A stretch of 64,000 nucleotides of DNA from Escherichia coli (lineage in GTDB: Bacteria > Pseudomonadota > Gammaproteobacteria > Enterobacterales > Enterobacteriaceae): the NCBI RefSeq assembly GCF_003790525.1, contig NZ_CP033635.1; one strand, 5' to 3'. Both the position numbers and the translations under genes were made by a program. The notes under the pieces were generated by a model. That model did not search any database. It had not been told where the DNA came from and saw nothing but the letters and a program-made list of their open reading frames with translations. Of this stretch, positions 1 to 64,000 are shown one piece after another; within the stretch, counting starts at the first letter, position 1; the number at the start of each line of letters is the position of its first letter.

Positions 1-175
<175 letters not shown>

Positions 176-550
176 TAGCTATGTGGGTGGCTCATCGCTG
201 ACGGCATGTATGCGTAACAGAGCATCTGTATCATCCGTTTGACGTTTTCGTCGGCGATCCTGCCAGCTATTCGGACATCTTGTGAAACCCAAAGGCAGCG
301 GCTGACGAAGCTTATCCGGTATCCTCTCGCAACAAAGGTACATGTACCATCTACTTTTTGGGCGGCCATTGTCGACAGATTCTTAAGTAGAACAGCTAAG
401 TTTAGATTTAGGAAAAAGTTGTTAAAATCAAGCAAATACTTATCATCATCACTTGATTTCGTAAACGCAAAACTACGATACTATTAACAAATTCTTCTAT
501 GCATTCTTACCGAATGTTGGCGGTAGCGTGCTTAATCACTCGGATTTAGT

Positions 551-3500
551 ATGAAAAAAAATTCTTTAAATGTGATTTTGGATACTGTTTTCTCGGCGAA
601 AAGCATCAATGGTGAGAAATCTCATTCTTTTATATCGTATAAATTAGTTAAAGCTGTAGAAAATTTAAGTGGATATGACTTGGATCTTTTCCTCAATCGT
701 GCGATAAACCATCCTAACTTCCCTAGCAATATGGATTTTTCCTTACGAACAGTTTTTACAATTGAACAATCTAACACTATTGAATTTAAAAATTTCATTT
801 CAGAATTGGTGTGGTACAAGCATATTTTCATACGATATAAAAAACACCTTAATGATATATTATCGGCAAAGGCAAGACTTGAGAAGTTAGTTCTTTTCGC
901 AACAGGTAGTGAATGTATAAAATATTTAGATGAAATAGAAAGCTCTTATGGAGTTAGTTTTTGGAGCATTGATGCTCGTCTCTTAATAAATAAAGTTTTG
1001 CTTAACGAAAGCAATGGGTTATATGTTAAATCAATTCTATCTAAAACCCACTATAAACTTACAGAGTTTATGTTACAGCAGCTATTATTTAAGCATCAAG
1101 TACATAACTTTGATGATTTTTCAAAGAACCTTATAAAAATACTAGATGATATGCGCACCACTCAAGATAATGGGTATGCTAGAAATTTAGCTGATGGTAT
1201 TTCATCCTTTTTAATACCTTTAGAGTTTGATAAAAATATAGATCTCAAAAATAGAACCTTAGCACCATTTACCAACCTTCCTTTAATAGATCAATTTATC
1301 ATATTCCAGAGAACTATAAGCGATTTACAACTTCATGGAAATGGTTTAAGAAATAGCGAGTTAAGCTTAATTGCAGAAATTAACAGCTTTATTAAAAATA
1401 ACTATCTCAACAATATTTTAGATGGAAGAGAGCGTAATATAGAGAATATTGATGAACACTATAAAAGTGTTATTCGACGTTATACTATAGGTGATTATAC
1501 TGGGTGTATTTCAGAAATAAATTCAGTTCGAACGCAGAAGACAATTTTGCCATTAATTGAAATATATGCAAAATCCCATGTGTATCTTGATAAGAAAATT
1601 TCAGACTCATGCATATTCAATAAATTAACAAACTGGCTTATAGCAATTATAAAATGCGACAGACGCGCTGGAAAATACATCGATGAATTTGAACTTTTAG
1701 CATCTAAGATATATTTCAATTCAAATTCATCCTCTCTATTCTTCACATTATATAATTTAATAAGTGATAACCATAATAAATTAAACATATCTCGTATAAA
1801 TCTAACCAAAAATGGTTCCTTTGTAACATCCCTTCATTTGAATATAACAATCAAGGAACTATGGACTGAACTTGGAATAAAAGAGAATGAGATACCAAAA
1901 TATCGATTATTTAAATTCAAAGACCTAGCAAATCTATCCTTTGATGAAATCAAAAAACACTACGAAGTATACAATGATAATGTAATAATTCGCTCTGAAT
2001 ATTTAAAAGATTATACTAACTTTTTATTAGAAAATGAAAAGTATGAATTATGCATCCAATTTATAGCTGAAAACTGCATCGGCAACCCCGCAAATTATTA
2101 CTACTTCCCAATCCGAAAAATAATTGATTTTGTAAAAGACAATATTTTTGACTATGCAAGCGTGGCCTTATCTATATTGATAGATATTTTTGTCAAAAGC
2201 ACATCAAACACTTCAAATGAGCTTCTTCTCGAAAGTTATGAGAGTTTAGTAGATATTTCAAATATTAATAGGCCATCTACCCATTATTGCTCTAAGCAAT
2301 TAACTCCATTAGAGCACTATTTCCTTAAGTTTATCTGTATACCTTCCGTGATGGATTCAGACCCTTCATTCACAGGCACGGACGACTTGAAGAAGGAAAG
2401 AATTGCTATTATAGATCTATTATTAAAAGAACACGATGATGCAGATTTATTGAAAGAGAAAGACGAAATTATAGATGAAATATCATTCGAAGAAATAAAA
2501 ACAAAATATGAGACAGGAAAAATATTTGTTGATATAGAAAATTTAAAACGGGCAAAGCTTGAAAGATACAGATATTATTTTGATGCACTTAAGGATTCGC
2601 TTATTCTCGGACTAGAACCACCTGAAGACTTTGCTTTAATTACAGACGATGGGAATATCACAGCCATTCCATCTGGCGATACAAACTCTATAATCCATGA
2701 ACTTCTAAAAGAACTAATCTCCGATTTTGTTAAAAATGAAAATTACGGTCTTGATAAATATTTGAGTGCAGATATACGGCATGGTGTTTTTGAAAATCAA
2801 CTCAGATCAAGTGCTGAAAAATCGCAATTAATAACTGATATGGATGGTACTGGACAGTATTCGAAAAGCAATTTAATTATTGAGACATATCCATTAATTA
2901 ACCCTATTATAAATAACGAAATAGGGACAGCAATAGCTGATTTCTCTTATCACTTTGACATTGAATTGGCTAAAGCCAATTCCTGGTTCAATGTCAAGAC
3001 AATGCTCATAAGTGAATCACAGCAAGGTATGATTGATTTCCTCATTTCTGTTGATATGTTTAATTCATTTAAAGCAGCAGTTTCAAATCAAGCATCTTTT
3101 GAGAAGTTTTTTGACGCTTGTATTAACTTCATGTGGGAAAGAACGTTCAGATGTTTGAATGATATTAAAGAGCGATTGCATTACGAATTTAAGAGGAATA
3201 TTTTAGATTTAATTGCCACTCTTAGGCATCAAATTGATATCTATAGAAGACGTAGTTCCATGAGAGAAATCCAGGAGAAAATTGACCTCTTGGCCGAAAG
3301 CATTAATAAAGAAATTGCAACAGTCTGCGATTGGTTAAATGTACTTGAGTATAACGAGGAGAAAATATATAAAATATCATCCGTGATGCAGGCATGTAGG
3401 AAAACTTTTTTTAATATACACCATTGTTCTGATGATGCTATCGTTTTTGATTCAATGTATCATGATGATGAACCAAAATTATCTTATAAAGAAGCCAAGC

Positions 3501-3826
3501 CTCTAATCACATCAATAATAACAGCGTTAAACAATGCTATGGCCTATGGTAATAAAAAAATCTTTATCAGTATTAAGCCTGAAGAAAAGTCATGGAAAAT
3601 AACCATCAGAAATTTGATAATTGAGACAAAGAACAGAACTACCAACCAAATTTTACAAGAGATTGATGATAAAATAAAACGAGGGGATAATAGTCTAAAT
3701 ATAAAAGAAGGCGGAGCTGGAATATATAAAATATATGATTTATTATGTTCATTACCGCAAAGATTTAATGTGAATCATTGCATCCAAAATAACGAATTCA
3801 TTTTAAATATTGAGATAAAGAAATGA
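551..3826 (+). CDS. Large sensor protein with C-terminal histidine-kinase-like ATPase core (Detocs DtcA-like); N-terminal ~850 aa of unknown, probably helical-repeat, sensing function
   Basis: 1091-aa ORF, strongly AT-rich. C-terminus carries an N-box-like motif (ITALNNAMAYGN, compare EnvZ NAARYGNG) and a G2-like GGAGIY motif; a candidate H-box (ERLHYEFKRNILDL) lies ~100 aa upstream. Stop overlaps next start (ATGA at 3823-3826). Confidence 0.6.
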   Translation: MKKNSLNVILDTVFSAKSINGEKSHSFISYKLVKAVENLSGYDLDLFLNRAINHPNFPSNMDFSLRTVFTIEQSNTIEFKNFISELVWYKHIFIRYKKHLNDILSAKARLEKLVLFATGSECIKYLDEIESSYGVSFWSIDARLLINKVLLNESNGLYVKSILSKTHYKLTEFMLQQLLFKHQVHNFDDFSKNLIKILDDMRTTQDNGYARNLADGISSFLIPLEFDKNIDLKNRTLAPFTNLPLIDQFIIFQRTISDLQLHGNGLRNSELSLIAEINSFIKNNYLNNILDGRERNIENIDEHYKSVIRRYTIGDYTGCISEINSVRTQKTILPLIEIYAKSHVYLDKKISDSCIFNKLTNWLIAIIKCDRRAGKYIDEFELLASKIYFNSNSSSLFFTLYNLISDNHNKLNISRINLTKNGSFVTSLHLNITIKELWTELGIKENEIPKYRLFKFKDLANLSFDEIKKHYEVYNDNVIIRSEYLKDYTNFLLENEKYELCIQFIAENCIGNPANYYYFPIRKIIDFVKDNIFDYASVALSILIDIFVKSTSNTSNELLLESYESLVDISNINRPSTHYCSKQLTPLEHYFLKFICIPSVMDSDPSFTGTDDLKKERIAIIDLLLKEHDDADLLKEKDEIIDEISFEEIKTKYETGKIFVDIENLKRAKLERYRYYFDALKDSLILGLEPPEDFALITDDGNITAIPSGDTNSIIHELLKELISDFVKNENYGLDKYLSADIRHGVFENQLRSSAEKSQLITDMDGTGQYSKSNLIIETYPLINPIINNEIGTAIADFSYHFDIELAKANSWFNVKTMLISESQQGMIDFLISVDMFNSFKAAVSNQASFEKFFDACINFMWERTFRCLNDIKERLHYEFKRNILDLIATLRHQIDIYRRRSSMREIQEKIDLLAESINKEIATVCDWLNVLEYNEEKIYKISSVMQACRKTFFNIHHCSDDAIVFDSMYHDDEPKLSYKEAKPLITSIITALNNAMAYGNKKIFISIKPEEKSWKITIRNLIIETKNRTTNQILQEIDDKIKRGDNSLNIKEGGAGIYKIYDLLCSLPQRFNVNHCIQNNEFILNIEIKK

Positions 3827-4272
3827 AAATTCTTCTTGTTGAGGATATTGAATATAAGCGTGATAAGGTGATCGGTTTACTAGAGTCTATTTCTGCCGAT
3901 GTATCAGTCGATGTAGCTAAATCTTATGTTTCGGCAGTAAATTCCGCAACCAGTAAAACTTATGATCTTATAATATTAGATATGAGCCTTCCCACTTACG
4001 ATAAGGGGCCTAATGAAAATGGAGGTCGCTTCAGAGTGTACGGAGGGAAAGATATTATTCGCAAGTTAATGAGAGGAAAAGAGCATCCAGTAGTTGTGGT
4101 TTTAACACAACATACAACTTTTGGTGAAATTGGTGAGCAAAAAAATACTGACACTCTATCACAAGAGTTGAATGCTTTAATGGGATCAAAATTTATAGGT
4201 ATTGTAAAATATGACTCAACTAAACCTCAATGGAAAGATGAAATAAAAAAAGTCGTACAGGATTTGTTATGA
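3823..4272 (+). CDS. Stand-alone receiver (REC) domain protein (Detocs DtcB-like)
   Basis: 149 aa; KILLVEDIE N-terminal acidic pocket, YDLIILDMSLP with candidate phospho-acceptor Asp53, downstream VVVLT. Start and stop are coupled by ATGA overlaps to both neighbours. Confidence 0.6.
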   Translation: MKILLVEDIEYKRDKVIGLLESISADVSVDVAKSYVSAVNSATSKTYDLIILDMSLPTYDKGPNENGGRFRVYGGKDIIRKLMRGKEHPVVVVLTQHTTFGEIGEQKNTDTLSQELNALMGSKFIGIVKYDSTKPQWKDEIKKVVQDLL

Positions 4273-5432
4273 TTAAAATATTAATAGTTGATGACAATAA
4301 ATCTAGAATTGAAAAGCTAAAATCTAGCTTAACTGAACTCATCACAAAAAACATGATAAGGATTGATGAGAAATATACAAGTGACGCCGCAAAAATCGCG
4401 CTCAAGTTAAATCAATATGATTATTTAATTCTTGATGTCTTTTTACCTAAAAAAGATAACTATAGCCCAGATGAAAGAAATGGATTAGGTCTTTTAAAAC
4501 AAATAAATTCAGATTCTAAATTTTACTCTCCAAAAAAAATAGTTGGCATAACTGCATATCTGAATGATATATCCAGATATGAATCCGAATTCAGAGAATA
4601 TGCTTCAATTATATTCGAGGCTCGACGTAATGATACTGGATGGCTTGAATCACTCAAAAAAATCATTGAAAAGGATGTTGAATCTCAAGTAAGTTATAAT
4701 CTCAATGAAAAAGATAGTGTTTTAATAACAGTACACGGTATAAGAACCTACGCACCTTGGCAAAATACCATAGAAGAAAAAATAACCAATATATCAAATA
4801 AATTTAACTATATAAAATTCAATTATGGTTTTCTAAATATTCTTTGTTTTTTATTCCCTCCGACTAGACATCTATTTGCAAGAAAAATAATCCAAGACAT
4901 ACGAATTACAGTGGAATCAAATAAGAATAAAAGAATTTATATTATTTGTCATAGTTTTGGTACCTACCTTGTATATTGTGCCTTAAGTAAACTGACACAT
5001 ACGGATGCAAAAATTGAATGTTTAATTTTTTCTGGTAGCGTATTAAAACGTACTACCTCATTGAAAACATTAAAGCAACATTGTAATGCAATAATAAATG
5101 ACTGTGCTGTAAGTGATTATATTTTATTACTATGTAAAATGTTAGTCATTGGCTTGGGCGATGCAGGCAGAAAAGGGTTTATTGAGCCAAATGATGGTGT
5201 TTTCATTAACCGCTATTTTAAAGGAGGACATTCAACTTACTTCGAAGATAAAGATTTCATAGAAGTGAACTGGCTTCCTTTAATTTTTGACAATAAAAAT
5301 ATCGCGTCACGAGATGAAAGAAAAAATCATATTTTTTCCGATGTCACCAATGCTTTGCAAAATATAATTGAATATTTAAAAATACCAATATGGTTATTTT
5401 TTTCTTTTTTATTGATAGCACTGGTATTATAA
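4269..5432 (+). CDS. Receiver (REC) domain fused to predicted alpha/beta serine hydrolase (lipase/esterase-like) with C-terminal transmembrane anchor (Detocs DtcC-like effector, non-PNP)
   Basis: 387 aa; N-terminal REC (KILIVDDN, YDYLILDVFLP Asp56). C-terminal part has VLITVHGIRT (oxyanion-hole-like HG), nucleophile elbow ICHSFG (Ser229, nt 4953-4955), later GGHSTYF (candidate catalytic His) and a hydrophobic tail IPIWLFFSFLLIALVL. Confidence 0.6.
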   Translation: MIKILIVDDNKSRIEKLKSSLTELITKNMIRIDEKYTSDAAKIALKLNQYDYLILDVFLPKKDNYSPDERNGLGLLKQINSDSKFYSPKKIVGITAYLNDISRYESEFREYASIIFEARRNDTGWLESLKKIIEKDVESQVSYNLNEKDSVLITVHGIRTYAPWQNTIEEKITNISNKFNYIKFNYGFLNILCFLFPPTRHLFARKIIQDIRITVESNKNKRIYIICHSFGTYLVYCALSKLTHTDAKIECLIFSGSVLKRTTSLKTLKQHCNAIINDCAVSDYILLLCKMLVIGLGDAGRKGFIEPNDGVFINRYFKGGHSTYFEDKDFIEVNWLPLIFDNKNIASRDERKNHIFSDVTNALQNIIEYLKIPIWLFFSFLLIALVL

Positions 5433-5458
5433 TATCACTGCACATTAAAAATCATATT

Positions 5459-5484
5459 GGAGCTTCCCTCATAAAGCTCCAATA
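5459..5484 (+). terminator. Candidate stem-loop downstream of the three-gene operon
   Basis: GGAGCTT-ccctcat-AAGCTCC inverted repeat 27 nt after the stop at 5432; no clear T-run. Confidence 0.3.
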
Positions 5485-5911
5485 TAAAACACCATCATTT
5501 CAATAGTACCTGCAGCTAATTAAAACTAGTCAACCGAAAAAATTAATCACTTTAAACTTTAGTATGCACTTATACTTTCTTAATAATAGAAAAACACTTA
5601 CAAATAAATTAATCATGTCAATCTCCGTAACTACAACCTCGGAAAGTATGTAAACAGGAATCATTACTGAAAAAAACACGATTTCAGCAGAATTCTAGAA
5701 ATATCCTGTGCTGCTGCCGATACCAACTTTCGTATATACTACCCTTCACGTTCCTTCTCGTTTTTATAAAACTATTCATTTATAACTATCAATAGGCATC
5801 ATAACCAATGTAAGTGTAAGTACTGGTGAACGAGTGTCAATGGAGTTAAAAGTATCACTTCATCCTGCTAAATATAAGTTATCCTACGTTTTAATATACT
5901 AGAACTCAAAA

Positions 5912-6877
5912 TTAGAATGGTTTGTTAATATTAATAGATTTACCATTGATATCTTTTGACACCTTAAAAAAATCTATACCTTTTATCCACTGACATAACT
6001 GTTGTAGTGTTTCCATTGCCTGTTCTAACTCATTTTTTTCAATTCTAACGCCCCCATGATGGCTACAGGAATTTAATAATTCCTGAGCTAGAGTGATGTC
6101 ATTCTTCAGCTTATTAGGCAGACCGAGAAAATTAATCACCCTCGACAAACTCCCAAGCATTAACTTTTGATAGTCTTCTTCAAATTCCTTTTCAGCCCTA
6201 ATATTTACTAACATCAAAACATACTCAAGATAACGCCGTGCTGTATTTCCCTTTTCTTGTAACGCATCTCTATCATACTCTTTAATATCACTCAATTCCT
6301 GTAGTAGAAAATCAAACTTAGCTATTGCCAAGTTAAGATTGATGTTATGCATTAGCAATTCGGATGCATGATTGCTAACAGGTACACGATTTGGTGGACG
6401 TATCATTATAGCCGTCGTGTAACAATTTATATTTGGTATCTGTATAAATTCCTCACCGGAACGCGTAACACGTTGAACTTCTACCATATAGTGGCCAAAT
6501 TTATCAATCTCATATGACCGACAACGAGCAGAATATAATTTATTTAGCTTTTTCCTGTCTTGATAATATGATTTTATTAATACAAAAAATGCTCTTTCGT
6601 GCTCAATAATTAAAATAGTCTCTATTGAAGCATGGTACAACCATCCGTTATTCCATGTTAATTCAAGCTGTCTATTTCCATCTTTAAAATCAATTTTAGT
6701 TATACGATCCCAACTTCCTCTATCAATAAAATCGACAATATTGCGCCCAAATCCTTGATAGTTATTTTTAACAATGTGCAATAGTACTGCCTTTATTTTA
6801 TCCCAATCATGAATTTCTTTTTCATATTCACCATTTAATATATTCGTTAAATCACTGTGAAAATTTTCATATGTCAT
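5912..6877 (-). CDS. Hypothetical protein (island cargo, no recognisable motifs)
   Basis: 321-aa ORF with ATG at 6877, AT-rich like the neighbouring operon, directly downstream of the integrase on the same strand. Confidence 0.55.
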   Translation of the reverse strand: MTYENFHSDLTNILNGEYEKEIHDWDKIKAVLLHIVKNNYQGFGRNIVDFIDRGSWDRITKIDFKDGNRQLELTWNNGWLYHASIETILIIEHERAFFVLIKSYYQDRKKLNKLYSARCRSYEIDKFGHYMVEVQRVTRSGEEFIQIPNINCYTTAIMIRPPNRVPVSNHASELLMHNINLNLAIAKFDFLLQELSDIKEYDRDALQEKGNTARRYLEYVLMLVNIRAEKEFEEDYQKLMLGSLSRVINFLGLPNKLKNDITLAQELLNSCSHHGGVRIEKNELEQAMETLQQLCQWIKGIDFFKVSKDINGKSININKPF

Positions 6878-6978
6878 AAGTATCTCTTTTTAGATAAAAT
6901 TGGATTTCGACAAGTAGACGTTGATAACAACAAGACTGGTTAGATAATTTAATCATTGATGCAACGTTTAGCGTTGAA

Positions 6979-8163
6979 TCAATTGACATCATTACCAATT
7001 CTTCCAATGCAATCAGCATACCACTGCATCATCTCCCTCCGCCCTTCCAGATACAAAGCATGGTTGTACGTCCCACGAATCGCATTCTTATCGACATGCG
7101 CAAGCTGGGTTTCAATCCATGCCGTATTGAACCCTTCCTCGTGCAAAATCGTACTCATCGTGTGACGGAAACCATGCCCCGTTACCTTCCCCGTATACCC
7201 AATCCGTTTGAATACCTGATTCATACTCGCTTCACTCATCGTCTTGCGGGGATCATTTCGCCCTGGGAATACCAGTGGATATTGCCCAGATATCACCTTG
7301 AGTTGTTGTACGATTTCCAGCGCTTGGGTAGATAGGGGGACAAGGTGAGGCCGTTTCATCTTCATACGCTCTGCAGGTATTTCCCACACTGCTTTTTCAA
7401 GATCAAACTCACTCCAGAAAGCACCTCGTAGCTCGCCAGTACGAACTCCTGTAAGGATCAGCAGACGAGCGGCAAGAACAACTAACGGGCTTCCTGTGTA
7501 GCCTGCGAGAGCTTTAAAGAAGTCTGGTAACTCCTCAACAGTAAGGAAGGGATAATGCTTCGATTCATGCCCTGACATTGCGCTGGTTAGATCCGCTGCA
7601 GGATTGTATTCCGCACGACCGGTAACGATGGCGTAACGAAAGACTTCACTGCAACGCTGGCGAACCTTCTTGGCCTTCTCTGTCGCGCCACGGCTTTCCA
7701 TTCGACGTAGCACATTCAGCAGAACCAAAGGCTTGATGTCATTCACCGGCAGTTGGCCAATATAAGGGAAAATATCTTTATTGAAGGCTTCGATAATGTC
7801 GGAGGCATAACCTTCTGACCACCGGCTCACCTTCGTTCCGTGCCATTCAAGTGCCACAGCCTGAAACGTATTATTGAGCTGCACATCGCGAACCAACTTT
7901 TCTTCTTTCTTGGCAAACGATGGGTCGATACCTTCGGCCAGCTTTTTCTTGGCTTCATCACGCAGTGCCCTCGCTTGTGCAAGGGACACTGCCGGATAGA
8001 CACCAAAAGCCATACGTTTCTCTTTTCCATTGAAGCGATATTTCATCCGCCAGTATCGAGAACCAGAAGGAACAACTTCAAGATACAAGCCTGCACCATC
8101 TGCTAGCTTGTAGGCTTTCTCTCTGGGTTTAGCAGCATCTACCTGTCGAGCATTAAGCTTCAT
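6979..8163 (-). CDS. Site-specific tyrosine integrase, P4-like family
   Basis: N-terminus MKLNARQVDAAKPREKAYKLADGAGLYLEVVPSGSRYWRMKYRFNGKEKRMAFGVYP is typical of P4-type integrases; C-terminus has GHGFRHT and LAHVDKN...RGTYNH catalytic-region motifs. Start placed at ATG 8163 (AGGGAG 9 nt upstream); lies 164 bp from the tRNA 3' end. Confidence 0.9.
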   Translation of the reverse strand: MKLNARQVDAAKPREKAYKLADGAGLYLEVVPSGSRYWRMKYRFNGKEKRMAFGVYPAVSLAQARALRDEAKKKLAEGIDPSFAKKEEKLVRDVQLNNTFQAVALEWHGTKVSRWSEGYASDIIEAFNKDIFPYIGQLPVNDIKPLVLLNVLRRMESRGATEKAKKVRQRCSEVFRYAIVTGRAEYNPAADLTSAMSGHESKHYPFLTVEELPDFFKALAGYTGSPLVVLAARLLILTGVRTGELRGAFWSEFDLEKAVWEIPAERMKMKRPHLVPLSTQALEIVQQLKVISGQYPLVFPGRNDPRKTMSEASMNQVFKRIGYTGKVTGHGFRHTMSTILHEEGFNTAWIETQLAHVDKNAIRGTYNHALYLEGRREMMQWYADCIGRIGNDVN

Positions 8164-8326
8164 TGGGGGCATCTCCCTGGACCGAACACAGAATGCCCCC
8201 ACTTATGCCCCCAACTGCGACTTGATTTCGGTTGAGTCCAGTTGATAACAGGAGATAAGATACGGGCCAGAAACCGCAGTATACGGGCTTTTAGTTGATT
8301 TCGGTAGACTTGGGAAGAGTTTGAAA

Positions 8327-8402
8327 TGGTGCCGATAATAGGAGTCGAACCTACGACCTTCGCATTACGAATGCGCTGCTCTACCAACTGAGCTATATCG
8401 GC
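8327..8402 (-). tRNA. thrW: tRNA-Thr (anticodon CGU)
   Basis: 76-nt minus-strand sequence GCCGATATAGCTCAGTTGGTAGAGCAGCGCATTCGTAATGCGAAGGTCGTAGGTTCGACTCCTATTATCGGCACCA folds as a cloverleaf with anticodon loop TTCGTAA and CCA end. Confidence 0.9.
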
Positions 8403-8517
8403 CCTGAAAGGACATGATTCACGAACGTGAATCACGGTGGACAAGGTTAAAACTAACCGGGCGATGCGTCAATGGCCTTGTGAATCAAATGGCTACTTTT
8501 GCATCACCCGGTTTTAT

Positions 8518-9771
8518 TTACGCACGAATGGTGTAATCACCAATGCCGATCCACTTGTAAGTGGTCAGTGCTTCCAGGCCCATCGGGCCACGCGCGTGGA
8601 GTTTTTGTGTGCTTACCGCCACTTCCGCTCCCAGACCAAACTGGCCGCCATCGGTAAAACGCGTAGAGGCGTTAACGTAAACAGCGGATGAATCTACTTC
8701 ATTAACAAAACGCTGGGCGTTGCGCATATCGCGGGTCAGGATCGCATCGGAGTGTTGCGTGCCGTGTTCACGAATATGGGCGATAGCATCGTCAAGATCG
8801 CTGACGATTTTGACGTTCAAGTCTAATGACAGGAACTCATCGTCATACTCTTCGGCTTTAACAGCCACCACCTTCGCGGGGCCTGCCTGCAATTGCGCCA
8901 GCGCAGCAGCATCTGCGTGTAACGTCACGCCACTTTCCGCCATTTGCTTGCTTAATGCGGGCAGGAAGCTATCTGCGATGTTTTTATTTACCAGCAACGT
9001 TTCTACCGTATTACACGTGCTCGGGCGCTGAGTTTTCGCGTTGACAATCACTTTCAATGCTTCAGCGATCTCTGCACTTTCATCAACGTAAATATGGCAT
9101 ACGCCTATACCACCTGTGATTACCGGAATCGTCGACTGCTCGCGGCACAGTTTATGCAACCCAGCCCCGCCGCGTGGAATCAGCATGTCGATGTATTTAT
9201 CCATACGCAGCATTTCACTGACCAGCGCGCGGTCAGGATTATCAATCGCCTGTACTGCGCCTGCCGGTAAATCGCAGGATTTCAGGGCGTCCTGAATCAC
9301 CGCCACCGTTGCAGCGTTAGTGCGACAGGTTTCTTTGCCACCACGCAGGATCACTGCGTTACCGGTTTTCAGGCACAGCGAAGCGACATCTACTGTCACG
9401 TTCGGGCGAGCTTCATAAATCACGCCAATCACCCCCAGCGGTACGCGACGACGCTCCAGACGCAGACCGCTGTCCAGCACACCACCATCAATCACCTGCC
9501 CCACCGGATCGGCGAGGTTGCACACCTGGCGCACATCATCGGCAATGCCTTTCAGCCGTGCGGGCGTCAGTGCCAGACGGTCAAGCATCGCTTCGCTAAG
9601 GCCATTGGCACGCGCGTCAGCAACATCCTGGGCGTTAGCGTTGAGGATGATTTCGCTTTGTGCTTCCAGTTCATCGGCGATTTTTTCCAGCACGCGATTT
9701 TTTTCGCGGCTGGAGAGTTGCGCTAATTTATAAGAGGCTTGCTTCGCGGCAATGCCCATTTGTTCCAGCAT
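8518..9771 (-). CDS. proA: Gamma-glutamyl phosphate reductase
   Basis: 417-aa ORF; translation matches ProA from start ([25 protein letters not shown]...) to end. Confidence 0.95.
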
Positions 9772-9782
9772 CAGCCTGCTCC

Positions 9783-10886
9783 TTAACGGGTAATCATGTC
9801 ATCACGGTGAACGGCAACCGGGCCGTATTCATATCCCAGTATTGCATCAATTTCTTGCGAGTGGTGTCCGGCAATACGGCGTAATGCATCGCTGTTGTAA
9901 CGACTGACACCGTGGGCGATATCGCGACCTTCGAGGTTGCAAATGCGGATGACTTCACCACGCGAGAAATTGCCAGTCACGCTTTTAATCCCTTTCGGCA
10001 ACAGGGAGCTGCCGCGTTCAAGAATGGCGGCAGTTGCCCCTTCATCTACCGTGATTTCACCCGCCGGCGGCGCACCGAAAATCCAGCGTTTACGGTTTTC
10101 AAGCGGAGTCGCCTGGGCATGGAACAGCGTACCCACGGAAATGCCTTCCATCACATCACCAATAACGCCCGGCTTGCTGCCCGCGGCAATAATGGTGTCG
10201 ATACCCGCACGGCAAGCCACGTCCGCGGCCTGCAATTTGGTACTCATGCCGCCAGTTCCGAGGCCTGAAACGCTGTCACCGGCAATCGCGCGCAGTGCGT
10301 CATCAATGCCGTAAACATCTTTAATCAGTTCTGCCTGCGGATTGCTGCGCGGGTCAGCGGTGTACAAACCTTTTTGATCGGTCAGCAGCAACAGTTTATC
10401 GGCACCCGCCAGAATCGCCGCCAGCGCAGAAAGGTTATCGTTATCACCGACCTTAATCTCTGCAGTAGCGACAGCATCGTTCTCATTGATTACCGGAACG
10501 ATATTGTTATCGAGCAACGCACGCAAGGTGTCGCGGGCGTTCAGGAAGCGTTCACGGTCTTCCATATCAGCACGGGTCAGCAGCATTTGCCCGACGTGAA
10601 TGCCATAAATAGAAAACAGCTGTTCCCATAGTTGAATCAGTCGACTCTGCCCTACCGCCGCCAGCAGTTGTTTCGAGGCGATAGTCGCTGGCAGTTCCGG
10701 GTAACCCAGGTGCTCACGTCCGGCGGCGATCGCGCCCGACGTCACAATAACAATCCGATGCCCGGCGGCATGTAACTGCGCGCACTGGCGAACAAGTTCA
10801 ACGATATGGGCACGGTTCAGACGGCGCGATCCGCCTGTTAGCACACTGGTGCCGAGTTTTACCACCAGCGTCTGGCTGTCACTCAT
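9783..10886 (-). CDS. proB: Glutamate 5-kinase
   Basis: Translation from internal ATG ([19 protein letters not shown]...) gives 367 aa matching ProB; the ORF track start at 10973 is an upstream extension. Confidence 0.95.
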
Positions 10887-11074
10887 GATTCTCTGCCATT
10901 CAATTTTAGGGAAAATGATATCAAACGAACGTTTTAGCAGGACTGTCGCCGGTTGCCAACCATCTGCAAGCAAAGCATGGCGTTTTGTTGCGCGGGATCA
11001 GCAAGCGTAGCGGCAGTTGTTTACGCTTTTATTACAGATTTAATAAATTACCACATTTTAAGAATATCATTAAT

Positions 11075-11100
11075 CTGTAATATATCTTTAACAATCTCAG
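11075..11100 (+). promoter_or_regulatory. Candidate Pho box upstream of phoE
   Basis: CTGTAATATATCTTTAACAATCTCAG about 75 nt upstream of the phoE start resembles PhoB-binding direct repeats (CTGTCATA-like); recalled from phoE promoter knowledge. Confidence 0.4.
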
Positions 11101-11173
11101 GTTAAAAACTTTCCTGTTTTCAACGGGGCTCTCCCGCTGAATATTCGCGCGTTAATTAAAATCAGGAATGAAA

Positions 11174-12229
11174 ATGAAAAAGAGCACTCTGGCATTAGTG
11201 GTGATGGGCATTGTGGCATCGGCATCCGTACAGGCCGCAGAAATATATAACAAAGACGGTAATAAACTGGATATCTATGGCAAAGTTAAAGCCATGCATT
11301 ATATGAGCGATAATGACAGTAAAGATGGCGACCAAAGTTATATCCGTTTTGGTTTTAAAGGCGAAACACAAATTAACGATCAACTGACGGGTTATGGTCG
11401 GTGGGAAGCAGAGTTTGCCGGTAATAAAGCGGAGAGTGATACTGCACAGCAAAAAACGCGTCTCGCTTTTGCCGGGTTGAAATATAAAGATTTGGGTTCT
11501 TTCGATTATGGTCGTAACCTGGGCGCGCTGTATGACGTGGAAGCCTGGACCGATATGTTCCCGGAATTTGGTGGCGACTCCTCCGCACAGACCGACAACT
11601 TTATGACCAAACGTGCCAGCGGTCTGGCGACGTATAGGAACACCGACTTCTTCGGCGTTATCGATGGTCTGAACTTAACCCTGCAATATCAAGGGAAAAA
11701 CGAAAACCGCGATGTTAAAAAGCAAAACGGCGATGGCTTCGGCACATCATTGACATATGACTTTGGTGGCAGCGATTTCGCCATCAGTGGAGCCTATACC
11801 AACTCTGATCGCACCAACGAGCAGAACCTGCAAAGCCGTGGCACAGGCAAGCGTGCAGAAGCATGGGCAACAGGTCTGAAATACGATGCCAATAATATTT
11901 ATCTGGCAACTTTCTATTCTGAAACACGCAAAATGACGCCAATAACTGGCGGCTTTGCCAATAAGACACAGAACTTTGAAGCGGTCGCCCAATACCAGTT
12001 TGACTTTGGTCTGCGTCCGTCGCTGGGTTATGTCTTATCGAAAGGGAAAGATATTGAAGGCATCGGTGATGAAGATCTGGTCAATTATATCGATGTTGGT
12101 GCTACGTATTATTTCAACAAAAATATGTCGGCATTTGTTGATTATAAAATAAACCAACTGGATAGCGATAATAAGCTGAACATCAATAATGATGATATTG
12201 TCGCGGTTGGCATGACCTATCAGTTTTAA
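11174..12229 (+). CDS. phoE: Phosphate-starvation outer membrane porin E
   Basis: [21 protein letters not shown] signal peptide followed by porin sequence ending ...VAVGMTYQF; 351 aa from the second ATG. Confidence 0.95.
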
Positions 12230-12239
12230 TGGATATTGC

Positions 12240-12262
12240 CGGATGTGATGCATCCGGCACAT
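12240..12262. terminator. Stem-loop between convergent phoE and crl
   Basis: GCCGGATG-tgat-GCATCCGGC inverted repeat immediately after the phoE stop. Confidence 0.4.
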
Positions 12263-12267
12263 TTCAC

Positions 12268-12726
<459 letters not shown>

Positions 12727-13971
12727 TTAACACAATCGTTTTTCGATCCAGTCGGTGATTTCCTGAAGACCTTTGTCAAAATTCCGATACACCGGGTTAA
12801 ATGGGATCTCTAACAATTTACCGTCAGCAGATGATGAGGTGATTAAGCGTGAGTCCTCTTCCGGGCTGAACGGATCGTTCTTCCAGTAGCCTGATAACAT
12901 TGGCGTTGGGCAGCGACGTCCCAGCAATCCTTGCACTTTTAATGAATAGCGATTCAGCTCCACGCGCAACGCTTCGTCGGAAGCATCATGCATCCCCAAA
13001 CGGCTCGCCAGAACGTCAAGATACATTTCCGGCACCTGTTGCTGGCACTTAAAATCACTCAACAGGGTATGAACTACCGGACCAAGACAGGCAACCGCTT
13101 TCAGACGCGGCGATTCAAGGTATGCCAGACGCACGGCAACGTTAGCGCCGAAACGGAAACCAAAGGCCGCGACGCGAGTGTGATCTACCCACGGTACGTT
13201 AGGCAGCGCCTTTAAGACGTGCTGATGCAACAGGCTGGAGTCCTGGGTGAGCTTCCATTTTGAAGAAAAGCCCACCGACGGCATATCAATAGTCAGCATC
13301 GCAATGCCGCGCGGCGCAAAATAACGTTCATACAGGCTGTAATAGTCCGTCTGCATCGCATCCAGACCACCACACATTAATACTGTCGGGAACGGGCCAT
13401 CACCTTTCGGCATATGCAAAAAGCCGGTGATGGGCGCACCGCCGGGTACGGTAAACTCCATCTGCCGCATCGTGCCCGGCAGACGCTGAGCGGCCTCTTC
13501 ATAGGCGCGGTTTGACAAAGCCTGCGCTTGCTCGGCCAGGTCATCTCCTTTCAGATGAGGATAGGCAGCAATGTTGTACAACGTAGCCGCATGCAGCCAG
13601 TGTCGACCGCTGAGTTGCGGATCTTCTTCCGCACAGGCTTTTTGTTGCCACACCATCGCCTGGGTAGCCCACTCATAAATCCAGTTGCCGCCGCGGTAGC
13701 CAATCACCGTATCGTATAAATCATCGTCGGTACGTTCGGCATCGCTCATCACAATACGCGCCTGGACGTCGAGGATTTCACGTGGGTCAATGCCGCGCCA
13801 GATCCACATCAGACGGTTAATCATGCGATACCAGTGAGGGATGGTTTTACCATCAAGGGCCGACTGCACAGGCGGTTGTGCGCCGTGATTAAAGCGGCGG
13901 ACTAGCGTCGAGGTTTCAGGATGTTTAAAGCGGGGTTTGAACAGGGTTTCGCTCAGGTTTGCCTGTGTCAT
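12727..13971 (-). CDS. frsA: Esterase FrsA (fermentation/respiration switch protein)
   Basis: 414-aa translation [30 protein letters not shown]... matches FrsA. Confidence 0.95.
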
Positions 13972-14012
13972 GGATGCAGCCTCCAGAATACTTACTGGAA
14001 ACTATTGTAACC

Positions 14013-14047
14013 CGCCTGAAGTTAAAAAGAACAACGCCCGGCAGTGC
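14013..14047 (-). terminator. Rho-independent terminator downstream of gpt
   Basis: Minus strand reads CAACGCC-loop-GGCGTTG followed by TTCTTTTT just after the gpt stop. Confidence 0.4.
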
Positions 14048-14062
14048 CAGGCGTTGAAAAGA

Positions 14063-14521
14063 TTAGCGACCGGAGATTGGCGGGACGAATACGACGCCCA
14101 TATCCCACGGCTGTTCAATCCAGGTATCTTGCGGGATATCAACAACATAGTCATCAACCAGCGGACGACCAGCCGGTTTTGCGAAGATGGTGACAAAGTG
14201 CGCTTTTGGATACATTTCACGAATCGCAACCGCAGTACCACCGGTATCCACCAGGTCATCAATAACGATGAAGCCTTCGCCATCGCCTTCTGCGCGTTTC
14301 AGCACTTTAAGCTCGCGCTGGTTGTCGTGATCGTAGCTGGAAATACAAACGGTATCGACATGACGAATACCCAGTTCACGCGCCAGTAACGCACCCGGTA
14401 CCAGACCGCCACGGCTTACGGCAATAATGCCTTTCCATTGTTCAGAAGGCATCAGTCGGCTTGCGAGTTTACGTGCATGGATCTGCAACATGTCCCAGGT
14501 GACGATGTATTTTTCGCTCAT
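14063..14521 (-). CDS. gpt: Xanthine-guanine phosphoribosyltransferase
   Basis: 152-aa translation [50 protein letters not shown]... matches Gpt. Confidence 0.95.
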
Positions 14522-14781
14522 GTGAAGTGTCCCAGCCTGTTTATCTACGGCTTAAAAAGTGTTCGAGGGGAAAATAGGTTGCGCGAGATTATAGAGATCT
14601 GGCGCACTAAAAACCAGTATTTCACATGAGTCCGCGTCTTTTTACGCACTGCCTCTCCCTGACGCGGGATAAAGTGGTATTCTCAAACATATCTCGCAAG
14701 CCTGTCTTGTGTTGACAACATTTTCTGCTAACCCTGTGACCTGCAATACTGTTTTGCGGGTGATCGACAAGGAGACTTAAC

Positions 14782-16239
14782 GTGTCTGAACTGTCTCAAT
14801 TATCTCCACAGCCGCTGTGGGATATTTTTGCCAAAATCTGTTCTATTCCTCACCCGTCCTATCATGAAGAGCAACTCGCTGAATACATTGTTGGTTGGGC
14901 AAAAGAGAAAGGTTTCCATGTCGAACGCGATCAGGTGGGTAATATCCTGATTCGTAAACCTGCCACCGCAGGTATGGAAAATCGTAAACCGGTCGTCTTG
15001 CAGGCCCACCTCGATATGGTGCCGCAGAAAAATAACGACACCGTGCATGACTTCACGAAAGATCCTATCCAGCCTTATATTGATGGCGAATGGGTTAAAG
15101 CGCGCGGCACCACGCTGGGTGCGGATAACGGCATTGGTATGGCCTCTGCACTGGCGGTTCTGGCTGACGAAAACGTGGTTCACGGCCCGCTGGAAGTGCT
15201 GCTGACCATGACCGAAGAAGCCGGTATGGACGGTGCTTTTGGCTTACAGAGCAACTGGTTGCAGGCTGATATTCTGATTAACACCGACTCCGAAGAAGAA
15301 GGTGAAATCTACATGGGTTGTGCGGGGGGTATCGACTTCACCTCCAACCTGCATTTAGATCGTGAAGCGGTTCCAGCTGGTTTTGAAACCTTCAAGTTAA
15401 CCTTAAAAGGTCTGAAAGGCGGTCACTCCGGCGGTGAAATCCACGTTGGCCTGGGTAATGCCAACAAACTGCTGGTGCGCTTCCTGGCGGGTCATGCGGA
15501 GGAGCTGGACCTGCGCCTTATCGATTTCAACGGTGGCACACTGCGTAACGCCATCCCGCGTGAAGCCTTTGCGACGATTGCTGTCGCAGCTGATAAAGTC
15601 GACGCCCTGAAATCTCTGGTGAATACCTATCAGGAGATCCTGAAAAACGAACTGGCAGAAAAAGAGAAGAATCTGGCATTGCTGCTGGACTCTGTTGCGA
15701 ACGATAAAGCTGCCCTGATTGCGAAATCTCGCGATACCTTTATTCGTCTGCTGAACGCCACCCCGAACGGTGTGATCCGCAACTCCGACGTGGCAAAAGG
15801 TGTGGTCGAAACCTCCCTGAACGTCGGTGTGGTGACCATGACTGACAATAACGTAGAAATTCACTGCCTGATCCGTTCTCTGATCGACAGCGGTAAAGAC
15901 TACGTGGTGAGCATGCTGGATTCGCTGGGTAAACTGGCTGGCGCGAAAACCGAAGCGAAAGGCGCATATCCTGGCTGGCAGCCGGACGCTAATTCTCCGG
16001 TGATGCATCTGGTACGTGAAACCTATCAGCGTCTGTTCAACAAGACGCCGAACATCCAGATTATCCACGCGGGCCTGGAATGTGGTCTGTTCAAAAAACC
16101 GTATCCGGAAATGGACATGGTTTCTATCGGGCCAACAATCACCGGTCCACACTCTCCGGATGAGCAAGTTCACATCGAAAGCGTAGGCCATTACTGGACA
16201 CTGCTGACTGAACTGCTGAAAGAAATTCCGGCGAAGTAA
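14782..16239 (+). CDS. pepD: Cytosol nonspecific dipeptidase (aminoacyl-histidine dipeptidase)
   Basis: 485-aa ORF with GTG start and AGGAGA RBS; translation MSELSQLSPQPLWDIFAKICSIPHPSYHEEQ... matches PepD. Confidence 0.95.
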   Translation: MSELSQLSPQPLWDIFAKICSIPHPSYHEEQLAEYIVGWAKEKGFHVERDQVGNILIRKPATAGMENRKPVVLQAHLDMVPQKNNDTVHDFTKDPIQPYIDGEWVKARGTTLGADNGIGMASALAVLADENVVHGPLEVLLTMTEEAGMDGAFGLQSNWLQADILINTDSEEEGEIYMGCAGGIDFTSNLHLDREAVPAGFETFKLTLKGLKGGHSGGEIHVGLGNANKLLVRFLAGHAEELDLRLIDFNGGTLRNAIPREAFATIAVAADKVDALKSLVNTYQEILKNELAEKEKNLALLLDSVANDKAALIAKSRDTFIRLLNATPNGVIRNSDVAKGVVETSLNVGVVTMTDNNVEIHCLIRSLIDSGKDYVVSMLDSLGKLAGAKTEAKGAYPGWQPDANSPVMHLVRETYQRLFNKTPNIQIIHAGLECGLFKKPYPEMDMVSIGPTITGPHSPDEQVHIESVGHYWTLLTELLKEIPAK

Positions 16240-16249
16240 TTATTTGATT

Positions 16250-16287
16250 TGCTGCCGGATGGCGTTTAATCGCCTTCCGGCAGTTTC
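16250..16287. terminator. Stem-loop between convergent pepD and prfH
   Basis: CTGCCGGATGGCG-ttta-ATCGCCTTCCGGCAG inverted repeat followed by TTTCATCC. Confidence 0.4.
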
Positions 16288-16295
16288 ATCCTTCA

Positions 16296-16910
16296 TTATC
16301 CTTCGATAAAAGCCATCCCTGTGAACGTTCGTCGCGGGTTGCCACGTTCAATCTGGTGATGGAACATTCGCCGCTGCGATTTCAGCGCCGCGCTATTTTC
16401 CTGTTGCTGTTGTTCCAGCTTCCAGGCAATCAGTAATCGCGCCAGCCGTTTGTTAGCATGCTGACTGCGCTCTGACTGAACCTTCACGCTAATACCGGAT
16501 GCCAGATGCGTGGCGCGTACCGCCGAGTCGGTTTTATTGACATGTTGACCGCCCGGCCCCGACGAACGCAGCGTCTCATAACGGATCGCGTCGGATTGTT
16601 CCTGCTCATCAGCGGTAAAACGCCCAATGCCCAGAAACCAGTTTTTGCGCCCATGATGAGGCCGATACGGACTCGGACAAATCCACTGGATAGTGCCACA
16701 CCAGCTTTCGCTTAGAGCCCATGCGTTATCGCCATCCAGAGAAATCAGCGCCGAACGCATTGTGTCAGGATAGCGCCCCGCTTCTGTTTCCAGCACCGTT
16801 ATCGCGACGTCTTGTCGGGTAGCTTCTTTAATCAACCTGTCCAGCGCCTTTTTCACTGCCAGGCAACATTCTTCCGGCCCCTGAGCTGAGGAGAGTTGTA
16901 GCAAGATCAT
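16296..16910 (-). CDS. prfH: Peptide chain release factor homolog PrfH (full length)
   Basis: Translation from [21 protein letters not shown]... contains the release-factor GGQ motif ([16 protein letters not shown]); ATG overlaps the upstream rtcB-like stop (ATGA). Confidence 0.85.
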
Positions 16911-18058
16911 CCTTTTTTCCCTCCACTGTTTTTGAGCGTTAGCACCGGACGCAGTCGCGCGACAGGAATAATTAACCCAGCCTGCACCAGACATTGCACC
17001 ACGCTTTCAGCCGATTTATAAGCTTGTGGCGCTTCTTCAAAGATGAGTTGTTTATCGCGACAAATTACCCGGCTGCCAAGTTCAGTACGTGAGAGCTGCG
17101 TCGCTGTGTATTTCGCTGCCAGACGCCCTTTACACTCGGTGCGCCCCCATTTACGCCCAGCCCCATGCGCCAGCGAATGCAATGTTTCCTCACTCCTGAC
17201 GGGCTGAACCAGCCAGGAGTAATCACCGCGTGAACCGGGAATAATCACCAGACCGTTGTCATCCGGTGTGGCACCTTTACGATGCAACCAGCCCTGTTGA
17301 TCACCGATTCGACACGCGCTAACAAAGTTATGCGCCACATCCAGAACCGAATTACCGTTGGCCTTAATCTGTTGCATTATGCGCAAAGCGATCAGCTGGC
17401 GATTAATACGCGCAAACGCCAGCGCATCATCATGTTCCACAATATAACTTAGCGCGTCGTCACTGCCTTCAGGCAAACCATGATGCGAAAACGAGGCAAT
17501 ATGCCGCTGTAAAATAGACTGGCCCAAACCCCGCGAGCCGCTATGAACCAGCAGTTGCAGATGCTGCGCATCCAGACCTGTCAGTGCAAACAGTTCAGCG
17601 TCGATAATTTCATCAACTTGTTGCAGTTCTGCGAAGTGGTTTCCGCCACCGATGGAACCCAGCGAGCTGCGCCACGGATGCTGTGCTAACGCTGACGGCA
17701 GGTTTTCCTCCAGCCAGCTTTCTTCAGCAACGTCATCCAGCGCAGATAATCGCTTTTCAAACTTATCGGCGTTGTATTTGCGCGCGAAAATATCTGTTTG
17801 CCATAGCGCCATACCGCAGCCGATATCATTGCCGACCAGTGCCGGGTAAAAACGGCCTACGGAGAAGAACGCTGCGCCAATCGGATAGCCGCGTCCGGGG
17901 TGTAAATCTGGCATCCCTACTACGCGTTGCATGTCGGGTAAATTTGCCGTGGTGTGTAATTGTTGGATCGCTGAACTCTCGATCCACAGGTCATCAGATG
18001 CGATGGTAAGTACCGCATCAGATAAGGGACGAATATATTTGCCCATGTACCATTCCAT
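16907..18058 (-). CDS. RtcB-family RNA ligase homolog (ykfJ/rtcB2-type), full length
   Basis: 383-aa ORF translationally coupled to prfH; conserved RtcB-like His/Cys/Gly-rich segments (e.g. [19 protein letters not shown]). Start may be at the first or second ATG. Confidence 0.8.
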
Positions 18059-18236
18059 TTATGAATAAAAATCAGGAAATGGCAGACGAATCCAGGGCAA
18101 GAAAAAAAGAATTAATCCTGGAAAGGTCTGCAAAGAGTCATTGATAAAGGATTTGTCATGATTTACCTCCTTGCAGTTTGTGGAATAAGAAAACGCGCAC
18201 ATACTAGGCGGGCGTTATTTTCTTTGCAAGCTGGAT

Positions 18237-18689
18237 TTAATGTTGCGGTTTATATCGCATATAAAAATTAGTAAACCACGCTCCCCGGCATTCAACGCGC
18301 TGCTGCTTAACTGTCTGAAAACCATAACGTTCAAAAAAGGGTTTTGCGGTTATGCTGGCGTCCACCGTAAGTTCGGATTCAGACTTAATCAAAGGTTTTA
18401 ACAAAGCGCTGGCAACCCCGCGTCGGGTGTATTCAGGTTCAACAAATAACATATCGATATAATGTCCAATGCGGGTAATAAAACCAACCGGTTGTGCATT
18501 AATAACTGCAACCCGCACTTGTGATTTCGCGAGTTTCTCCTTCCAGCGAGATTCGTCAATCTGCGCCCAGGCGGCAATTTGTTGTGGTGAATAATGCTGA
18601 CTGGCGGTCATCGTAACCGCTCTAAGGAAAATAGCGCATAGTTGCTGAAAATCGCCAGGCTGATAGTTTCTTATTTGTATGTTATTCAT
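18237..18689 (-). CDS. yafP: GNAT-family N-acetyltransferase YafP
   Basis: 150-aa translation MNNIQIRNYQPGDFQQLCAIFLRAV... matches YafP of the dinB operon. Confidence 0.85.
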   Translation of the reverse strand: MNNIQIRNYQPGDFQQLCAIFLRAVTMTASQHYSPQQIAAWAQIDESRWKEKLAKSQVRVAVINAQPVGFITRIGHYIDMLFVEPEYTRRGVASALLKPLIKSESELTVDASITAKPFFERYGFQTVKQQRVECRGAWFTNFYMRYKPQH

Positions 18690-18698
18690 AATATAAAT

Positions 18699-19098
18699 TC
18701 AAAAACGCATGCGAAACGCTTCTGCCATTTTCCCAATTTTATGCATTTGGTTGTTATCTCGAGCCAGTTTATGAGGTTCAGGTTTCAGAATGGCAATGAG
18801 CAACCATGCTTGCTCATCAAACGCACCCTGACAATATACCAAATGCGCTTCGTCATTCGTTCTGCTGAATTGGCGCAACTGTGGCGGAAATGGATTATTC
18901 ACATTTGCCAGATGAATATGAGCAACTCGCTCAAATTTGATTAATGGCCAGGTAAACGAGTCGTCGTAGGAGTGCATCGCGACCAAATATATCTGGCAAA
19001 ACACCGTCACGCTTATAGGAAATAAAATCCGCCGTTAACGCATCAAGTTCCTCTGCTGTAAGTTGCAGGCGAATAAGTTTTGTTTTGAATACCCGCAT
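18699..19098 (-). pseudogene. yafO: yafO toxin gene interrupted by a single-base frameshift
   Basis: ATG at 19098, coupled to the yafN stop, encodes MRVFKTKLIRLQLTAEELDALTADFISYKRDGVLPDIFGRDAL, then stops after 13 more codons. The rest of YafO (YDDSFTWPLIKFERVAH...FRMRF) continues in the +1 frame; the frames meet at a CTCC run near 18969-18972. Confidence 0.6.
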
Positions 19099-19100
19099 CC

Positions 19101-19394
19101 TTATTCCTTAAAGTCATTGAAATCATCATCCGTCATATCATTAAGATATTGTTCAGCGCGGCGTGTAATTTCCTCTAATCTTGCGGCACTCGGACGGAAG
19201 CGCGCCTTAACCAGTTTTTTCTCCTCTTGTTCAGCAAGCATGTCCATTAACGCTTCAAATGCGCTGGCACTTAAGAGATATCCTGCGGGGCGATTATTAG
19301 AAAGAACCGCAACCGGTTGATCAATAAAGTATTTAGCTGGGTTTTTACGTAACTCAGTGATATTGACCGATTTTTCAGCGAGAATTCGATGCAT
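19101..19394 (-). CDS. yafN: Antitoxin YafN
   Basis: 97-aa translation MHRILAEKSVNITELRKNPAKYFIDQPVAVLSNNRPAGYLLSASAFEAL... matches YafN. Confidence 0.85.
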   Translation of the reverse strand: MHRILAEKSVNITELRKNPAKYFIDQPVAVLSNNRPAGYLLSASAFEALMDMLAEQEEKKLVKARFRPSAARLEEITRRAEQYLNDMTDDDFNDFKE

Positions 19395-19445
19395 ACAGTG
19401 ATCCCCTCATAATAATGCACATCAGAATATACATAATAGTATACA

Positions 19446-20501
19446 TCATAATCCCAGCACCAGTTGTCTTTCCATTTGAGGGTCAAGTAACGTCACATGC
19501 AGCCCCACCAGACGCACACCGCGCCCGCCGCGACGTTCATCCCAGGTTTTACGCGCGGTGGCGATTAGATCAGCTTTATTCAGCCGCGGCCAGACGTGCT
19601 CCTGAGTGGTTTGCTGAAAATCATCAAACTTTAATTTCACCCCCTGGCGAGCAATCAGTAAATCAGGTTTTACCTTTGCCAGACGGCGTTCAAGTTCAGG
19701 ATACAGCCGCTCGATAATCGCTTCACATTCAGACCAGTGATGAATATCTTCCGCCATCGTGCGTTCCACGCCGACGGATTTTCGCAACCGTTCACTGTTA
19801 ACGTCGCGCTCGTCAATCCCCTGACTACGCTCCCACAAAATGCGGCCAAATTTGCCAAAACGTTTGAGCAGAGTCACCAGATCACACTTTTGCACATCAC
19901 CGCAGGTCCGCAGCCCCATCGCTTCCAGTTTTGCCGCCGAGACTTTGCCGACGCCGGGAATTTTTGCCAGCGGTAAGGTTTGCAGAAATGCCGGAACTTC
20001 TGCCGGAGTAATCACAAACTGACCGTTGGGTTTATTCATGTCGGAAGCAATTTTGGCGAGAAACTTTACCGGCGCAACGCCCGCAGATGCCGTCAGTTGC
20101 AGCTCGTTAAAGATCGTCTGACGGATTTCCTTGGCGATGAGGGTCGCAGAACCGTGGCAATGCACACTATCGGTGACGTCGAGATAGGCTTCATCCAGTG
20201 ATAACGGTTCAATGCGCGAGGTATAGCGCGAGAAAATTTCGCGGATATGATTTGAGGCTTCTTTGTAGGCGTCAAAGCGCCCCGGAAGCAAGGTGAGATG
20301 TGGGCATAATTTGAGTGCCATCCCTGTCGGCATAGCGCTGCGTACGCCAAATTTACGCGCGGGATAATTGGCGGTGCTGATCACCCCCCGACGTTCGCGG
20401 CTGCCGCCAATAGCAATAGGGATATCGCGCAGGGCGGGATTGTCGCGCATCTCCACCGCTGCGAAAAAGCAGTCCATATCCACATGAATGATTTTACGCA
20501 T
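19446..20501 (-). CDS. dinB: DNA polymerase IV
   Basis: 351-aa translation [34 protein letters not shown]... matches DinB. Confidence 0.95.
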
Positions 20502-20517
20502 TGCTCACCTCTCAACA

Positions 20518-20533
20518 CTGGTAAAGTATACAG
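20518..20533. promoter_or_regulatory. LexA (SOS) box upstream of dinB
   Basis: CTGGTAAAGTATACAG fits CTG-N10-CAG about 20 nt upstream of the dinB start. Confidence 0.7.
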
Positions 20534-20571
20534 TGATTTCAGGGTTTGAGAAATGCGTAAAGATTCAGCAT

Positions 20572-21495
20572 TTAACGCGTTCGCTGTGAAAGCACCTGCT
20601 GCTTATCCAGCTTTTGCACCAGCGGCTGCACCACTTTATCCCCATGCTGACCAAAGTATTGATACAGCGTATCGGACGCGCTTTTAGTCAGCACCATAAT
20701 CTCAATGCGCCGGTTGCCCGCGCTTTGCGGATTTTTCGCGTCCAGCAGCATCTGGTCCGCCATTGCGCTCACCTGCATCACTTTATCTTCCGGCATTCCT
20801 GCCTCTTCCAGCACCCGACGAGCCGAAAGCGCGCGGTCACCCGAAAGGTTCCAGTTGTTGTAGATATTGTTTTTGTAGGCCATCGCATCGGTATGCCCGG
20901 TAATAATAATTTTGTTATCGAGCGAGTCGAACACTGGCGCGAGCTCCACCAGCAGCGTTTTAAAGAACGGCATAATCTGCGCGCTGCCACGTTCGAACAT
21001 ATTGCGATTCTGGTCGTCTTTAATCAGCACGCGTAATCCCTGCGGGACAATCTCCATCTCCAGATTCGCTTCCATATGCGCATCACGGGCAATGGTGTTG
21101 ATACTGGTTGCCAGCTCACCAAGCTCGGTGGCGGATTTCTTCTTCAGCAGCGCCGTTTTCTCGTTGACGTCGCGCGCTTTTTTCTCCGTCTCTTCCGGCA
21201 CTGCCACGGTGGCAGGTTTTGACGGATGAGACGGGCTGATTTTATTTAACGGCGACAGCCCGCCACCGTTAAAAATCGACTGCCCGTGTAGCGCGGCGAT
21301 AATGCTTTCACGCTCGGATTTACTGACGCTGTTGACAATCCACAGCGTCATAAACAGCGCCATCATTGCCAAAGTAAAATCGGCGAACGCCACCTTCCAC
21401 GCCCCGCCGTGGTGCCCGGCATGATTCTTTTTGATCTGCCGCCGGACGATGGTGGTTTTTGCCCCACGCTCGCGGCGGTTGCCCGTCTTTCTCAT
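20572..21495 (-). CDS. lafU: Lateral flagellar motor stator protein (MotB homolog), full length
   Basis: Translation from MRKTGNRRERGAKTTIVRRQ... has a single transmembrane segment and an OmpA-like C-terminal domain; ATG overlaps the lafT stop. Confidence 0.9.
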   Translation of the reverse strand: MRKTGNRRERGAKTTIVRRQIKKNHAGHHGGAWKVAFADFTLAMMALFMTLWIVNSVSKSERESIIAALHGQSIFNGGGLSPLNKISPSHPSKPATVAVPEETEKKARDVNEKTALLKKKSATELGELATSINTIARDAHMEANLEMEIVPQGLRVLIKDDQNRNMFERGSAQIMPFFKTLLVELAPVFDSLDNKIIITGHTDAMAYKNNIYNNWNLSGDRALSARRVLEEAGMPEDKVMQVSAMADQMLLDAKNPQSAGNRRIEIMVLTKSASDTLYQYFGQHGDKVVQPLVQKLDKQQVLSQRTR

Positions 21496-21497
21496 GC

Positions 21498-22361
21498 TTA
21501 TTCTTGCTCCAGCATCGCATTCACCCACGCGTCGAGGTTGGCGAACGTCGGTTTGGACGCCAGATGCAGCAACTTACGCCCGGCGTCCACCGCCAACAGC
21601 GTCGGTTTGCCGCCCGCCTGGGCCACCAGCACGGTACGCACACACTCCAGCAGCGAATGTTCCGCCCGCGCCTGCTGTTCCATGGCGTTGGCGAGCGGGT
21701 CCATCAGGCAGTAGCAAATAAACACGCCTAAAAATGTCCCCACCAGCGCTGCCGCCACTTTCAGGCCAATCAGGGCGATAGAACCGTCAATTGACTGCAT
21801 GGTGATGATGATGCCCAGCACCGCCGCGCAAATACCAAATCCCGGCATCGCTTCGGCGGTCCGTTGCAGCGAGCGTGACGGCGTTAACAGCGACTCTTCA
21901 GCGGTGTCCAGCTCCTGATCGAGAATGCCTTCCAGTTCATGGGCGTCGATTTTACCCATCGCCATCAGGCGAAAGTTATCGGCAATAAAAGTCACCAGCC
22001 GCTTCTGGGTTAACACCAGCGGGTATTTCTGGAAAACGGTACTCTCTTCCGGCTGCTCAATATGCTGATCCAACATCCGCAGACCGCCGTTTTGTACCAT
22101 TTCAAGCAACTCATACAGGCACATTAATAGCTGGCGCTGAAACTCCGGCCCGAGCTGTTTTTTACTGATCACGCCTTTAATTTGATGGGCAATCTCTTTC
22201 AGCACATGTTTCGGGTTCCCAATAATCATCGCCCCGAAACCCGCACCCAAAATAATGATCATTTCCGCCGGTTGCCAGATAGCCACTAATTGCCCGCCCG
22301 CTTCAAAATAACCGCCAAATACGCAGCCGAGCACCACCAGTAAACCTAATATTTTTTGCAT
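21498..22361 (-). CDS. lafT: Lateral flagellar motor stator protein (MotA homolog)
   Basis: 287-aa multi-pass membrane protein with MotA-like sequence, directly upstream of the MotB homolog. Confidence 0.9.
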   Translation of the reverse strand: MQKILGLLVVLGCVFGGYFEAGGQLVAIWQPAEMIIILGAGFGAMIIGNPKHVLKEIAHQIKGVISKKQLGPEFQRQLLMCLYELLEMVQNGGLRMLDQHIEQPEESTVFQKYPLVLTQKRLVTFIADNFRLMAMGKIDAHELEGILDQELDTAEESLLTPSRSLQRTAEAMPGFGICAAVLGIIITMQSIDGSIALIGLKVAAALVGTFLGVFICYCLMDPLANAMEQQARAEHSLLECVRTVLVAQAGGKPTLLAVDAGRKLLHLASKPTFANLDAWVNAMLEQE

Positions 22362-22373
22362 GATTTCTTCACT

Positions 22374-23093
22374 TTAATTCGGATAGACAAAATCACGAAT
22401 TTTCTGCGCGATCTGTTTATTCAGTTGACAAATTCGGGCCTCGGTTAGCCCTAATACCAGCGCAATCTCTTTGAGATTCATCTCATGCTGGTAATACATG
22501 GAGAGGATCAGTTGCTCTTTTTCGCTTAATTGTGAAAGCGCGTGTTGCAACATTTGCTGGGTGACAAACTGATCTTCCAGTTCCCGGCCAGCAAGCGGAA
22601 TGCCTGGCCCTTCGCCGTTCAGCAGTTCGTCAAGGCTGGCGAGCGTTTCCGCCCCTTCCAGTTGCTGATATTCGAGATAATCTTCATGCGAGATCCCTTC
22701 CACGGCCAGTTCTGACCACTCAGGCTCGTGCCCCAGTTTTTTACGCGTTTCGCGAATCAGGTCTTTCATCTGATGATATTTCTGTCGCAGCTGGCGCGGT
22801 CGCCAGTCGAGAGCGCGCAGCTCATCCAGGATCGCACCGCGAATACGGTGCACGGCATAGCCCGCAAAACCTTCGTCCGGCAGCCCGTAGCGGCGAATGG
22901 CATTAAGCAGCCCCATTAACGCCGTTTGTTCCATATCCTGACGATCAATAATGCAATTACACTGCGGGGCAAGTTGCCGCACCACTTTACGCACCAGTGG
23001 TAAATAGGCCTGCAAGTAGTGGCTCTCCTGCTGCGGGGTTAATACCGGCGCGGCAGCAAATTCTTCTGACTCGAATAATACGTCCTGTAGCAT
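22374..23093 (-). CDS. lafS: Lateral flagellar sigma factor (FliA/sigma-28 homolog)
   Basis: 239 aa with sigma-70 family regions 2 and 4 (e.g. ...LKEIALVLGLTEARICQLNKQ...). Confidence 0.9.
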   Translation of the reverse strand: MLQDVLFESEEFAAAPVLTPQQESHYLQAYLPLVRKVVRQLAPQCNCIIDRQDMEQTALMGLLNAIRRYGLPDEGFAGYAVHRIRGAILDELRALDWRPRQLRQKYHQMKDLIRETRKKLGHEPEWSELAVEGISHEDYLEYQQLEGAETLASLDELLNGEGPGIPLAGRELEDQFVTQQMLQHALSQLSEKEQLILSMYYQHEMNLKEIALVLGLTEARICQLNKQIAQKIRDFVYPN

Positions 23094-23112
23094 GTTTATA
23101 TCCGCCTGGTGA

Positions 23113-23580
23113 TTACTGGAAGACCACTTTTTTCACCAGCAAATCCTTATACGGTGCGCTCATTTTGCGACGCTGAAGATCTTTCTTTAGCGCATCAGAA
23201 ATCAGTTTGCGGATGGCAGATATTTTCATGCCCCGCAAATCTTCAAATTTCATTTCCGTCAGGCATTCAACCGCAATACTTTGATACAATGGCTCCTGAT
23301 GTTTTATTTTTTCCGCTTCTTTGTCACTGGCAACCACCATCACTAATTCCGCCGACAAATAATGGTCCGCGCCGTTGTTGTCATGCAGCGTGACAATGGT
23401 TTCCGGCAGCGTCACAAACACGCTTTTGCTTTCATCCAGGGTTTCCACCGCTTCCGTCCGCGCAACGGCAGTCGGTTTTCCTTTTCCGGCATAATGATGC
23501 CAGACACCCCATCCAGCTCCAGCGCCGACCACCAACGCCAGAACGGCGCTGACCACGCCCGCCACCACGATTTTCTTCAT
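23113..23580 (-). CDS. lafF: Flagellar basal-body-associated protein (FliL homolog)
   Basis: 155 aa with N-terminal transmembrane segment and FliL-like sequence. Confidence 0.8.
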   Translation of the reverse strand: MKKIVVAGVVSAVLALVVGAGAGWGVWHHYAGKGKPTAVARTEAVETLDESKSVFVTLPETIVTLHDNNGADHYLSAELVMVVASDKEAEKIKHQEPLYQSIAVECLTEMKFEDLRGMKISAIRKLISDALKKDLQRRKMSAPYKDLLVKKVVFQ

Positions 23581-23587
23581 ATTGCCT

Positions 23588-24649
23588 TTACACTTTGATC
23601 AAAACGGATTCGTTCTGTTGAAATTGAGGCGCATCATCAAGCTGTAAGGCGGCACTCACCTCTTCCTGCTGATGGCCCGACTGTTGTTGCTGTTGCGACT
23701 GCCCTTCGGAGGAGACCTGTACGTTCACCTCCATAAAATTTTGCGCCGTCAGATGCTGGCGGAGATCGTCGCTAAACTGCTGTAACGCGCGGCAAACTTC
23801 ACTTTGGTTCGCGCCGATGTGCACCATCAGTTTGCCGTTGTCGAGTTGTACGGCGATCTCGAGCTTGCCAAGCGACGGTGGATCGAGACGGATGGTGGAG
23901 ATCTGCTGTTGTTTGTTGAGCTGAAAGTGGATCTGATCTTTCAACAGCGTCGTCAGTTTTTCGCCCAGTTCGTCCATCGAAAGCGTGGCTGGTTTGGCGA
24001 CAATCTCCTGATGTTCGCTGACCAGATCCGGCGTCTTAACCTGCAACACCGCACGCGCAATAACCGGTTCGCTGTCCGGCACTTTTTCCGTTTTACGCTC
24101 GACCTGCGGGCGCGCGTTCACACGGGTTAGTTCAGGTTTCGGGCGAGCTGGCTGTGTTGAGACGCGCGGCTGCGTCGGTGCAATGGCATGTAAATCTTCA
24201 CTGGCGTAAGTCGCCAGTCTGGCCTGCTGTTCGGGTTTCGCCTGCGGCAACTGACTGATCAGCTCCTGCAACTGCGGCGGCAACGGCGTGAGTTCCTGCT
24301 GCTGCGTCGGGCGTTGCGCCGCGTTTTGCACCACCGCTTTCGTCAATTGCTGGATAACCGGCGATGTTGCGACGTTTCGCGGCTGCGGCGTGTCCTGATG
24401 CGGCGCGGCAGGTTGCGGAAGTAACAGCGCCATTAGCGCCTGCATCGCCACCGGATCGTTCTCCTGCGGGCGCGTCGCCTGTTGCTGACTGGTTTTTGCG
24501 CTATGAACGCGCTCCGCCACCGCCGCGACCGCCATTTTCGGCAGGGTAAACGCGGGCGCGTTTTCACTACTCACCGGCGGTAAAATATCCGCTTTCAGCG
24601 ACGCCGTTTCCGCAAGTGTTCCGAGCGTGGCAAGCAATGCCGGATTCAT
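23588..24649 (-). CDS. lafE: Hook-length control protein (FliK homolog)
   Basis: 353 aa, Pro/Gln-rich central region with a conserved C-terminal domain; position after the fliT/fliS homologs. Confidence 0.75.
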   Translation of the reverse strand: MNPALLATLGTLAETASLKADILPPVSSENAPAFTLPKMAVAAVAERVHSAKTSQQQATRPQENDPVAMQALMALLLPQPAAPHQDTPQPRNVATSPVIQQLTKAVVQNAAQRPTQQQELTPLPPQLQELISQLPQAKPEQQARLATYASEDLHAIAPTQPRVSTQPARPKPELTRVNARPQVERKTEKVPDSEPVIARAVLQVKTPDLVSEHQEIVAKPATLSMDELGEKLTTLLKDQIHFQLNKQQQISTIRLDPPSLGKLEIAVQLDNGKLMVHIGANQSEVCRALQQFSDDLRQHLTAQNFMEVNVQVSSEGQSQQQQQSGHQQEEVSAALQLDDAPQFQQNESVLIKV

Positions 24650-24957
24650 GACTTCTCCGAAAGTAAATTAACAATTGAGTAGGCCAGTACGCCTTCCTGA
24701 TGCCGCTGATGCTGTTCCATACGCGCCTTCAACACTTCTGCACGCTGCTCGCGCCGTTTAATCAGGGCATTAAACGCGCCGTACAGCTGCGCCTTCACCG
24801 CACACAACTGCGCCGCGTCGGTTTCCGCCGCCACGTAATCGTGAAACTGGCGCATCAACTGCTGATGCAGTGCCGGAAGGCGTCGCCAGCGTTGCTTGTC
24901 GAGGGCTTCGTTCATCGCTTCAACCAGCGCGAAAAGTTGCCTGCGTTGTTTTTCCAT
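24646..24957 (-). CDS. lafD: Flagellar chaperone (FliT-like)
   Basis: Small helical protein between the FliS and FliK homologs. Start placed at ATG 24957; the track start at 24999 is a GTG that would overlap lafC. Confidence 0.55.
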   Translation of the reverse strand: MEKQRRQLFALVEAMNEALDKQRWRRLPALHQQLMRQFHDYVAAETDAAQLCAVKAQLYGAFNALIKRREQRAEVLKARMEQHQRHQEGVLAYSIVNLLSEKS

Positions 24958-24961
24958 CGTC

Positions 24962-25354
24962 TTAACCCAGCTTGCCCGAAAGCCCTTCCCAGCCTTCACG
25001 CAGGTTGCTTAAGATCAGCATCACTTCATCGATTTTCTCTGCCGACAGTTCGCCACTGGCTTCATACAAGCGATACACGCAGTGGTCATAGAGGCGAGAA
25101 AGATTCACCACCAGCTCGCCACCGGTTTCAAACTCCAGCGAACTGGTGAGCGCATTGAGAATGTCGATGCATTTATTGATGCTCTGGGCTTTCTTCTCGA
25201 AACGCCGCCCTTCAATGTGGCTTCTGGCGCGTTCCAGCTCGTCCATCAGGCCAGAAAACAGCACCAGCACCAGTTCAAGAGGCGATGCCGCAGCGGTACG
25301 CGCCGCGAGATCGACCTCTTTGTATTGCGAATAGCCATCCTGTACTTGGTACAT
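24962..25354 (-). CDS. lafC: Flagellin-specific chaperone (FliS homolog)
   Basis: 130-aa translation MYQVQDGYSQYKEVDLAARTAAASPLELVLVLFSGLMDELERA... is FliS-like. Confidence 0.85.
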   Translation of the reverse strand: MYQVQDGYSQYKEVDLAARTAAASPLELVLVLFSGLMDELERARSHIEGRRFEKKAQSINKCIDILNALTSSLEFETGGELVVNLSRLYDHCVYRLYEASGELSAEKIDEVMLILSNLREGWEGLSGKLG

Positions 25355-25376
25355 CTTTAGGGATATTCCTTCTGAG

Positions 25377-26693
25377 TTACGCGAATGCCGCCATGCTGGC
25401 TTTCATGGTGTACACCTCAACCAGCGTGTTGGTGTACTCCTCCAGATAACGGTCGTAGTTGGCGTTATAGGTATCGGTAAGCTGATCGCCTTCGTCCTGA
25501 ATTTTGCTCATCTGATCGTCAATGTTCTGCTGGCGCAGGGTGATGATGCCGTTGCTGGAGTCGGTATAGGTGTCAATAAGGCTGTCCATCTGCGCCACCA
25601 TGCTGTTATCGCCGACGAAAATAGAGGTCAGGCCGTCGGGATCGCTCTTCATCGCGTCGTTGAACTGGTCTGAATCAATCTGTAAATGGCCGTGAGAATC
25701 GAGCGTAATGCCATAGTCGACAATCGACACGCCGTTGTAGCTGGCATGGGCGATGTCATCGAGCTGGTTTGCCAGTGAGCTGAGTCCGGCGTCGCCTGCA
25801 AATACCCCGGCGCTGGTACTGTCATCACCGTGGGTGGTCAGCGAATCAACCGTATCAATCAAGGTGTTATATGCATCGACAAAGGTCTGTACTTTCTCCT
25901 GGCTGGCGCTGGAATCTTCGCTGATGTTAAAGGTAGTGAGATCGCTGTCAGAATCGCTGACTTCGGTGAAAGTCATGGTGACGCCGGGGATCACATCATC
26001 AAAGGTATTGCTGCTATTAGTGATCTCTGGCCCCGTGGCGCTGCCGAGATGAATAATCGCGTCCTGGGCGGAGGAAACATCCGTAGCAACAGGCGCGCTG
26101 GCGCTGTCGTTGCTGGCGTCATGCCCCGTTACGCTCACCGAAAATGCGCTCTGCGCCCCGGTGCTATCGGAGGTGAGCATAATCGTGGTGGTGCCGTCGG
26201 TTTTTACCAGTGCCGCCGACACGCCCGGATTGTCATCAGAGTCGTTAATCGCATTCACCAGTTCACTGGCGTCGATAAAACCGTCGCCGTCACCGTTTTG
26301 ATCCGCCGCCGACAGATCGATATCCATGGTGCTGCCGCCCATCGTCAGTTCGAAGGTGCCGGTAGCGGAAAAGGCGTCGTCGCCCATACTGAACGTGGTT
26401 TGCTGCCCCTGTGCCAGTTGCTCAACGAAAAATGAGTAGCTTCCCGCCTGCGCCTGGGAATTGGCGGAAACGGTCGCCGAGTCATTATTGCTGGTGGCGG
26501 CAAACGTCACCGGGCCGTCAGTATCGCTGTTCAGCGCGTCAACGGCGCTCTGAAAATCGCTCAACGCTGAGCTGAGCGAGTCCAGGCCGCTGCTTTCCGC
26601 ATCCAGCTCGCTCTGCTTCTCCTGCAAGTTTGCCGCCTGAGTGGCAACATCCGCATAGGCGATTTCTTGCGCAATGGTTCTTGGGTTGATCAT
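25377..26693 (-). CDS. lafB: Flagellar filament cap protein (FliD homolog)
   Basis: 438 aa with FliD-like N- and C-terminal heptad regions. Confidence 0.85.
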   Translation of the reverse strand: MINPRTIAQEIAYADVATQAANLQEKQSELDAESSGLDSLSSALSDFQSAVDALNSDTDGPVTFAATSNNDSATVSANSQAQAGSYSFFVEQLAQGQQTTFSMGDDAFSATGTFELTMGGSTMDIDLSAADQNGDGDGFIDASELVNAINDSDDNPGVSAALVKTDGTTTIMLTSDSTGAQSAFSVSVTGHDASNDSASAPVATDVSSAQDAIIHLGSATGPEITNSSNTFDDVIPGVTMTFTEVSDSDSDLTTFNISEDSSASQEKVQTFVDAYNTLIDTVDSLTTHGDDSTSAGVFAGDAGLSSLANQLDDIAHASYNGVSIVDYGITLDSHGHLQIDSDQFNDAMKSDPDGLTSIFVGDNSMVAQMDSLIDTYTDSSNGIITLRQQNIDDQMSKIQDEGDQLTDTYNANYDRYLEEYTNTLVEVYTMKASMAAFA

Positions 26694-26725
26694 TGATGAC
26701 TCCGGATAACGATGTCAGGTTATTG

Positions 26726-26740
26726 GCAAAAGGCGTGCCA
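26726..26740 (-). promoter_or_regulatory. Sigma-54 (-24/-12) promoter upstream of lafB
   Basis: Minus strand reads TTGGCACgccttTTGCC, i.e. GG-N10-GC matching TGGCAC-N5-TTGC; predicted start ~20 nt upstream of the lafB ATG, with GGAG RBS in between. Confidence 0.5.
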
Positions 26741-26828
26741 ATAATTTTTATGTGAATAATCAATAAATTGAAAAAGGGGCGGAAATGGTGTTTCCGGTCT
26801 GGCGGAAAAAAGCCTGCCGCTGAAAGCA

Positions 26829-26854
26829 CAACACCGCCCGCAGGCGGTGTTGTT
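26829..26854 (-). terminator. Stem-loop downstream of lafA
   Basis: ACAACACCGCC-cgc-AGGCGGTGTTGT inverted repeat about 45 nt after the lafA stop, next to a REP element. Confidence 0.4.
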
Positions 26855-26856
26855 CG

Positions 26857-26890
26857 TAGCCGGATAAGGCGTTTACGCCGCATCCGGCAA
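26857..26890. repeat. REP (repetitive extragenic palindrome) element
   Basis: GTAGCCGGATAAGGCGTTTACGCCGCATCCGGCAAG matches the REP palindromic unit. Confidence 0.6.
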
Positions 26891-26898
26891 GTCCGCCA

Positions 26899-27813
26899 TT
26901 ACTGCAGCAGGCTGGAAACCATGCTGGACATGCTGTTGGACTGTTTCAGCATGGTGATGCCGGTCTGCATCAGCACCTGCTGTTTAGTCATGTTGGACGC
27001 TTCCGTCGCGTAGTCGGTATCCATAATGTTACCGATAGCGACTTCGGTGTTGTCCTGCATACTGGTCAGGTTATTAGCGGTGTCGTTCAGACGGTTGATA
27101 GACGCCCCCAGCTTGGACTGGATCTGCGAAACATCATCCATCGCGGTAGAAATGCTGGTGATCATCTGGTTAGCCGAGCCAGACGCAGTCAGCTCAGTAC
27201 CGCCAGAAACGCCTGCGGTGCCAGTGGTGTCAGCCTGATCCGCACTGAAGGAGTTGCTGATAGCAGAAAGATCCGTCACCAGGGTATTCAGCTGGCTTGA
27301 AATATTCACGGTCATGGTGTCGGAAGATTCCGCGCCCACCTGGAAAGTTACTGCGCTCTGGAACAGACCGTCAGTACCGGTGTTGCTGGTACCGGAAACA
27401 CCGAACAGGTTGGTGCCGCCGTAAGTGGTGTTTTGCAGCATGTCAGACATCTGCTGACCCAGTTCATCGTATTCGTCCTGCATCGCCTGCAGATCGTCGT
27501 CGCTGTAGGTGCCGTTCGCTGCCTGAGTTGACAGGTCTTTCATACGACCCAGCACATCAGACATTTCGTCGAACATGCTGTCAGCGGTTTGCAGCATCGC
27601 GGTGGCATCATTGATGTTGCTCAGCGCCACACCCATACCGCTGGACTGTGCTGTCAGACGGTTAGCAATTTGTTTGCCTGCGGCGTCATCGGCAGAAGAG
27701 TTAATCCGGTTACCCGTTGCCAGGCGTTCCATAGATGTAGACAGAGAAGAGCTGCTTTTACTGATTGCATTAACGGCGGCCATTGAGGCGTTATTGGTGT
27801 TAATAGATAACAT
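26899..27813 (-). CDS. lafA: Lateral flagellin
   Basis: Translation from MLSINTNNASMAAVNAISKSS... has conserved flagellin N- and C-terminal domains (ends ...MSSMVSSLLQ); AGGAG RBS upstream of ATG 27813. Confidence 0.9.
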   Translation of the reverse strand: MLSINTNNASMAAVNAISKSSSSLSTSMERLATGNRINSSADDAAGKQIANRLTAQSSGMGVALSNINDATAMLQTADSMFDEMSDVLGRMKDLSTQAANGTYSDDDLQAMQDEYDELGQQMSDMLQNTTYGGTNLFGVSGTSNTGTDGLFQSAVTFQVGAESSDTMTVNISSQLNTLVTDLSAISNSFSADQADTTGTAGVSGGTELTASGSANQMITSISTAMDDVSQIQSKLGASINRLNDTANNLTSMQDNTEVAIGNIMDTDYATEASNMTKQQVLMQTGITMLKQSNSMSSMVSSLLQ

Positions 27814-27858
27814 GATACTGCTCCTTGGGATTAATCGTTTTCGTTTCGATACCCTGTA

Positions 27859-27885
27859 AAAACGACACCTCAGGAGCAAACTTAA
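27859..27885 (-). promoter_or_regulatory. Candidate sigma-28-type (LafS-dependent) promoter upstream of lafA
   Basis: Minus strand reads TTAAGTTT-N11-GTCGTTTT about 45 nt upstream of the lafA ATG; shares a motif with sites upstream of lfgK and lfgM. Confidence 0.3.
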
Positions 27886-28299
27886 AATCGCCGTTAAAAT
27901 TTTTTCGCCACGTATTATCCGATGCCACTTTTAGCTAAAAAAAAGCAGAGTTTAAATTCAGATAAAAAGATTATTAGCAATATCTGCCACATGGCCAGGT
28001 ATCAAAATATGTCTTTATCAAATGCTTGATATAGTTAAGATTGTCATCAATTATCGCGTTTTGTTCTCAATGTACTGATGCCAAAATTTACATTGCGTTG
28101 CAAATAGTACACATTTGGCTATTGTACCTGTCCTGTCATTTCGTTACATTTCCACGCCATATAGTGATTAAGAATAATCCTATTACCATAAAATATTAAT
28201 TATCACGCAGAAAAATCATCTTCTCAGGGACGTATAAGACTGTGCTTTATGCAAAGCACTATCAGGAAACATTTATCCCTTGCTAAGGTAAACTCAACT

Positions 28300-29142
28300 A
28301 TGAGTATTATTATCAACAACTGGCGGATGGACCCGTCGCTTAATGCCTTAATACATTGCGAAACGGGTGAAACACGTCGTCTCGGCGAATACCATTTTAT
28401 TTTGCTGGAAACATTAGCAAAAAATGCCGATGTGGTTTTATCGCGATCTTATTTATGTGCCGAAGTATGGAAGAACCGCATAGTCGGCGGTAACAGCCTG
28501 CCGACGGCGATCCATGCGTTGCGCGTTGCTATCGACGATGATGGCAAACAACAGAACATTATTAAAACAATTCCGAAGAAAGGTTACTTGTGCAATAAAG
28601 AGTATGTGTCTTTGCCGGAGTCATCGCCTGCAGAAGCGCTGATTATTACCGACCAGATACAAGATACAGCCCCAGAAGAGATATCTTCGACAACACCGCC
28701 TGTACCTGTTAGAAAAAAACATAAAGGACTGATGGGGTTAGCGTTGACCGCGGCTGTTATATTTATTGGCTCGACCGTGGGGTATTCACACTTGAAAAGT
28801 ACACCTGACGCCCCGCAACTGGTAAAAGAGTCAATTAACAGTCCAAGAATAAAAATATTTCATCTTAGTTCTGGAAAGGAAAATAATTCCGTACCGTTAC
28901 TGTCACAAACCCTCGAACCAGGAAAAGACAAACTCGATAATTTATTGTCAGCGCATAATATGACAATGACAACCTATTATAAATATGTTCGTAACCGACT
29001 GGAAAGCGATATTGTTCTGCGTAACCAGTGCAACGGCAGCTGGCAATTAACCTTTAATGTGGAAGGTTGGCAGAACAGCGATATTAATAGCGCGATGTAT
29101 CAGAATTTGGAGAAGTTGTTAAATACTGTGCAGAAATGCTGA
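28300..29142 (+). CDS. lafZ: ToxR/CadC-like transmembrane transcriptional regulator
   Basis: N-terminal winged-helix DNA-binding domain (…LGEYHFILLETLAKNADVVLSRSYLCAEVW…IKTIPKKGY), one transmembrane segment (GLMGLALTAAVIFIGSTVGY), periplasmic C-terminus. Start could also be the ATG at 28249. Confidence 0.7.
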   Translation: MSIIINNWRMDPSLNALIHCETGETRRLGEYHFILLETLAKNADVVLSRSYLCAEVWKNRIVGGNSLPTAIHALRVAIDDDGKQQNIIKTIPKKGYLCNKEYVSLPESSPAEALIITDQIQDTAPEEISSTTPPVPVRKKHKGLMGLALTAAVIFIGSTVGYSHLKSTPDAPQLVKESINSPRIKIFHLSSGKENNSVPLLSQTLEPGKDKLDNLLSAHNMTMTTYYKYVRNRLESDIVLRNQCNGSWQLTFNVEGWQNSDINSAMYQNLEKLLNTVQKC

Positions 29143-29157
29143 TGAGTGCCAATATAT

Positions 29158-29194
29158 GCCGGATGCGACGCTAAACGCGTCTTATCCGGCCTAC
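29158..29194. repeat. REP element
   Basis: GCCGGATGCGACGCTAAACGCGTCTTATCCGGCCTAC. Confidence 0.5.
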
Positions 29195-29200
29195 CGATAA

Positions 29201-30178
29201 TTACCCCAATAAATTCCTCACCGTCTGGCTGGAAATTCGCGCCTGACCGTTCACAGCCTGCAATAAAACCTGATAGTTATGATTGGCGCTATCAAGCACG
29301 CCGCCGAGGTTTTCCGACGCCTGCACCGCGTTTTCCGTTTGCGGGAAGCGGGACATGCCGTCGATCAATTGGCGGGCTTTTTCCTGCTGCACCGCCATCT
29401 GCGCGCGCTGCTGATTAATGTTTTCCAGCATTTGAGAAATCCCCGCCCCGCCCTGTTGCAGGCTTTGCGCTAAGCGGTCCGCCTGTGACGGCTCGGCAAA
29501 GGTTTTCAGCGGCATAAATGCTGATTTATCGCCATCGGTGCGCACGCTTAAGCTGCGCTCGATGTCAGGCCACTGTTTTTCAGTGGTGGAGAAACTGATG
29601 CCATCCGCTTGCTGATGTACCTGCACGCCCACGCGGCGCAGAGCGTTGGTCAGCCGCGTCTGGTACTGCGCGGCGTTGTCATCCTCAGACAGCATCACCG
29701 CCGAAAGCTGAGTCTGCCGCCCGTCAGAGACGCTGAACATGCGCGTTCCCGGCGTGGGATTGTGTACCAGATTCGTCAGATCCGGCGAGTGAAAAGTCAC
29801 CCGCGCTTCCCCCTGCAACACTGGCTGCAACTGGCGGTCCACCGCGCCGCCGGAAAGCGCGGTGCGTTTGTCCAGCATCTGCATCAGCGCTGAACTCTGC
29901 GCCTGCCCGCCCTTACGCTGGCTGTGACGGTAATCGAGCAACTGCTGTTCCAGTTGCCCGAGATAGTGATCCGCCTGCTGCAACGTGGTGAGCTGATCGT
30001 TAAGCTGCACACTGTAACGCTGCGGGCGAGTGGTAATCAGCGGCGAGGCCGGATATTCACTCGCCGTCGCCGGGAGTTTTTGCCGCACCGCCTGAGTGGG
30101 CGCAACGGTTGACGACGATACCGCAGCGCTATGCGCGCCGCCGGTGGCGAGTGATGAAGATGTAAGTCCGACCTGCAT
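29201..30178 (-). CDS. lafW: Flag-2 protein LafW (putative hook-associated/flagellar protein)
   Basis: 325-aa Gln-rich ORF immediately downstream of lfgL in the same operon; assignment follows Flag-2 gene order rather than a recognised motif. Confidence 0.65.
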   Translation of the reverse strand: MQVGLTSSSLATGGAHSAAVSSSTVAPTQAVRQKLPATASEYPASPLITTRPQRYSVQLNDQLTTLQQADHYLGQLEQQLLDYRHSQRKGGQAQSSALMQMLDKRTALSGGAVDRQLQPVLQGEARVTFHSPDLTNLVHNPTPGTRMFSVSDGRQTQLSAVMLSEDDNAAQYQTRLTNALRRVGVQVHQQADGISFSTTEKQWPDIERSLSVRTDGDKSAFMPLKTFAEPSQADRLAQSLQQGGAGISQMLENINQQRAQMAVQQEKARQLIDGMSRFPQTENAVQASENLGGVLDSANHNYQVLLQAVNGQARISSQTVRNLLG

Positions 30179-30194
30179 ACGGTTCCTGAAAGAG

Positions 30195-31124
30195 TTAGAG
30201 AACGCTGAATAAATTCAACTCACTCACTTTCGAGTAAGTCTTGAGGGTAGCTTCCATTGCCACTTCCAGTCCGGTAAAGGTGATCGACGCCGGGCCGTAA
30301 TCGAGATCCTGTAAAGAACCAATCAACTCATCATTAGAGGTAGAAATATCGGTCTGCGCATCGCTCAGCATCGACATGGTGTTCTGCGTCTCGCCAAGCG
30401 ACGCAATCGAGGCGTTGAGATCGTCCGAAGCGGTATCCACCACATCAACGGCGTTCTGAAGATCGCTCTGCACCTGCGGATCTGCCGGATCGACGTCCGG
30501 GTTTTGCAGCTCCTGCGACAGGGAATTAAGGGTGTTGAGCACGTCTAAATTACTGCCGAAGAAATCGCTCGCCGCCACGTTGGTGTCCACTTCCACGCCG
30601 TTCGACACGGTGGTCTGGCGGTGATCGCTGTTGCCCTGGTAGCTGTAGCTGTCGGTCACGCCGTCGCCGTCATCGTCCACCGCCACAATCGGCGGCTGAT
30701 CGTTGATGGTACCGCCAAACACGTAATGCCCGTCTTCGTCCTGATAATTGAGCGCCGCCACCATCGATTCGGTGAGCGACTGAATATCCTGCCCGAGGCT
30801 TGCGAGCGAATCAGCGGTATTGGTGCCGTTCGCCGCTTCCAGCAGGTCGTCGCGCACCGCCAGCAGGCTGTTGTTGACGCCATCGAGAATCGACTCCTGC
30901 TGGCTTAACCCCGCCGACGCAGAGTCAATATTGCTTTGATACTGCTCAATCGCCGACTGCTGGCGGTTCAACTGGGTGATACGCGTGGCGGCGATCGGGT
31001 CATCCGACGGCTGCAAAATTTCCTTGCCGGTTGCCATCTGCTCGACCACATGCGCCAGAGAGCCGGAGAGATTATTAAAACTTTGCGTCATCGAGACGTA
31101 GGTTTGTTGGGTGGTTACTCGCAT
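30195..31124 (-). CDS. lfgL: Hook-filament junction protein (FlgL homolog)
   Basis: Flagellin-like N- and C-terminal helices; start at ATG 31124 (GGGAG RBS) rather than the overlapping ORF-track start. Confidence 0.85.
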   Translation of the reverse strand: MRVTTQQTYVSMTQSFNNLSGSLAHVVEQMATGKEILQPSDDPIAATRITQLNRQQSAIEQYQSNIDSASAGLSQQESILDGVNNSLLAVRDDLLEAANGTNTADSLASLGQDIQSLTESMVAALNYQDEDGHYVFGGTINDQPPIVAVDDDGDGVTDSYSYQGNSDHRQTTVSNGVEVDTNVAASDFFGSNLDVLNTLNSLSQELQNPDVDPADPQVQSDLQNAVDVVDTASDDLNASIASLGETQNTMSMLSDAQTDISTSNDELIGSLQDLDYGPASITFTGLEVAMEATLKTYSKVSELNLFSVL

Positions 31125-31138
31125 TTTCGCGCTCCCGC

Positions 31139-32515
31139 TTAGCTGCACATTTCCAGCACCGAATCGAAAATCTCGGCCCCGGCGGAAATGACTTTCAGAT
31201 TAGCTTCATAAATTTGTTGATAGGTGATCAGGTTCACCGCTTCTTCGTCCATGCTGACGCCGCTGACGCTGCTCTGCTGGTTTTGCGCCTCAGAATAAAC
31301 ATTGGACGCGGCATCGACTTCCGTCTGGTTTTGCTGGCTGTAAATGCCGATGTTGCTGATGATCGACGAGCACGCCTGCCCGACCGTCACGCTGCCAAGG
31401 TTGGCTATCTCCAGCGGTTCGGTGGAGATGTTGATCAGCGCCTGAAGGTTGTCGCTGTTACCGCTTTCATCCGGCGAACTGGAGAACGCCAGCTCATCGG
31501 CGGTGATATCCGGGTTAACGGTCAGCGGGCCATCGGCGTTGCTGGCGTCATAAATAAACAGCGGCTCGCCGGGGTTACCGTTGAGATCGTAGCCCTGCGC
31601 CAGCTGGTTGTTGACCGCATCGGCAAACTGCAACGCCATGCTGTTGATGGTGTCGGTCAGCGGCGTCAGCACGTCGTTTTGATAATCAAACAGTGCGCCT
31701 AATGAACCGCCGGTGTCGGTAGTCATCGTCGAGGTGGTGCCAGCGAAAGTCAGCGACATGGTCGGCGTGCCATCGGCGTTGGTTTCCAGCGCGATGGTCG
31801 AGCTTTGCTGCCCGCTCACCAGCGGTTGACCGTTTTTCAGGGTGACGTTGTAGTTGCCCTGGTCGTCGATATTGACCTGCACATCCATCATCCCGCTCAG
31901 TTCTTCCACCATCTGATCGCGGGCGTCGTACAGCGCGGAGGCGTTATCGCCGTTGGCTTCGGCCTGGGCGATTTGCTGGTTATAGCTGGCGATGCCGCTG
32001 GTAAGCGTGTTGATTTGCGACACCATTGCCTGCTGCTGGCTGATGATTTCCGTGCTTTGCGAGTCGATGTAATCCAGCGTGTTGTCGATACGCAACGACA
32101 GCGCCCCGGCTTCGCTGATCACCTGTTCGCGCAGGGCGGAATCATCGGGGCTGGTGGTCGCTTCGTTGAGGGCGGCGAAGAAGTTATCGAAGCCGACGCT
32201 CAGGCTGCTGTTATCGTCGCTCAGTACCGCTTCCAGTTGCGTGAGATACCCCTGCTGGGTGCTGTAATAGCCGTAATCGCTGGCGGCATACCACACCTGA
32301 TTCACCTGATACTGGTTAGAGACGCGGCGAATGCTGTCGACCTGCACGCCGTTACCGGCGCTGTTCGGCGAACCACCGCTGGCGCCGATGGTGCTGATCT
32401 CCGCCACCTGACGGGTGTAGCCCGTGGTCATGGCGTTGGCGGTGTTTTGCGCCGTGACGTTCAGCTCTACCTGCGCGGTTGATGCGCCGCTGTAGCCGAT
32501 GTTAATCATGTCCAT
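31139..32515 (-). CDS. lfgK: Hook-associated protein 1 (FlgK homolog)
   Basis: 458 aa; N-terminus ...INIGYSGASTAQVELNVTAQNTANAMTTGY and C-terminus ...LITYQQIYEANLKVISAGAEIFDSVLE are FlgK-like. Confidence 0.9.
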   Translation of the reverse strand: MDMINIGYSGASTAQVELNVTAQNTANAMTTGYTRQVAEISTIGASGGSPNSAGNGVQVDSIRRVSNQYQVNQVWYAASDYGYYSTQQGYLTQLEAVLSDDNSSLSVGFDNFFAALNEATTSPDDSALREQVISEAGALSLRIDNTLDYIDSQSTEIISQQQAMVSQINTLTSGIASYNQQIAQAEANGDNASALYDARDQMVEELSGMMDVQVNIDDQGNYNVTLKNGQPLVSGQQSSTIALETNADGTPTMSLTFAGTTSTMTTDTGGSLGALFDYQNDVLTPLTDTINSMALQFADAVNNQLAQGYDLNGNPGEPLFIYDASNADGPLTVNPDITADELAFSSSPDESGNSDNLQALINISTEPLEIANLGSVTVGQACSSIISNIGIYSQQNQTEVDAASNVYSEAQNQQSSVSGVSMDEEAVNLITYQQIYEANLKVISAGAEIFDSVLEMCS

Positions 32516-32547
32516 GTTGGATCCTTACCGGTAAATCGTGCCGGTTA

Positions 32548-32575
32548 AAAGCGGCGTGAAGATGGGGAATCTTAA
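32548..32575 (-). promoter_or_regulatory. Candidate sigma-28-type (LafS-dependent) promoter upstream of lfgK
   Basis: Minus strand reads TTAAGATT-N12-GCCGCTTT about 30 nt upstream of the lfgK ATG. Confidence 0.3.
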
Positions 32576-32595
32576 GTTCCGTAAACCGGGTGCCA

Positions 32596-32920
<325 letters not shown>

Positions 32921-32935
32921 CCGAACGTCGGAGCC

Positions 32936-33235
32936 TCATTTATGCTTCGGCGACAACTGCTTCACAATCATCGCCGCAATCCCAATCCCGTGCTGCTGCG
33001 CCAGGGTGTTACACAACTCATCGTCATAAAACCCCTGCATCATGCGCACCGAATCGCTGTTAAACGGGTTATCTTTCGAATCAAACAACTCGTTGGTTTT
33101 ACGCATCTCTTTCAGCATGTTGCGTAAAAAAATCGCCTCAAACTGCTCCGCGGCCTGCTTAATATCATTGGCCTGAACCTTCGGCCCCATTAACGCATCG
33201 CTGCCATCAATCCCGCCGCTGGCGTTCACTTTCAT
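32936..33235 (-). CDS. lfgJ: Rod-binding protein (FlgJ N-terminal domain homolog)
   Basis: 99 aa with FlgJ rod-binding-like sequence; ATG overlaps the lfgI stop. Confidence 0.75.
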   Translation of the reverse strand: MKVNASGGIDGSDALMGPKVQANDIKQAAEQFEAIFLRNMLKEMRKTNELFDSKDNPFNSDSVRMMQGFYDDELCNTLAQQHGIGIAAMIVKQLSPKHK

Positions 33236-34335
33236 CAGATCACCTCCAGGTCGGCATCCAGCGCGCCCGCCTCATGCAGCGCCTGTAAAATCGACATAAT
33301 GTCGTCCGGCGTCGCGCCCAAACTGTTCAACGCATTGACCAGCGTTTTCAGGCTGCTCGACTCCGGCAAACTCACCACGCCCGGGCGCGCATGATTCACC
33401 GCGATATTGCTCTGCGGCGTTACCGCCGTGCGCCCGCCTGCAAAGGCATTCGGCTGGCTGACGTTGCTGGTTTCGTTAATCGAGACGGTCAAACTGCCGT
33501 GCGACACCGCCGCCGCATGCAGCGCAACGCCATCGCCCATCACCACCGTGCCGGTACGCGAGTTAAACACCACGCGGGCGCGGATTTTCTCTGCCTGCAC
33601 CTGTACATCATCCAGTTGCGACATAAATGCCACCCGCGCGCCGGGGCTGGTGGGCGCGCGCACGCTGACGTTGGTGGAGCTCTGCGCAGTAGCAATGCCG
33701 CCAAACGAGGCATTAATCGCCGCCGCAATATTGTTGGCATCTTTAAACGACGGACGTTTCAGGTTGAGGGTGATAGTGTCGCCCATCTGAAAATCGCTGG
33801 GGATCTCGCGCTCTACCGTTGCGCCGTTAGGAATTAACCCGGCGGTTGGCGTATTAACCGTTACGCTCGAACCGCTGGCCCCGGTGGCATTCATCCCGCC
33901 CACCACCACGCTGCCCTGCGCCAGGGCATACACTTCGCCATCCGCGCCGTGCAACTGGGTCAGCAACAAAGTGCCGCCACGAATACTTTTGGCATCGCCA
34001 ATCGACGAAACGGTGACATCAATGGTCTGCCCGCGCGAGTACATCGGCGGCAGCGTGGCGCTCACCGCCACCGCGGCGACGTTTTTCACCTTCGGGTCGA
34101 TTTTATTCGGCAGTTGCACGCCAAACTGGCGCAGCATATTGGTGATGGTCTGGTTGGTGAATTTGACCTGGTTTTTATCGCCCGTGCCGTCGAGGCCGAC
34201 CACCAGGCTGTAGCCGACCAGTTGGTTTTCACGCACGCCCTGTACGTTGACCAGCGATTCCAGCGATTGCGCCAGCGCCACGCCAGGTAGCGCCAGGCTC
34301 ACGGTGATTACTGCGGCCTTTATCCAGTTTTGCAT
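33235..34335 (-). CDS. lfgI: Flagellar P-ring protein (FlgI homolog)
   Basis: Signal peptide [22 protein letters not shown] then FlgI-like sequence; start at ATG 34335 with GGAGAG RBS. Confidence 0.9.
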
Positions 34336-34349
34336 TGCACTCTCCGGCA

Positions 34350-35014
34350 TTAAATCGGGAACAGAGGATGGTTAAACAGCCGCGTCAACCAGCCTGCGGC
34401 GTTGGCGTCGCTTAACGCGCCGCGTCCGGCATAGGAGATGCGGGCATCGGCGATCCGCTGGGAGGAAACCGAGTTGTCGTTCTGGATGTCGTCGGCGCGC
34501 ACCAGGCCGCTTAAGCGGATGTACTCATCGCCCTGGTTGAGGGTCAGCCATTTTTCGCCGCGAATTTCCAGGATGCCGTTAGGCTGCACCGCATGGACGG
34601 AAACGGTGATCTCCCCGCGCAGGCTGTTCTGCTGCTGGGAAGTGGCACTGCCGTCAAAGTCGCGGTTGGCGTCGATAGAGCCGGAAAGCTTATCTTTGGT
34701 GTGTCCAAAAATCGTTGGCGCGCCGATATCGACGGTGTTGCTTTTGCCGAAGTTGGTTTTCGCCTGTTTGCTCGACTGGGTGGATTCTTCGAGGATCACC
34801 GTCAGGATATCGCCCACGCGGTAAGCCCGCCGGTCGGCAGTTAGCGACCAGTTGTAGCCGGTTTCAAACACGCCCCCGGCACGCCCGTCTGCCGGAGGCG
34901 GCGCTTCGGTGGTTGGTGGCGCAAAGTATGCGTCGTCTTTTTTGACCAGAATGGCCTGCGATTCACACCCGCTAAGCAGGGGAAGCAGCGCCACCAGCCA
35001 GAGATAATTTTTCA
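34350..35014 (-). CDS. lfgH: Flagellar L-ring lipoprotein (FlgH homolog)
   Basis: Lipoprotein signal (LLPLLSGC) and FlgH-like body. Start placed at GTG 35014; the longer ORF-track start translates the upstream REP element. Confidence 0.8.
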
Positions 35015-35052
35015 CGTTCTGCCTGTTTAAATACAGTGAGTTATGTGCTCTT

Positions 35053-35090
35053 GTAGGTCGGATAAGACGTGTCAGCGTCGCATCCGACAT
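35053..35090. repeat. REP element
   Basis: GTAGGTCGGATAAGACGTGTCAGCGTCGCATCCGACAT. Confidence 0.5.
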
Positions 35091-35097
35091 TTCGGCC

Positions 35098-35883
35098 TTA
35101 CAGCGTCTGACTGATGTACTGCAACATATCGTCCGCAGCCGACACCATTTTGGCGTTCATCTCGTACGCCCGTTGCACCGTAATCATCGCCACCATCTCG
35201 TTGACGATATCCACGTTCGAGCCTTCGAGCGCGTTGTCCTGCAAGGTGCCAAGCCCATCTTCGCCCGGTACGCCTTCGGTCGGCTGACCGCTGGCAGCGG
35301 TTTCCAGATACAGGTTGTCGCCCTCGGCGGAAAGCCCCGCCGGGTTAGCGAAGTTCACCAGTGTCAGTTGCCCTAACTCGGTCACATCGCTGTCGCCGGG
35401 TAAGATCGCCGTCACCGTGCCGTCCTCACCAAACGCAACGTTAGTCGCCCCCGCCGGAACGTCGATTTCCGGTTGTAACGGCAAACCCTGCGAGTTAGTC
35501 AACACGCCGTCGGCGTTCACCTGCAAGTTGCCATCGCGGGTATAGGCGATATCGCCGTTAGCCTTTTGCACCTGCAAAAATCCCTGTCCCATAATGGCGA
35601 CATTCATGGCGTTGTCGGTGGTCTCAACGTTGCCTTCGGTGAAGGTTTTCTGGGTACCGACAATGCGTACGCCGCTCCCGAATTGCAGCCCGGTCGGCAT
35701 GATGTTGTTCTGGTCGAGCATCGCGCCCGGCGCTTCCTGGGTCTGGTAGAACAGATCCTGAAACATCACCCGATCGCGCTTGAAGCCGGTGGTGTTAACG
35801 TTGGCGATGTTGTTGGCAATCGCGCTCATTTCAGCATCCTGCGCCGAGAGGCCGGTTTTGCTGATCCATAGTGCTGCGTTCAT
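35098..35883 (-). CDS. lfgG: Flagellar distal rod protein (FlgG homolog)
   Basis: 261 aa; N-terminus MNAALWISKTGLSAQDAEMSAIANNIANVNTTGFKRDR and C-terminus ...ITVQRAYEMNAKMVSAADDMLQ are FlgG-like. Confidence 0.9.
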   Translation of the reverse strand: MNAALWISKTGLSAQDAEMSAIANNIANVNTTGFKRDRVMFQDLFYQTQEAPGAMLDQNNIMPTGLQFGSGVRIVGTQKTFTEGNVETTDNAMNVAIMGQGFLQVQKANGDIAYTRDGNLQVNADGVLTNSQGLPLQPEIDVPAGATNVAFGEDGTVTAILPGDSDVTELGQLTLVNFANPAGLSAEGDNLYLETAASGQPTEGVPGEDGLGTLQDNALEGSNVDIVNEMVAMITVQRAYEMNAKMVSAADDMLQYISQTL

Positions 35884-35915
35884 GGTGGTAAATTCCGTGT
35901 TATTTTTGGGCCGCA

Positions 35916-35952
35916 GTTGCCGGATGCGGCGTGAACGCCTTATCCGGCCTAC
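35916..35952. repeat. REP element
   Basis: GTTGCCGGATGCGGCGTGAACGCCTTATCCGGCCTAC. Confidence 0.6.
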
Positions 35953-35961
35953 GATGTGCGG

Positions 35962-36699
35962 TTACGAGCCGCGCAATAAGCGGTTGCCCGCGTCGCTGAT
36001 ATCTTCGGCTGTTTTCATCATCTTGATCTGCGCTTCAAACTGGCGGTTCATGGCGATGGACGACATCATTTCGCTCACCGCCGAGACGTTGCTGCCTTCG
36101 AGAAAACCGCCGCTGACTTTGATGTTTTCATCGCGCTGGGCCGGAATGCCGTCGCTAGTCACCAGCATCCCTTCAGGATTTTTCGCCAGGTTAGCGACCG
36201 GGATATCCACCAGCTTCAGGCGGTCGATATCCATCGTGGCGGTCACGTCGCCGTCATCAGGCGTCACCGACAGCGTGCCGTCGCTGCCAAACGAGGCAAT
36301 GGCGTTCGGCGGCAGAATGATCGGGCCGTTATCCCCCAGCACCAGATTGCCGTCGATGGTCAGTTGCCCCTGATCGTCCTGCTGAATGTTGCCGTTGCGG
36401 GTATAGACTTCGTTGCCGTTTTTATCCTGCACCGCAATGTAACCCGCGCCCTGAATCGCCACGTCCAGCGGGCGTTCGGTTTTCTCCGCCACACCCGTGC
36501 TGTCGTTCACGCCGCTGGCCCCTTCCTGCGCCATATAGCGAGTGTCGAAGCCGCCGCCTTTCACCTTGTCATTGGTCGCCATTGCCATATCGGCGCGAAA
36601 ACCGTTGGTGTTGACGTTCGCCAGGTTGTTGGCGCTAATCTGCTGCTCATACAACGTCTGAGAAGCCCCGCTCAGGGCGGTATAAATCAAGCGATCCAT
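35962..36699 (-). CDS. lfgF: Flagellar proximal rod protein (FlgF homolog)
   Basis: 245 aa with rod-family N-terminus (…ANNLANVNTNGFRAD) and C-terminus. Confidence 0.9.
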   Translation of the reverse strand: MDRLIYTALSGASQTLYEQQISANNLANVNTNGFRADMAMATNDKVKGGGFDTRYMAQEGASGVNDSTGVAEKTERPLDVAIQGAGYIAVQDKNGNEVYTRNGNIQQDDQGQLTIDGNLVLGDNGPIILPPNAIASFGSDGTLSVTPDDGDVTATMDIDRLKLVDIPVANLAKNPEGMLVTSDGIPAQRDENIKVSGGFLEGSNVSAVSEMMSSIAMNRQFEAQIKMMKTAEDISDAGNRLLRGS

Positions 36700-37901
36700 T
36701 ACATTGCCCGGAACAGCGCGTCATCGAGCTGCGTGCTGGTGGCGATCACTTTGGTGTTGGCCTGATAGTTACGCTGGGCGGTCATCAGGTTGACTAACTC
36801 GCTGGTGATATCGACGTTAGAGCTTTCGAGCACGCCCGACGACAGCGTGCCGCAGGAACCGGAGCCGGGAACGCCAATCAGCGGCGTGCCGGATTCCCCA
36901 GTTTGTACCCACGCGGTGCCGCTCACCGCTTCGAGTCCGTTTTCATTCGGGAAAGTCGCCAGCACCACCTGGCCCTGCAACATGCGCTCGCCGTTGCTGT
37001 AGGTAGCGTAAACTTTGCCATCGTCATCGACCTGCACACCGTTTTGCGTAGCGGAGGCGTAGCCGTTGGCGGCGTTGGTGGTGACCGAAAATTCAGAGCC
37101 GTATTGCGTACAGGTGGAGTAATCGACGGTTAAGTCGATGGGTGCGGCGGCGTCGGTCTGAAACTCAATGGTCTGCGGCGTGGTTGGCGAAGTCAGCTTC
37201 CCGGTGTTCGGGTCGAAGGTTAACGTCGTCGCCGGAACGCCGGTCTGCTGCTGACCGTCGAAGGTGTACTGCACTTCCCAGGTGTTGTCGCTGGTTTTGG
37301 TGAAGTACTGGCATACCGAGTGTTCGTTACCTAATGAGTCGTACACCGTGGTGGTGTAGCTGTCGGTATACGAGCTGCTGTTGGTCGCGTCGAACGGTAC
37401 GGTAGTGCGGTCGATAGCGTCGTCGCTGGCATCGAAGTTGGCGGTAAAGGTCAGGCTGCTGCTGGCCTGCGCCGGAATATTGCCAGTTTTGATCTGGATA
37501 TCGGTGACTGTACCGGTTTGCAGAGTGCCCGTGTCATCGACCGGATAGCCCTGCAAATAAGCGCCTGAGGCGTTGACGATATAGCCGTTTTTGTCGGTTT
37601 CAAACGATCCGGCGCGGGTATAAGAAATGTTGCCCGCGCTGTCGCAGGTAACAAAAAAACCGTCGTCGTTAATCGCCAGATCCAGCGCGTTACCGGTGGA
37701 TACCAGCGAACCGCCGCGCGAAATACTTTGCGCGGTGCCTGCCACGCTGACGCCCATCGCCTGACTTCCGGCATACATGGCTGAAAACTGGGTGGTCATC
37801 GACTTATAGCCTACCGTTCCGGCGTTGGCGATGTTGTTACTGATCCCGTCCAGCTGTTCGTTAACGGCATTCAGCCCCGTTGCGGCAATTTCATAACTCA
37901 T
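36699..37901 (-). CDS. lfgE: Flagellar hook protein (FlgE homolog)
   Basis: 400 aa with FlgE-like termini (N ...ISNNIANAGTVGYK; C ...LVNLMTAQRNYQANTKVI). Confidence 0.9.
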   Translation of the reverse strand: MSYEIAATGLNAVNEQLDGISNNIANAGTVGYKSMTTQFSAMYAGSQAMGVSVAGTAQSISRGGSLVSTGNALDLAINDDGFFVTCDSAGNISYTRAGSFETDKNGYIVNASGAYLQGYPVDDTGTLQTGTVTDIQIKTGNIPAQASSSLTFTANFDASDDAIDRTTVPFDATNSSSYTDSYTTTVYDSLGNEHSVCQYFTKTSDNTWEVQYTFDGQQQTGVPATTLTFDPNTGKLTSPTTPQTIEFQTDAAAPIDLTVDYSTCTQYGSEFSVTTNAANGYASATQNGVQVDDDGKVYATYSNGERMLQGQVVLATFPNENGLEAVSGTAWVQTGESGTPLIGVPGSGSCGTLSSGVLESSNVDITSELVNLMTAQRNYQANTKVIATSTQLDDALFRAM

Positions 37902-37923
37902 TGTTTCTTCCTGTTAATTGTTC

Positions 37924-38637
37924 TTACGCCACATCACTGTCGGCATCGGGTACGCCAAACTGGCTAATCATGGTGAACGGCACTTCACCTACACCGGCAA
38001 CGTTAAGTACCGGGGAGCTGCCGTCGAGCGGGATGCGCACATCTTCCACTTCGCCGGAGACTTCAATCGGCACCTCTTCTTCCCCGGTGTTGGTCACCAC
38101 CGAGACGTCGTAATCGCCCGGCGGGATACCGTAATCCGCGGGATTCACCGAGAAATCCACCTGGCCTGGCCCGACGGACGAACTCCCTTCCGGGATCAGC
38201 GACACCGTATAGTCATCGCCTGCGGCATCGGTAAAGTGGAGATCGGCGGTGGTACAGGCGTCGTCAAGCGTGGCGCGACCGTTAATGGTCTGGTCACTCA
38301 CCTGCAAGGCGGTGGTCTGCACCATAATGTCGTCGCCCACCAGGTTGCCGAGCGCCATCACCTGAATGTTGCTCATCAACACCGCGTTGGTATTCGCCTG
38401 CACGCTCATCTCTTCCATCATCGCCACCTGCGCCATTGACGAAAGCTGGTCGATATATTCGGTGGCGTCAGTCGGGTCGGTCGGGTCCTGGTTTTGGATC
38501 TCAGCGACAAACAGCGTCAGGAAGGTATCGACGGGCGAGCTATCGCTGCTGCTTGTCGTGTCGCTGGCCGCCACATTATTGCTTTCCGGCGTGGCGGTCG
38601 GCTGCGGTGATTGCGCATTCAGCGCCAGGGTATTCAT
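37924..38637 (-). CDS. lfgD: Hook-capping/assembly protein (FlgD homolog)
   Basis: 237 aa with FlgD-like N-terminal region (…DTFLTLFVAEIQNQDP…); position between flgC and flgE homologs. Confidence 0.85.
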   Translation of the reverse strand: MNTLALNAQSPQPTATPESNNVAASDTTSSSDSSPVDTFLTLFVAEIQNQDPTDPTDATEYIDQLSSMAQVAMMEEMSVQANTNAVLMSNIQVMALGNLVGDDIMVQTTALQVSDQTINGRATLDDACTTADLHFTDAAGDDYTVSLIPEGSSSVGPGQVDFSVNPADYGIPPGDYDVSVVTNTGEEEVPIEVSGEVEDVRIPLDGSSPVLNVAGVGEVPFTMISQFGVPDADSDVA

Positions 38638-39068
38638 CAGGCTTCTCCCAGTTTCAGCAGGCTTTGCTGCATACTTTTCACGTTGTTGAGCACATCGACG
38701 TTAGTTTCAAAATCGCGCGAGGCCGACATCATGTCCGCCATCTGTTCCACCACGTTGACGTCGGGATACCAGACATCCCCGTTAGCATCGGCGAGCGGCG
38801 AATGTGGTTCATAGCGTTTCACCGCCCCGCCGGTTTGCAGCACGTCCTGCACCTGCACACTGGCACCGTCAATGGCATGACGATGTGTACCCGCCAGCAA
38901 ACTGTGGTGATACACCGCCGCAAACACCGGGCTGCGCGCTTTATATGCCTGCGCCTCGCTGCTGGCGGGCGCATTAGCATTCGCCAGGTTACTGGCGACG
39001 GTATTCAGACGTAGCGTTTGCGCCGTCATCGCCGAGCCGGAAATCTGATAGATATCAGTAAATGACAT
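38637..39068 (-). CDS. lfgC: Flagellar proximal rod protein (FlgC homolog)
   Basis: 143-aa translation MSFTDIYQISGSAMTAQTLRLNTVASNLANANA... is FlgC-like. Confidence 0.9.
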   Translation of the reverse strand: MSFTDIYQISGSAMTAQTLRLNTVASNLANANAPASSEAQAYKARSPVFAAVYHHSLLAGTHRHAIDGASVQVQDVLQTGGAVKRYEPHSPLADANGDVWYPDVNVVEQMADMMSASRDFETNVDVLNNVKSMQQSLLKLGEA

Positions 39069-39070
39069 GC

Positions 39071-39406
39071 TTATTTCCCTTCAATGGCCTCTCTGATGCC
39101 GCTGATTTGCAGATTCAGAAAGGTCAGACTGCTTTGATAATCCATACTATTTTGTGAAAACCGCGCCTGCTCGCTGTTCAGCTCCACGGTGTTGCCATCT
39201 TCCGACGGCTGCATCGGCACGCGGTACTGGACATCCACCGCCGCGTTATTTGCCCGTTGCATCTCCCTGGCAAAATCAATATCTTTAGCCTTGAAATTTG
39301 GCGTATCGACGTTCGCCAGATTCGCAGTCAGTAGCTCGGTCCTCTCAAGACGTAACTTCACTGCCTGCGGATGCACTCCCAATGCCTGTTGAAAACTGAT
39401 CCCCAT
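39071..39406 (-). CDS. lfgB: Flagellar proximal rod protein (FlgB homolog)
   Basis: Start placed at ATG 39406 (MGISFQQALGVHPQAVKLRLERTELLTANLANVDTPNFKAKDIDF...), which aligns with the FlgB N-terminus and lies downstream of the predicted sigma-54 start site. Confidence 0.8.
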   Translation of the reverse strand: MGISFQQALGVHPQAVKLRLERTELLTANLANVDTPNFKAKDIDFAREMQRANNAAVDVQYRVPMQPSEDGNTVELNSEQARFSQNSMDYQSSLTFLNLQISGIREAIEGK

Positions 39407-39442
39407 TTCTTGCGTCACTCCCGCTTCAATCCGCATACGCTA

Positions 39443-39458
39443 AGCAATCGCTGTGCCA
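39443..39458 (-). promoter_or_regulatory. Sigma-54 (-24/-12) promoter of the lfgB operon
   Basis: Minus strand reads TTGGCACagcgaTTGCT, an exact fit to TGGCAC-N5-TTGC; predicted start ~26 nt upstream of the lfgB ATG. Confidence 0.55.
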
Positions 39459-39487
39459 ATTTTTAAGTGACTGATGAGAAAGGGTTT

Positions 39488-40225
39488 ATGAGTTTTCAAT
39501 TTTGCAGGCGGAAGTTTTATTTCCTCCTGGCGCTGGCCTTACCGGGCTACGCCGCCGTCCATCCCGTGCAACATAGCGCGCGGGAACAAATCAACGCCCA
39601 GGTACTGAATACCGCGAGCCAAAAAATTGAATCGCTGGCGCAGCAGCGGCAATGGCATGACTATCGCTACACCTTTAAGGTCTATATTCCGTCGCAGATT
39701 GCGACCGCCGCGCCCTGTACAACGTCACCCGGCGTCACGCTGACGTCGCCTGCGGAAATCGCCCTTAACCGGATGAACTTCACCGTCAGTTGCCCGCAAA
39801 GCTGGCAGATGAACGTCGCGGTGCGCCCGGATGTTCTGGTACCGGTGGTGATGGCAAAGTCACTGGTTGCCCGCGATACGCCGCTCACGGCAAATGATGT
39901 GGAGCTGAAGCCCTACAACGTCAGCGCCCAGCGTCGCGATGTGTTGATGGAGCTCGATGACGCAATTGGTTTAAGCAGTAAGCACGCGTTGCAACCGGGC
40001 AGACCAATCACCAAAGAAGAGCTGGTTTCGCCAGTGCTGGTCGAACGCGATCAGCCGGTGATGATTGTTTACCAGAGCGCGGGGATCACCGCCTCGATGC
40101 CCGGCGTGGCGCTGAAAAATGGTCGCAAAGGGGAAATGGTGAAAGTACGTAACGTCAGCAGCCAGCGGGTCATTAGCGCGAGGGTGGCGGAAAGCGGCGT
40201 GGTGACAACGGTAAGCGCGGAGTAA
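39488..40225 (+). CDS. lfgA: Flagellar P-ring assembly chaperone (FlgA homolog)
   Basis: Translation from MSFQFCRRKFYFLLALALPGYAAVHP... has a signal peptide and a FlgA-like C-terminal domain; divergent from lfgB. Confidence 0.8.
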   Translation: MSFQFCRRKFYFLLALALPGYAAVHPVQHSAREQINAQVLNTASQKIESLAQQRQWHDYRYTFKVYIPSQIATAAPCTTSPGVTLTSPAEIALNRMNFTVSCPQSWQMNVAVRPDVLVPVVMAKSLVARDTPLTANDVELKPYNVSAQRRDVLMELDDAIGLSSKHALQPGRPITKEELVSPVLVERDQPVMIVYQSAGITASMPGVALKNGRKGEMVKVRNVSSQRVISARVAESGVVTTVSAE

Positions 40226-40239
40226 TTTGCGCAGGCGAT

Positions 40240-40267
40240 TAAAGTTTTGCCGCCTGTTAACCGCTTT
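40240..40267 (+). promoter_or_regulatory. Candidate sigma-28-type promoter upstream of lfgM
   Basis: TAAAGTTT (exact sigma-28 -35 consensus) then N12 then ACCGCTTT, about 40 nt upstream of lfgM; the -10 half matches the lfgK candidate, not the classical GCCGATAA. Confidence 0.3.
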
Positions 40268-40304
40268 ACCGGAGTAACCCACCCAATACCGAGACGAGGT
40301 TACG

Positions 40305-40583
40305 ATGAAAATCACCCCGACGATGCCAGGCAATCGCCCGACAGCCACAATGGCAGGCTCCAGTCAGCCGCGCAAAAGCACGGCGACCACCGCCACGACG
40401 CTGAGCGCCGACGACATTACCCAGGCGGGATTGCAGTCTGCCCAGCAAACGCTGAACGACCAGCAAGAGAGCGATATCGACAGCGACAAAGTGGCGCAAA
40501 TGCAAGCGATGCTGGCGTCCGGCAGCCTGCAAGTGGACACCGAACAGTTAGCCAGCGACATGCTGAGTTTTTTCCAGAACTAA
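40305..40583 (+). CDS. lfgM: Anti-sigma-28 factor (FlgM homolog)
   Basis: 92-aa acidic, Gln/Ser-rich protein with a FlgM-like C-terminal helical region. Confidence 0.8.
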   Translation: MKITPTMPGNRPTATMAGSSQPRKSTATTATTLSADDITQAGLQSAQQTLNDQQESDIDSDKVAQMQAMLASGSLQVDTEQLASDMLSFFQN

Positions 40584-40595
40584 GAGGCCGATGAA

Positions 40596-41024
40596 GTGAG
40601 TATCCGGTTACAACAGGTGAAGGCGTTGTTGCAGGGCATTCGTGACGACGACGCACTGTACGATTCCCTGCGCGAACTTCTCCAGCGTCAGCGGATGTGC
40701 ATGATTCGCCGCGCCAGCGAAGATCTGCTGGCGGTAAACGACGAGATAACGCAGCACTATGAGCAGTTGCATGGGCATAGCCATCAGCGGCACAGCCTGC
40801 TGAAAATGCTTAATGTCAGTGTAAATCGTGACGGTCTGGCGCAGGTTTTTGCCTGGCTTCCGGCTGTGCAAAAAGCAGCAGCACAACAGTTGTGGCAACG
40901 CCTTGAGCAAAAAGCGGAACGCTGCAAAGCCTACAACGACAAAAACGGCGAGCTGTTGATTCGCCAGTATGAATTTATTCAGTCTTTTTTAGGCGGCGAA
41001 ACAGATTTTCTGTACCAGGAATAA
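40596..41024 (+). CDS. lfgN: Flagellar export chaperone (FlgN-like)
   Basis: 142-aa helical protein after lfgM, GTG start with AGAGG RBS. Confidence 0.7.
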   Translation: MSIRLQQVKALLQGIRDDDALYDSLRELLQRQRMCMIRRASEDLLAVNDEITQHYEQLHGHSHQRHSLLKMLNVSVNRDGLAQVFAWLPAVQKAAAQQLWQRLEQKAERCKAYNDKNGELLIRQYEFIQSFLGGETDFLYQE

Positions 41025-41151
41025 CGACAATTCCTTCCCCCATCGCGGAAACGGATTTTCCGCCTGATTCTCAATCCCTTGTTTTTGATTACAAAAATTC
41101 CCGGCACGCTTATTGCACATTCCGCAAAGTAATAAAGACTGGAAGCCACCT

Positions 41152-42081
41152 ATGAGTTTTATTGAACGTTACGAACCGGAATACGTGCGCAATTTTATGA
41201 CGCAATATCCCGATTCGCCTTTGTACGTCCGCAAGGTCTGGAAGAATGAGATTCGCCAGAGCCTGGCATTGACCGATATTGAAAGTTGCAAAGCGGTGCT
41301 CAACGATGCCAGGGCCTTTGATTTACAGCTCACCTACCGCCCTGTGGAAGACAATGCCGCCGAGCTATCCGCGCGCGATGCGATAGTAAACCAGGCCATT
41401 TTGAGCACCCTTACGCTCCCCGATTTAACCCCGGAGCTTTCCCTGTATGCCGTCGGGATTTTGCTCTCCCGCGCCAGTAAAATGCCGGGCAGAGACGGAG
41501 ATATTCTTGCCCGCTTGACGACGCTGCCACAGGCGCTGGGGGATCATGCACAAAAAGGCACGCTACAGGCACAGTTCGCCCAACTCCCACCCGTGCCACA
41601 ACTGGCGCGCCAACTGGTGACGCTGCTCGGGAGTTTTGCGTTTGACTGGTCGATTTTGCCGGAAAGCCCGCGCAAAGCCTCGCTACCGTTGCAGGTGACT
41701 TTGCTGACGTTGCATGACGCCAACAGCGAAGCTTTGTTGCAACAGCAGCTTAAGGTGCAGTGGCAAACCACCTGGCAACAGCATTTTGCCGCCGCGCCGT
41801 GGATGATGCGCAACTGGCTGATTTACCGCGTTTATCACGACGTGATTGGGCAGGCAGACGGAGCAGATTATTGCCCGCTGGTGTGTGATTTTTATCTCAT
41901 CCGCACGTTAATCAGTTTATGGACGCTGGATGGTTCACCGCTGCGGAAGGAGGATATTTTCGCCCTTTTTGCGGTGTTTGAACGCTGGCGAGAGAGTGAA
42001 AATGCTGCGGCGATTCGCCAGCAGCTCCAGTCGTTATGTGCGGCAGAGCCGCTGCTGTCAGCATTTTCGCTGCTGACGTGA
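41152..42081 (+). CDS. Hypothetical protein within the Flag-2 cluster
   Basis: Open frame from MSFIERYEPEYVRNFMTQYPDSPLYVRK... with core-like composition; no recognisable motif. Confidence 0.55.
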   Translation: MSFIERYEPEYVRNFMTQYPDSPLYVRKVWKNEIRQSLALTDIESCKAVLNDARAFDLQLTYRPVEDNAAELSARDAIVNQAILSTLTLPDLTPELSLYAVGILLSRASKMPGRDGDILARLTTLPQALGDHAQKGTLQAQFAQLPPVPQLARQLVTLLGSFAFDWSILPESPRKASLPLQVTLLTLHDANSEALLQQQLKVQWQTTWQQHFAAAPWMMRNWLIYRVYHDVIGQADGADYCPLVCDFYLIRTLISLWTLDGSPLRKEDIFALFAVFERWRESENAAAIRQQLQSLCAAEPLLSAFSLLT

Positions 42082-42101
42082 GTCGCTCTGTGCGCGCTTT
42101 T

Positions 42102-42210
42102 CCCCTCCCCCTAACCCTCTCCCCAAAGGGGCGAGGGAACCGATCGAGCACGGTGTTAAAATCGGCGCTGGTTTTCTCCCTCTCCCTGTGGGAGAGGGTC
42201 GGGGTGAGGG
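42102..42210. repeat. GC-rich palindromic intergenic repeat, two inverted copies (boxC-like; family name uncertain)
   Basis: CCCCTCCCCCTAACCCTCTCCCCAAAGGGGCGAGGG and its inverted partner CTCCCTCTCCCTGTGGGAGAGGGTCGGGGTGAGGG; same motif recurs at 53408 and 63851. Confidence 0.5.
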
Positions 42211-42256
42211 CATCAGCACGCATATTCATCACATTCACCCATTAACTCACCCAAAC

Positions 42257-44704
42257 ACCATGCCAACACCAACCATTATCAAAACACTCGCCACCCAGCG
42301 CGAAAAACCGTCCGTCAGCGTCATCACGCCAACCTGGAACCGCAGCGCATTCCTGCCGTACCTGCTTTATATGTACCGCTATCAGGACTACCCGGCAGAC
42401 CGCCGCGAACTCATCATCCTCGACGATTCCCCTCAAAGCCATCAACACATCATCGACCGCCTGACCAATGGCACACCGGAAGCCTTCAACATCCGCTACA
42501 TCCATCACCCGGAAAAACTGCCGCTGGGCAAAAAACGCAATATGCTCAACGAACTGGCGCGCGGCGAATACATCCTCTGCATGGACGATGACGACTACTA
42601 CCCGGCAGATAAAATCTCTTACACCATCGCTATGATGCAAAAAAACCGGGCGCTCATCTCCGGTTCCGACCAGATCCCCATCTGGTACAGCCACATCAAT
42701 CGCATCTTTCAAAGCCGCAGCTTCGGCCCGCATAACATCCTCAACGGCACCTTTTGCTATCACCGTAACTACCTGAAAAAGCACCGCTACGATGACGATT
42801 GCAATTTAGGCGAAGAGAAAAGTTTCACCGACAATTTCAGCGTTAACCCGCTACAACTGCCCGGCGAGCGCACGATTTTGTGTATCTCGCACAGCCACAA
42901 CACCTTTGATAAAGACTTTATTCTCGGGGCCAGCACGCCAGTAAACGCGACGCTTACGGATATCGTCCGCGATCCGCTGCTCCGCAATGCTTATCTGAGT
43001 CTGCATAACGCCACTCATCATCAGGCGATCCAGTATCAGGCGATCGATCAGATCGTTCTGCTGAATCTGGATAAACGCCCGGATCGCTTACAGCAGATCC
43101 GTGAAGAACTCACATTGCTGCATATTCCTCCTGAGAAGATCACCCGCCTTGCCGCCAGTGAAAATGAAAACGGTCAACGGGGCCGCCAGCAATCACACTT
43201 GCAGGCACTGCGTCTGGCGCAACAACGCGGCTGGCAAAACTACCTGCTGCTGGAAGATGACGCGGTTATTCTCAAACAGGAGAAACATATTCAGGTGCTG
43301 AACGCGCTGCTGGCGAGCCTGGCGAAAATTCCCTGGCAGGTGATGATCCTCGGCGGCGAAATTTCGCAGGGAACGATGCTAAAAAGTTTGCCTGGGCTGG
43401 TGCACGCGCGGGACTGCCGCAAAGTGTGCGCTTATCTGGTGAACCGCCGCTACTACCCGCAGCTGGCGCAGCAGATGAACAACGATGAGCATTCGCTGGA
43501 AGACGGCTGGCAGCCGCTGCTGCGCACCGACAAATGGCTGGCCTGTTACCCGAGCCTTTGTTATCAGCGACCGGGCTTTAGTGATATCGAGAAAAAAGCG
43601 ACTGATAACATTAACCACTACTTCAATAAGTTACCCGTAGCCACCAAGCCATCTACATTACCTATCGCCGATACCATCGGCTTTTTTATGGAAACCTCAT
43701 TCCACTACGCGCTCTACCGCCCAATCATCACCGCCCTGCAGGCGCAGGGGCAGAGCTGTACGCTGGTGATCAATGACCGCGTATTTAAACCATTTCTGGA
43801 TGAAATGCTGGCGACGCTAAAAAGCATCGACGATCCGCAGCTCAAAGGAATGCGCTTATCTGAAATGCAGGCACACGGTCAGCGAGTAAAATGCCTGGTC
43901 AGCCCCTATCACACGCCTGTGCTCAGTGGCCTTTCCCCCCTGAACATTCGCGCCATGTACGGCTTAGCCAAAGAAACGTGGAACCACGCCGACTGGAACC
44001 GTTTTTATCAGCGCATTTTGTGTTACAGCCACTACAGCCAGCGGGCGCTGGCACATTTCGGCAGCGCAATAGTGGTCGGCAACCCGCGCTTCGACGCCTG
44101 GCATAACGCCACGTTCGACCGCGCGTTGCCGGAAAATATCAAACTGGACGAGCGTAAACCCACCGTACTCTACGCCCCAACGTTTGGCGCATTAAGCTCC
44201 CTGCCCCACTGGGCAGAAAAATTGGGGCGCTTAAGCGATGATGTGAACCTGATTTGCAAACTGCACCACGGCACCTGCTCGCGCCCGGAAGAAGCTGCAT
44301 CGCTGGCCCTGGCTCGCAGGCATTTAAAACAGCGCACCGACTCCGCCCGTCACACGCTGGCGCTGCTGGCAAAGGCCGATTACGTGCTGACCGATAACAG
44401 CGGCTTTATTTTCGATGCTATTCACGTTGATAAGCGGGTGATCCTGCTCGACTTTCCGGGCATGGCAACGTTGCTCGACGGTGAGAAAAGTTACTCCACG
44501 CCCGAAAGCGCCGACCAGCGAATCCGCGAAATATTGCCGGTGGCTCATGATGTTGCGGAACTGCGTTATTTGTTGTCAGAGGCGTTTGACTGGGGTGCGG
44601 TGCAGGCGCGGCTTACGAAGATTCGTCATCACTATTGCGATGCGTTTATGGATGGCAAGGCGGGAGAACGGGCAGCGATGGTGATTGTGGAGGCACTAGG
44701 GTAA
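42257..44704 (+). CDS. Multidomain glycosyltransferase: N-terminal GT-A family 2 domain, second GT-like domain, C-terminal TagF/TagB-type CDP-glycerol glycerophosphotransferase-like domain
   Basis: VSVITPTWNR...ILDDSP...CMDDDDYY (GT2 fold with DxD), ILLEDDAVIL in the middle, and C-terminal KPTVLYAPTFGALSS resembling the TagF-family LYAPTxR motif. Start at ATG 42257; the track start lies in the upstream repeat. Confidence 0.7.
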   Translation, partial: TMPTPTIIKTLATQREKPSVSVITPTWNRSAFLPYLLYMYRYQDYPADRRELIILDDSPQSHQHIIDRLTNGTPEAFNIRYIHHPEKLPLGKKRNMLNELARGEYILCMDDDDYYPADKISYTIAMMQKNRALISGSDQIPIWYSHINRIFQSRSFGPHNILNGTFCYHRNYLKKHRYDDDCNLGEEKSFTDNFSVNPLQLPGERTILCISHSHNTFDKDFILGASTPVNATLTDIVRDPLLRNAYLSLHNATHHQAIQYQAIDQIVLLNLDKRPDRLQQIREELTLLHIPPEKITRLAASENENGQRGRQQSHLQALRLAQQRGWQNYLLLEDDAVILKQEKHIQVLNALLASLAKIPWQVMILGGEISQGTMLKSLPGLVHARDCRKVCAYLVNRRYYPQLAQQMNNDEHSLEDGWQPLLRTDKWLACYPSLCYQRPGFSDIEKKATDNINHYFNKLPVATKPSTLPIADTIGFFMETSFHYALYRPIITALQAQGQSCTLVINDRVFKPFLDEMLATLKSIDDPQLKGMRLSEMQAHGQRVKCLVSPYHTPVLSGLSPLNIRAMYGLAKETWNHADWNRFYQRILCYSHYSQRALAHFGSAIVVGNPRFDAWHNATFDRALPENIKLDERKPTVLYAPTFGALSSLPHWAEKLGRLSDDVNLICKLHHGTCSRPEEAASLALARRHLKQRTDSARHTLALLAKADYVLTDNSGFIFDAIHVDKRVILLDFPGMATLLDGEKSYSTPESADQRIREILPVAHDVAELRYLLSEAFDWGAVQARLTKIRHHYCDAFMDGKAGERAAMVIVEALG

Positions 44705-44715
44705 AACGCGCAAGT

Positions 44716-44813
44716 GCCTGATGCGCTTCGCTTATCAGGCCTACGCGACCTTGCAATGTATTGAATTTGTAAGGATTTGTAGGCCGGTTAAGGCGTTTAC
44801 GCCGCATCCGGAA
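44716..44813. repeat. BIME (two REP palindromes in opposite orientation)
   Basis: GCCTGATGCGCTTCGCTTATCAGGCCTAC ... GTAGGCCGGTTAAGGCGTTTACGCCGCATCCGGAA. Confidence 0.6.
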
Positions 44814-45029
44814 CGAACAACGCACTTAACTACCCTCTGATTTCAAACTCATCGCTTTATGACTGGTGAATCGGTAAAAGTCGTAGATTGTGGGGGAGCG
44901 ATCTTTATGAATTCTGAAAAAACCTGAATCTTGCTAAACATATTGCTTATCATAAATATAGGTTACACACTATAACAATTATTGCGTAATTTAACATTTT
45001 GTTAAAATTGATAGGGCATAAACGATAAC

Positions 45030-45851
45030 ATGACTTATGATAAAAAAGTAACTTCCGGTACAACAAGCCAGAAACAAAACAACATTGTCACTCAAAAAAT
45101 ATCTCGCCCAAAGGAATTGTTTCTATTATTTTGGGTTGATGAGTCCGGTGATAGCCGACGTTCTATTTTTGAAGAAGCATGTCTGACGCGTTATTTCAAC
45201 ATCCTTTACTCCCCCGAGTATAAAAAAGAAACACAGATAGTTTACCATTTATCAATTAACACATTTAATCAAATCAAAGAAATATTAGAAATCTTTATAA
45301 ACAAGAATGGAGGTATAACCAAAGCAAAAGTTAAAGAAGTCAGTTTATTCTCACATGGGGGGCCAATTCATGGTCCTACAACCTCAGACTCTGTAAATAC
45401 ACCTTCCGTGCCTAAATACCCACAACAAATGGACATAATCGGAGGATGGGATTCAATTGATTTTAACTGGTCAAATAACGCTATGTTTGTTATGTATGGT
45501 TGTCGCACTAGTTATGCAAGTGATGATTCAGGACAAGGTTTTGCCAGTAAATTATCCCTATTAGATAATTTTAAGGACGTTAATGTCTGGGGACAAACAG
45601 AAAGTACTTATCCATCTTATTTCCCAGATATTAGGACAACTTCGATTATGAGGTCAATAAATATAGGTTGGTCTTTTTCACCAACATACATGGTTGCCAG
45701 TTCTGAAGGTCAAGGATGGGATGCCTTATTTCCGGATGATAAAAATCCACTAAAGTCTCTCCCTATGCAGTGTTATAATAATGGGAAATTGATTTTAACC
45801 TGCGATCAAAGCAGTTTTAATGATCACCGGAAGAATAAATCAAATGATTAG
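45030..45851 (+). CDS. Hypothetical protein, AT-rich insert inside Flag-2
   Basis: 273-aa ORF, markedly more AT-rich than neighbours; candidate His (SLFSHGGPIHG) and Cys (VMYGCRTSY) motifs noted but not assignable. Confidence 0.5.
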   Translation: MTYDKKVTSGTTSQKQNNIVTQKISRPKELFLLFWVDESGDSRRSIFEEACLTRYFNILYSPEYKKETQIVYHLSINTFNQIKEILEIFINKNGGITKAKVKEVSLFSHGGPIHGPTTSDSVNTPSVPKYPQQMDIIGGWDSIDFNWSNNAMFVMYGCRTSYASDDSGQGFASKLSLLDNFKDVNVWGQTESTYPSYFPDIRTTSIMRSINIGWSFSPTYMVASSEGQGWDALFPDDKNPLKSLPMQCYNNGKLILTCDQSSFNDHRKNKSND

Positions 45852-46383
45852 TATTATATTGAGAAGCTTGATTCTATTATTCATGATAATAGTGTATCCA
45901 GATTATAATAAAAACCTACCTGCCTTTGAAGTATATGGGGAAAATGACATACTTAAGGATATGGTTATTAATATGAAAACTTATAGTAACCATAGTAAGA
46001 AAAACTCTTCCCCAACAACTATAGTGCAAACCATCCTTTTTAAAGGGAATATACAGCAAGTTTTTGAAAGCAACGATATGGGTGCAGAGAGCTTCTTTTT
46101 TTCTTATAATAACAAGGTTGAAACGCTGGTAACAGACGCTTTCTTTTTGAATAGAAAATTAGACAAACTGCATGATGCAAATATTTTTGAAGTTATAAAG
46201 CATGGGGAAAATATCGTTATTAGATATTACAAATGCAAAATTGAATATATGAAAAAAGAAAAATCTATCGAAATAGAGATATCAACAAACAAAAACAGTT
46301 ATTTTAGCAAAAATGGAATAAAACAAAAAGACACAAATAAATATAACACATATTTCTTCAATTACTTTGAGGCTCAAAAATAA
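45820..46383 (+). CDS. Hypothetical protein with N-terminal hydrophobic segment, AT-rich insert inside Flag-2
   Basis: 187-aa ORF overlapping the end of the previous gene; N-terminus MISIILRSLILLFMIIVYP looks like a signal or membrane anchor. Start uncertain. Confidence 0.45.
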   Translation: MITGRINQMISIILRSLILLFMIIVYPDYNKNLPAFEVYGENDILKDMVINMKTYSNHSKKNSSPTTIVQTILFKGNIQQVFESNDMGAESFFFSYNNKVETLVTDAFFLNRKLDKLHDANIFEVIKHGENIVIRYYKCKIEYMKKEKSIEIEISTNKNSYFSKNGIKQKDTNKYNTYFFNYFEAQK

Positions 46384-46394
46384 ATTTTATTTTG

Positions 46395-46790
46395 TCATGC
46401 TTTCCCCCTAATCACCTCAATAATCCCCGTCGTCGACACCGACGGCGTGCGGGGGAAATACACTACCTCACAAATATACGCGAAGCTGTCAAACTTTCCT
46501 GCCCAGTCATCGCCCATCACTAAAATATCCGCACTGTACCCCCGCAGATACTCCGCTTTCTGCTCCAGCGACTCTTCCAGAAATACGCCATCCACGCACG
46601 CCAGCCCGGCGATGATCGCCATGCGGTCATCCTGAGGGTAAACCGGTGCCCTGCCCTTTTTGGCGATGTTCAGGGCATCGGACGATACGCCGACCAGCAG
46701 CCGTTCGCCCAGCGTGCGGGCGCGTTGTAAAAGGCGCAGATGACCGACATGAAACACATCGAAGGTGCCGAAGGTGATGACCGTTTTCAT
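46395..46790 (-). CDS. Cytidylyltransferase (glycerol-3-phosphate cytidylyltransferase TagD-like)
   Basis: 131 aa; MKTVITFGTFDVFHVGHLRLLQRAR carries the HxGH nucleotidyltransferase motif; start is 3 nt after the lfiJ stop. Confidence 0.8.
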   Translation of the reverse strand: MKTVITFGTFDVFHVGHLRLLQRARTLGERLLVGVSSDALNIAKKGRAPVYPQDDRMAIIAGLACVDGVFLEESLEQKAEYLRGYSADILVMGDDWAGKFDSFAYICEVVYFPRTPSVSTTGIIEVIRGKA

Positions 46791-46792
46791 GG

Positions 46793-47227
46793 CTACTCCG
46801 CTAACTTATGCCGCAGCCAGCACTGGACGGCGATGTCATCCACCGCTTTTTGCGCTTTCGCCGTGGCACTTTCTTGCTGCTCGCGGCGTTTGTCGTCCAA
46901 CGTCAGGGCCACCACTTTCTCTTCGCACGCCGCCGCCGTCAGGTTTTTCTGCATTCGCGTGGCTTTGATGTTAGCCAGCGTTTTTTCCTGCTCCTGCCAG
47001 GCGATCACCTTGCGCAAGGTGCCTTTGTAGTCGCTGACGTTTTTCAGCGATTCCACCGACGCTGCCGCGCCCGCAGATGTTTTCTCCACCAGGTAGCCTA
47101 ATGCTTTGATATTGTTGTCATAACCCGCACAAATCTGTTTTTGCTTTGCCAGCTCGACGGTTTTGTCTTTGACCGATTTATCCCGCAGGCGCTGCAACTG
47201 CGCCAGGGTGTCGATGATTTGTCGCAT
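46793..47227 (-). CDS. lfiJ: Flagellar export protein (FliJ homolog)
   Basis: 144-aa coiled-coil protein directly after the FliI homolog. Confidence 0.75.
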   Translation of the reverse strand: MRQIIDTLAQLQRLRDKSVKDKTVELAKQKQICAGYDNNIKALGYLVEKTSAGAAASVESLKNVSDYKGTLRKVIAWQEQEKTLANIKATRMQKNLTAAACEEKVVALTLDDKRREQQESATAKAQKAVDDIAVQCWLRHKLAE

Positions 47228-47229
47228 GG

Positions 47230-48567
47230 TTACTGTTCTGCCTTTTTGACGCCAGGAAAGAGAATTTGCAGGCGGCTTTGCACCAGTTCGAGGGAGGCGG
47301 GTTCGCGCATCTCCTGGCGCAAAAAACGCTCGATAGCCGGGAACATTTTCACCGCTTTGTCGACGCTGGCGTCCGCGCCTGCCACATAACCGCCGAGTGG
47401 GATCAGCGGTTTGATCTCCATGTAGGCGGCGTAGTTTTGCTTTAACGCGCGGGCGGATTGCTGATGTTCCAGGCTGGTGACCTGGTTCATGCAGCGGCTG
47501 ATCGACTGGCCGATATCAATGGCCGGATAATGCCCCGCTTCCGCCAGTTTGCGGGTTAATACGATATGCCCGTCCAGCACCGCACGGGCGCAGTCGACAA
47601 TCGGATCTTGCTGGTCGTCGCCTTCCGCCAGCACGGTGTAGATGGCAGTCATCGATCCCGCGCTTTCGCTGTTGCCTGCGCTTTCGACCAGTTTGGGGAT
47701 CATGCCGAATGCCGACGGCGGATAGCCTTTGGTGGCGGGTGGTTCGCCAAGCGAGAGCGCAATTTCACGCTGCGCCATCGCATAGCGGGTCAGGGAATCC
47801 ACCAGCAGTAAAACGTGATGCCCGCGGTCGCGAAACCAGGCGGCGACGGAGTGGCACAGTTCGGTGGCTTTCAGGCGCATCAGCGGCGATTCATCGGCGG
47901 GCGCGACGACGACGATAGACTTCGCCAGCCCGTCCGCGCCCAGTGAGTGGTCGATAAACTCTTTCACTTCGCGCCCGCGTTCGCCAATCAGCCCGACCAC
48001 CACGATGTCGGCTTTGGTCTGGCGGGTGATCATCCCCAGCAGCACGCTTTTCCCGACGCCGCTGCCCGCCATCAGCCCGACACGCTGGCCTTTGCCGATG
48101 GTCAGCAGGCCGTTGATCGCTTTCACGCCCACGTCCAGCGGTTCGTCCACCGAACGGCGGGTTAAGGGATTAACCGACGGCGGCAGCGGCGGCAGAAGGT
48201 CGTTGCCGTTCAGGCGGCCTTTGCCATCCAGCGGTTCGCCGAGGCCGTTAACCACGCGGCCTAACCAGCTTTCGCCAATCAGGATGTCGTGGGCTTTTTC
48301 TTCCGGGAAGACGCGCGCCCCCGCCATCAGGCCGACCGGCTGTTTAAACGGCATTAAGTAAGTGATATCGCGATTAAAGCCTACGGCCTGCGCGTCGATA
48401 AGCGTGTGGTTGGCGCTTTCGATGCGACACAGCTGCCCGGTCATTAGCGGGCAGCCGACGCTCTCCAGCAGGATGCCATTAAGGCGCACCAGCCGCCCGG
48501 CGACGCGGGCCAGCGGGATCGACTCCAGCGAGCGCAGGGCGTTATCGAAAGCGGAAAAATCACTCAC
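47230..48567 (-). CDS. lfiI: Flagellum-specific ATPase (FliI homolog)
   Basis: 445 aa with Walker A (GLMAGSGVGKS) and F1/T3SS-ATPase-like sequence. Confidence 0.95.
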   Translation of the reverse strand: MSDFSAFDNALRSLESIPLARVAGRLVRLNGILLESVGCPLMTGQLCRIESANHTLIDAQAVGFNRDITYLMPFKQPVGLMAGARVFPEEKAHDILIGESWLGRVVNGLGEPLDGKGRLNGNDLLPPLPPSVNPLTRRSVDEPLDVGVKAINGLLTIGKGQRVGLMAGSGVGKSVLLGMITRQTKADIVVVGLIGERGREVKEFIDHSLGADGLAKSIVVVAPADESPLMRLKATELCHSVAAWFRDRGHHVLLLVDSLTRYAMAQREIALSLGEPPATKGYPPSAFGMIPKLVESAGNSESAGSMTAIYTVLAEGDDQQDPIVDCARAVLDGHIVLTRKLAEAGHYPAIDIGQSISRCMNQVTSLEHQQSARALKQNYAAYMEIKPLIPLGGYVAGADASVDKAVKMFPAIERFLRQEMREPASLELVQSRLQILFPGVKKAEQ

Positions 48568-49270
48568 CCTGTGACTCCGGCGTTAGCGTCTCTTGTAGCG
48601 CGGTCATGCATTGTTCCAGGCGGTGCTCGCAGCCGATATCCAGTTCGGATTTATCGGTGATCACCCGGCATTCACCCGGCGGCAGATCCGGCGAAGGCGT
48701 CAGCCCCCATTCGCTGACCTTTTCCGGCACCGCGTCGCGCAAGCGGTTAAATTCTTCCGTACTTAGCATCACTTGGAGGGTCTCCGGCATTGCCGGGAAG
48801 GCCGCCAGTGCCTCTTCCACCAGCGCCAGCAACTGCGTCGGTTGCAGCGCCAGTTCGCAGCGGATCACCTGGCGGGTGACTTTTTCCACCAGTTGCAGCA
48901 AATCTTCCCGCTGTTTGCGTTCGATATGGGCGAGAAAGTCGTTCACTTTTCCGCTGATGGCTTCCAGCGGCTGTGCCGCGTCAACAAACTGTTTGCGCCC
49001 TTCCTGCTGCCCGGCGAGGCTGCCTTCGGTGTAGCCCTGGCGTCGCCCCTCGGCAAAACCTTGTTGATGACCTTCGCTAAAGCCCTGCTCCTGGCCTTCG
49101 GTCATTCCCTGAGCAAACCCTTTTTGCAGCCCTTCCTGAAAACCGTCCATCAACTGGCGCTGGTAATCGGCGGCGCTAATGCTGGCGGTGAGCGGTTCTC
49201 CGGTCACCGCACGCTGGCGCGGCGGAAAACGGTGCAGGCGATAGCGCCCGCGCAGTGTTTCAATGGTCAT
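48560..49270 (-). CDS. lfiH: Flagellar assembly protein (FliH homolog)
   Basis: 236 aa with Gly/Glu/Gln-rich repeats and a FliH-like C-terminal domain; sits between fliG and fliI homologs. Confidence 0.8.
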   Translation of the reverse strand: MTIETLRGRYRLHRFPPRQRAVTGEPLTASISAADYQRQLMDGFQEGLQKGFAQGMTEGQEQGFSEGHQQGFAEGRRQGYTEGSLAGQQEGRKQFVDAAQPLEAISGKVNDFLAHIERKQREDLLQLVEKVTRQVIRCELALQPTQLLALVEEALAAFPAMPETLQVMLSTEEFNRLRDAVPEKVSEWGLTPSPDLPPGECRVITDKSELDIGCEHRLEQCMTALQETLTPESQGE

Positions 49271-49272
49271 GG

Positions 49273-50283
49273 TTACTCCGCCGTCTGTTCCGCAAAGAGC
49301 TGTAGCTGAATTTCGCCCGCCTCTTCCAGTTCACGGGCAATGCCCATGATTTCGCGGCGGATCTGTTCGATACGGCTGACCGGCACCGGCCCCAGACGCG
49401 CGGTGATCGCTTCCAGTTGCTGCGCCTGACGTTTTGGCATCACCGCGTAAATGGAACGGCGCAACAGGGCTTCGGTGCCTTTCAGCGCTACCGCCCAGTC
49501 TTCCATCGGTACTTCGTCGAGCAGACGTCGACGCACCTCTTCGTTCTGGCGGCTGAGGATAAAGAAGTCGTACATCTCATCCTGAAGCTGCTCCAGCACG
49601 TCTTCGTCGCGCTCGCGCATCTGGTCGAGGATCACCTGCTGGTTGCCCTGGAAGCGGTTGACGATATCCGCCGCCTGTTTGATGCCTTTCACCTTCGAGC
49701 CGTGCTCCGAAAGCACCGACAGGCCGCGTTCAATCAGCCTGTCCAGTTCATCCACCACGTCGCGGTTGACGTCGTTGAGTTTCGCCACCCGATAGAGAAT
49801 TTCGTTTTGCACCGATTCATTGAGATACGAGAGCACCGCCGCCGAGATTTCCGGCGTCAGAAACGCGAGGAATACTGCCTGCAATTGCAGATGCTCTTCG
49901 GAGATCAGCATCGCCAGCTGGCGCGGTTCCACCCATTGCAGTCGCGCCATCCGCGAGCGGATCTCATCGCCGTAGATGCCGTTGATCACGCTGCTGGCGA
50001 TCTCGGTGCCTAGCGCTTTGTTGAGAATGCCCTGCAACATAGATCGCGACGCGCCATTGATCCCGCTCTGTTCGCGGAACTCATCAAAGAAGTTGTTGAT
50101 CACTTTGCGCGCCATGCTGGTTTTGACACCGGAAAGCCGCGCCATGTTTTCGCTCAGGCGCACCACTTCTTCGCGGCTGAGTTTTTGCATCACCGTCGCC
50201 GCCGCTTCTTCGCCAAGGCACAGTAGCAGGATCGCCGCCTGTTCCAGGTAGCTGTTGCTCTTATTTGTTGTCAATTCGCTCAT
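49273..50283 (-). CDS. lfiG: Flagellar rotor protein (FliG homolog)
   Basis: 336 aa; MSELTTNKSNSYLEQAAILLLCLGEEAAATVMQKLSREEV... is FliG-like. Confidence 0.9.
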   Translation of the reverse strand: MSELTTNKSNSYLEQAAILLLCLGEEAAATVMQKLSREEVVRLSENMARLSGVKTSMARKVINNFFDEFREQSGINGASRSMLQGILNKALGTEIASSVINGIYGDEIRSRMARLQWVEPRQLAMLISEEHLQLQAVFLAFLTPEISAAVLSYLNESVQNEILYRVAKLNDVNRDVVDELDRLIERGLSVLSEHGSKVKGIKQAADIVNRFQGNQQVILDQMRERDEDVLEQLQDEMYDFFILSRQNEEVRRRLLDEVPMEDWAVALKGTEALLRRSIYAVMPKRQAQQLEAITARLGPVPVSRIEQIRREIMGIARELEEAGEIQLQLFAEQTAE

Positions 50284-51907
50284 TGCTGGTGATCCATTGT
50301 CTGAGAACTTCGGCTACGCGATCGGTGTCGCTCATGGCCAGTTTTTGCAGGAACTCGAGTTTTACTTCGAGGCCGGAACTCTGGGACGGCAGGCTGTCAT
50401 CGCCGGGCAGCGACGGCAGATCGACGTTTTTGCGTTCCTCTTCCGGCATGGCAATCCACGGTTCGCTGACAGCTTCCGGTTCTGGTGTGATAACCGGCGC
50501 ACGTACCGCCGTCAGCCGTTTCATTACCGGGCGCACCACAAAGAACAGCAACAACAGCGCCAGCAGGCCGCAGCCAATCAGCCGCACCCAGGCCAGCACG
50601 CTGTCGTCTTTCCACAGCGGAATAATTGGTTCGACCGGCACCGCCTGCGGCACAAAGTTAAGCAGCGATAAGGTGAGATTGTCACCGCGCTGGACGTCGA
50701 TCCCGGCGGCATTGTTCAGCAACGCGGTCAGTTGCGTGGTCTGCTCCGGCTTCCAGTTTTTCAGCGCCGGAGCGTTTTGATTGAGCACCACCGCCACGTT
50801 AAGGCGTTTCACCGCAAAGCCGGGATGCTGAATATGCTGGACGCTGCGGTCGTAAGAGTAATCGCGCTTGCTTTCGCTGTGTTTCGAAAGGGCTTCCGGC
50901 GAGCGGTTTTCTTCCGTACCGTTGGTCATCTGATTCGCTGCAATCGGCGGACGGTTACTGAGCGAACCGGGCACACCCATCGCCACCTGATTGGTATCGC
51001 TGTCCAGCACGTTTTCTTCGCGGTTGATTTTCGGCGCGTCGCCGTAGTGTTCCTGAGTTTCATCGATATTACTGAGGTCGAGATCCGGCATGACGCTGAC
51101 GCGGTAATTCCCGCTGCCGACCAGCGAATCCAGCACGTTCGCCACGCTGGCGCGGGTTTTGTCCTGAATATCTTTGAGGATCTGATCGCGTTTACGGGTA
51201 GCGGCTGAAACCGCTTCGCCCGCGCCAATGCCGTCGGTCAGCAGATTTCCCGCCTGATCGACGACGCTAACTTTGCTGGCGTGCAGCCCCGGAATGCTGC
51301 CGGAAACCAGATGCACAATGGCGTTCACCTGGTCCATATTCAGCTTCGCGCCGTAATGCAGACGCACCACCACCGAGGCGCTGTTTTGCGGCTCATCGCT
51401 GACCACAAACGAGCTCTCTTCGTTGAGCGCCAGATGCACCCGCGCGCTCTCCACCGCGTCCAGCGACATAATGCTCTGCGCCAGCTCCCCTTCGAGGCTG
51501 CGTTTGTAGCGCACGTTCTGCACGAACTGGCTGCTGCCGAGCACTTCGTCTTTGTCCATCAGCTCGTAGCCGCTGGGCAAGATCGCCTGCACGCCTTTCG
51601 CGGCAAGGGTCATACGCGTTTTCGACAGTTCATCTTCCGGCACCAGAATCTGCCCGCTTTGCGGGTCGATGCGGTAGCTGAGCTTTTCGCCGTCCAGCAC
51701 GGTGACAATCTGCGACACGGGCAGATTTTCCTGGCGTCCGTAGAGCGAGACGTAGCCGCGATTACCGGTCCACAGTACGCTGACGATAATTGCCGTCGCC
51801 GCAACGGCAAGCCCCACTCCCGCCATCAATGCCCAGCGTTTGTTATCTGCAAGACGCAGTCGAAACGCCGGAAACGCCTGGGTTAACTTCTTTATTTGTG
51901 CATTCAT
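50261..51907 (-). CDS. lfiF: Flagellar MS-ring protein (FliF homolog)
   Basis: 548 aa with N-terminal and C-terminal transmembrane segments and FliF-like periplasmic domain. Confidence 0.9.
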   Translation of the reverse strand: MNAQIKKLTQAFPAFRLRLADNKRWALMAGVGLAVAATAIIVSVLWTGNRGYVSLYGRQENLPVSQIVTVLDGEKLSYRIDPQSGQILVPEDELSKTRMTLAAKGVQAILPSGYELMDKDEVLGSSQFVQNVRYKRSLEGELAQSIMSLDAVESARVHLALNEESSFVVSDEPQNSASVVVRLHYGAKLNMDQVNAIVHLVSGSIPGLHASKVSVVDQAGNLLTDGIGAGEAVSAATRKRDQILKDIQDKTRASVANVLDSLVGSGNYRVSVMPDLDLSNIDETQEHYGDAPKINREENVLDSDTNQVAMGVPGSLSNRPPIAANQMTNGTEENRSPEALSKHSESKRDYSYDRSVQHIQHPGFAVKRLNVAVVLNQNAPALKNWKPEQTTQLTALLNNAAGIDVQRGDNLTLSLLNFVPQAVPVEPIIPLWKDDSVLAWVRLIGCGLLALLLLFFVVRPVMKRLTAVRAPVITPEPEAVSEPWIAMPEEERKNVDLPSLPGDDSLPSQSSGLEVKLEFLQKLAMSDTDRVAEVLRQWITSNERIDNK

Positions 51908-51911
51908 AGGG

Positions 51912-52253
51912 TTAGATCGACATACTCATCAGATCGTTAAATCCGGTGGCGATTTTGTTGCGCACCTGCACCAGCGCGGAGAAAGAGAGCGACGCCTGCT
52001 GGCTGGCGATCATCGCCCCGGCGAGGTCATCACTTTTGCCCGTGTCGACAGCCGTTTGCTGCTGCTCCGCCACCTGCTGGAACTGGTCAACGTGACCGAG
52101 CGCGCCGGACATAATACGGTTAAACGACACGTCCGGGTCGGTGGAACTGAAGGTCATGGCGGGTAGCACTGGCGCCTGGGCGTTGGCCTGCATCCGCTGC
52201 ACGTCCTGCATAATTTGCGCCTGCATGGTGCTGTTGATTGTGGTAATGCTCAT
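51912..52253 (-). CDS. lfiE: Flagellar hook-basal body protein (FliE homolog)
   Basis: 113 aa with FliE-like C-terminus (…ASLSFSALVQVRNKIATGFNDLMSMSI). Confidence 0.85.
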   Translation of the reverse strand: MSITTINSTMQAQIMQDVQRMQANAQAPVLPAMTFSSTDPDVSFNRIMSGALGHVDQFQQVAEQQQTAVDTGKSDDLAGAMIASQQASLSFSALVQVRNKIATGFNDLMSMSI

Positions 52254-52267
52254 TTTTAACTTCCGGG

Positions 52268-53254
52268 TCAGGAGAAAACTTCGATACCGTGCTTGCGCAT
52301 GGAGGCCAGTCGATAGCGCAGTGCGCGCGGGGTAATGCCTAACAGGTCAGCGATTTTGCTGCGGTTGCCCTGATATTTACGCATCAGGTCGGCGATATAT
52401 TGATACTGCGCGCTTCGTCCGTGCTGGCCTAAATCGCCGGTTTCGGCAATGTGGACGGCGGGCTGAACAGGCCATTGCAGTTCACTGTGGTCAGCAATAT
52501 CGGTGTCCGGCAGGCCTAATGCATCCGGGTAAATTACGCCGTCGCGATTTAAAATCATTCCCCGCTGAATGGCGTTTTCCAGTTGGCGAACGTTACCGGG
52601 CCAACGGTAATTGAGCAGCGCACGGCGGGTGGATTCGGACAGGGTGATATTTTTCACCAGCACCGTGGAGTATTTTTTAATAAATGACTCTGCCAGCGGA
52701 ATAATATCGTTCAGACGTTCACGCAGCGGCGGCATGGTAATAGGAATCACCGCCAGACGATAATAGAGATCTTCACGAAAACGTCCGGCGGCAACTTCCT
52801 GCTCCAGGTTTTTATTGGTGCAGGCAATCAGGCGAAAATTGAGTTTGATTTGTCGGTTGCTGCCTAATCGCTCAACCTGTTGTTCCTGCAACACGCGTAA
52901 TATTTTGGCCTGTAGCGCCAGCGGCATTTCACCAATTTCATCGAGCAATAAGGAGCCGTTATTTGCCAGTTCCATTTTTCCTGGCACGCTGGCAATTGCG
53001 CCGGTAAATGCGCCTTTGTCGTAGCCAAATAACGTCGATTCCAGCATATTTTCCGGGATCGCCGCGCAGTTCACGCCGATATAGGGCGCATTATCATTTT
53101 CACCAAAGGCTACGGTGTGAATATATTTCGCCACGCACTCTTTCCCCGCGCCGGTTTCGCCCTGAATGAGCACCGGCACGTTAAAGGCGGCGACACGCTT
53201 TGCCAGAGTAAAAGCGTTAATGCTGGAAGCGGCAGTTGCAATAAGTTCAGACAT
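52268..53254 (-). CDS. lafK: Sigma-54-dependent transcriptional activator of lateral flagella (AAA+ domain plus C-terminal HTH, no N-terminal receiver domain)
   Basis: 328 aa; Walker A GETGAGKE at residues ~30-40, GAFTGA sigma-54 contact motif, C-terminal Fis-type HTH (SKIADLLGITPRALRYRLAS). No coding potential upstream for a receiver domain. Confidence 0.9.
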   Translation of the reverse strand: MSELIATAASSINAFTLAKRVAAFNVPVLIQGETGAGKECVAKYIHTVAFGENDNAPYIGVNCAAIPENMLESTLFGYDKGAFTGAIASVPGKMELANNGSLLLDEIGEMPLALQAKILRVLQEQQVERLGSNRQIKLNFRLIACTNKNLEQEVAAGRFREDLYYRLAVIPITMPPLRERLNDIIPLAESFIKKYSTVLVKNITLSESTRRALLNYRWPGNVRQLENAIQRGMILNRDGVIYPDALGLPDTDIADHSELQWPVQPAVHIAETGDLGQHGRSAQYQYIADLMRKYQGNRSKIADLLGITPRALRYRLASMRKHGIEVFS

Positions 53255-53407
53255 AGGGTGAACAATATAAGTAGCGACAATAATCAGGATGTTCTGAAGC
53301 GTATCACCGGCGGGATTAACAAGTTCGAATTAAACGATAATAAAAACATTATTTGATGGTAAACAATTAGTTAGATATTAATACTGTTAATTTGGACATC
53401 TGTGATG

Positions 53408-53446
53408 CCCCCTCACCCTAACCCTCTCCCCGGATGGGGCGAGGGG
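53408..53446. repeat. GC-rich palindromic intergenic repeat (boxC-like), single copy
   Basis: CCCCCTCACCCTAACCCTCTCCCCGGATGGGGCGAGGGG between divergent lafK and lfiM. Confidence 0.4.
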
Positions 53447-53626
53447 ACAGACCGCAGACTGATTGGCGAAAATCACTCCCATTAAGCAATTAATCGATTA
53501 ATTATTTTTTCACCCTATTAATAATTTGCCCCTTTCACTCCCCCTCTATTTAATACCTCACCTTGTGTCACAGCCGGATTTGCGTGCACAGAAACACCCA
53601 TACCATTACAGCAGAGAAAGTAAGCC

Positions 53627-54478
53627 ATGCTGAAGTACAGTAAAACGCCAGGCATCTTTAAATTAGAAGGTAATCGGCTCGGACGCCCCTACCATCGCCT
53701 GCCGACCCTGTTTACGGGGAATTTTGACGTGATTGATTCGCATCTTGGCAGCTACTTTCTCAAAAAGCATCGCAGCAATATCACCTTAAAAAAGATTGGC
53801 TGCGAAATGGATATTATTAATAAAAACGCCGAACTGATGGTTTCCCAGGTCGGGCATCTGGCGTTTGATATTGATCGCTCCTTATTGTTAATGCTGCTGG
53901 GCAATTTTTATGGTCTGGAGTCCTCTCTTGAAGAGGCGAAAGCGCATAACGGGCTGCCGACCAAAACCGAAACTCGTTTAAAAAACCGACTCGCGCTGGA
54001 TATCTGCACGCTGATATTTAATCTGCAAACCTCCGGTATTGCGCTGAAATTAAAACTGGACAGCAGCACGGTGATTACCCACTGGGCGTATCAATTAACC
54101 TTTACCCTTGCGGGCGATGAAGAGAGCAGTTTCCGTATTTTGCTCGACGACGCCCACACCGATTTTATTTTGAATCTGATCCGCCACAGCGAGCACAGTA
54201 AACCGCAGCAGGTGGCGAAATCCGTTAATAAACCGGCCCTGATTAAAGAAATCATCCGCTCCCTGCCGCTGACCCTGAACGTCAAAATCGCCGAGCTATC
54301 GATGAATGTCGCCGATCTGGCGCAGATAAAAGCCGGGGATATTTTACCCATCTCGCTGGGAGAAACGTTCCCGGTGGCGATTGGGCAATCTGAATTATTT
54401 AGCGCCCTGATTGTGGAAGACAAAGACAAACTGTTTTTGTCGGAGCTGGCGGGCAAGAATGAGAATAGCCATGAGTAA
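53627..54478 (+). CDS. lfiM: Flagellar switch protein (FliM homolog)
   Basis: 283 aa with C-terminal SpoA-like segment (LAQIKAGDILPISLGE). Confidence 0.85.
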   Translation: MLKYSKTPGIFKLEGNRLGRPYHRLPTLFTGNFDVIDSHLGSYFLKKHRSNITLKKIGCEMDIINKNAELMVSQVGHLAFDIDRSLLLMLLGNFYGLESSLEEAKAHNGLPTKTETRLKNRLALDICTLIFNLQTSGIALKLKLDSSTVITHWAYQLTFTLAGDEESSFRILLDDAHTDFILNLIRHSEHSKPQQVAKSVNKPALIKEIIRSLPLTLNVKIAELSMNVADLAQIKAGDILPISLGETFPVAIGQSELFSALIVEDKDKLFLSELAGKNENSHE

Positions 54479-54842
54479 ACAAGACGATATTTTAGCCGGG
54501 GATTTTGGCCTCGCCGATGAAGTTGCGCCTGTCACGAAATCCGCCGACGCCGAAACGCTGGTCACCCGCCTGGAAGACCGCTTTTCCGACTCGATGACGC
54601 TGCTGAAACGCATTCCGGTGACCTTAACGCTGGAAGTGTCGTCGGTGGAAATTATGTTAGCCGACCTGCTTAACATCGACGACGACACGGTGATTGAGCT
54701 GGATAAGCTCGCCGGGGAGCCGCTGGATATCAAAGTGAACAATATCCTGCTGGGCAAAGCGGAAGTGGTGGTGGTCAACGAGAAGTACGGCCTGCGCGTG
54801 CTGGAGTTTAACACCCGCGATATCAACGACCTGGCACCATGA
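54471..54842 (+). CDS. lfiN: Flagellar switch protein (FliN homolog)
   Basis: Translation from MSKQDDILAGDFG... with SpoA domain (…LGKAEVVVVNEKYGLRVLE); ATG overlaps the lfiM stop. Confidence 0.85.
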   Translation: MSKQDDILAGDFGLADEVAPVTKSADAETLVTRLEDRFSDSMTLLKRIPVTLTLEVSSVEIMLADLLNIDDDTVIELDKLAGEPLDIKVNNILLGKAEVVVVNEKYGLRVLEFNTRDINDLAP

Positions 54843-55591
54843 AACGCCGCACTCAACTGGCGCTGGGCCTTGGGCTGCTGGCGCTTGCGCCGCTGGCGTT
54901 GGCCCAGGGTGGCGATATTGCGCTACTTAACGTGGTGACCCACGGCAACACTCAGGAGTACAGCGTCAAAATTCAGGTACTGATTCTGATGACCCTCGTC
55001 GGTTTGCTGCCGACGATGGTGCTGATGATGACCTGCTTTACGCGCTTTATTATCGTGCTGTCGCTGCTGCGCCAGGCGCTGGGGCTGCAACAAACGCCGC
55101 CAAACCGCATTCTGATTGGTATTGCGCTCTCACTCACTATGCTGGTGATGCGCCCTGTCTGGCTCAATATTTACGACCACGCGGTAGTGCCGTTTGAAAA
55201 CGATCAGATTACCCTGACCGATGCGTTAAGCACCGCCGCGACGCCGCTAAAACGCTTTATGCTGGCGCAGACCGACAAAAAAGCGATGGCGCAAATCATG
55301 ACCATCGGCGGCGCGAAGGGCAATGCCGCCGACCAGGATCTCACGATTGTGGTGCCCGCCTATGTGTTGAGCGAGCTGAAAACCGCTTTCCAGATTGGCT
55401 TTATGATTTACATCCCGTTTCTGGTTATCGACCTGATTGTCGCAAGCGTACTGATGGCGATGGGGATGATGATGCTGTCGCCGCTGATTGTTTCGCTGCC
55501 CTTTAAACTGATGCTGTTTGTGCTGATCGACGGCTGGTCGCTGACCATCGGCACGCTCACCACCAGCATTCGCGGGCTGGGGCTGGGCTGA
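54839..55591 (+). CDS. lfiP: Flagellar export apparatus protein (FliP homolog)
   Basis: 250 aa with signal peptide and FliP-like membrane core; ATGA overlap with lfiN. Confidence 0.9.
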   Translation: MKRRTQLALGLGLLALAPLALAQGGDIALLNVVTHGNTQEYSVKIQVLILMTLVGLLPTMVLMMTCFTRFIIVLSLLRQALGLQQTPPNRILIGIALSLTMLVMRPVWLNIYDHAVVPFENDQITLTDALSTAATPLKRFMLAQTDKKAMAQIMTIGGAKGNAADQDLTIVVPAYVLSELKTAFQIGFMIYIPFLVIDLIVASVLMAMGMMMLSPLIVSLPFKLMLFVLIDGWSLTIGTLTTSIRGLGLG

Positions 55592-55593
55592 TT

Positions 55594-55866
55594 ATGTTGA
55601 CCGTAGACGTAGCCGCCGACATTGTCGCCAGTGGCATAAAAGTGGTGATTTTGCTGGTTTCGGTGCTGGTGGTGCCAAGCCTGCTGGTCGGCCTGCTGGT
55701 GAGCGTGTTCCAGGCGGTGACGCAGATTAACGAACAGACCCTGAGCTTTTTGCCGAGGCTGATTGTCACGCTGGTGGTGCTGGGGGTGTGCGGCAAATGG
55801 ATGATTATCCAGTTGCATGATCTCTGCATTCATCTGTTTAGTCAGGCCGCCCTGCTGGTGCATTAA
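55594..55866 (+). CDS. lfiQ: Flagellar export apparatus protein (FliQ homolog)
   Basis: 90-aa two-helix membrane protein, FliQ-like. Confidence 0.9.
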   Translation: MLTVDVAADIVASGIKVVILLVSVLVVPSLLVGLLVSVFQAVTQINEQTLSFLPRLIVTLVVLGVCGKWMIIQLHDLCIHLFSQAALLVH

Positions 55867-55867
55867 G

Positions 55868-56650
55868 ATGCGCACAAGCGACGTTACGCAACTGACGGAT
55901 TTGGCGCTGGGGCTGTGGTTTCCCTTCGTGCGCATTATGGCGTTTCTGCGCTATGTGCCGGTGCTGGATAACAGCGCCCTGACCGTGCGTGTGCGGATTA
56001 TTTTGTCGCTGGCGCTGGCAATCATCATCACGCCGTTAATTCCGCATCCCATTCCCCACGATCTGCTATCGCTCAACAGTCTGATCCTGACGGTGGAGCA
56101 AATTTTATGGGGCATGTTATTCGGATTGATGTTTCAGTTTCTGTTTCTGGCGCTGCAACTCGCCGGGCAAATTCTCTCGTTCAATATGGGGATGAGCATG
56201 GCGGTGATGAACGACCCAAGCAGCGGCGCATCGACCACCGTGCTGGCGGAGTTAATTAACGTCTATGCGATCCTGCTGTTTTTTGCCATGGACGGGCATC
56301 TGCTGCTGGTAAGCGTGCTGTATAAGGGTTTCACCTACTGGCCGATTGGCAACGCGCTGCATCCGCAAACCCTGCGCACCATCGCGCTGGCCTTTAGCTG
56401 GGTGCTGGCGTCCGCATCACTGCTGGCGCTGCCGACCACTTTTATCATGCTGATTGTGCAGGGCTGCTTTGGCCTGCTTAACCGCATTGCGCCGCCGCTG
56501 AACCTTTTTTCGCTCGGCTTTCCCATCAACATGCTGGCGGGGCTGGTTTGCTTCGCCACCCTGCTCTACAACCTGCCGGATCACTATCTGCATCTGGCGA
56601 ATTTTGTGTTGCAGCAACTCGACGCGCTGAAAGGTCACTATGGCGGATAG
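55868..56650 (+). CDS. lfiR: Flagellar export apparatus protein (FliR homolog)
   Basis: Multi-pass membrane protein; start at ATG 55868 just after the lfiQ stop. Confidence 0.85.
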   Translation: MRTSDVTQLTDLALGLWFPFVRIMAFLRYVPVLDNSALTVRVRIILSLALAIIITPLIPHPIPHDLLSLNSLILTVEQILWGMLFGLMFQFLFLALQLAGQILSFNMGMSMAVMNDPSSGASTTVLAELINVYAILLFFAMDGHLLLVSVLYKGFTYWPIGNALHPQTLRTIALAFSWVLASASLLALPTTFIMLIVQGCFGLLNRIAPPLNLFSLGFPINMLAGLVCFATLLYNLPDHYLHLANFVLQQLDALKGHYGG

Positions 56651-57779
56651 CAGCAGCGAAGAAAAAACAGAGAAACCCTCGGCGCAAAAGCTGCGTAAAG
56701 CGCGTGAAGAGGGGCAACTGCCGCGCTCGAAGGATATGGGGCTGGCGGCGAGCCTGTTTGCGGCGTTTGTGGTGATCTCCAGCAGCTTCCCGTGGTATGC
56801 CGATTTTGTGCGTGAGAGTTTTATCAGCGTGCATCAGTACGCGCAGGAGATTAATAACCCGGATGTGATCGGCCAGTTTCTGCGCCATCACCTGTTAATT
56901 CTCGGCAAGTTTATTCTTACCTTGCTGCCGATGCCCGCCGCCGCACTGCTCTCCTCGCTGGTGCCTGGCGGCTGGCTGTTTCTGCCGAAAAAAATCCTCC
57001 CTGATTTCAGCAAAATTAGCCCGTTAAAAGGGATTGGGCGACTGTTTTCCAGTGAGCATCTGGCGGAAACGGGAAAGATGACAGTGAAGTCGGTGGTGGT
57101 GCTGGTGATGCTGTGGGTAAGCCTGCGCAATAACTTTGCCGCCTTTCTCGGCCTGCAGGCGCTGCCGTTCAAACTGGCAATTAACGATGGTTTATCGCTC
57201 TACGCCAGCGTGATGCGCAACTTTGTCATCCTGTTTATCTTCTTTGCGCTTATCGACGTGCCGCTGGCGAAAGCCCTGTTTACCAAAGGGCTGAAGATGA
57301 CCAAGCAGGAGCTGAAAGAAGAGTACAAAAATCAGGAAGGCAAGCCGGAAGTGAAGGCGCGCGTGCGACGGCTGCAACGGCAGCTGGCGATGGGGCAAAT
57401 CCGCAAAGTGGTGCCGAAAGCCAACGTGGTGATCACCAACCCGACCCACTACGCCGTGGCGTTGCAGTATGACCAGTCTCGCGCCGCCGCGCCGTTTGTG
57501 GTGGCAAAAGGCACCGATGAAATCGCCCTCTATATTCGCCAGGTCGCCGCTGAGAATCAGGTGGAAGTGGTCGAGTTCCCGCGGCTGGCGCGCTCGGTTT
57601 ACTACACCACGCAGGTGAACCAACAAATTCCGTTTCAGCTTTACCGGGCCATCGCCCACGTTCTGACCTACGTCCTACAAATGAAACACTGGCGCGAGGG
57701 CGCACAGCCGCGCCCGGCCCTGAACAGACATATTTCCATTCCCAAAGAGGTGCTTAAACTGGATGGCGAAAACAACTAA
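56640..57779 (+). CDS. lfhB: Flagellar export apparatus protein (FlhB homolog)
   Basis: 379 aa with the NPTH autocleavage motif (VITNPTHYAVAL). Confidence 0.9.
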   Translation: MADSSSEEKTEKPSAQKLRKAREEGQLPRSKDMGLAASLFAAFVVISSSFPWYADFVRESFISVHQYAQEINNPDVIGQFLRHHLLILGKFILTLLPMPAAALLSSLVPGGWLFLPKKILPDFSKISPLKGIGRLFSSEHLAETGKMTVKSVVVLVMLWVSLRNNFAAFLGLQALPFKLAINDGLSLYASVMRNFVILFIFFALIDVPLAKALFTKGLKMTKQELKEEYKNQEGKPEVKARVRRLQRQLAMGQIRKVVPKANVVITNPTHYAVALQYDQSRAAAPFVVAKGTDEIALYIRQVAAENQVEVVEFPRLARSVYYTTQVNQQIPFQLYRAIAHVLTYVLQMKHWREGAQPRPALNRHISIPKEVLKLDGENN

Positions 57780-59856
57780 ATCGTTCCTCGCGCTGCTGCG
57801 CGGCGGCAATCTCGGCGTGCCGCTGGTAATACTGTGTATTCTGGCGATGGTTATTCTGCCGCTGCCGCCTGCGCTGCTGGATATTCTGTTCACCTTCAAC
57901 ATTGTGCTGGCGGTGATGGTGCTGCTGGTGGCGGTGTCGGCGAAAAGGCCGCTGGAATTCAGCCTGTTCCCGACCATTTTGCTGATCACCACTTTAATGC
58001 GCCTGACGCTCAACGTCGCCTCCACGCGCGTGGTGCTGTTACACGGGCATCTCGGCGCGGGCGCGGCGGGTAAGGTAATTGAGTCGTTTGGTCAGGTGGT
58101 GATTGGCGGCAACTTTGTCGTCGGTTTCGTGGTGTTTATCATCCTGATGATCATCAACTTTATCGTCGTCACCAAAGGGGCCGAGCGTATTTCCGAGGTT
58201 TCTGCCCGCTTTACCCTGGACGCGATGCCCGGTAAACAGATGGCGATTGACGCCGATCTTAACGCCGGATTGATCAACCAGGCGCAGGCACAAACCCGGC
58301 GTAAAGATGTTGCCAGCGAGGCCGATTTCTACGGCGCAATGGACGGGGCATCGAAGTTTGTGCGCGGCGATGCCATCGCCGGGATGATGATTCTGGCGAT
58401 CAACCTGATCGGCGGCGTCTGTATCGGGATCTTCAAATACAACCTGAGCGCCGACGCCGCCTTCCAGCAATATGTGCTGATGACTATCGGCGACGGGCTG
58501 GTGGCGCAGATCCCGTCCCTGCTGCTCTCCACCGCGGCGGCAATTATCGTCACCCGCGTCAGCGACAACGGCGATATCGCCCATGACGTGCGCCACCAGC
58601 TGCTGGCAAGTCCGTCGGTGCTCTACACCGCCACCGGGATCATGTTTGTGCTGGCGGTGGTGCCGGGGATGCCGCATCTGCCATTTTTGCTGTTCAGCGC
58701 CCTGCTTGGCTTTACCGGCTGGCGGATGAGCAAACGCCCGCAGGCGGCGGAGGCGGAGGAGAAAAGCCTCGAAACGCTGACCCGAACCATCACCGAAACC
58801 AGCGAGCAACAGGTCAGTTGGGAAACCATTCCGCTGATCGAGCCCATCAGCTTAAGCCTCGGCTACAAGCTGGTGGCGCTGGTGGACAAAGCGCAGGGGA
58901 ACCCGCTCACCCAGCGGATTCGCGGCGTGCGGCAGGTGATATCCGACGGTAACGGCGTGCTGCTGCCGGAGATCCGTATTCGGGAAAACTTCCGTCTCAA
59001 GCCCAGCCAGTACGCCATTTTCATCAACGGCATTAAGGCTGATGAAGCGGATATTCCGGCGGATAAACTGATGGCCCTGCCCTCCAGCGAAACCTACGGC
59101 GAGATTGACGGCGTACTGGGGAATGACCCGGCATATGGGATGCCGGTCACCTGGATTCAGCCTGCGCAGAAAGCGAAGGCGCTGAATATGGGGTATCAGG
59201 TGATCGACAGCGCCAGCGTGATTGCTACCCATGTAAATAAGATTGTGCGCAGCTATATTCCTGATTTATTTAACTATGACGATATTACGCAGTTGCATAA
59301 TCGTTTGTCGTCGATGGCACCGCGACTGGCGGAAGACTTAAGCGCGGCGCTCAATTACAGCCAGTTGCTGAAAGTGTATCGCGCGCTGCTGACCGAAGGC
59401 GTTTCCCTGCGCGATATCGTCACCATCGCCACCGTGCTGGTCGCCAGTAGTGCGGTGACTAAAGATCATATCCTGCTGGCGGCCGATGTGCGCCTGGCGC
59501 TGCGGCGCAGTATCACCCATCCGTTCGTTCGCAAGCAGGAGCTGACGGTGTATACGCTGAATAATGAGCTGGAAAATCTGCTGACCAACGTGGTGAATCA
59601 GGCGCAACAGGCCGGCAAAGTGATGCTCGACAGCGTGCCGGTGGACCCGAATATGCTTAACCAGTTCCAGAACACGATGCCGCAAGTGAAGGAGCAGATG
59701 AAAGCGGCGGGGAAAGACCCTGTGCTGCTGGTGCCACCGCAGTTGCGCCCTTTGCTGGCGCGCTATGCGAGATTGTTTGCGCCGGGGCTGCATGTGCTGT
59801 CGTATAACGAAGTGCCGGACGAGCTGGAGTTGAAGATTATGGGGGCGTTGATGTAG
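57763..59856 (+). CDS. lfhA: Flagellar export apparatus protein (FlhA homolog), full length
   Basis: 697 aa with N-terminal membrane domain and FlhA cytoplasmic domain. Confidence 0.95.
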   Translation: MAKTTKSFLALLRGGNLGVPLVILCILAMVILPLPPALLDILFTFNIVLAVMVLLVAVSAKRPLEFSLFPTILLITTLMRLTLNVASTRVVLLHGHLGAGAAGKVIESFGQVVIGGNFVVGFVVFIILMIINFIVVTKGAERISEVSARFTLDAMPGKQMAIDADLNAGLINQAQAQTRRKDVASEADFYGAMDGASKFVRGDAIAGMMILAINLIGGVCIGIFKYNLSADAAFQQYVLMTIGDGLVAQIPSLLLSTAAAIIVTRVSDNGDIAHDVRHQLLASPSVLYTATGIMFVLAVVPGMPHLPFLLFSALLGFTGWRMSKRPQAAEAEEKSLETLTRTITETSEQQVSWETIPLIEPISLSLGYKLVALVDKAQGNPLTQRIRGVRQVISDGNGVLLPEIRIRENFRLKPSQYAIFINGIKADEADIPADKLMALPSSETYGEIDGVLGNDPAYGMPVTWIQPAQKAKALNMGYQVIDSASVIATHVNKIVRSYIPDLFNYDDITQLHNRLSSMAPRLAEDLSAALNYSQLLKVYRALLTEGVSLRDIVTIATVLVASSAVTKDHILLAADVRLALRRSITHPFVRKQELTVYTLNNELENLLTNVVNQAQQAGKVMLDSVPVDPNMLNQFQNTMPQVKEQMKAAGKDPVLLVPPQLRPLLARYARLFAPGLHVLSYNEVPDELELKIMGALM

Positions 59857-59967
59857 GTATCCGGCATCTGCGCACAACCGCCGGATGCGGCGTGAACGCC
59901 TTATCCGGCCTACCGTTCAGGCACGATTCGTAGGCTAAGCGTAAGCGCATCCGGCATCGGCGCGCAA
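59855..59967. repeat. BIME (three REP palindromes) between lfhA and rayT
   Basis: GTAGGTATCCGGCATCTGCGCACA, CCGGATGCGGCGTGAACGCCTTATCCGGCCTAC, CGTAGGCTAAGCGTAAGCGCATCCGGCATCGG. Confidence 0.6.
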
Positions 59968-60465
59968 TTATACAATGATACGCTCCCCGGCACTAAAATC
60001 CGTTACGTCCCCCGCCCAATCGATGGGATATAACCCCTTCGCGACATCGCGATGAAACGTTGAGAATGGCCAATCACTCACTTGCTTTACCCAGCCATGT
60101 TTTACTGGATTTATATAAATATAATCAACATGATGGCGATAGTCTTTGGTATTGCGGATGGCGTGCTCCCAAAAACGCGGTTGCCAGATATTTTGCAATC
60201 CACAAGCATGGGTGAACTGTTTTTTAATCTCCCGCCAGCGAGAGGAAAAATCATCATCGCTTTCGGGTAATGTCCAGATACAGTGCATATGCTCCGGCAA
60301 AACTACCCAGGCGTTAATTTCAAAAGGTCTGGCTCGCTTAACGTTAATAATGACTTTACGGAGCATCTGGAACTGAGCGGTCAGAAGATGGCTTCGACGA
60401 TTTCGTAGGTTAACCGTGAAAAACCAGGTTCCCCCTTTGATGTAATAACGACGATATTCAGACAT
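59968..60465 (-). CDS. rayT: REP-associated tyrosine transposase (RayT/TnpA-REP)
   Basis: 165-aa translation MSEYRRYYIKGGTWFFTVNLRNRR...VVLPEHMHCIWTLPE... with the HuH motif (PEHMHCIW); flanked by REP elements on both sides. Confidence 0.85.
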   Translation of the reverse strand: MSEYRRYYIKGGTWFFTVNLRNRRSHLLTAQFQMLRKVIINVKRARPFEINAWVVLPEHMHCIWTLPESDDDFSSRWREIKKQFTHACGLQNIWQPRFWEHAIRNTKDYRHHVDYIYINPVKHGWVKQVSDWPFSTFHRDVAKGLYPIDWAGDVTDFSAGERIIV

Positions 60466-60560
60466 GGCGACTCCTTTTTCTCAACGGTAAGAAGAAAAGG
60501 AAAGGTCGGCAATGAGGTGATGGAATAACGGGAAAGCGGCTCGCATAAACGCACAGATTT

Positions 60561-60643
60561 GTAGGCATGATAAGACGCGCCAGCGTCGCATCAGGCATCG
60601 GTGCACAATTGCCGAATCCGGCGTGAACGCCCTCTCCGTCCTA
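60561..60643. repeat. BIME (two REP palindromes) between rayT and yafL
   Basis: GTAGGCATGATAAGACGCGCCAGCGTCGCATCAGGC ... GCCGAATCCGGCGTGAACGCCCTCTCCGTCCTAC. Confidence 0.6.
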
Positions 60644-61390
60644 CAAAATCGTCTCTTCCGTCAAAATCCGCCGCGCGCCTAAAAAATGATCCTGCCAGAA
60701 AGGTTCAGCTAACCGGCTTATCCGAATGGTTTCGCCGGTACGTGGTGACTCGATAAACTGACCGTCTCCCAGATACACCCCCATATGATCGGCTATCTCG
60801 CGGCTGTGAATATGGAAAAACAGCAAATCTCCCCGGCGCAGGTCGTTGTTCGCCACAATCGTTGCCCGATGGTAGTGATACATCTCATTGGCTGTGCGCG
60901 GGAGCTTCGCCTCAAGGATCTTGTTGTAGGCATAAAAAACCAACCCGCTACAGTCGAAGCCTTTATCGGGCCGCGTGCCGCCCCAGACATAAGGCTTGCC
61001 AAGCTGCTGCTCCAGGCGGTGAATCGCCACTTCGGTGATGTTGTGTAGATGGTCGCTGCTTAAGAAATGGTTGTTCTCCGCCAGCGCCTGCCAGCGTCTG
61101 TCACTCGCCTTGAGCGGCGCAGGAAACCATTCTGGATGCTGTTTTATCTGTTCGCGGTTGTGCTGGCGCAGCGCCTTTCTGCTTTCGGCATTGCCTTCCA
61201 CAATATAGCCGGCCTGCTTTTTCAGATGAGTTTGGTACTGTTTTAATAAACGCGCACGGTTTTGCATCCGCTGGCGGGCGGCGTAGCTGAAAGAGATATG
61301 TGATGTGGTGGCGCTGGCAAATGAAGAAAACGGCAAGCAAAGCAACAATAATCCCGACAACACAAAAGAGGGAATCGACGGCAAGGACAT
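60641..61390 (-). CDS. yafL: NlpC/P60-family lipoprotein YafL
   Basis: Lipoprotein signal (…LLLCLPFSSFA) and NlpC/P60 catalytic region (DCSGLVFYAY); start at ATG 61390. Confidence 0.85.
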   Translation of the reverse strand: MSLPSIPSFVLSGLLLLCLPFSSFASATTSHISFSYAARQRMQNRARLLKQYQTHLKKQAGYIVEGNAESRKALRQHNREQIKQHPEWFPAPLKASDRRWQALAENNHFLSSDHLHNITEVAIHRLEQQLGKPYVWGGTRPDKGFDCSGLVFYAYNKILEAKLPRTANEMYHYHRATIVANNDLRRGDLLFFHIHSREIADHMGVYLGDGQFIESPRTGETIRISRLAEPFWQDHFLGARRILTEETIL

Positions 61391-61567
61391 ACTCAATAAT
61401 GGCTGGTCATGCATTGATGTTGCAGTGTATCCCGGCCCGTACCTGAACAAACTTAATAAACCATTATTATAAAATTAATAAATATATTTCAGTTAATTAT
61501 GTAAAAACATCCGTTTATTAAATTACTCATGGATTGTCGCTGTTGCTCATTTGAGCTACAATTCAAG

Positions 61568-61583
61568 CTGAATAAATATACAG
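61568..61583. promoter_or_regulatory. Candidate LexA box upstream of dinJ
   Basis: CTGAATAAATATACAG fits CTG-N10-CAG about 17 nt upstream of the dinJ ATG. Confidence 0.5.
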
Positions 61584-61599
61584 CACAGGAGATATCCCA

Positions 61600-61860
61600 A
61601 TGGCTGCTAACGCGTTTGTTCGCGCCCGAATCGATGAAGATCTGAAGAATCAGGCGGCGGACGTACTGGCCGGGATGGGGCTGACCATCTCTGACCTGGT
61701 TCGCATAACCCTCACAAAGGTCGCGCGTGAAAAGGCATTGCCGTTTGATTTACGCGAGCCTAATCAATTAACTATTCAATCAATCAAAAACAGCGAAGCT
61801 GGCGTTGGTATTCATAAGGCCAAAGACGCCGATGATTTATTTGATAAATTAGGAATTTAA
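61600..61860 (+). CDS. dinJ: Antitoxin DinJ
   Basis: 86-aa translation MAANAFVRARIDEDLKNQAADVLAGMGLTISDLVRITLTKVAREKALPFDL... matches DinJ. Confidence 0.9.
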   Translation: MAANAFVRARIDEDLKNQAADVLAGMGLTISDLVRITLTKVAREKALPFDLREPNQLTIQSIKNSEAGVGIHKAKDADDLFDKLGI

Positions 61861-61862
61861 AT

Positions 61863-62140
61863 ATGATTCAAAGGGATATTGAATACTCGGGACAATTTTC
61901 AAAGGATGTAAAACTTGCACAAAAGCGTCATAAGGATATGAATAAATTGAAATATCTTATGACGCTCTTATCAATAATACTTTACTGCTTCCAGCTGTTT
62001 ATAAAGACCACCCGCTGCAAGGTTCATGGAAAGGTTATCGCGATGCTCATGTCGAACCGGACTGGATCCTGATTTACAAACTTACCGATAAACTTTTACG
62101 ATTTGAGAGAACTGGAACTCACGCGGCGCTATTTGGGTAA
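61863..62140 (+). pseudogene. yafQ: yafQ toxin gene interrupted by a single-base frameshift
   Basis: N-terminus MIQRDIEYSGQFSKDVKLAQKRHKDMNKLKYLMTLL is YafQ. After CTCTTATCAATAAT the frame shifts; the remainder (INNTLLLPAVYKDHPLQGSWKGYRDAHVEPDWILIYKL...AALFG) continues in another frame to TAA at 62138-62140. Span is 278 nt, not a multiple of 3. Confidence 0.6.
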
Positions 62141-62295
62141 AGCCCGCTGCCGATGAAATTTGTAAACCCTGCGCCGACAGGCTTGCGTAAAACTCTTTTG
62201 GTGATAATGTGAGCCTTCCAAATCCAGACTATTCCGATTTGGGATCCATTTTGCCGTCCTGGCGTGTGTAACCGTTTTATCAAGGAATAAGCAGT

Positions 62296-63036
62296 ATGCG
62301 TAAAATCGCATTAATTCTTGCGATGTTGTTGATCCCGTGCGTTTCGTTTGCCGGTTTGCTGGGCAGCAGTAGCTCGACCACGCCAGTGAGCAAAGAGTAT
62401 AAGCAGCAGTTGATGGGATCCCCTGTCTACATCCAGATCTTCAAGGAAGAACGTACGCTCGATCTCTACGTCAAAATGGGCGAGCAATATCAACTGCTCG
62501 ACAGCTATAAAATCTGTAAATATTCCGGCGGCTTAGGGCCAAAACAGCGTCAGGGCGATTTCAAAAGCCCGGAAGGGTTTTATAGCGTCCAGCGTAATCA
62601 GTTAAAACCAGACAGCCGTTACTACAAAGCGATTAATATTGGATTCCCAAACGCCTATGACCGTGCGCATGGTTATGAAGGGAAATACCTGATGATTCAC
62701 GGCGATTGTGTTTCCATCGGCTGCTACGCGATGACCAATCAGGGTATTGATGAGATCTTCCAGTTCGTTACTGGTGCGCTGGTGTTTGGTCAGCCGAGCG
62801 TGCAAGTGAGTATTTACCCGTTCCGTATGACCGACGCCAATATGAAGCGCCATAAATATTCCAACTTTAAGGACTTCTGGGAGCAACTGAAGCCAGGCTA
62901 CGACTACTTTGAGCAAACCCGTAAGCCACCGACCGTTTCTGTGGTCAATGGCCGTTACGTGGTCAGCAAGCCGTTAAGCCACGAAGTTGTGCAGCCACAA
63001 CTGGCATCAAACTACACGCTCCCCGAGGCAAAATAA
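62296..63036 (+). CDS. yafK: L,D-transpeptidase-fold protein YafK
   Basis: Signal peptide [19 protein letters not shown] and YkuD-type catalytic motif ([14 protein letters not shown]). Confidence 0.9.
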
Positions 63037-63774
63037 GCGCCATTCACCTGGCATAATCTTTTGCCAGGTTTCATTGCCCGTCAGCGGCTGTGTCGCAATC
63101 ACCGTGACCACATCATTCGGTGTGGTCTGCGAGCTGAAGTCGATTTCCACATCCTGATCCAGCAACGTTGCCACGCCAAACGGCGCGCGGCGGGTGATCC
63201 AGTGTAAATTAGTCGAGCAATACGCCATTACATAGCGCCCGTCAGAAAGCAGCATGTTGAAAACGCCCTTCTGCCGCAGTTCATCCGCCAGTGAGGCGAT
63301 ATATTTAAACACTGCCGCCATGTTGCCCGGTGTGCGCGGGTAACGCTGCGTTAATTTATGCAGGAGCCAGCAAAAGGCTTTTTCGCTATCGGTTTCACCG
63401 ACCGGGCGGAAGTTGCCGGTTTCCAGTGATTTGTAGCCCGTCAGTTGTCCATTATGGGCATAAGTCCAGTTACGCCCCCATAACTCGCGGGTAAACGGGT
63501 GAGTATTTTCCAGCGCCACCTCGCCCCGATTAGCCTGGCGAATATGAGCCACCACCGAACAGGATTTTATCGGGTAGTCCTGGACAAGTTTGGCGATGGG
63601 GGAATTAAAGCTGGGTTGCGGATCTTTAAATGTGCGACAGCCTTTACCTTCGTAAAAGGTAATGCCCCAGCCATCTTTATGTGGCCCGGTTCCACCACCA
63701 CGCTGTACAAGTCCGGTGAAACTAAAGCAGATATCGGTAGGGACGTTGGCGCTCATCCCGAGCAATTCGCACAT
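63007..63774 (-). CDS. yafJ: Class II glutamine amidotransferase YafJ
   Basis: Translation from [19 protein letters not shown]... (N-terminal nucleophile Cys2), 255 aa. Confidence 0.9.
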
Positions 63775-63850
63775 GGGTAACCTCCACAACAGCGGGAGCG
63801 CATGGCCCCCGGCGAAGATTGATTAAAAAGTACAAAGGTTCAGGCTGTTA

Positions 63851-63886
63851 CCCTCACCCCGGCCCTCTCCCTGAAAGGGAGAAAAG
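63851..63886. repeat. GC-rich palindromic intergenic repeat (boxC-like), single copy
   Basis: CCCTCACCCCGGCCCTCTCCCTGAAAGGGAGAAAAG between yafJ and gmhA. Confidence 0.4.
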
Positions 63887-63889
63887 ACC

Positions 63890-64000
63890 TTACTTAACCA
63901 TCTCTTTTTCAATTAACTGGATCAGGATATGGATCACTTTAATGTGGATCTCCTGAATGCGGTCGGCATAACCAAAGTGCGGTACGCGAATTTCGATATC
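63890..64000 (-). CDS. gmhA: Phosphoheptose isomerase, C-terminal fragment (partial, truncated by window edge)
   Basis: Minus-strand translation ...[36 protein letters not shown] then stop matches the GmhA C-terminus. Confidence 0.8.

Follow-up and report, generated by a model that had tools for sequence, protein, structure and literature searches.

A predicted sigma-54 promoter of the lfgB rod/hook operon and an accompanying inverted repeat in the Escherichia coli Flag-2 locus

Background

Sigma-54 control of the class 2 operons of lateral flagella is textbook knowledge for Vibrio. In V. parahaemolyticus, RpoN bound the promoter of flgB2 (VPA0264) in EMSA, and deletion of rpoN was followed by a fall in flgB2C2D2, lafK, lafA and lafBCD transcripts (PMC9817140). 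Class 2 lateral genes of this species are activated by LafK, which acts with sigma-54 (PMC4481668; PMC3930126). Several lateral flagellar clusters of Aeromonas hydrophila are, however, LafK-independent (PMC4481668), so that the Vibrio hierarchy is not automatically transferable to E. coli.

Here we analyse a stretch of 64,000 nucleotides of E. coli DNA (the window), which according to its annotated neighbourhood contains a complete Flag-2 (lateral-type) flagellar locus. Flag-2 was reportedly defined by Ren et al. in 2005 in E. coli strain 042. In some strains the system is regarded as cryptic or inactive, strain 042 carrying a frameshift in lfgC (PMC4578781). The same report mentions, in one sentence, consensus sigma-54 sites found in silico 5´ of lfgB and lafB in E. 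coli PCN033 (PMC4578781). Locus, gene pair and TGGCAC-N5-TTGC motif are the same as here, and a scan of our window gives exactly these two exact sites. Because the sites are already in print, the lfgB promoter is already known as an in silico observation. The portion of that report dealing with these sites offers neither an analysis of conservation nor a prediction of the transcript start, and it has no argument on the start codon, no third promoter and no enhancer. In the literature searched, we found no transcript-start mapping, no RpoN or LafK ChIP and no reporter data for E. coli Flag-2 promoters, and promoters are not discussed in two large comparative papers on Flag-2.

The lateral operon of V. 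parahaemolyticus that starts with flgB_L is orthologous to the lfgB operon, is likewise divergent from flgA_L-flgM-flgN and is preceded by a -24/-12 site, ATGGCACGTATCTTGT, in which the -12 element is TTGT, compared with TTGC in E. coli. The same arrangement (flgAMN divergent from flgBCDEFGHIJ) and the same place in the assembly hierarchy are found in Flag-1 of Salmonella and E. coli. There, however, class 2 promoters depend on FlhD4C2 and sigma-70, and lfgB would differ in both sigma factor and activator. Among well-described sigma-54 promoters, glnAp2 (NtrC), nifH (NifA and IHF) and pspA (PspF and IHF) are alike in having a -24/-12 core, an inverted repeat about 70-90 bp upstream and possibly intervening IHF. 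The lfgB region differs from them in the sequence of the repeat, in that its candidate enhancer falls within the divergent gene's coding sequence, and in an intergenic region of only 81 bp.

Results

Layout of the locus

The locus begins with lafU...lafA, lafZ and lafW, continues with lfgL...lfgB on the strand opposite to lfgA-lfgM-lfgN, and then passes through a variable block with a glycosyltransferase and lfiJ...lfiE-lafK to lfiM...lfhA. This matches the lateral-type cluster order that includes lafK, lfhAB-lfiRQPNM-lafK-lfiEFGHIJ...lfgNMA/lfgBCDEFGHIJKL-laf. The 1.5 kb around the site studied here are 100% identical to E. coli SMS-3-5 and recur in 1279 of the 5426 complete genomes of E. coli. 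Rfam has two matches beyond the flagellar locus: the isrC sRNA, truncated by the edge of the window (1..90), and a tRNA gene (8330..8402).

An earlier note on this DNA had assigned a near-consensus sigma-54 promoter to the lfgB operon, with the control of lateral class 2 operons in Vibrio as background. Both the FlgB models and the annotated Flag-2 neighbourhood confirm the gene call. The organism being E. coli, the Vibrio hierarchy serves as an analogy and not as direct evidence.

The -24/-12 element upstream of lfgB

At 39443-39458, where the promoter had been placed, the minus strand reads aaaaaTTGGCACAGCGATTGCTTagcg, and together with its surroundings cacttaaaaaTTGGCACAGCGATTGCTTagcgtATGcggattgaagcGGGAGtgacgcaagaaATGgggatcagt.

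39444..39458, minus strand: core of the predicted sigma-54 promoter, TGGCAC-AGCGA-TTGC (sequence, and conservation in 80/80 related loci)

The TGGCAC-N5-TTGC motif described in the earlier note is indeed present on the minus strand at 39458..39444. Exactly 10 nt lie between its -24 GG (39457-39456) and its -12 GC (39445-39444). The place was right, although the 17-mer quoted for it spans 39459..39443 and so goes one base beyond the interval given. The distance of 26 nt claimed between motif and ATG has to be corrected to 36 nt (last motif base 39443 to ATG 39406); about 26 nt is instead the length of the predicted 5´ UTR (39432 to 39407). The site, TGGCACAGCGATTGCT, agrees with the extended consensus TGGCACG-N4-TTGCW at 11 of 12 specified positions. 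The sole mismatch is the A that follows TGGCAC where the consensus, like other E. coli lineages, has G. The motif is oriented toward lfgB, its -12 C lying at a distance of 38 nt from the ATG of this gene.

The 64 kb contain two exact TGGCAC-N5-TTGC sites, against 0.27 expected from shuffled sequences. Each is on the correct strand just 5´ of a Flag-2 operon, one at lfgB and the other at lafB. When intergenic, gene-directed GG-N10-GC sites with at least 8/10 matches are counted in the cluster, there are only three: those of lfgB and lafB (10/10 each) and a CGGCAC-N5-TTGC site. The Rfam scan gave no RNA family at the lfgB promoter site.

Start codon, leader and extent of the operon

Standard geometry of sigma-54 promoters places the transcript start about 12 nt 3´ of the -12 GC. 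The features that follow from this geometry and from the comparison of gene starts are:

39071..39406, minus strand: lfgB, FlgB-type proximal rod protein, 111 aa (PGAP, homologues, family models)
39406..39404, minus strand: true lfgB start ATG (homologue N-termini, PGAP, NF009328)
39431..39433, minus strand: predicted transcription start, ~39432 (~12 nt past the -12 C)
39407..39432, minus strand: predicted 5´ UTR, ~26 nt (predicted start and sequence)
39434..39436, minus strand: upstream in-frame ATG, rejected as start (5´ of the predicted transcript start; not conserved outside Escherichia)
32936..39406, minus strand: probable transcription unit lfgBCDEFGHIJ (tight packing, largest gap 82 bp)

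The earlier note had preferred the downstream of two possible starts, arguing that an in-frame ATG 30 nt further upstream would leave no 5´ UTR. Such an ATG exists at 39436; it comes 6 nt behind the motif and precedes the predicted transcript start by about 4 nt. The argument holds, since the predicted start at ~39432 falls past this codon. The downstream start is also supported in other ways. Homologues from 17 genera always have the N-terminus M-[GSA]-I-S-F, which corresponds to 39406; PGAP begins the gene at 39406; NCBIfam FlgB model NF009328 aligns with its positions 1-116 of 116 to residues 1-111; and in other genera the upstream ATG is absent or lies behind stops. We therefore rejected ATG 39436. 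The product matches TIGR01396 FlgB with 105 bits (cut-off 59). GTG at 39418 was rejected too; it would give 115 aa, like most homologues, but the 4-5 extra residues of these are an internal indel and not an N-terminal extension.

The leader contains a Shine-Dalgarno sequence at 39422..39418, which reads GGGAG here but AGGAG in Citrobacter and most E. coli. Its spacing of 11 nt from the ATG is rather long, which counts against the proposed promoter and leader.

Downstream of lfgJ comes a 420-bp gap filled with REP/naRNA4 elements, and then lfgK. Two naRNA4 copies (Rfam RF02564) fill this gap (32652..32846), a third copy lies beyond lfhA (60564..60641), and a REP-like palindrome is found in the lafA-lafB gap (26855..26885). 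As terminators or mRNA stabilisers, these REP-type elements may divide up the long flagellar transcripts. Another sequence, TGGCACCCGGTTTAC, at 32581..32595, 66 nt 5´ of lfgK, has a good -24 box with AC instead of the -12 GC, and no inverted repeat was found upstream of it. This may be a site that has degenerated, or the match may be due to chance.

Conservation among species and lineages

We compared 80 loci from different species, each with a relative of LfgB and taken with flanks of 3 kb. A -24/-12 site is located 45-97 nt 5´ of the lfgB start in all 80. Exact TGGCAY-N5-TTGC occurs no more than 130 nt 5´ of lfgB in 74 of them, and the remaining six have a weaker GG-N10-GC site with at least 8/10 matches. 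Elsewhere in the same loci, exact TGGCAY-N5-TTGC was found only 9 times in 1.01 Mb of strand-bases. An information profile was built from 48 non-redundant loci (less than 75% mutual identity) anchored on the motif. It is close to zero everywhere except at TGGCAYG, TTGCT, the arms of the repeat described below, an A-tract and a block adjoining the -24 box.

The spacer changes while the boxes stay. Among E. coli lineages the N5 is AGCGA, GGCGA or GGTAA and the boxes are invariant; across genera, spacer and flanks drift and both boxes are fixed. Because the boxes are kept while the spacer varies, the conservation points to a functional site and not to recent common descent. Judged from these alignments, the lfgB site is far beyond chance and is under selection across species.

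These data bear on two alternatives. Firstly, the motif could be a chance match to the consensus, with lfgB transcribed from some other promoter and translated from ATG 39436. Two of 100 shuffles did reach two matches, and the open reading frame does extend to 39436. Yet the site recurs in 80/80 species, a scan of 39250-39650 gave no sigma-70-like promoter or hexamers on either strand, the upstream ATG is not a usable start in other genera, and homologues and the family model begin at MGISF. We consider the probability of a chance match negligible, and the conservation data effectively refute it.

Secondly, the promoter could be intact but silent, Flag-2 being a cryptic relic whose site owes its conservation only to the youth or recent transfer of the cluster. 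In accord with this, about 76% of the complete genomes of E. coli lack Flag-2, the prototype strain 042 has it in an inactivated form, and the literature searched yielded no expression data. On the other hand, the boxes are invariant and the spacers change both within E. coli and across the 48 non-redundant loci; such selective conservation of boxes is not expected of neutral decay. Moreover, no pseudogenes of the Flag-2 cluster are flagged in the SMS-3-5 annotation. We regard a silent relic as very unlikely.

An inverted repeat shared by three promoters

By comparing the 300 nt 5´ of the three sigma-54-type promoters we found an inverted repeat, CGGAAA-N5-TTTCCG, at each of them.

39509..39525, unstranded: repeat at lfgB, CGGAAG-TTTTA-TTTCCT = CGGAAGTTTTATTTCCT, 10/12 to CGGAAA-N5-TTTCCG; lfgA codons 8-13 (R-K-F-Y-F-L)
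26726..26796, minus strand: lafB module (predicted promoter and perfect dyad)
26740..26726, minus strand: predicted lafB promoter, TGGCACGCCTTTTGC, 33 nt 5´ of the lafB (fliD-like) ATG 26693
26780..26796, non-coding: perfect dyad at lafB, CGGAAATGGTGTTTCCG, exact repeat
41046..41116, plus strand: lafV-like module (predicted promoter and perfect dyad)
41102..41116, plus strand: predicted lafV-like promoter, CGGCACGCTTATTGC, CGGCAC-N5-TTGC, 36 nt 5´ of ATG 41152
41046..41062, non-coding: perfect dyad at the lafV-like gene, CGGAAACGGATTTTCCG, exact repeat

Exact copies occur twice in the window, against 0.03 expected, and solely at the lafB and lafV-like promoters. Both begin 56 nt 5´ of the T of (T/C)GGCAC. 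The lfgB copy begins 67 nt 5´ of the -24 box, one helical turn further, so it is centred at about -85 from the predicted transcript start, compared with about -74 at the two sister promoters, where transcripts would be predicted to begin near 26714 (lafB) and 41128 (lafV-like gene). In Citrobacter and Pseudocitrobacter the lafV-like module is kept with perfect arms and a freely varying spacer. The lafV-like gene itself, located after lfgN and followed by a glycosyltransferase gene, encodes 309 aa, whose likeness to the flagellin lysine-N-methylase FliB is weak (E 5.7e-10, under the cut-off). At lafB, a further partial copy of the repeat at 26803..26819 makes up three half-sites about 11 bp apart.

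In 61 of the 80 loci the best repeat match lies at offset -70..-67. The offset is -77 or -78 in Tatumella and Rosenbergiella, and it grows to -123 or -124 in three further cases, namely Pseudomonas flexibilis, Serpens and a Lysobacteraceae MAG. Repeat sites with at least 10/12 matches have a background frequency of 1.7e-4 per position, and most of the strong "background" copies belong to the lafV-like module of the third promoter. In a related Vibrio lateral locus (flgA-M-N divergent from flgBCDE), TGGCACGCATCTTGT is accompanied by CGGAAGTTCCTCTTCCT at -57, in non-coding DNA. A different Vibrio sp. locus (L085) was discarded as a comparison, as its flgB lies in another, AT-rich context without a -24/-12 site.

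The position of the lfgB copy inside lfgA raises the question of what is conserved there. Part of the conservation could be at the protein level, which counts against an enhancer. The peptide encoded by the repeat in enterobacterial LfgA is R/G-K-x-x-F-R/P/L, preceded in many lineages by exactly 7 codons before RK; calls of the lfgA start codon are ambiguous. We rejected conservation solely as LfgA coding sequence, because identical repeats are non-coding at lafB and the lafV-like gene and the Vibrio copy is non-coding as well. In some genera GGAA is kept although the encoded arginine has become glycine, and Vibrio LfgA, in our own translation of the locus sequence, has no RKxxFR peptide. Both observations argue for constraint on the DNA. 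It looks as if the enterobacterial repeat has been absorbed into the lfgA frame, the DNA element dictating a peptide in the LfgA signal sequence.

Some copies of the repeat have no promoter at their side. A one-mismatch copy, CGGAACGTCGATTTCCG, lies inside lfgG at 35455..35471, with no sigma-54-type site nearby. Strong copies (11-12/12) are also found about 860-985 nt 5´ of lfgB, near the lfgA 3´ end or the lfgM start, in many other genera (loci L027, L031, L032, L039, L040, L042, L047-L051, L054, L065-L067). The E. coli window has no counterpart of these distal copies, and no -24/-12 site with at least 8/10 matches was found within 170 nt of them.

Between the promoter and lfgA

39464..39476, minus strand: putative IHF-consensus-like element, CATCAGTCACTTA, 8/9 to WATCARNNNNTTR, abutting the -24 box
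39488..40225, plus strand: lfgA, P-ring chaperone, divergent; ATG 30 bp from the -24 box

The conserved block adjoining the -24 box resembles an IHF site. A match to WATCARNNNNTTR is present in 36 of the 48 non-redundant loci (8 expected), with offset -19 or -18 in 29 of the 36; in some genera the block overlaps the start region of lfgA. Judging from this recurrence, binding of IHF here is possible.

With its ATG 30 bp from the -24 box, lfgA must have a leader that crosses the lfgB promoter, and the candidate enhancer sits in the first 40 nt of its coding sequence. No recognisable lfgA promoter of sigma-70, sigma-54 or sigma-28 type was found. On the plus strand 5´ of 39488 there is no sigma-54-like site, the only match nearby (39653-39667, 8/10) lying inside lfgA. 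A strict sigma-28 scan (TAAA-N14-16-GCCGATAA, CCG core) gave no matches 5´ of Flag-2 genes. By eye, a perfect sigma-28 -35-type box, TAAAGTTT, with a poor -10, aaCCGcttTA, can be seen 5´ of lfgM (40236..40275). Located between lfgA and lfgM, these elements could serve lfgMN as a class 3 promoter, lfgM encoding the anti-sigma-28 factor.

LafK

52268..53254, minus strand: lafK, sigma-54 activator, 328 aa (AAA+ residues 6-172, lid, Fis-type HTH 284-317)

The domains of LafK are Sigma54_activat (E 1.3e-63), AAA_lid_14 and HTH_8. In a domain search and in the window's open reading frames we found neither a receiver or other regulatory domain at the N-terminus nor an extension of the frame in the upstream direction. 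The layout is PspF-like, NF008622 aligning over 7-326 of 329. The LafK of Vibrio, in contrast to this 328-aa protein, is longer and has an N-terminal domain. We propose that LafK, having no regulatory domain, would be active as soon as it is made. The domain layout suggests control through lafK expression or through a partner protein. Plesiomonas lacks lafK. RpoN, the sigma factor itself, is encoded by a core E. coli gene outside the window.

Discussion

At the sequence level, the lfgB site has the features expected of a sigma-54 promoter: spacing, agreement with 11/12 consensus positions, orientation, distance to the gene, conservation and LafK in the cluster. These same properties support the promoter reading of the earlier note. 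We put at roughly 0.87 the probability that this site serves the rod/hook operon of E. coli Flag-2, lfgBCDEFGHIJ and perhaps genes beyond it, as a promoter dependent on sigma-54 (RpoN). Dependence of this operon on LafK and RpoN is likely.

Since LafK is a DNA-binding activator, an enhancer is implied, though the lfgA-lfgB intergenic region has only 81 bp. No described LafK binding site was found in the literature searched. The repeat is most probably the element to which LafK would bind. We incline slightly to a wider reading, in which CGGAAA-N5-TTTCCG is the enhancer used by LafK in lateral (Flag-2 type) flagellar systems generally and is new to the literature. As part of this wider reading, the repeat would be conserved from Vibrio to Enterobacterales, occurring also 5´ of flgB in Pseudomonas flexibilis and Serpens, and its offsets of about 56, 67-69 and 77 nt 5´ of the -24 box would be helically phased.

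The promoter might, however, be genuine and served by an activator other than LafK, for which the dozen or so chromosomal enhancer-binding proteins of E. coli are candidates, or LafK might act from solution without the repeat. LafK does lack the N-terminal regulatory domain, the lfgB copy of the repeat matches at only 10/12 positions, and some sigma-54 activators, such as FlgR of Helicobacter, work without DNA binding. Against this, lafK lies inside the cluster with its HTH_8 intact, and the repeat accompanies all three sigma-54-type promoters, exact copies occurring nowhere else in the window. To our knowledge the repeat is also unlike the sites of NtrC, NifA, GlrR and FhlA, which weighs against another activator. 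We hold either variant of this alternative to be unlikely.

A possible model of lfgB activation by LafK is as follows. RNA polymerase with sigma-54 would bind the -24 GG and -12 GC (39458..39444) as a closed complex. To open it, an AAA+ activator would be needed, a role for which LafK, itself a product of the cluster, is the best candidate. LafK would bind the repeat about 85 bp upstream, in the first codons of divergent lfgA, and loop to the polymerase, perhaps aided by the IHF-like site adjoining the -24 box. The transcript would then begin near 39432, with a 26-nt leader carrying the Shine-Dalgarno sequence, would be translated from ATG 39406 and would encode lfgBCDEFGHIJ.

We suggest that the same module of promoter and repeat drives two further units. 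One of them is the lafB unit, with filament cap genes and the downstream sigma-28 gene lafS, as in the Vibrio scheme; the other is the lafV-like flagellin-modification gene. Together, lfgB, lafB and the lafV-like gene would make up a "class 2" regulon of LafK comparable to that of V. parahaemolyticus lateral flagella. Bound LafK and the sigma-54 closed complex, the latter sitting on the lfgA leader, could also gate the divergent lfgA-lfgM-lfgN, thereby coupling class 2 activation to the supply of anti-sigma factor.

Conclusions

In itself, the lfgB site is conceptually ordinary; the E. coli site is in print and will hardly surprise a specialist. What we add are the evidence for selection across species, the resolution of the start codon, a third promoter of the same type and the shared repeat. 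The last of these is apparently undescribed and represents a modest new lead. If it is the LafK enhancer, then it would define the LafK regulon by sequence, the lafV-like gene and the glycosyltransferase gene downstream of it being predicted members. The copy within lfgA would be a clean example of a regulatory element that constrains the coding sequence of a neighbour gene. About a quarter of complete E. coli genomes carry Flag-2, and the predicted promoter, the start codon and the candidate enhancer offer handles on its expression and its regulon.

Follow-up and report, generated by a model that had tools for sequence, protein, structure and literature searches.

LafV of the Flag-2 lateral flagellar locus of Escherichia coli: a FliB-family protein without the iron-sulphur segment, encoded next to a glycosyltransferase

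In Flag-2 loci, variable region 1 is the segment between lfgN and lfiJ. In the Escherichia coli DNA analysed here (a window of 64 kb, meaning the whole stretch), it holds, after lfgN and ahead of a large glycosyltransferase (GT) gene, an open reading frame whose product is identical to RefSeq WP_000008091.1 from E. coli SMS-3-5 (CDS ECSMS35_RS01290), there called 'hypothetical protein'. An earlier note, made from the sequence letters, had described a frame of ~310 aa with core-like composition, placed after a flgN homologue and before a glycosyltransferase. The frame coincides exactly with the 309-aa RefSeq CDS, both neighbours are borne out by Pfam matches and by RefSeq, and the GC content (0.50–0.58) is that of the neighbouring genes. 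The six-frame list gives a longer frame covering the gene (41113..42081, plus strand, 322 aa, TTG start), but the ATG at 41152 is the RefSeq start; it has GGAAG 6 nt ahead of it and is common to orthologues down to 40% identity, all opening with M..IE.YEPEFV. The gaps to lfgN upstream and to the true start of the GT gene downstream are 127 and 178 nt, respectively. The gene had been put down as one of unknown function, but it already has a name, LafV, and many database records annotate its homologues as 'lysine-N-methylase'. It is reportedly Ren et al. in 2005 who first named lafV. The positions of all features are collected in Table 1.

Table 1. Features of the lafV locus and of the flagellin gene in the window
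Feature	Position	Strand	Remarks
lafA, lateral flagellin, presumed substrate of the module	26899..27813	-	304 aa; Flagellin_N and Flagellin_C domains
lfgN, FlgN-type export chaperone gene	40596..41024	+	PF05130, E 4.5e-19; RefSeq name flgN
Stem-loop GCGGAAA-CGGAT-TTTCCGC	41045..41063	+	just past the lfgN stop, without T-run; read from the sequence
Sigma-54-type -24/-12 element CGGCACGCTTATTGCA	41102..41117	+	its end is 35 nt away from the lafV start codon, on the upstream side
lafV CDS	41152..42081	+	309 aa plus stop; six-frame ORF list and RefSeq CDS
lafV as FliB_C-only FliB-family member, Cys-less short form	41152..42081	+	PF27117 of homologues, partial NF038110
Junction where long FliB has ~85 extra residues	41212..41217	+	codons D21/S22; alignment A2
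NWLIYRVYHD, best-conserved FliB/LafV family motif	41812..41841	+	codons 221–230 of lafV
lafV–GT spacer	42082..42259		built from a GC-rich palindromic repeat (~55 nt, dispersed) present twice
Three-domain glycosyltransferase	42260..44704	+	814 aa; PF00535 and PF04464
TagD-like glycerol-3-phosphate cytidylyltransferase	46395..46790	-	TIGR01518 and PF01467

The name LafV is used for these proteins as by De Maayer et al. (2020, PMC6993521; 'previously termed LafV'). Their types LafV1–LafV10 occupy the same place, variable region 1 between lfgN and lfiJ, measure 299–318 aa in nine of ten cases (LafV9 has 228 aa) and show equally weak similarity to FliB with no conserved-domain match. With its 309 aa (~300–318 aa being the size of LafV proteins), its place between lfiJ and lfgN and its similarity to FliB, the product has all the marks of LafV, and going by position, size and FliB similarity the frame at 41152–42081 is lafV, most likely of type LafV6, which 219 Enterobacteriaceae strains carry (PMC6993521).

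The partner transferase has three domains. Two are of the GT-A type, the first belonging to GT2 and the next resembling GT25/COLGALT1 in fold, and the last is a TagB/TagF-like CDP-glycerol glycerophosphotransferase; in Foldseek the first two domains match COLGALT1 (E 2e-13). A TagD-like gene, which matches TIGR01518 with an E value of 4.4e-33 but under the cut-off of that model (PF01467, E 1.2e-19), is present beside lafV and GT in most loci, and its enzyme would be the source of CDP-glycerol as donor in the lafV–GT module.

Exact GGCAC-N5-TTGC sites occur three times in the window, all intergenic, and they point into the Flag-2 genes or operons lafB, lfgB and lafV. The element upstream of lafV is kept in divergent genera, while the remaining spacer has diverged. 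lafV appears to be transcribed from its own predicted sigma-54-type promoter and is probably cotranscribed with the downstream three-domain transferase. A scan of 40200–42400 for sigma-70 promoters gave zero sites, and a terminator scan gave no terminator-like match within the lfgN–lafV spacer, the stem-loop there not being reported by it. Matches to positions 20–56 and 88–147 of the lafV–GT spacer number 6 per E. coli genome (median); outside Escherichia and Pseudocitrobacter this spacer is only 17–99 bp long. The location of lafV directly after lfgM-lfgN, with a promoter of the same class as those into lafB and lfgB (hook-basal-body genes), is what one would expect if LafV were an export chaperone or regulatory factor of lateral flagellar assembly, similar to LfgN or LfgM and unrelated to modification, and the all-helical model described below would fit this as well. 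However, LafV is homologous to an enzyme and not to the FlgN or FliS families, and across loci it is the linkage to GT that is kept and not that to lfgN (L025, L038 and L036, below), making this role very improbable.

The reference model for the family is NF038110, the NCBIfam equivalog for the FliB flagellin lysine-N-methylase, with a curated cut-off of 85 bits. LafV reaches 39.3 bits (E 5.7e-10), below that cut-off, and its residues 30–284 match only positions 106–367 of the 373 in the profile; other short forms score 44–79 bits, and control long FliBs 263–286 bits over positions 1–372. The earlier note had seen no motif in the frame. This stands for our local Pfam scan, which gave zero families with a Pfam copy that predates PF27117, but not for the partial NCBIfam match, nor for the homologues, as the newer PF27117 (FliB_C) is precomputed for close homologues (92% identity) and for all orthologues at 40–55% identity. 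In the other direction, searching with a LafV-clade profile brings up long FliBs (E 1e-30 to 1e-10). LafV has the FliB_C domain and belongs to the family of the flagellin-modifying enzyme FliB. The flagellar accessory or modification role, which the earlier note had proposed from position alone, is supported by this membership, and by the description of variable region 1 of Flag-2 as a flagellin glycosylation and methylation region (PMC6993521).

What separates LafV from FliB becomes visible in an alignment of short and long forms (A2). Residues 1–21 of both proteins align; FliB then carries ~85 additional aa, with the four cysteines of the CX4CX3CC [4Fe-4S] motif and a further three conserved ones, where LafV runs straight on. 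LafV keeps the first ~20 residues of FliB and the whole C-terminal helical FliB_C domain; since its N-terminus aligns with that of FliB, the loss is an internal deletion and not a truncation. The CX4CX3CC motif is found in all 47 long-form clusters and is absent from 12 short clusters including the LafV lineage. The short forms are of two types: in one, CxCxxC and a further cysteine make up four invariant positions, and the other is Cys-less; LafV belongs to the latter, its clade having no invariant cysteine in 18 sequences. PF03692 (CxxCxxCC, YkgJ-like putative zinc/iron-chelating) gives a sub-threshold match in long FliBs at residues 17–125 and none in LafV. A separate gene for the missing Cys domain was looked for by a six-frame scan of the window (CX4CX3CC, CX2CX2CC and looser patterns), with matches in non-coding frames only. 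An upstream remnant of the lost segment was also considered and rejected: the lfgN–lafV spacer has just 127 nt, which hold the promoter and the hairpin.

The part that LafV retains includes the best-conserved motif of the family. NWLIYRVYHD is located on a single helix (H217–230) in the AlphaFold2 model; in A2, N221 is invariant and Y225 nearly so across long and short forms, and within the LafV clade Y225, R226, Y228 and H229 are invariant. The motif (221–230) is a candidate functional site independent of the Fe-S segment. It may be a docking surface, but it could instead be a catalytic site binding SAM or lysine.

The searchable literature yielded no experiment on LafV, and the only biochemical study of the FliB family is that of Salmonella enterica FliB (PMC8598068). 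There, methyl transfer requires the [4Fe-4S] cluster, with C17, C22, C26 and C27 as its ligands, and a quadruple Cys-to-Ala mutant loses activity. In principle, LafV may still be a lateral-flagellin lysine-N-methylase, with FliB_C being catalytic without the cluster or borrowing a redox or metal partner from elsewhere. Homology with FliB is clear over ~260 residues, NY..YR.YHD is retained as the most conserved motif of the family, the gene is under purifying selection, many database records and PMC6993521 use the name, and the inactivity of the quadruple mutant may in part have a structural cause. On the other hand, all four Fe-S ligands are missing from LafV, its 39 bits are to be compared with an equivalog cut-off of 85, and the locus encodes no CxxCxxCC partner. 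The predicted fold is neither Rossmann class I, SET nor radical SAM, that is, it resembles no solved methyltransferase class, and a PDB search with it found no relative. Furthermore, the variable region of the flagellin LafA has zero lysines, and the obligate pairing with GT is left unexplained by methylation. We regard a methylase as unlikely, and the inherited label 'lysine-N-methylase' as doubtful.

Another way to read the loss of the catalytic metal segment is that lafV is a decaying remnant of fliB without present function. In this respect, lafV diverges somewhat faster than its neighbours, with 83–94% amino-acid identity where LfiI and LfiJ have 94–99% in the same comparisons. Against this, dN/dS is 0.10–0.20 relative to eight orthologues (those at 83–94%), similar to the 0.11–0.16 of the partner GT, and lafV is under purifying selection. 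Length and start are kept across genera at 40–55% identity, and the promoter is conserved. A full-length lafV is found in 1277/5426 complete E. coli genomes, and among the 1278 which carry the gene all but one have it intact. Structure prediction, proposed as a check in the earlier note, gave a confident all-helical AlphaFold2 model (pLDDT 91.6, pTM 0.90). A relic is barely credible given these data, and the pseudogene idea was set aside on the strength of dN/dS and intactness. The same dN/dS values and the confident model, together with 91 clusters homologous to LafV, agree with the description of the gene as conserved-looking and set it well apart from a chance ORF, and conservation in other Flag-2 loci, on which the earlier note had made its reading depend, was found in Escherichia, Pseudocitrobacter, Citrobacter, Phytobacter, Enterobacter and Leminorella.

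In all 25 distinct contexts of Cys-less lafV that were sampled, with protein identity down to 40%, a homologous GT gene is next downstream on the same strand, with a gap of 17–261 bp. All short FliB_C proteins with adequate context have a GT alongside, which is the homologous tandem GT in nearly all cases and is usually joined by glycerol-3-phosphate cytidylyltransferase and glycerophosphotransferase functions. In one locus (L025) the lfgN context is lost, and TagD-lafV-GT is retained between two flagellin genes. The Cys-containing short forms have a homologous two-domain GT directly upstream in 4/5 contexts examined, and in two of them (L038 and L039) the stop and start codons of GT and lafV overlap. 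TagD-like or TagF-like genes follow lafV in three of these four; in the remaining context (L037), the GT2 gene is a different one and is located, like a TagF-like and a TagD-like gene, 1.7–5 kb downstream. In L038, lafV is next to flagellin and motAB, and in L036 it comes after lfiJ-GT. The TagD-lafV-GT association is thus found across varied loci, showing that the module survives both gene-order shuffling and gene fusion. By comparison, the two long FliBs examined are located between fliC and fliA without a nearby GT. The published counts show a similar picture, with LafV6 in 219 strains and GT2-1 in 222, and LafV in 342 and GTs in 341 of 592 loci (PMC6993521). It is worth noting that Cys-containing short forms, with their four invariant cysteines, may still be enzymes, and therefore the association with GT does not by itself imply a loss of catalysis. 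Moreover, the region collects flagellin-modification genes, so the co-location of lafV and GT could mean parallel, independent modifications.

In one metagenomic protein, a Cys-less FliB_C domain (hhalign probability 99.2%) is joined to a PM0188-type sialyltransferase domain, although this is a single sequence from a low-coverage contig of 2.2 kb; a search with P0212 for further FliB_C-glycosyltransferase fusions gave no second example, P0212 finding itself alone. For the pair in the window, an AlphaFold2 prediction of LafV-(G4S)6-GT(1–468) with a paired 15-row alignment, made as a one-sided test of docking, reached pTM 0.62 and mean pLDDT 78.7, values that fit docking and its absence alike. 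The fusion, the strict co-occurrence with GT and the placing of some lafV genes inside GT/TagD/TagF operons whose stop and start codons overlap could also mean that LafV acts on the glycan and not on the protein, by tailoring, priming or chain-length control in the glycerol-phosphate glycan pathway of the GT, TagD-like and TagF-like enzymes. This is improbable: the sole characterised relative of LafV acts on flagellin itself (PMC8598068), long and short forms were found in flagellar loci only (contexts examined), and comparison of the LafV fold with sugar-modifying folds revealed no similarity.

The presumed substrate, LafA, is lysine-poor. It has 6 lysines in all, which are located in D0/D1-type regions, and none in the central variable region of 78 residues, of which 33% are Ser/Thr. 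For flagellins encoded beside full-length fliB, the variable regions contain 13 lysines in 223 residues and 4 in 49. In a filament without large outer domains, some of the D0/D1-type lysines of LafA may be exposed.

Taken together, we tentatively favour the view, at slightly less than even confidence, that LafV serves the glycosylation of lateral flagellin, as an accessory or targeting factor, and is not a FliB-type methylase. The reasons are that the Fe-S segment is missing and that the gene constantly travels with a flagellin glycosylation gene set. lafV, the three-domain transferase (GT2, GT25-like, TagF-like) and the TagD-like cytidylyltransferase form one conserved module. In the mechanism proposed, LafV would be a non-redox accessory subunit that recognises LafA in the cytoplasm before export. 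It may bind the flagellin and cooperate with the transferase by presenting the Ser/Thr-rich variable region of LafA to it, presumably having no methylase activity of its own; alternatively, it might enable the modification of LafA with a glycerol-phosphate-bearing glycan in some other way. In FliB, FliB_C would then be what recognises the flagellin, and LafV would have taken it over minus the catalytic metal site. A more general version, less likely than not, is that the short FliB_C proteins are 'ex-methylases': in lateral flagellar systems, the flagellin-recognising FliB_C would have lost the catalytic Fe-S segment and become the subunit that directs a flagellin glycosyl/glycerophosphotransferase to its substrate, with a fusion to a sialyltransferase in one case.

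Compared with Salmonella FliB, LafV is homologous over residues 30–284, shares the N-terminal ~20 residues and the NY..YR.YHD helix, is likewise encoded in a flagellar locus and, like FliB, is presumed to be cytoplasmic. The differences are that LafV is ~90 residues shorter, without the CX4CX3CC ligands and the three conserved cysteines that follow; that it is found between lfgN and GT in Flag-2, and FliB in fliC-fliB-fliA of the primary flagellar locus; and that the cognate flagellin of LafV has no variable-region lysines. De Maayer et al. treat all LafV types as FliB orthologues and infer methylation from this (PMC6993521), whereas in our analysis the short forms split into Cys-containing and Cys-less types, both tied to GT modules. 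The logic proposed for LafV is similar to that of Caulobacter FlmG, which has a TPR and a GT domain (PMC7591256), and of Maf, where flagellin recognition is combined with a cytoplasmic Ser/Thr transferase before export; the FliB_C-sialyltransferase fusion has an FlmG-like layout. In sequence and fold, LafV is unrelated to TPR or Maf, and its putative recognition part would be a separate, methylase-derived polypeptide. A further analogy is human LH3/COLGALT1, since COLGALT1, a tandem GT-A protein with a GT25-type catalytic domain, is the closest structure to the first two domains of the partner GT, and both systems pair such a GT with a protein of a lysine-modifying family. Here, however, the similarity belongs to the neighbouring GT and not to LafV, which is unrelated to lysyl hydroxylases, and the match itself has low TM-scores (0.3–0.4), with other tandem GT-A enzymes matching too. 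By analogy with collagen, LafV and the COLGALT1-like transferase might jointly build a lysine-directed glycan, but this is much less likely.

Roughly one in four complete E. coli genomes carries the gene, as do many Citrobacter and related genomes, and the label 'lysine-N-methylase' on many of these records is a pure transfer from Salmonella FliB. lafV is a single accessory gene of a secondary flagellar system, and its practical importance is moderate. Should LafV prove to assist glycosylation, a common annotation would be in error, and FliB_C would acquire a role in flagellin recognition that can be put to the test and that would account for the substrate choice of FliB as well. The flagellin of Flag-2 would then be predicted to carry a glycerol-phosphate glycan rather than methyl-lysine, and such a glycan would be relevant to the antigenicity of lateral flagella, and to their surface chemistry, in Enterobacteriaceae of the gut.

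The open frame that follows the flgN homologue in the Flag-2 (lateral flagellar) locus already has a name, lafV. The earlier note had described a frame of ~310 aa with core-like composition, lying before a glycosyltransferase (GT), and was right in every particular: the six-frame ORF (41113..42081, +) has an ATG at 41152, and its GC content resembles that of its neighbours (0.50-0.58). Over the region compared, the window matches E. coli SMS-3-5 (NC_010498.1) without a difference; there the gene is RefSeq CDS ECSMS35_RS01290 / WP_000008091.1, labelled 'hypothetical protein'. De Maayer et al. (PMC6993521) place variable region 1 (VR1) of Flag-2 between lfiJ and lfgN, list ten LafV types (nine of 299-318 aa, and LafV9 of 228 aa) and find them in 342 of 592 Flag-2 loci. 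The function assumed for LafV is a matter of homology alone, and no experimental work on it was found in the literature searched.

Features of the window around lafV and related sites
Feature	Coordinates	Strand	Remarks
sigma-54 -24/-12 site	26726-26739	-	into lafB (fliD-like)
lafA	26899..27813	-	lateral flagellin, 304 aa
lfgA	39467..40225	+	FlgA homologue
sigma-54 -24/-12 site	39444-39457	-	into lfgB
lfgM	40305..40583	+	FlgM homologue
lfgN	40596..41024	+	FlgN homologue
sigma-54 -24/-12 site	41103-41116	+	into lafV
lafV	41152..42081	+	309 aa
lafV-GT spacer	42082-42259		two copies of a GC-rich palindromic dispersed repeat, about 55 nt
GT	42260..44704	+	814 aa, multi-domain; true start, ATG 42260
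low-GC insert	about 44750-46390		GC 0.30-0.36; between GT and TagD-like gene
insert ORF 1	45030..45851		273 aa; weak sub-threshold DUF4347 match
insert ORF 2	45820..46383		187 aa; no family match
TagD-like cytidylyltransferase	46395..46790	-	beyond low-GC two-ORF insert
lfiJ, lfiI, lfiH		-	beyond GT and low-GC insert

A search of 5.8 billion protein clusters found 91 homologous clusters (products of 308-315 aa), mainly from Escherichia, Pseudocitrobacter, Citrobacter and Phytobacter. Among 5426 complete E. coli genomes, 1278 carry lafV DNA, and in all but one of these (1277) it is essentially full length. Eight orthologues with 83-94% protein identity give dN/dS values of 0.10-0.20 (Nei-Gojobori); the adjacent GT gives 0.11-0.16 and lfgN 0.05-0.16. 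The lafV values contradict the minor alternative that lafV is a decaying relic. Structure prediction, which the earlier note had proposed, gave an AlphaFold2 model (18-row alignment; pLDDT 91.6, pTM 0.90) with a small beta/alpha unit (residues 1-64) and then an all-helical domain (residues 74-308). Within E. coli the alleles diverge more than is usual for one species: those of most genomes have 80-90% DNA identity to that of SMS-3-5, against 98-99% identity in the proteins of lfiI and lfiJ close by, which suggests allelic replacement or a diversifying history within VR1.

A local Pfam scan gave no family match for the lafV product. The NCBIfam profile NF038110 'flagellin lysine-N-methylase FliB' matches it partially (E 5.7e-10, 39.3 bits; LafV residues 30-284 against profile positions 106-367 of 373). 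The curated cut-off is 85 bits; true long FliBs reach 263-286 bits, and every short form stays below it at 39-79 bits. LafV homologues carry the newer Pfam family PF27117, named FliB_C, and many are called 'lysine-N-methylase' or 'lateral flagellar associated protein' at source. LafV is a variant of a known family. Wang et al. (PMC8598068) have shown that Salmonella FliB, which has eight highly conserved cysteines, contains a [4Fe-4S] cluster, sensitive to oxygen and required for methyl transfer, with ligands C17, C22, C26 and C27 in a CX4CX3CC motif. Searching 1.84 billion representative proteins with a LafV alignment profile returned 135 clusters, whose full-length members fall into three classes: long FliBs of about 400 aa with CX4CX3CC (47 clusters), short forms of about 300-325 aa with an N-terminal CxCxxC (23 clusters), and short forms of 285-327 aa with no cysteine motif, which take in the lafV lineage (12 clusters).

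When short and long forms are aligned jointly, LafV residues 1-21 (..YEPEYVRNF..) pair with FliB residues 1-21, after which FliB has about 85 extra residues containing the Fe-S motif and three more cysteines; LafV picks up at SPLYVRKVWKNEIRQSL, matching FliB YPR....K.E..SL.LSCPEA. On this alignment LafV reads as FliB with its metal-binding segment excised. An N-terminal truncation of FliB is ruled out by the pairing of residues 1-21. The alignment of the LafV clade has no invariant cysteine, and the 64-kb window has no ORF that could supply a CxxCxxCC domain in trans. The best-conserved element of the whole family, the helix motif N221-x3-Y225-R226-x-Y228-H229-D230, is kept in LafV. The Cys-containing short forms (23 clusters, e.g. 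P0102, P0110 and P0130; loci L035-L039) have exactly four invariant cysteines, the CxCxxC near residue 22 and the equivalent of FliB C125 near residue 51, which may form a minimal metal site; 'LafV' in the literature therefore lumps two biochemically different types. The methylase annotation that LafV has inherited is doubtful, and it is likely that this is a mis-annotation, one that is experimentally tractable.

The earlier note's suggestion of a flagellar accessory or modification-related role is supported by finding this FliB relative inside VR1 and tied to glycosylation genes. A context scan with one genome per species returned 25 loci, of which 22 have Cys-less lafV, with protein identity down to 40%; the gene is conserved in Flag-2 loci of several genera. 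Two of the 22 duplicate exact-protein look-ups; with the three contexts that the look-ups gave (C. rodentium, Citrobacter sp. 18056 and a metagenome assembly) the distinct contexts number 25, and another three E. coli genomes come on top of these. Every Cys-less context examined has a homologous GT of 814-887 aa on the same strand 17-261 bp after lafV (split into two ORFs by the gene caller in C. rodentium), and most have a TagD-like gene (glycerol-3-phosphate cytidylyltransferase) nearby. An Enterobacteriaceae isolate (L025) has no lfgN context and retains TagD-lafV-GT between two 302-aa flagellin genes. For the Cys-containing short forms, four of five contexts (L035, L036, L038 and L039) have, directly upstream of lafV, a GT whose homology to the window's GT covers residues 4-500 of the latter; the stop codon of this upstream GT overlaps the lafV start codon in L038 and L039. 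After lafV come TagD-like and TagF-like (CDP-glycerol glycerophosphotransferase) genes in L036, a TagD-like gene in L039, and a second GT2 and then a flagellin gene in L038; the fifth, L037, has a different GT2 and sulfatase-family, TagF-like and TagD-like genes 1.7-5 kb downstream. The set of tandem GT, LafV, TagD and TagF thus survives reordering, relocation and gene fusion, a pattern typical of a functional unit. Strain counts in the literature agree with this linkage (LafV6 219 and GT2-1, 828 aa, 222; LafV1 112 and GT2-3, 474 aa, 99; TagD 235), and De Maayer et al. (PMC6993521) already proposed that the glycan of Flag-2 flagellin contains a polyol phosphate resembling teichoic acid. Two long FliB genes examined for context, unlike lafV, have fliC and fliA on either side and no GT close by.

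A long FliB has a setting other than fliC-fliA in Limnobaculum allomyrinae (Budviciaceae; L030, 8390-9415 and 9692-10909, both +): the gene for this 405-aa protein immediately follows that of a radical-SAM / 4Fe-4S protein, and a GroEL-like gene comes next. E. coli O166:H15 JNE070796 (L034, 2265-4982) has a DNA cytosine methyltransferase and a type II restriction endonuclease between lfgA and lfgM, in agreement with the EcoRII/Dcm cargo of PMC6993521. VR1 of three other E. coli genomes consists of lafV, GT and the cytidylyltransferase only, and the low-GC insert missing from them is probably a recent horizontal insertion. An E. coli genome has the repeat of the lafV-GT spacer at 6 places (median), and the repeat resembles a BoxC-type element; a mechanical ORF (42188..44704, GTG, 838 aa) begins inside it. 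Outside Escherichia and Pseudocitrobacter this spacer is only 17-99 bp.

The closest fold to the first two domains of GT (GT2 and a second GT-A) is human COLGALT1 (Foldseek E 2e-13), a collagen hydroxylysine galactosyltransferase with tandem GT-A domains, followed by heparosan synthase 2, chondroitin polymerase K4CP, RmlT and TarS. These matches mainly identify a tandem GT-A architecture; the parallel of GT and LafV with a lysine-directed glycosylation pair is weak. The third domain is TagB/TagF-like, and other lineages divide the same functions between a ~480-aa GT and a separate Glyphos_transf protein. A metagenomic protein of 603 aa (P0212; L042, contig ERZ4740423 NODE_1321, gene 391-2202) joins a Cys-less FliB_C domain (hhalign probability 99.2%) through a PKD-like linker to a PM0188-type sialyltransferase domain. 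The fusion is seen in this one sequence, on a low-coverage contig, with no second example in 5.8 billion clusters, and serves as a lead only. A glycan-tailoring role for LafV is a minor alternative.

The lfgN-lafV spacer contains a near-consensus sigma-54 -24/-12 element, CGGCACGCTTATTGCA (41102-41117). Exact GGCAC-N5-TTGC sites number only three in the window, all intergenic and pointing into Flag-2 genes; 11 of 100 shuffles also reach three, so it is their placement, not their number, that is telling. The lafV element is kept in Escherichia, Pseudocitrobacter, several Citrobacter lineages, Phytobacter, isolate RIT691 and Leminorella while the remaining spacer has diverged, and in the cross-genus comparison it is absent where lafV abuts lfgN. 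LafK is a sigma-54 activator of early and middle genes in lateral flagellar systems, and lafV-GT expression would then be predicted to precede flagellin synthesis. The three sites taken together outline a putative LafK/sigma-54 regulon in the locus. An export or regulatory role for LafV, beside lfgM and lfgN, is likewise a minor alternative.

The presumed substrate, LafA, has six lysines, all of them in the conserved helical regions at the N and C termini; the central stretch of 78 residues has 0 Lys, 0 Arg and 33% Ser/Thr. (The mechanical lafA ORF, 26899-27879 (-), opens with a TTG that precedes the likely true start, MLSINTNN..., by 22 codons.) In flagellins encoded beside full-length fliB, lysine takes 13 of 223 and 4 of 49 central positions, and FliB methylates exposed D2/D3 lysines, not D0/D1 (PMC8598068), so LafA looks more like an O-glycosylation substrate than a FliB-type one. 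The main rival reading, that LafV is still a methylase with its catalytic site in FliB_C, fits the retained helix motif, and some LafA D1 lysines could be exposed where the filament has no outer domains; given the lost cluster ligands and the lysine-free centre, we consider it unlikely. The retained FliB_C domain and helix, the loss of the Fe-S ligands, purifying selection, obligate linkage to GT, TagD and TagF, the promoter and the flagellin centre are most economically read together as pointing to an accessory protein, without redox function, of the machinery that glycosylates lateral flagellin, a tentative assignment to which we give slightly less than an even chance. LafV would probably recognise flagellin on behalf of the transferase, in the way that the TPR domain does in Caulobacter FlmG (PMC7591256). 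In a one-sided docking test, an AlphaFold2 model of a LafV-linker-GT(1-468) fusion with paired alignment gave pTM 0.62, a value that speaks neither for nor against docking. The literature found has apparently not pointed out that there is a LafV type without the metal site that defines FliB catalysis, nor that short FliB_C proteins are components of glycosylation modules.

Follow-up and report, generated by a model that had tools for sequence, protein, structure and literature searches.

A GC-rich palindromic motif that recurs at three places between genes of Escherichia coli SMS-3-5 raises two questions: to which repeat family does it belong, and does it do anything for the genes beside it? 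The window analyzed here, the whole stretch of 64,000 nucleotides (nt) in which the motif was noticed, is 100% identical to SMS-3-5, and gene positions and annotation are those of RefSeq NC_010498.1. Two of the three sites lie inside the Flag-2 lateral-flagella island and the third beside it.

Identity of the repeated motif

Searching the 64-kb window for the half-motif CCCTCACCC-N3-CCCTCTCCC with up to 3 mismatches gave exactly 4 matches, at 42103-42123(+), 42190-42210(-), 53410-53430(+), and 63851-63871(+). In dinucleotide-preserving shuffles of the window the mean was 0.01 matches, and none of 100 shuffles reached 4. The recurrence at three sites described in an earlier note on this DNA is therefore real, and the sequence at each place reads as described. 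An independent repeat search recovered the three direct copies as one family (D10), and it recovered the inverted pair claimed for the first site as the inverted repeat I2 (42091-42139 / 42174-42222; 49 nt, 71% complementary). As had also been claimed, all four copies are intergenic in the RefSeq annotation. Pairwise identity among the four cores is 67 to 89%, whereas the site 2 core is 46 ± 6% identical to GC-rich 36-mers of the same window; the copies thus align with each other better than with random GC-rich sequence, the comparison on which the note had staked its claim.

The note's tentative name, "boxC-like," was right. The element has successively been called BoxC, PIT element (potential intrastrand triplex), and TMECO (triplex motif) (PMC4666352), in work by Bergler et al. 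1992, Hoyne et al. 2000, Hoyne & Maher 2002, and Holder et al. 2015 (PMC4666352). The last of these gives the consensus as 5'-CCCTCNCCC N3-6 GGGNGAGGG N3 GGGNGAGGG-3', and the window copies fit it when read on the strand opposite to the half-motif. When the window was scanned with the full TMECO pattern as a regular expression, exact matches appeared at 42103-42137(-), 42178-42210(+), and 53410-53445(-); the fourth copy, 63851-63885(-), failed in the first block only (TTTTCTCCC). The core, 33 to 37 nt long, is made up of a C-rich block and two that are rich in G.

BoxC copies are classed by their second loop, which is TTA in type A and CCG in type B, with TCG variants counted as B (Table 1 of PMC4666352). 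The second loops of the four window copies, in coordinate order TTA, TCG, TTA, and CCG, all fit these classes. One part of the motif as first described, GGGGCGAGGG, holds for the two type A copies only; the other two read GGGAGAGGG and GGGAGA. In an alignment with 12 K-12 copies the likeness reached into the subtype-specific flanks, and megablast matched the window copies to BoxC elsewhere, at unrelated loci, over 54, 58, and 60 nt. The likeness thus extends beyond the core and gives a BoxC unit of about 54 to 60 nt, which agrees with the BoxC length of 56 bp given in PMC2267715.

At the level of sequence, these comparisons show that the four copies are BoxC; the exact TMECO match and the alignment with K-12 copies contradict assignment to a different repeat family. 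Tripartite core, A/B loops, A+B inverted pairing, subtype flanks, intergenic location, copy number per genome, and local between-strain variability are all the same as in known BoxC/PIT/TMECO elements, and nothing essential differs. The window loci, two in Flag-2 and one in the gmhA-yafJ gap, are missing from the K-12 table because they are absent from K-12.

We also compared the copies with other small repeats. REP/BIME and BoxC are alike in being small, GC-rich, intergenic, hairpin-forming, and strain-polymorphic, and at sites 2 and 3 one or the other fills the slot, depending on the strain, but their sequences are unrelated (REP, GCCGGATGCGGCG...; BoxC, CCCTCNCCC...), and REPs match the Rfam family naRNA4 whereas BoxC does not. 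The window copies lack the GCCGGATGCGGCGTGAACGCCTTATCCGGCCTAC-like palindrome consensus of REPs, and the REP repeats and naRNA4 matches of the window lie at other coordinates. MITEs and ERIC (IRU) share with BoxC a dispersed, non-coding, intergenic habit, inverted symmetry, and presence/absence polymorphism; however, BoxC is much shorter, lacks IS-type terminal inverted repeats, and showed no target-site duplication at the one filled/empty junction examined.

The four copies in their gaps

A hairpin was predicted for each copy, and a triad check that allowed G.G-C, A.A-T, and T.A-T gave 8 to 9 of 9 triads in all four. Site 1 is a 178-nt gap in the Flag-2 island between a hypothetical/lysine-N-methylase gene (41152-42081, +) and a glycosyltransferase gene (42260-44704, +). 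It holds a composite inverted pair (42091..42222, unstranded; the I2 repeat) with the C-rich blocks facing inward across a 40-nt spacer. The first member, type A "mm" (42103..42137, -; extended unit, ~42091-42151), reads CCCTCGCCC-CTTTG-GGGAGAGGG-TTA-GGGGGAGGG, with 8/9 Watson-Crick pairs and 8/9 purine-motif triads; the third block, GGGGGAGGG, departs from canonical TMECO and gives one non-canonical triad. Its 5' flank, GTGCTCGATCGGT, is common to the K-12 hrpB-mrcB type A copy, and over 58 nt it matches BoxC copies elsewhere. The second member is a perfect type B copy (42178..42211, +; extended unit, ~42166-42222) that reads CCCTCTCCC-TGT-GGGAGAGGG-TCG-GGGTGAGGG-C, letter for letter the same as MG1655 TMECO no. 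20 (Table 1 of PMC4666352). It has 9/9 pairs, 9/9 triads, matches of 54 to 60 nt to other loci, and flanks (GGTTTTCT and CATCAGC(A/G)CGCA) common to one K-12 type B copy. All five K-12 inverted pairs consist of one type A and one type B copy (PMC4666352). With the K-12 pairs re-read in our alignment, the site 1 pair, type A(-) plus type B(+), obeys this rule and is a classical inverted A+B pair.

The long hairpin predicted for the pair has a folding energy of -35.8/-40.6 kcal/mol as DNA (z, -4.3/-5.8) and -80.2 kcal/mol as RNA (z, -6.5). The pair is probably inside an operon transcript, and the hairpin, if transcribed, could affect mRNA processing or downstream translation. The pair is missing from the divergent Flag-2 allele of strain S3. 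The 108-amino-acid (aa) reverse-strand open reading frame (ORF) that the earlier note called spurious does exist (41912..42238, -) and covers the 3' end of the upstream gene as well as the BoxC pair; Pfam gave no match for it, NC_010498.1 does not annotate it, and it is most likely not a gene.

Site 2 separates a divergent pair, a sigma-54 activator gene (52268-53254, -) and a fliM-like gene (53627-54478, +). Its single copy, type A "mm" (53410..53445, -; extended unit, ~53398-53459), reads CCCTCGCCC-CATCCG-GGGAGAGGG-TTA-GGGTGAGGG, with a first loop of 6 nt, 8/9 pairs, and 9/9 triads. It lies within a strain-variable segment (53376-53497); only 57 genomes carry the SMS-type segment, and in the other strains fetched the slot holds a two-REP BIME.

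At site 3, as at site 2, the single copy that had been described is present, but truncation of the C-rich block has left this one degenerate. It is type B (CCG loop; 63851..63885, -), matches the half-motif with 0 mismatches, fails the full pattern, and, as a truncated derivative, is missed by a strict TMECO search. The C-rich block is down to TTTTCTCCC, which is consistent with the loss of one CCCTCT. Pairs number 6/9 and triads 9/9, and the best alignment is with the K-12 ygfF-gcvP type B copy. The copy lies 5 nt away from the stop codon of gmhA/lpcA (63890-63892), within a variable segment (63825-63888) between gmhA and yafJ. The window allele was found in 329 of 5,426 genomes; in K-12 the slot holds a three-REP BIME and in an O157 strain one REP, and the BoxC and REP/BIME junctions coincide within a few nucleotides.

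Signals, distribution, and strain variability

A scan for sigma-70-like promoters at the three sites found none at any copy. An intrinsic terminator scan likewise found none on any BoxC core, and no U-tract follows any copy; the nearest terminator-like site is a weak 7-bp hairpin (42151-42170) between the two members of the site 1 pair. The copies are thus not intrinsic (Rho-independent) terminators, defined by a GC-rich hairpin with a T/U run directly after it. No bacterial Rfam family covers BoxC, either in the window at gathering thresholds or at five K-12 BoxC loci in E-value mode; hits to eukaryotic microRNA hairpin models were far below threshold and were set aside as chance. According to the summary in PMC4666352, Hoyne & Maher 2002 found no promoter/terminator activity and no in vivo effect. 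Type A/B oligonucleotides fold as a triplex in vitro by circular dichroism and nuclear magnetic resonance, and in vivo triplex was not detected by DMS footprinting (PMC4666352). The published picture is of a G-rich strand that forms a triplex in vitro and of local instability, without demonstrated function.

The genome copy count that the earlier note had proposed came to a median of 17 places per E. coli genome (range, 2 to 29; SMS-3-5, 16). For K-12 the published figures are 23 strict TMECO copies, or 32 BoxC copies; among E. coli strains TMECO copies number 1 to 29, with none in Salmonella, and 823 copies fall at 63 loci (PMC4666352). BoxC occurs inside horizontally acquired islands (Flag-2 here, CP4-6 in K-12), is rarely found on plasmids (115 of 72,556 records), and was essentially absent in a phage search. 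The TMECO motif also exists far outside Enterobacterales. Over genome contigs the full pattern was found in at least 120 stretches, nearly all, among the matches listed, from one Mitsuaria genome, and the Mitsuaria loci fetched held at least 150 copies. Among the matches listed, Enterobacterales, Burkholderiales (Mitsuaria), Ca. Contendobacter, and a Methylomirabilota metagenome-assembled genome share identical sequences in all three 9-nt blocks, whereas the loops and flanks differ between these lineages.

All three window sites vary by strain, in a qualitative sense: BoxC is absent (site 1) or replaced by a BIME (site 2) or by a BIME or single REP (site 3), and most strains have REP/BIME in place of BoxC at sites 2 and 3. 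The window copies are therefore not conserved under purifying selection across all Flag-2 carriers. Bachellier et al. in 1997 reportedly found natural isolates in which boxC had inserted at BIME loci. Raised variability around TMECO loci was reported by Holder et al. (PMC4666352). At the K-12 hrpB-mrcB pair, comparison with strain S22EC gave clean presence/absence of ~100 nt, and no target-site duplication was visible at this one junction, which was read by eye since MAFFT misplaced the short allele. At the K-12 ygfF-gcvP locus the alternative allele is a larger rearrangement in which bglA adjoins gcvP, so that comparison says nothing about BoxC borders.

Explanations for the copies

We think our explanation as a whole very probable: these are four copies of BoxC, which we take to be neutral or selfish passengers, gained, lost, and swapped at hairpin- or triplex-prone slots, and not regulators of the neighboring flagellar or gmhA/yafJ genes. 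Blocks one and two pair as a 9-bp hairpin, and in single-stranded G-rich DNA the third block can fold onto the purine arm as an intrastrand purine-motif triplex; for this propensity we rely on published in vitro work with sequences identical, or nearly so, to the copies here. Sitting in permissive intergenic slots, copies would be gained, lost, truncated, or swapped with REP/BIME through replication- or recombination-associated events at such sequence, which would make the slots hotspots of between-strain polymorphism. The absence of the site 1 pair in S3, REP/BIME at sites 2 and 3, the internally deleted site 3 copy, the hrpB-mrcB difference, and the variability reported by Holder et al. speak for this turnover, and the lack of promoter, terminator, and Rfam signals speaks for passengers; both the passenger status and the instability mechanism are inferred. 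The strong RNA hairpin of the site 1 pair and the failure to detect triplex in vivo (PMC4666352) count against the explanation, and pure neutrality is hard to reconcile with identical 9-nt blocks in very distant bacteria whose loops and flanks differ; the identity hints at selection on the blocks or at a mobilizing or binding protein.

Such a protein is the core of an alternative that we consider unlikely, namely that BoxC is a non-autonomous MITE- or REP-like mobile element whose hairpin or triplex is recognized on single-stranded DNA by an enzyme with the same target sites as REP/BIME. Clean presence/absence (the hrpB-mrcB pair versus S22EC, the site 1 pair versus S3), the shared slots at sites 2 and 3 with their nearly coincident site 3 junctions, the very uneven copy number from Salmonella to Mitsuaria, and the copies in Flag-2 and CP4-6 all speak for mobility. 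However, the junction examined bears no target-site duplication, and to our knowledge no transposase is associated with BoxC. REPs have a dedicated transposase, RayT, and the rayT gene in the window (59968-60465) is bracketed by REPs, not by BoxC. Rarity on plasmids and near absence from phages also tell against mobility, as does the confinement of 823 copies to only 63 loci (PMC4666352); that most E. coli copies are at conserved loci argues against recent activity. It is rather doubtful, too, that BoxC and REP/BIME are interchangeable in the same slots through shared targeting or replacement, with BoxC an orphan mobile element that keeps a conserved recognizing protein. If so, the two would rely on one mechanism, for example single-strand transposition directed by hairpins or template switching at stalled forks, and identical blocks with lineage-specific loops and flanks would reflect recognition by that protein, not common descent of the copies.

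A functional role in RNA, with transcribed hairpins stabilizing upstream mRNA 3' ends or modulating processing or translation as proposed for REP, seems to us quite improbable. Some REP/BIME members do stabilize mRNA, and REP/BIME is the alternative occupant at sites 2 and 3; the genes on either side of the site 1 pair are co-oriented, the pair folds strongly as RNA, and the site 3 copy starts just after the gmhA stop codon. Yet site 2 is a divergent promoter region, not a 3' end, the site 3 RNA folds no better than shuffled sequence (z, -0.23), and copies come in both orientations relative to transcription, in the pair and in the K-12 table (PMC4666352). The lack of a terminator-like U-tract, the published tests, the lack of an Rfam family, and the variable presence of copies among strains with the same flanking genes point the same way. 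Chance resemblance of unrelated GC-rich sequences, which has the low sequence complexity of the motif and nothing beyond in its favor, deserves practically no credence, refuted as it is by the shuffles, the core identities, the exact match to the published consensus, and the shared K-12 subtype flanks.

With the copies read as BoxC passengers, the finding is correct but ordinary, since the motif is an already described small non-coding dispersed repeat without proven function; it re-identifies a family described in 1992 and characterized from 2000 to 2015, and in that sense matters little. In practice, BoxC pairs create spurious ORFs, like the 108-aa one here, and can mislead the choice of start codon for a downstream gene, and truncated derivatives such as the gmhA-yafJ copy escape strict pattern searches. 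As markers of polymorphism between strains in and around Flag-2, the three slots serve well. Of some wider interest, REP/BIME in two of the three slots and the identity of the blocks across phyla keep alive the question of how BoxC spreads.

Identity of the intergenic repeat

The earlier note had described a GC-rich motif that recurs at three sites, at the first of them as an inverted pair, and had guessed that it was boxC-like. The sequence at all three sites agrees with that description. A pattern scan of the 64-kb window with the half-motif CCCTCACCC-N3-CCCTCTCCC (≤3 mismatches) gave four matches: 42103-42123, 53410-53430, and 63851-63871 on the plus strand and 42190-42210 on the minus strand. 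Dinucleotide-preserving shuffles gave a mean of 0.01 matches, and 0 of 100 shuffles had four. An independent repeat search recovered both the three direct copies (family D10) and the inverted pair (inverted repeat I2, 42091-42139/42174-42222). The cores of the copies are 67 to 89% identical to one another versus 46 ± 6% for the core at site 2 against the other GC-rich 36-mers of the window; thus, the copies resemble one another more than they resemble random GC-rich sequence.

Comparison with the published consensus showed that the guess was right. BoxC, as it was first named (Bergler et al. 1992, per PMC4666352), was re-described by Hoyne et al. (2000) as a potential intrastrand triplex (PIT) element (per PMC4666352) and given the new name TMECO by Holder et al. 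2015 (PMC4666352). The TMECO consensus is 5'-CCCTCNCCC N3-6 GGGNGAGGG N3 GGGNGAGGG[GTC-]-3', and the second loop, TTA in type A and CCG in type B, sets the subtype; MG1655 has 23 copies, and inverted pairs are always A plus B (PMC4666352). A regular-expression scan with this consensus gave three exact matches in the window. Two are at site 1: a type A copy with the usual stem mismatch at 42103-42137 on the minus strand (CCCTCGCCC-CTTTG-GGGAGAGGG-TTA-GGGGGAGGG) and a type B copy at 42178-42210 on the plus strand (CCCTCTCCC-TGT-GGGAGAGGG-TCG-GGGTGAGGG). Since the two are inverted, site 1 is a classical A+B pair; with its next C, the type B copy has exactly the sequence of MG1655 copy no. 20, also type B. 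The third match, at site 2, is type A (53410-53445, minus strand; CCCTCGCCC-CATCCG-GGGAGAGGG-TTA-GGGTGAGGG). The copy at site 3 (63851-63885, minus strand) is a truncated derivative, with blocks 2 and 3 intact, a CCG loop, and TTTTCTCCC as its first block; alignment with type B copies of K-12 suggests that one CCCTCT unit was lost. A strict search for the TMECO pattern would overlook this copy. The window therefore holds four copies of BoxC/PIT/TMECO, three canonical and one truncated, of an already known element.

We aligned 12 K-12 BoxC copies from six loci with those in the window. The likeness runs past the core into flanks that are specific to the subtype: the 5' flank is GTGCTCGATCGGT(C/T) in type A copies and GGTTTTCT in type B copies, and the latter share the 3' flank CATCAGC(A/G)CGCA. 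By megablast, BoxC copies at unrelated loci match those of the window over 54 to 60 nt, which agrees with the 56-bp length (32 copies) given in older literature as quoted in PMC2267715. Counted with a 66-nt probe around site 2, the places occupied by BoxC number 17 in the median E. coli genome (range, 2 to 29) and are almost all chromosomal; strain SMS-3-5 has 16.

Setting and allelic variation of the sites

The whole window matches E. coli SMS-3-5 at 100% identity (NC_010498.1, 251042-315041, reverse strand). RefSeq annotation puts genes on either side of each site, in agreement with the earlier reading of the sites as intergenic. Sites 1 and 2 lie in the Flag-2 lateral-flagella island (approximately 20572-59856), which is complete, from lafU/motA to flhA; 1,277 of 5,426 complete E. 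coli genomes cover ≥80% of a 4-kb Flag-2 probe. Site 1 is within the 178 nt that separate a hypothetical gene (41152-42081, +), annotated as a lysine-N-methylase in one other genome, from a glycosyltransferase gene (42260-44704, +), assigned to family 2 by Pfam. Site 2 separates a sigma-54 activator gene (52268-53254, -) from a divergent fliM-like gene (53627-54478, +). Site 3, outside the island, is between gmhA and yafJ and starts 5 nt past the gmhA/lpcA stop codon (63890-63892). The 108-amino-acid reverse-strand open reading frame at site 1 (41912-42238), which crosses the repeat pair and is antisense to the end of the upstream gene, has no Pfam match and is absent from the RefSeq annotation; as had been proposed, it is most likely spurious.

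At site 1, the allele containing the pair was found in 746 genomes (≥80% coverage of a 701-nt probe), and this part of Flag-2 is present in about 1,277; in a divergent allele (∼10%; strain S3 among others), the spacer is 46 nt long and lacks BoxC. At site 2, the 141-nt segment of SMS-3-5 type was found in only 57 genomes versus 1,284 that match the region, and two other strains that were fetched, JJ1887 and W619, have between the conserved flanks a BIME of two REPs, palindromes of an unrelated intergenic family. The SMS-type segment at site 3 is also a minority allele (329/5,426 genomes); the gmhA-yafJ slot is filled by a three-REP BIME in K-12 and by a single REP in an O157 strain, and the junctions of these alleles lie no more than a few nucleotides from those in the BoxC allele. 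Two of the three BoxC slots here thus alternate with REP/BIME elements. BoxC insertions have reportedly been seen at BIME loci in natural isolates. The variable segments correspond to 53376-53497 (site 2) and 63825-63888 (site 3), and most other E. coli have REP/BIME sequences there.

To check an unrelated locus, we compared the BoxC A+B pair between hrpB and mrcB in K-12 with strain S22EC. The difference was a clean presence/absence of ∼100 nt, and no obvious target duplication was seen between the filled and empty sites. The empty site contains ∼13 nt of unrelated sequence, and the two alleles have different stop codons for hrpB (TAA versus TGA). Together, the alleles at the four loci indicate that BoxC slots are both indel- and replacement-polymorphic.

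Several other features of the window were recorded. The Flag-2 island holds both BoxC and REP elements. A BIME array at 32604-32951 consists of three tandem ∼117-nt units (the other two 90% and 70% identical to the first) with two Rfam naRNA4 (CssrE) matches (32652-32728 and 32769-32846); further single REPs are at 26859, 35050, 35898-35952, and 44776-44811. The gene for the REP-associated tyrosine transposase, rayT (59968-60465, -), has REPs on both sides (59859-59913 and 60558-60647, the latter also scoring as naRNA4), so that 59859-60647 has a REPtron-like layout. A match to the Hfq-binding sRNA isrC (Rfam; 1-90, minus strand, 94 bits, cut by the window edge) adjoins an IS3 transposase, and an integrase gene lies further in beside tRNA-Thr (8330-8402); the layout at this end of the window resembles that of an island junction. 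The toxin genes yafQ (61863-62140) and yafO (approximately 18699-19098) are annotated in SMS-3-5 as frameshifted pseudogenes, and the antitoxin genes of both systems, dinJ-yafQ and yafN-yafO, are intact.

Distribution beyond the E. coli chromosome

The BoxC unit is rare on plasmids (115/72,556 records, mostly from Klebsiella, Escherichia, and Enterobacter) and essentially absent from phages (three partial matches in 50,697 records). The cryptic prophage CP4-6 of K-12 carries two copies, between yagA and yagE and between xynR and argF (within K-12 281900-289500); thus, BoxC is found in horizontally acquired DNA of K-12 too, paralleling the Flag-2 copies. We think it unlikely that BoxC is a mobile element with a putative mobilizing protein.

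Holder et al. reported 3,610 TMECO copies in 262 proteobacterial genomes, with 1 to 29 in E. coli strains and none in Salmonella (PMC4666352). Enterobacter is reported to have more than 100. In a full-pattern scan of species-representative genomes, the matches listed included distant bacteria with three 9-nt blocks identical to those of BoxC. Mitsuaria chitosanitabida has at least 150 copies in the loci fetched, many in inverted pairs and 128 of 150 with the first loop GCTTGC. Among the matches listed were at least 13 BoxC-pattern copies in a Methylomirabilota MAG, which could be mis-binned, and at least 3 in Ca. Contendobacter, with loops (TTA or CCG) like those of E. coli. Despite the exact blocks, loops and flanks in the distant bacteria are lineage specific.

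Folding, regulatory signals, and interpretation

In each BoxC core, the C block is computed to pair with the first G block in a short hairpin (DNA, -6.7 to -9.9 kcal/mol). The pair at site 1 folds into a long hairpin, with -35.8 and -40.6 kcal/mol for the two DNA strands (z = -4.3 and -5.8) and -80.2 kcal/mol for RNA (z = -6.5). Under the purine-motif triad rule (third block antiparallel to the purine arm; G.G-C, A.A-T, and T.A-T allowed), three copies have 9/9 allowed triads, a measure of compatibility and not of triplex formation; the copy at 42103-42137 has 8/9 because its third block has G in place of T. CD and NMR revealed an intrastrand triplex in isolated type A and B oligonucleotides, but it was not shown for duplex DNA or by in vivo DMS footprinting (PMC4666352).

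A scan of the three sites found neither a sigma-70-like promoter nor an intrinsic terminator coinciding with any of the four copies, and Rfam has no family for BoxC. A weak terminator-like 7-bp hairpin followed by GTTTTCT (42151-42170), in the spacer of the site 1 pair, is probably incidental because its T-run belongs to the type B 5' flank. According to the literature summarized in PMC4666352, PIT elements have no promoter or terminator activity, do not affect RNA polymerase, and block DNA polymerase in vitro only. A role for BoxC as an RNA hairpin element seems improbable.

The best-supported reading is that BoxC is an intergenic repeat, neutral or selfish, the structure-prone sequence of which destabilizes the slots that it occupies. 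Holder et al. themselves claimed that sequence variability is raised around TMECO loci (PMC4666352). Only the sharing of slots with REP/BIME elements and the identity of the blocks across phyla might merit systematic follow-up.

Follow-up and report, generated by a model that had tools for sequence, protein, structure and literature searches.

What are a large glycosyltransferase gene and a TagD-like cytidylyltransferase gene doing in the lateral (Flag-2) flagellar cluster of Escherichia coli? We addressed this in the window, meaning the whole stretch of 64,000 nucleotides that was analysed. The glycerol-phosphate idea is not new and was largely anticipated by the 2020 survey of De Maayer, Pillay and Coutinho, who recorded in Flag-2 VR1 a 'GT2-1' (average 828 aa, 222 strains, 8 genera) and a 'TagD' (133 aa, 235 strains), and who inferred that the flag-2 flagellin glycan contains teichoic-acid-type components (PMC6993521). 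In that survey, however, GT2-1 was annotated solely as GT2 (pfam00535) and TagB-like proteins were counted apart; the fused TagF- and GT25-like domains, the covariation with TagD and the link to FtaD/PA1091 are not part of it (PMC6993521). Judged from sequence, the two genes most likely make CDP-glycerol and cap a short sugar chain on the lateral flagellin with glycerol-phosphate. The sequence features named in the original prediction were all present, well above chance.

Table 1. Coordinates in the window of the two genes, the transferase domains and the surrounding features
Feature	Position	Strand	Remarks
lafA, lateral flagellin	26899..27813	-	304 aa, 26% Ser+Thr; RefSeq 'lateral flagellin LafA'; presumed acceptor
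lafV, FliB-like flagellin lysine N-methylase (predicted)	41152..42081	+	Upstream of transferase gene; second flagellin-modification gene of VR1
Three-domain transferase gene	42260..44704	+	814 aa; RefSeq CDS WP_012311637.1; 'GT2-1' of De Maayer 2020 (PMC6993521)
N-terminal GT2-type GT-A domain	42311..43024	+	Pfam core aa 20-134; D55-D-S, D109-D-D-D
Middle GT25-like GT-A domain	43046..43549	+	aa ~263-430; invariant E332-D-D
TagF-like CDP-alcohol phosphotransferase domain	43673..44701	+	aa ~472-814
Low-GC cargo, outside module	44900..46394		Two hypothetical ORFs
Cargo ORF, hypothetical	45030-45851		273 aa
Cargo ORF, hypothetical	45844-46383		179 aa
TagD-like cytidylyltransferase gene	46395..46790	-	131 aa; last gene of lfiE-J export-apparatus operon
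lfiJ (FliJ homolog)	46793..47227	-	Directly upstream of TagD-like gene; RefSeq; TIGR02473 FliJ 57 bits, above cut-off

Domains of the transferase

An 838-aa protein had been described at first. That ORF does exist, starting mechanically at GTG 42188 and crossing a G/C-rich palindromic repeat (~42100-42215), but the RefSeq gene starts at ATG 42260 and encodes 814 aa; position 42257, where the original prediction began, lies one codon 5' of this ATG. Residues are numbered here on the 814-aa protein. We observed the domains in the order GT2, GT25-like GT-A and TagF-like GT-B. The AlphaFold model had a mean pLDDT of 75, with 85-95 in the C-terminal third and a poor region at aa ~135-260. A sequence scan found no hydrophobic segment in the protein, which fits a soluble cytoplasmic enzyme.

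The N-terminal domain, proposed earlier to be of GT2 type with DxD motifs, indeed matched Pfam Glycos_transf_2 (E 9.1e-18), which was also present in 22/22 homologs, and both of its Asp motifs were invariant in the homolog alignment. Its PDB matches included the PglI-type 9jma (E 2.2e-9) and TarS 5tz8. The GT25-like domain had been missed earlier. For the N-terminal half with its two GT-A domains, the best fold match was human COLGALT1 (Foldseek E 1e-12). The GT2 domain is predicted to transfer the first sugar, and the GT25-like domain the second.

In the C-terminal domain, the stretch KPTVLYAPTFG (aa 633-643), taken originally as a TagF-type signature, aligned with TagF KKVIMYAPTWR, and Pfam Glyphos_transf matched across aa 602-728 (E 3.7e-5). 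The search for a TagF-family hit, on which the original prediction had staked this assignment, was run, and all three approaches (single-sequence search, family profile and fold) placed the domain in Glyphos_transf. It also carries the motifs R-A-M-Y567-G, G607-N-P-R-F-D, K667-L-H669-H and T711-D-N-S-G, in which H669 aligns with the donor-side His of TagF (H584) and did not vary among the relatives (39/39). The relatives of known structure closest to the domain are TagF, TarL, Cps3D and Bcs3, with Cps3D as the top sequence-profile match in the PDB; for the N-terminal half of the domain, none was detectable by sequence.

The acceptor-side catalytic His of TagF (H444) and TarL (H300) is reported to be invariant and essential (PMC10901376). 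The alignment gave no His counterpart in the C-terminal domain, where Y567 appears to occupy the position. As this His is essential in TagB, TagF and TarL (PMC10901376), the domain might be a catalytically dead TagF-like fold used for binding or as a scaffold, with the TagD-like enzyme serving another pathway. However, all 39 diverse members, and almost every one of the 150 best representatives, have this Tyr, a pattern that points to purifying selection on an active site rather than to decay. Conservation also extends to YAPT, K-x-H669 and TD-x-SG on the donor side, and the domain co-occurs tightly with the TagD-like gene. We give almost no credence to a dead domain.

Flagellin is exported unfolded through a narrow type III channel, and such a channel would disfavour long polyanionic chains. 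This bears on whether the TagF-like domain could be a polymerase that extends the flagellin glycan with teichoic-acid-like poly(glycerol-phosphate), as De Maayer et al. suggested. Its closest solved relatives do polymerise, and teichoic-acid glycopolymers have been proposed within the flag-2 flagellin glycan (PMC6993521). Yet the flagellar relatives FtaD and PA1091 attach a single group (bioRxiv 10.64898/2026.02.12.704994; PMC11833859). TagF-like polymerases are reported to have membrane-binding helices and an additional domain at the N-terminus (PMC10901376), whereas this domain is fused to glycosyltransferases without a hydrophobic segment. A polymerase is, in our view, very unlikely.

The TagD-like enzyme and its donor

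The TagD-like gene had been placed 3 nt downstream of lfiJ; the adjacency and shared strand were confirmed, but the spacer between the lfiJ stop codon and the TagD-like ATG is 2 nt. Its product, recognized at the outset as an HxGH cytidylyltransferase of TagD type, matched Pfam CTP_transf_like (E 1.9e-19). It carries H14-V-G-H17, K45-x-R47, GDDW and R113-T-P-S-V-S-T-T, which are conserved in 30+ Flag-2 orthologs; they include the CTP-binding motifs, and the K-x-R pair sits at the position of TagD K44/K46 (residue roles from PMC8262930). The best PDB match was TagD itself (1coz; E 2.7e-32; 47% identity across 129 aa, the full length), at 114.8 bits versus 62.5 bits (E 4e-16) for ethanolamine-phosphate cytidylyltransferase. 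The enzyme is predicted to be a CTP:sn-glycerol-3-phosphate cytidylyltransferase.

The same architecture and target could also be served by another CDP-phospho-alcohol (e.g. CDP-ethanolamine, CDP-2-glycerol or a CDP-amino acid), giving a cap other than sn-3 glycerol-phosphate. The score against TIGR01518 (glycerol-3-phosphate cytidylyltransferase) was 114 bits, below the NCBIfam equivalog cut-off of 165.4; TagD W74 is replaced and RTEGISTT has become RTPSVSTT; and characterised Gram-negative enzymes are ~70% identical to TagD (PMC8262930), versus 47% here. Ethanolamine- and choline-phosphate enzymes belong to the same cytidylyltransferase family (PMC8262930). Among related TagF-like enzymes of flagellar loci, CDP-N-methylthreonine is one donor (bioRxiv 10.64898/2026.02.12.704994), and some are encoded beside choline-kinase-like/NTP-transferase genes, which indicates that donor choice is plastic in the clade. 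Against this, TagD is the best solved relative, 50 bits over the ethanolamine-phosphate enzyme, and the glycerol-3-phosphate model leads all other NCBIfam models by 40 bits. Moreover, only three genes make up the minimal E. coli VR1: lafV and, with their convergent ends 117 nt apart, the transferase and TagD-like genes. It encodes no kinase or other precursor enzyme, such as an unusual phospho-alcohol would need, so the phospho-alcohol must be a housekeeping metabolite. We consider another donor unlikely.

Gene neighbourhoods and flagellar context

The original prediction treated 42257-46790 as one module. This did not hold for 44900-46394, which has a GC of 0.32 (neighbours 0.55) and occurs in 127/5426 complete E. 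coli genomes, versus 1277 for the transferase gene. The cargo was in 0/52 species-level loci, and other lineages have different cargo or none at this position.

By gene-neighbourhood covariation, the transferase and TagD-like genes are linked with one another as well as with flagellar/flagellin loci. In 26/27 species-level loci with a flanking FliJ, the TagF-like domain had a TagD-like gene no more than 10 kb away; one intact locus, L028, encodes the fusion protein but no TagD within that distance. In split versions (including L037-L039), the TagF-like gene is followed directly by the TagD-like gene. Where the homolog had no third domain, or a KpsC/S-like one, we observed no TagD, and Serratia L061 had TagF-like remnants and no TagD. 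In Bacillaceae, relatives adjoin flagellin itself, and Heyndrickxia has a GT2+TPR+TagF-like fusion between flagellin and fliD. The same domain family is found in a flagellar locus of Burkholderia ubonensis with a kinase plus NTP-transferase donor module.

Instead of the flagellin filament, the enzymes may modify another structure (such as hook, cap or cell-envelope glycan), or the module may be effectively silent, Flag-2 being cryptic in E. coli. In laboratory-grown E. coli ST131 EC958, LafA was undetected and Flag-2 conferred no motility (PMC4637896), Flag-2 has been considered non-functional in some Enterobacteriaceae (as quoted in PMC4481668), and the TagD-like gene lies in an early (export apparatus) operon, not beside lafA. 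However, all the Flag-2 genes of this strain are annotated as intact (RefSeq), and the transferase is full-length in the 1277 complete E. coli genomes (92-100% identity) and occurs in at least eight genera (PMC6993521). The Bacillaceae neighbourhoods also point to flagellin, as does lafV (name from PMC6993521), a homolog of a flagellin-specific methylase; lafV scored 39 bits against NF038110 FliB, below the cut-off of 85, and Pfam FliB_C was detected in its orthologs. We consider another target or a silent module unlikely.

Proposed pathway and comparison with known systems

We show here the domain identities, family membership and donor-side motif conservation, and that the two genes are linked both mutually and with flagellar loci. 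With about an even chance of being right, we propose that in the Flag-2 system they form a cytoplasmic module that decorates a short flagellin glycan with a glycerol-phosphate cap. The TagD-like enzyme, co-transcribed with export-apparatus genes, would convert CTP and sn-glycerol-3-phosphate (a common metabolite) to CDP-glycerol. The GT2 and then the GT25-like domain would assemble an O-glycan of one or two sugars on LafA Ser/Thr before export, and the TagF-like domain would transfer glycerol-phosphate from CDP-glycerol to a sugar hydroxyl, releasing CMP. The cap would be phosphodiester-linked and negatively charged, adding 154 Da. We infer CDP-glycerol as donor, the LafA glycan as acceptor, this order of steps, a single transfer and not polymerisation, and Flag-2 expression at all.

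TagF-like enzymes of flagellar loci are known to move CDP-activated phospho-groups to flagellin O-glycans (bioRxiv 10.64898/2026.02.12.704994; PMC11833859), and the predicted chemistry mirrors that proven in C. difficile and P. aeruginosa. The glycerol-phosphate reading of the original prediction thus gains support from Glyphos_transf membership, the TagD relationship, covariation and the published FtaD/PA1091 biochemistry. Our literature search found no report of glycerol-phosphate on any flagellin.

By its published description, b-type flagellin glycosylation in P. aeruginosa PAO1 (PA1088-PA1091) is similar: PA1091/FgtA joins a GT2 flagellin glycosyltransferase and a TagF-like phosphotransferase in one polypeptide, a dedicated cytidylyltransferase feeds the CDP-activated donor, and the product, a flagellin O-glycan with a phosphodiester-linked group, resembles the one proposed here (PMC11833859; bioRxiv 10.64898/2026.02.12.704994). 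Its donor, however, is CDP-N,N-dimethylthreonine, made via a ThrH-like phosphotransferase, an NTP_transferase-family cytidylyltransferase and a methyltransferase, whereas E. coli has one TagD-type (HxGH family) enzyme, no precursor genes and an extra GT25-like domain. The C. difficile Type A system (FtaA-D = CD0241-CD0244, plus CD0240) likewise encodes a TagF-like protein in the flagellar locus, FtaD, which in vitro transfers phospho-N-methylthreonine from the CDP-donor to O-GlcNAc of FliC (bioRxiv 10.64898/2026.02.12.704994). Unlike in E. coli, its proteins are separate, the donor is CDP-N-methylthreonine and the cytidylyltransferase is of a different fold family.

With TagD/TagF (TarL) of Gram-positive wall teichoic acid, the E. 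coli pair shares the 47% identity to B. subtilis TagD and a Glyphos_transf domain of GT-B fold with the YAPT motif and H584-equivalent His. It differs in having no lipid-linked acceptor, membrane-binding helices or polymerase N-terminal domain, in the invariant Tyr that appears in place of H444/H300, in the fusion to two glycosyltransferase domains and in the flagellar location. Cps3D (A. pleuropneumoniae) and Bcs3 (H. influenzae) are Gram-negative examples of TagF-like domains inside multi-enzyme proteins that depend on TagD-type cytidylyltransferases for their donor (PMC8262930). They extend capsule backbones as polymers from lipid primers, and their GCTs are ~70% identical to TagD, whereas the E. 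coli pair lies in a flagellar setting and its cytidylyltransferase has diverged further. Human collagen galactosyltransferase COLGALT1 (GT25) likewise glycosylates a protein and is likened here solely by fold and DxD-type motif; identity is only ~14% and its acceptor is hydroxylysine.

Locus setting and gene boundaries

RefSeq annotation sets the two enzyme genes in the Flag-2 lateral flagellar locus, and the 6.3-kb stretch around them was 100% identical to the chromosome of E. coli SMS-3-5. The annotated order is lfgA-lfgM-lfgN, lafV (FliB-like), a 'glycosyltransferase' and two hypothetical genes, followed on the opposite strand, directly after fliJ/lfiJ at the end of the lfiE-J operon, by an 'adenylyltransferase/cytidyltransferase family protein'. 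The transferase gene, which lies between lfgN/lafV and lfiJ, was present in 1277 of the 5426 complete E. coli genomes. This region is the variable region VR1 of De Maayer et al. 2020 (PMC6993521), who listed 'GT2-1' (annotated as GT2 only) and 'TagD' as VR1 cargo, and inferred that the flag-2 flagellin glycan includes components of the teichoic-acid type (PMC6993521). A minimal VR1 consists of lafV and the transferase and TagD-like genes alone, and in E. coli O111 FWSEC0005 the latter two are convergent neighbours, 117 nt apart.

The original prediction had described an 838-aa protein. The large ORF is real, but its annotated start is the ATG at 42260, which gives 814 aa. We rejected the longer reading, as the extension from a GTG crosses a palindromic repeat and is missing from homologs, in which the N-terminus lies near the ATG. 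The initial 24 codons of this mechanical GTG ORF fall within the G/C-rich repeat, to which the spurious 838-aa ORF is due. The imperfect palindrome (CCCCTCCCCCTAACCCTCTCCCC ... CCCTCTCCCTGTGGGAGAGGGTCGGGGTGAGGGC), of which the window has one copy, looks like a small inserted repeat, since the gap between lafV and the transferase gene is 46 nt in ST131 ZH193 as against 178 nt in the window and in O111. Residue numbers below follow the 814-aa protein; outputs computed from window position 42257 are higher by one.

The TagD-type gene had been placed 3 nt downstream of lfiJ. The adjacency was borne out, but two bases separate the lfiJ stop from the start. The interval 42257-46790, proposed as a module, does contain both enzyme genes, but also a low-GC cargo (32%) of about 1.5 kb. 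This cargo occurred in 127 of the 5426 complete E. coli genomes, and the 52 species-level loci were all without it. The cargo ORFs were considered as module members and set aside, on account of their patchy distribution and of a weak DUF4347 match as against none in NCBIfam, PHROG, PADLOC or the PDB. The same intergenic spot carries different cargo in ZH193 and nothing in FWSEC0005; as its content differs among these and the window, the spot is a hotspot for insertions. REP/BIME-type palindromic units (GCCTGATGCG...CTTATCAGGCCTAC and TAGGCCGG...GCATCCGG) stand directly past the transferase stop. The leading ~120-210 nt from this point matched unannotated DNA in >5000 E. coli genomes, at ~84% identity.

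Features of the window and of related loci
Sequence	Feature	Position	Strand	Description
Window	G/C-rich imperfect palindrome	42100-42215		between lafV and transferase gene
Window	GTG of the rejected extension	42188	+	838-aa reading
Window	Transferase gene	42260..44704	+	814 aa, WP_012311637.1
Window	Codon of Y567	43958-43960	+	x-Y-G-x-x-K motif
Window	REP/BIME-type units	44705-44830		past transferase stop
Window	Insertion	44900-46394		1.5 kb, GC 0.32, between transferase and TagD-like genes
Window	Two overlapping hypothetical ORFs	45030-46383		ORF 1, 273 aa, weak DUF4347 match (E 6e-4); ORF 2, 179 aa, hydrophobic N-terminus
Window	TagD-like gene	46395..46790	-	131 aa
L059 (Citrobacter-type Flag-2)	Two N-terminal domains fused to KpsC/S-like (Capsule_synth) domain	9001-11628
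L060 (Citrobacter-type)	Two-domain protein alone	9001-10422		473 aa
L004 (Burkholderia ubonensis)	GT2, TagF-like, choline-kinase/APH-like, NTP_transf_3 genes	8769-13332		second flagellar locus; TagF-like protein 559 aa
L041 (Heyndrickxia ginsengihumi)	Flagellin, then GT2 (SunS-like)+TPR+TagF-like protein	7080-11068		fused protein 1026 aa
L061 (Serratia quinivorans)	TagF-like gene in two pieces	12767-13755		Flag-2 VR1; 249 aa + 93 aa

Domains of the transferase

The fold model showed three domains in the large protein rather than two, namely two of GT-A type followed by one of GT-B type. The mean pLDDT of the AlphaFold model was 75, with 85-95 in the C-terminal third and poor values at aa ~135-260. 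The top Foldseek matches of the whole model were to the human collagen galactosyltransferase COLGALT1 (E ~1e-12), a GT25 enzyme with tandem GT-A domains and the closest fold for the middle domain (aa ~263-430). The GT2 domain predicted from DxD motifs was recovered at aa 20-134 (Pfam Glycos_transf_2, E 9.1e-18; D55-D-S, D109-D-D). Pfam Glyco_transf_25 gave no match in this transferase, and matched 1 of 22 homologs at E<=0.001 and 2 at E<=0.1; it recognised a Plesiomonas homolog, and PF01755 is precomputed for homologs P0084 and P0086. Both GT-A domains look catalytically equipped, since D55-D-S and D109-D-D of the GT2 domain and E332-D-D are invariant across 22 full-length homologs. Another homolog (P0039) carries the NCBI name 'bifunctional glycosyltransferase family 2 protein/CDP-glycerol:glycerophosphate glycerophosphotransferase'.

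The C-terminal region had been likened to TagF/TagB from KPTVLYAPTFG, which lies at aa 633-643, and a TagF-family match was found both with Pfam and with a family profile against the PDB. The single sequence matched Glyphos_transf (PF04464) at E 3.7e-5 (aa 602-728, model positions 159-290), and all 39 of a sample of diverse relatives matched it at E<=0.001, the best at 2.6e-17. A profile of these 39 retrieved from the PDB the TagF-like capsule polymerase Cps3D (1.8e-16), S. epidermidis TagF (4e-13) and S. aureus TarL (2.5e-9), and the GT-B fold of the domain was nearest to TagF/TarL. In the alignment the YAPT motif matched that of TagF, and H669 (K-L-H-H), invariant in 39/39 relatives, aligned with the donor-side histidine (TagF H584 in R-M-H584-Y, TarL H433). 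The Pfam, profile, YAPT and H669 matches together uphold the TagF-like assignment. An exhaustive search with aa ~480-814 yielded 791 cluster representatives at E<=1e-3.

TagF-like enzymes are reported to have two invariant, essential histidines (PMC10901376). The acceptor-side base is H444 in TagF and H300 in TarL, each preceded by a stacking tryptophan (W443, W299) (PMC10901376). No W-H-G motif was present in the transferase or in the 150 best representatives of the relatives of its C-terminal domain. We observed instead an invariant x-Y-G-x-x-K, containing Y567, after a predicted strand and 40 residues ahead of G-N-P-R-F-D. If the 452-481 insertion of TagF (PMC10901376) is left out of the count, the spacing of Y567 fits TagF. 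To locate the H444 equivalent by sequence, we searched with a profile of the domain's N-terminal half, which found no solved relative. As this half is without a sequence-detectable solved relative, we infer the equivalence of Y567 to H444 from motif shape and spacing only. Across a clade of ~790 TagF-like representatives, an invariant Tyr in this motif, Y567 in the transferase, appears to stand in for the acceptor-side catalytic histidine of TagF/TarL.

The TagD-like protein and the proposed flagellin modification

The 131-aa protein had been called an HxGH cytidylyltransferase of the TagD type, and this was confirmed (CTP_transf_like, E 1.9e-19; H14-V-G-H17), so that Glyphos_transf, Glycos_transf_2 and CTP_transf_like were all matched in the domain search. 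Its closest solved relative was B. subtilis TagD 1coz (E 2.7e-32, full length, 47% identity over 129 aa), then S. aureus TarD 2b7l (4.8e-27) and, far behind, ethanolamine-phosphate cytidylyltransferase (4.1e-16). The NCBIfam model for glycerol-3-phosphate cytidylyltransferase, TIGR01518, scored 114 bits, under its curated cut-off of 165.4, but was still the top-scoring model, the second being rfaE domain II at 73.7 bits.

The essential residues of the TagD family are His14, His17 and Arg113, and CTP is bound by the motifs HxGH and RTxGISTT (PMC8262930). The second motif reads R113-T-P-S-V-S-T-T in this protein: R113, T114 and S118-T-T are retained, while G116 and I117 of TagD are replaced by Ser and Val. 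HxGH, GDDW, R-T-P-S-[VI]-S-T-T and a K-K-x-R cluster were conserved in >30 Flag-2 orthologs. Lys44 and Lys46 of TagD contact the phosphates of CDP-glycerol (PMC8262930). For the K44-K45-G-R47 stretch here, MAFFT paired K45 and R47 with TagD K44 and K46; BLAST and HMMER paired K44 with K44 and G46 with K46.

On this analysis we propose CDP-glycerol as the donor of the TagF-like step, its specificity being predicted. The TagD-like enzyme would convert housekeeping sn-glycerol-3-phosphate to CDP-glycerol, a route we put forward because of the analogy with FtaD and PA1091 (below) and because the minimal VR1 is without a gene for an unusual phospho-alcohol. The 814-aa enzyme would build a one- or two-sugar O-glycan on the lateral flagellin LafA and then add a glycerol-phosphate cap. 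LafA as the acceptor, like the role of Y567, is predicted. The transfer would be cytoplasmic, ahead of LafA export; no hydrophobic segment was seen in the transferase, which is consistent with such action. A single transfer is favoured over polymerisation, because of the precedent of FtaD/PA1091 and, we infer, the limits that passage through the flagellar channel sets on export.

In C. difficile, TagF-like FtaD (CD0244) transfers phospho-N-methylthreonine from CDP-N-methylthreonine to the O-GlcNAc of a FliC peptide in vitro (bioRxiv 10.64898/2026.02.12.704994), and P. aeruginosa PA1091 combines a GT2 glycosyltransferase with FtaD-type phosphotransferase activity in one protein (PMC11833859). 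These systems share with ours a TagF-like phosphotransferase in a flagellar locus, separate or fused to a GT2 flagellin glycosyltransferase. However, the donor module of the Fta and PA1088-1091 systems (a ThrH-like phosphotransferase, an NTP_transferase-type cytidylyltransferase and an N-methyltransferase) is absent from the minimal VR1, where the cytidylyltransferase is of the HxGH family. The likeness of FtaD/PA1091 to the transferase is drawn from published descriptions; a search from a Clostridium taeniosporum relative returned 5 proteins, none from C. difficile, and the cluster names of long relatives included no Pseudomonas entry.

Beyond the published work, this analysis makes the three-domain architecture explicit, describes the covariation of TagD-like and TagF-like genes and the exchange of the third domain as a module, links the system to the chemistry proven for FtaD/PA1091, and points to an apparent Tyr-for-His variant of the active site, which would be of interest to the enzymology of TagF-like proteins. 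Our literature search found no report of glycerol-phosphate on flagellin. If the prediction is true, LafA would be the first flagellin shown with it, and the scheme recently established in C. difficile and P. aeruginosa, in which a TagF-like transferase modifies a flagellin glycan from a CDP-donor, would extend to roughly one in four complete E. coli genomes, with ST131 and further clinical lineages among them. With its charge, a phosphodiester cap at the filament surface could then affect antigenicity, the binding of phages or antibodies, and the behaviour of the filament. The prediction is of limited practical weight, since both the set of genes and the general concept have been published and since, in the one E. 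coli strain tested, ST131 EC958, LafA was undetectable and Flag-2 motility absent (PMC4637896).

Related loci and their putative donor genes

We scanned one genome per species with a profile of 12 sequences, obtaining 52 loci, and compared these by tblastn with the proteins of the window. Where the flanking lfiJ/lfiI were present, a TagD-like gene lay <=10 kb from the TagF-like domain in 26 of 27 loci. Four loci were without TagD despite adequate flank (L021, L022, L036 and L028). The first three had no lfiJ/lfiI nearby; in L021 and L036 the next annotated genes were fimbrial, EAL or eptB genes, and L022 had the same hit pattern as L021. L028 is the only true exception to the pairing. Pseudescherichia vulneris and several Enterobacter species have a split system, in which a 357-aa TagF-like gene is directly followed by the TagD-like gene, and a 459-aa two-domain glycosyltransferase stands after fliJ. 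No TagD was present where the homolog was without the third domain (473 aa, Citrobacter) or had a KpsC/S-like Capsule_synth domain.

From these sequences the third domain looks like an exchangeable capping module, since its two N-terminal partner domains are differently arranged in L059 and L060. L060 also has GT9/GT2/GT25 and methyltransferase genes.

Four consecutive genes in the second flagellar locus of B. ubonensis suggest, from their families, that the flagellin glycan there is decorated with a phospho-alcohol, phosphocholine-like or other. In H. ginsengihumi, FliD lies further downstream of the fused TagF-like protein; five other Bacillaceae loci (L040, L042-L045) have a similar layout, with the TagD-like gene absent within 10 kb. 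Judged from the Flag-2, B. ubonensis and H. ginsengihumi loci, the TagF-like clade is repeatedly tied to flagellin with a donor module that varies. A wider proposal, which we offer tentatively and think rather doubtful, is that the whole phylum-spanning clade (~790 representatives at 50% identity), with its invariant Tyr apparently for the catalytic His, is dedicated to flagellin glycans rather than envelope polymers and draws on interchangeable CDP-donor modules (TagD-type, choline-kinase/LicC-type and Fta-type). E. coli would under this proposal provide the first glycerol-phosphate-bearing flagellin, and the addition could even be a short chain of poly(glycerol-phosphate), resembling teichoic acid, on the flagellar filament of a Gram-negative organism.

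The TagF-like gene of S. quinivorans, which is in pieces and has no TagD nearby, may be a decaying copy. The record of L022, 'Chryseobacterium sp. 18061', contains an enterobacterial Flag-2 segment with hits and coordinates nearly as in Citrobacter sp. 18056 (L021); its organism label is probably wrong, or the assembly contaminated.
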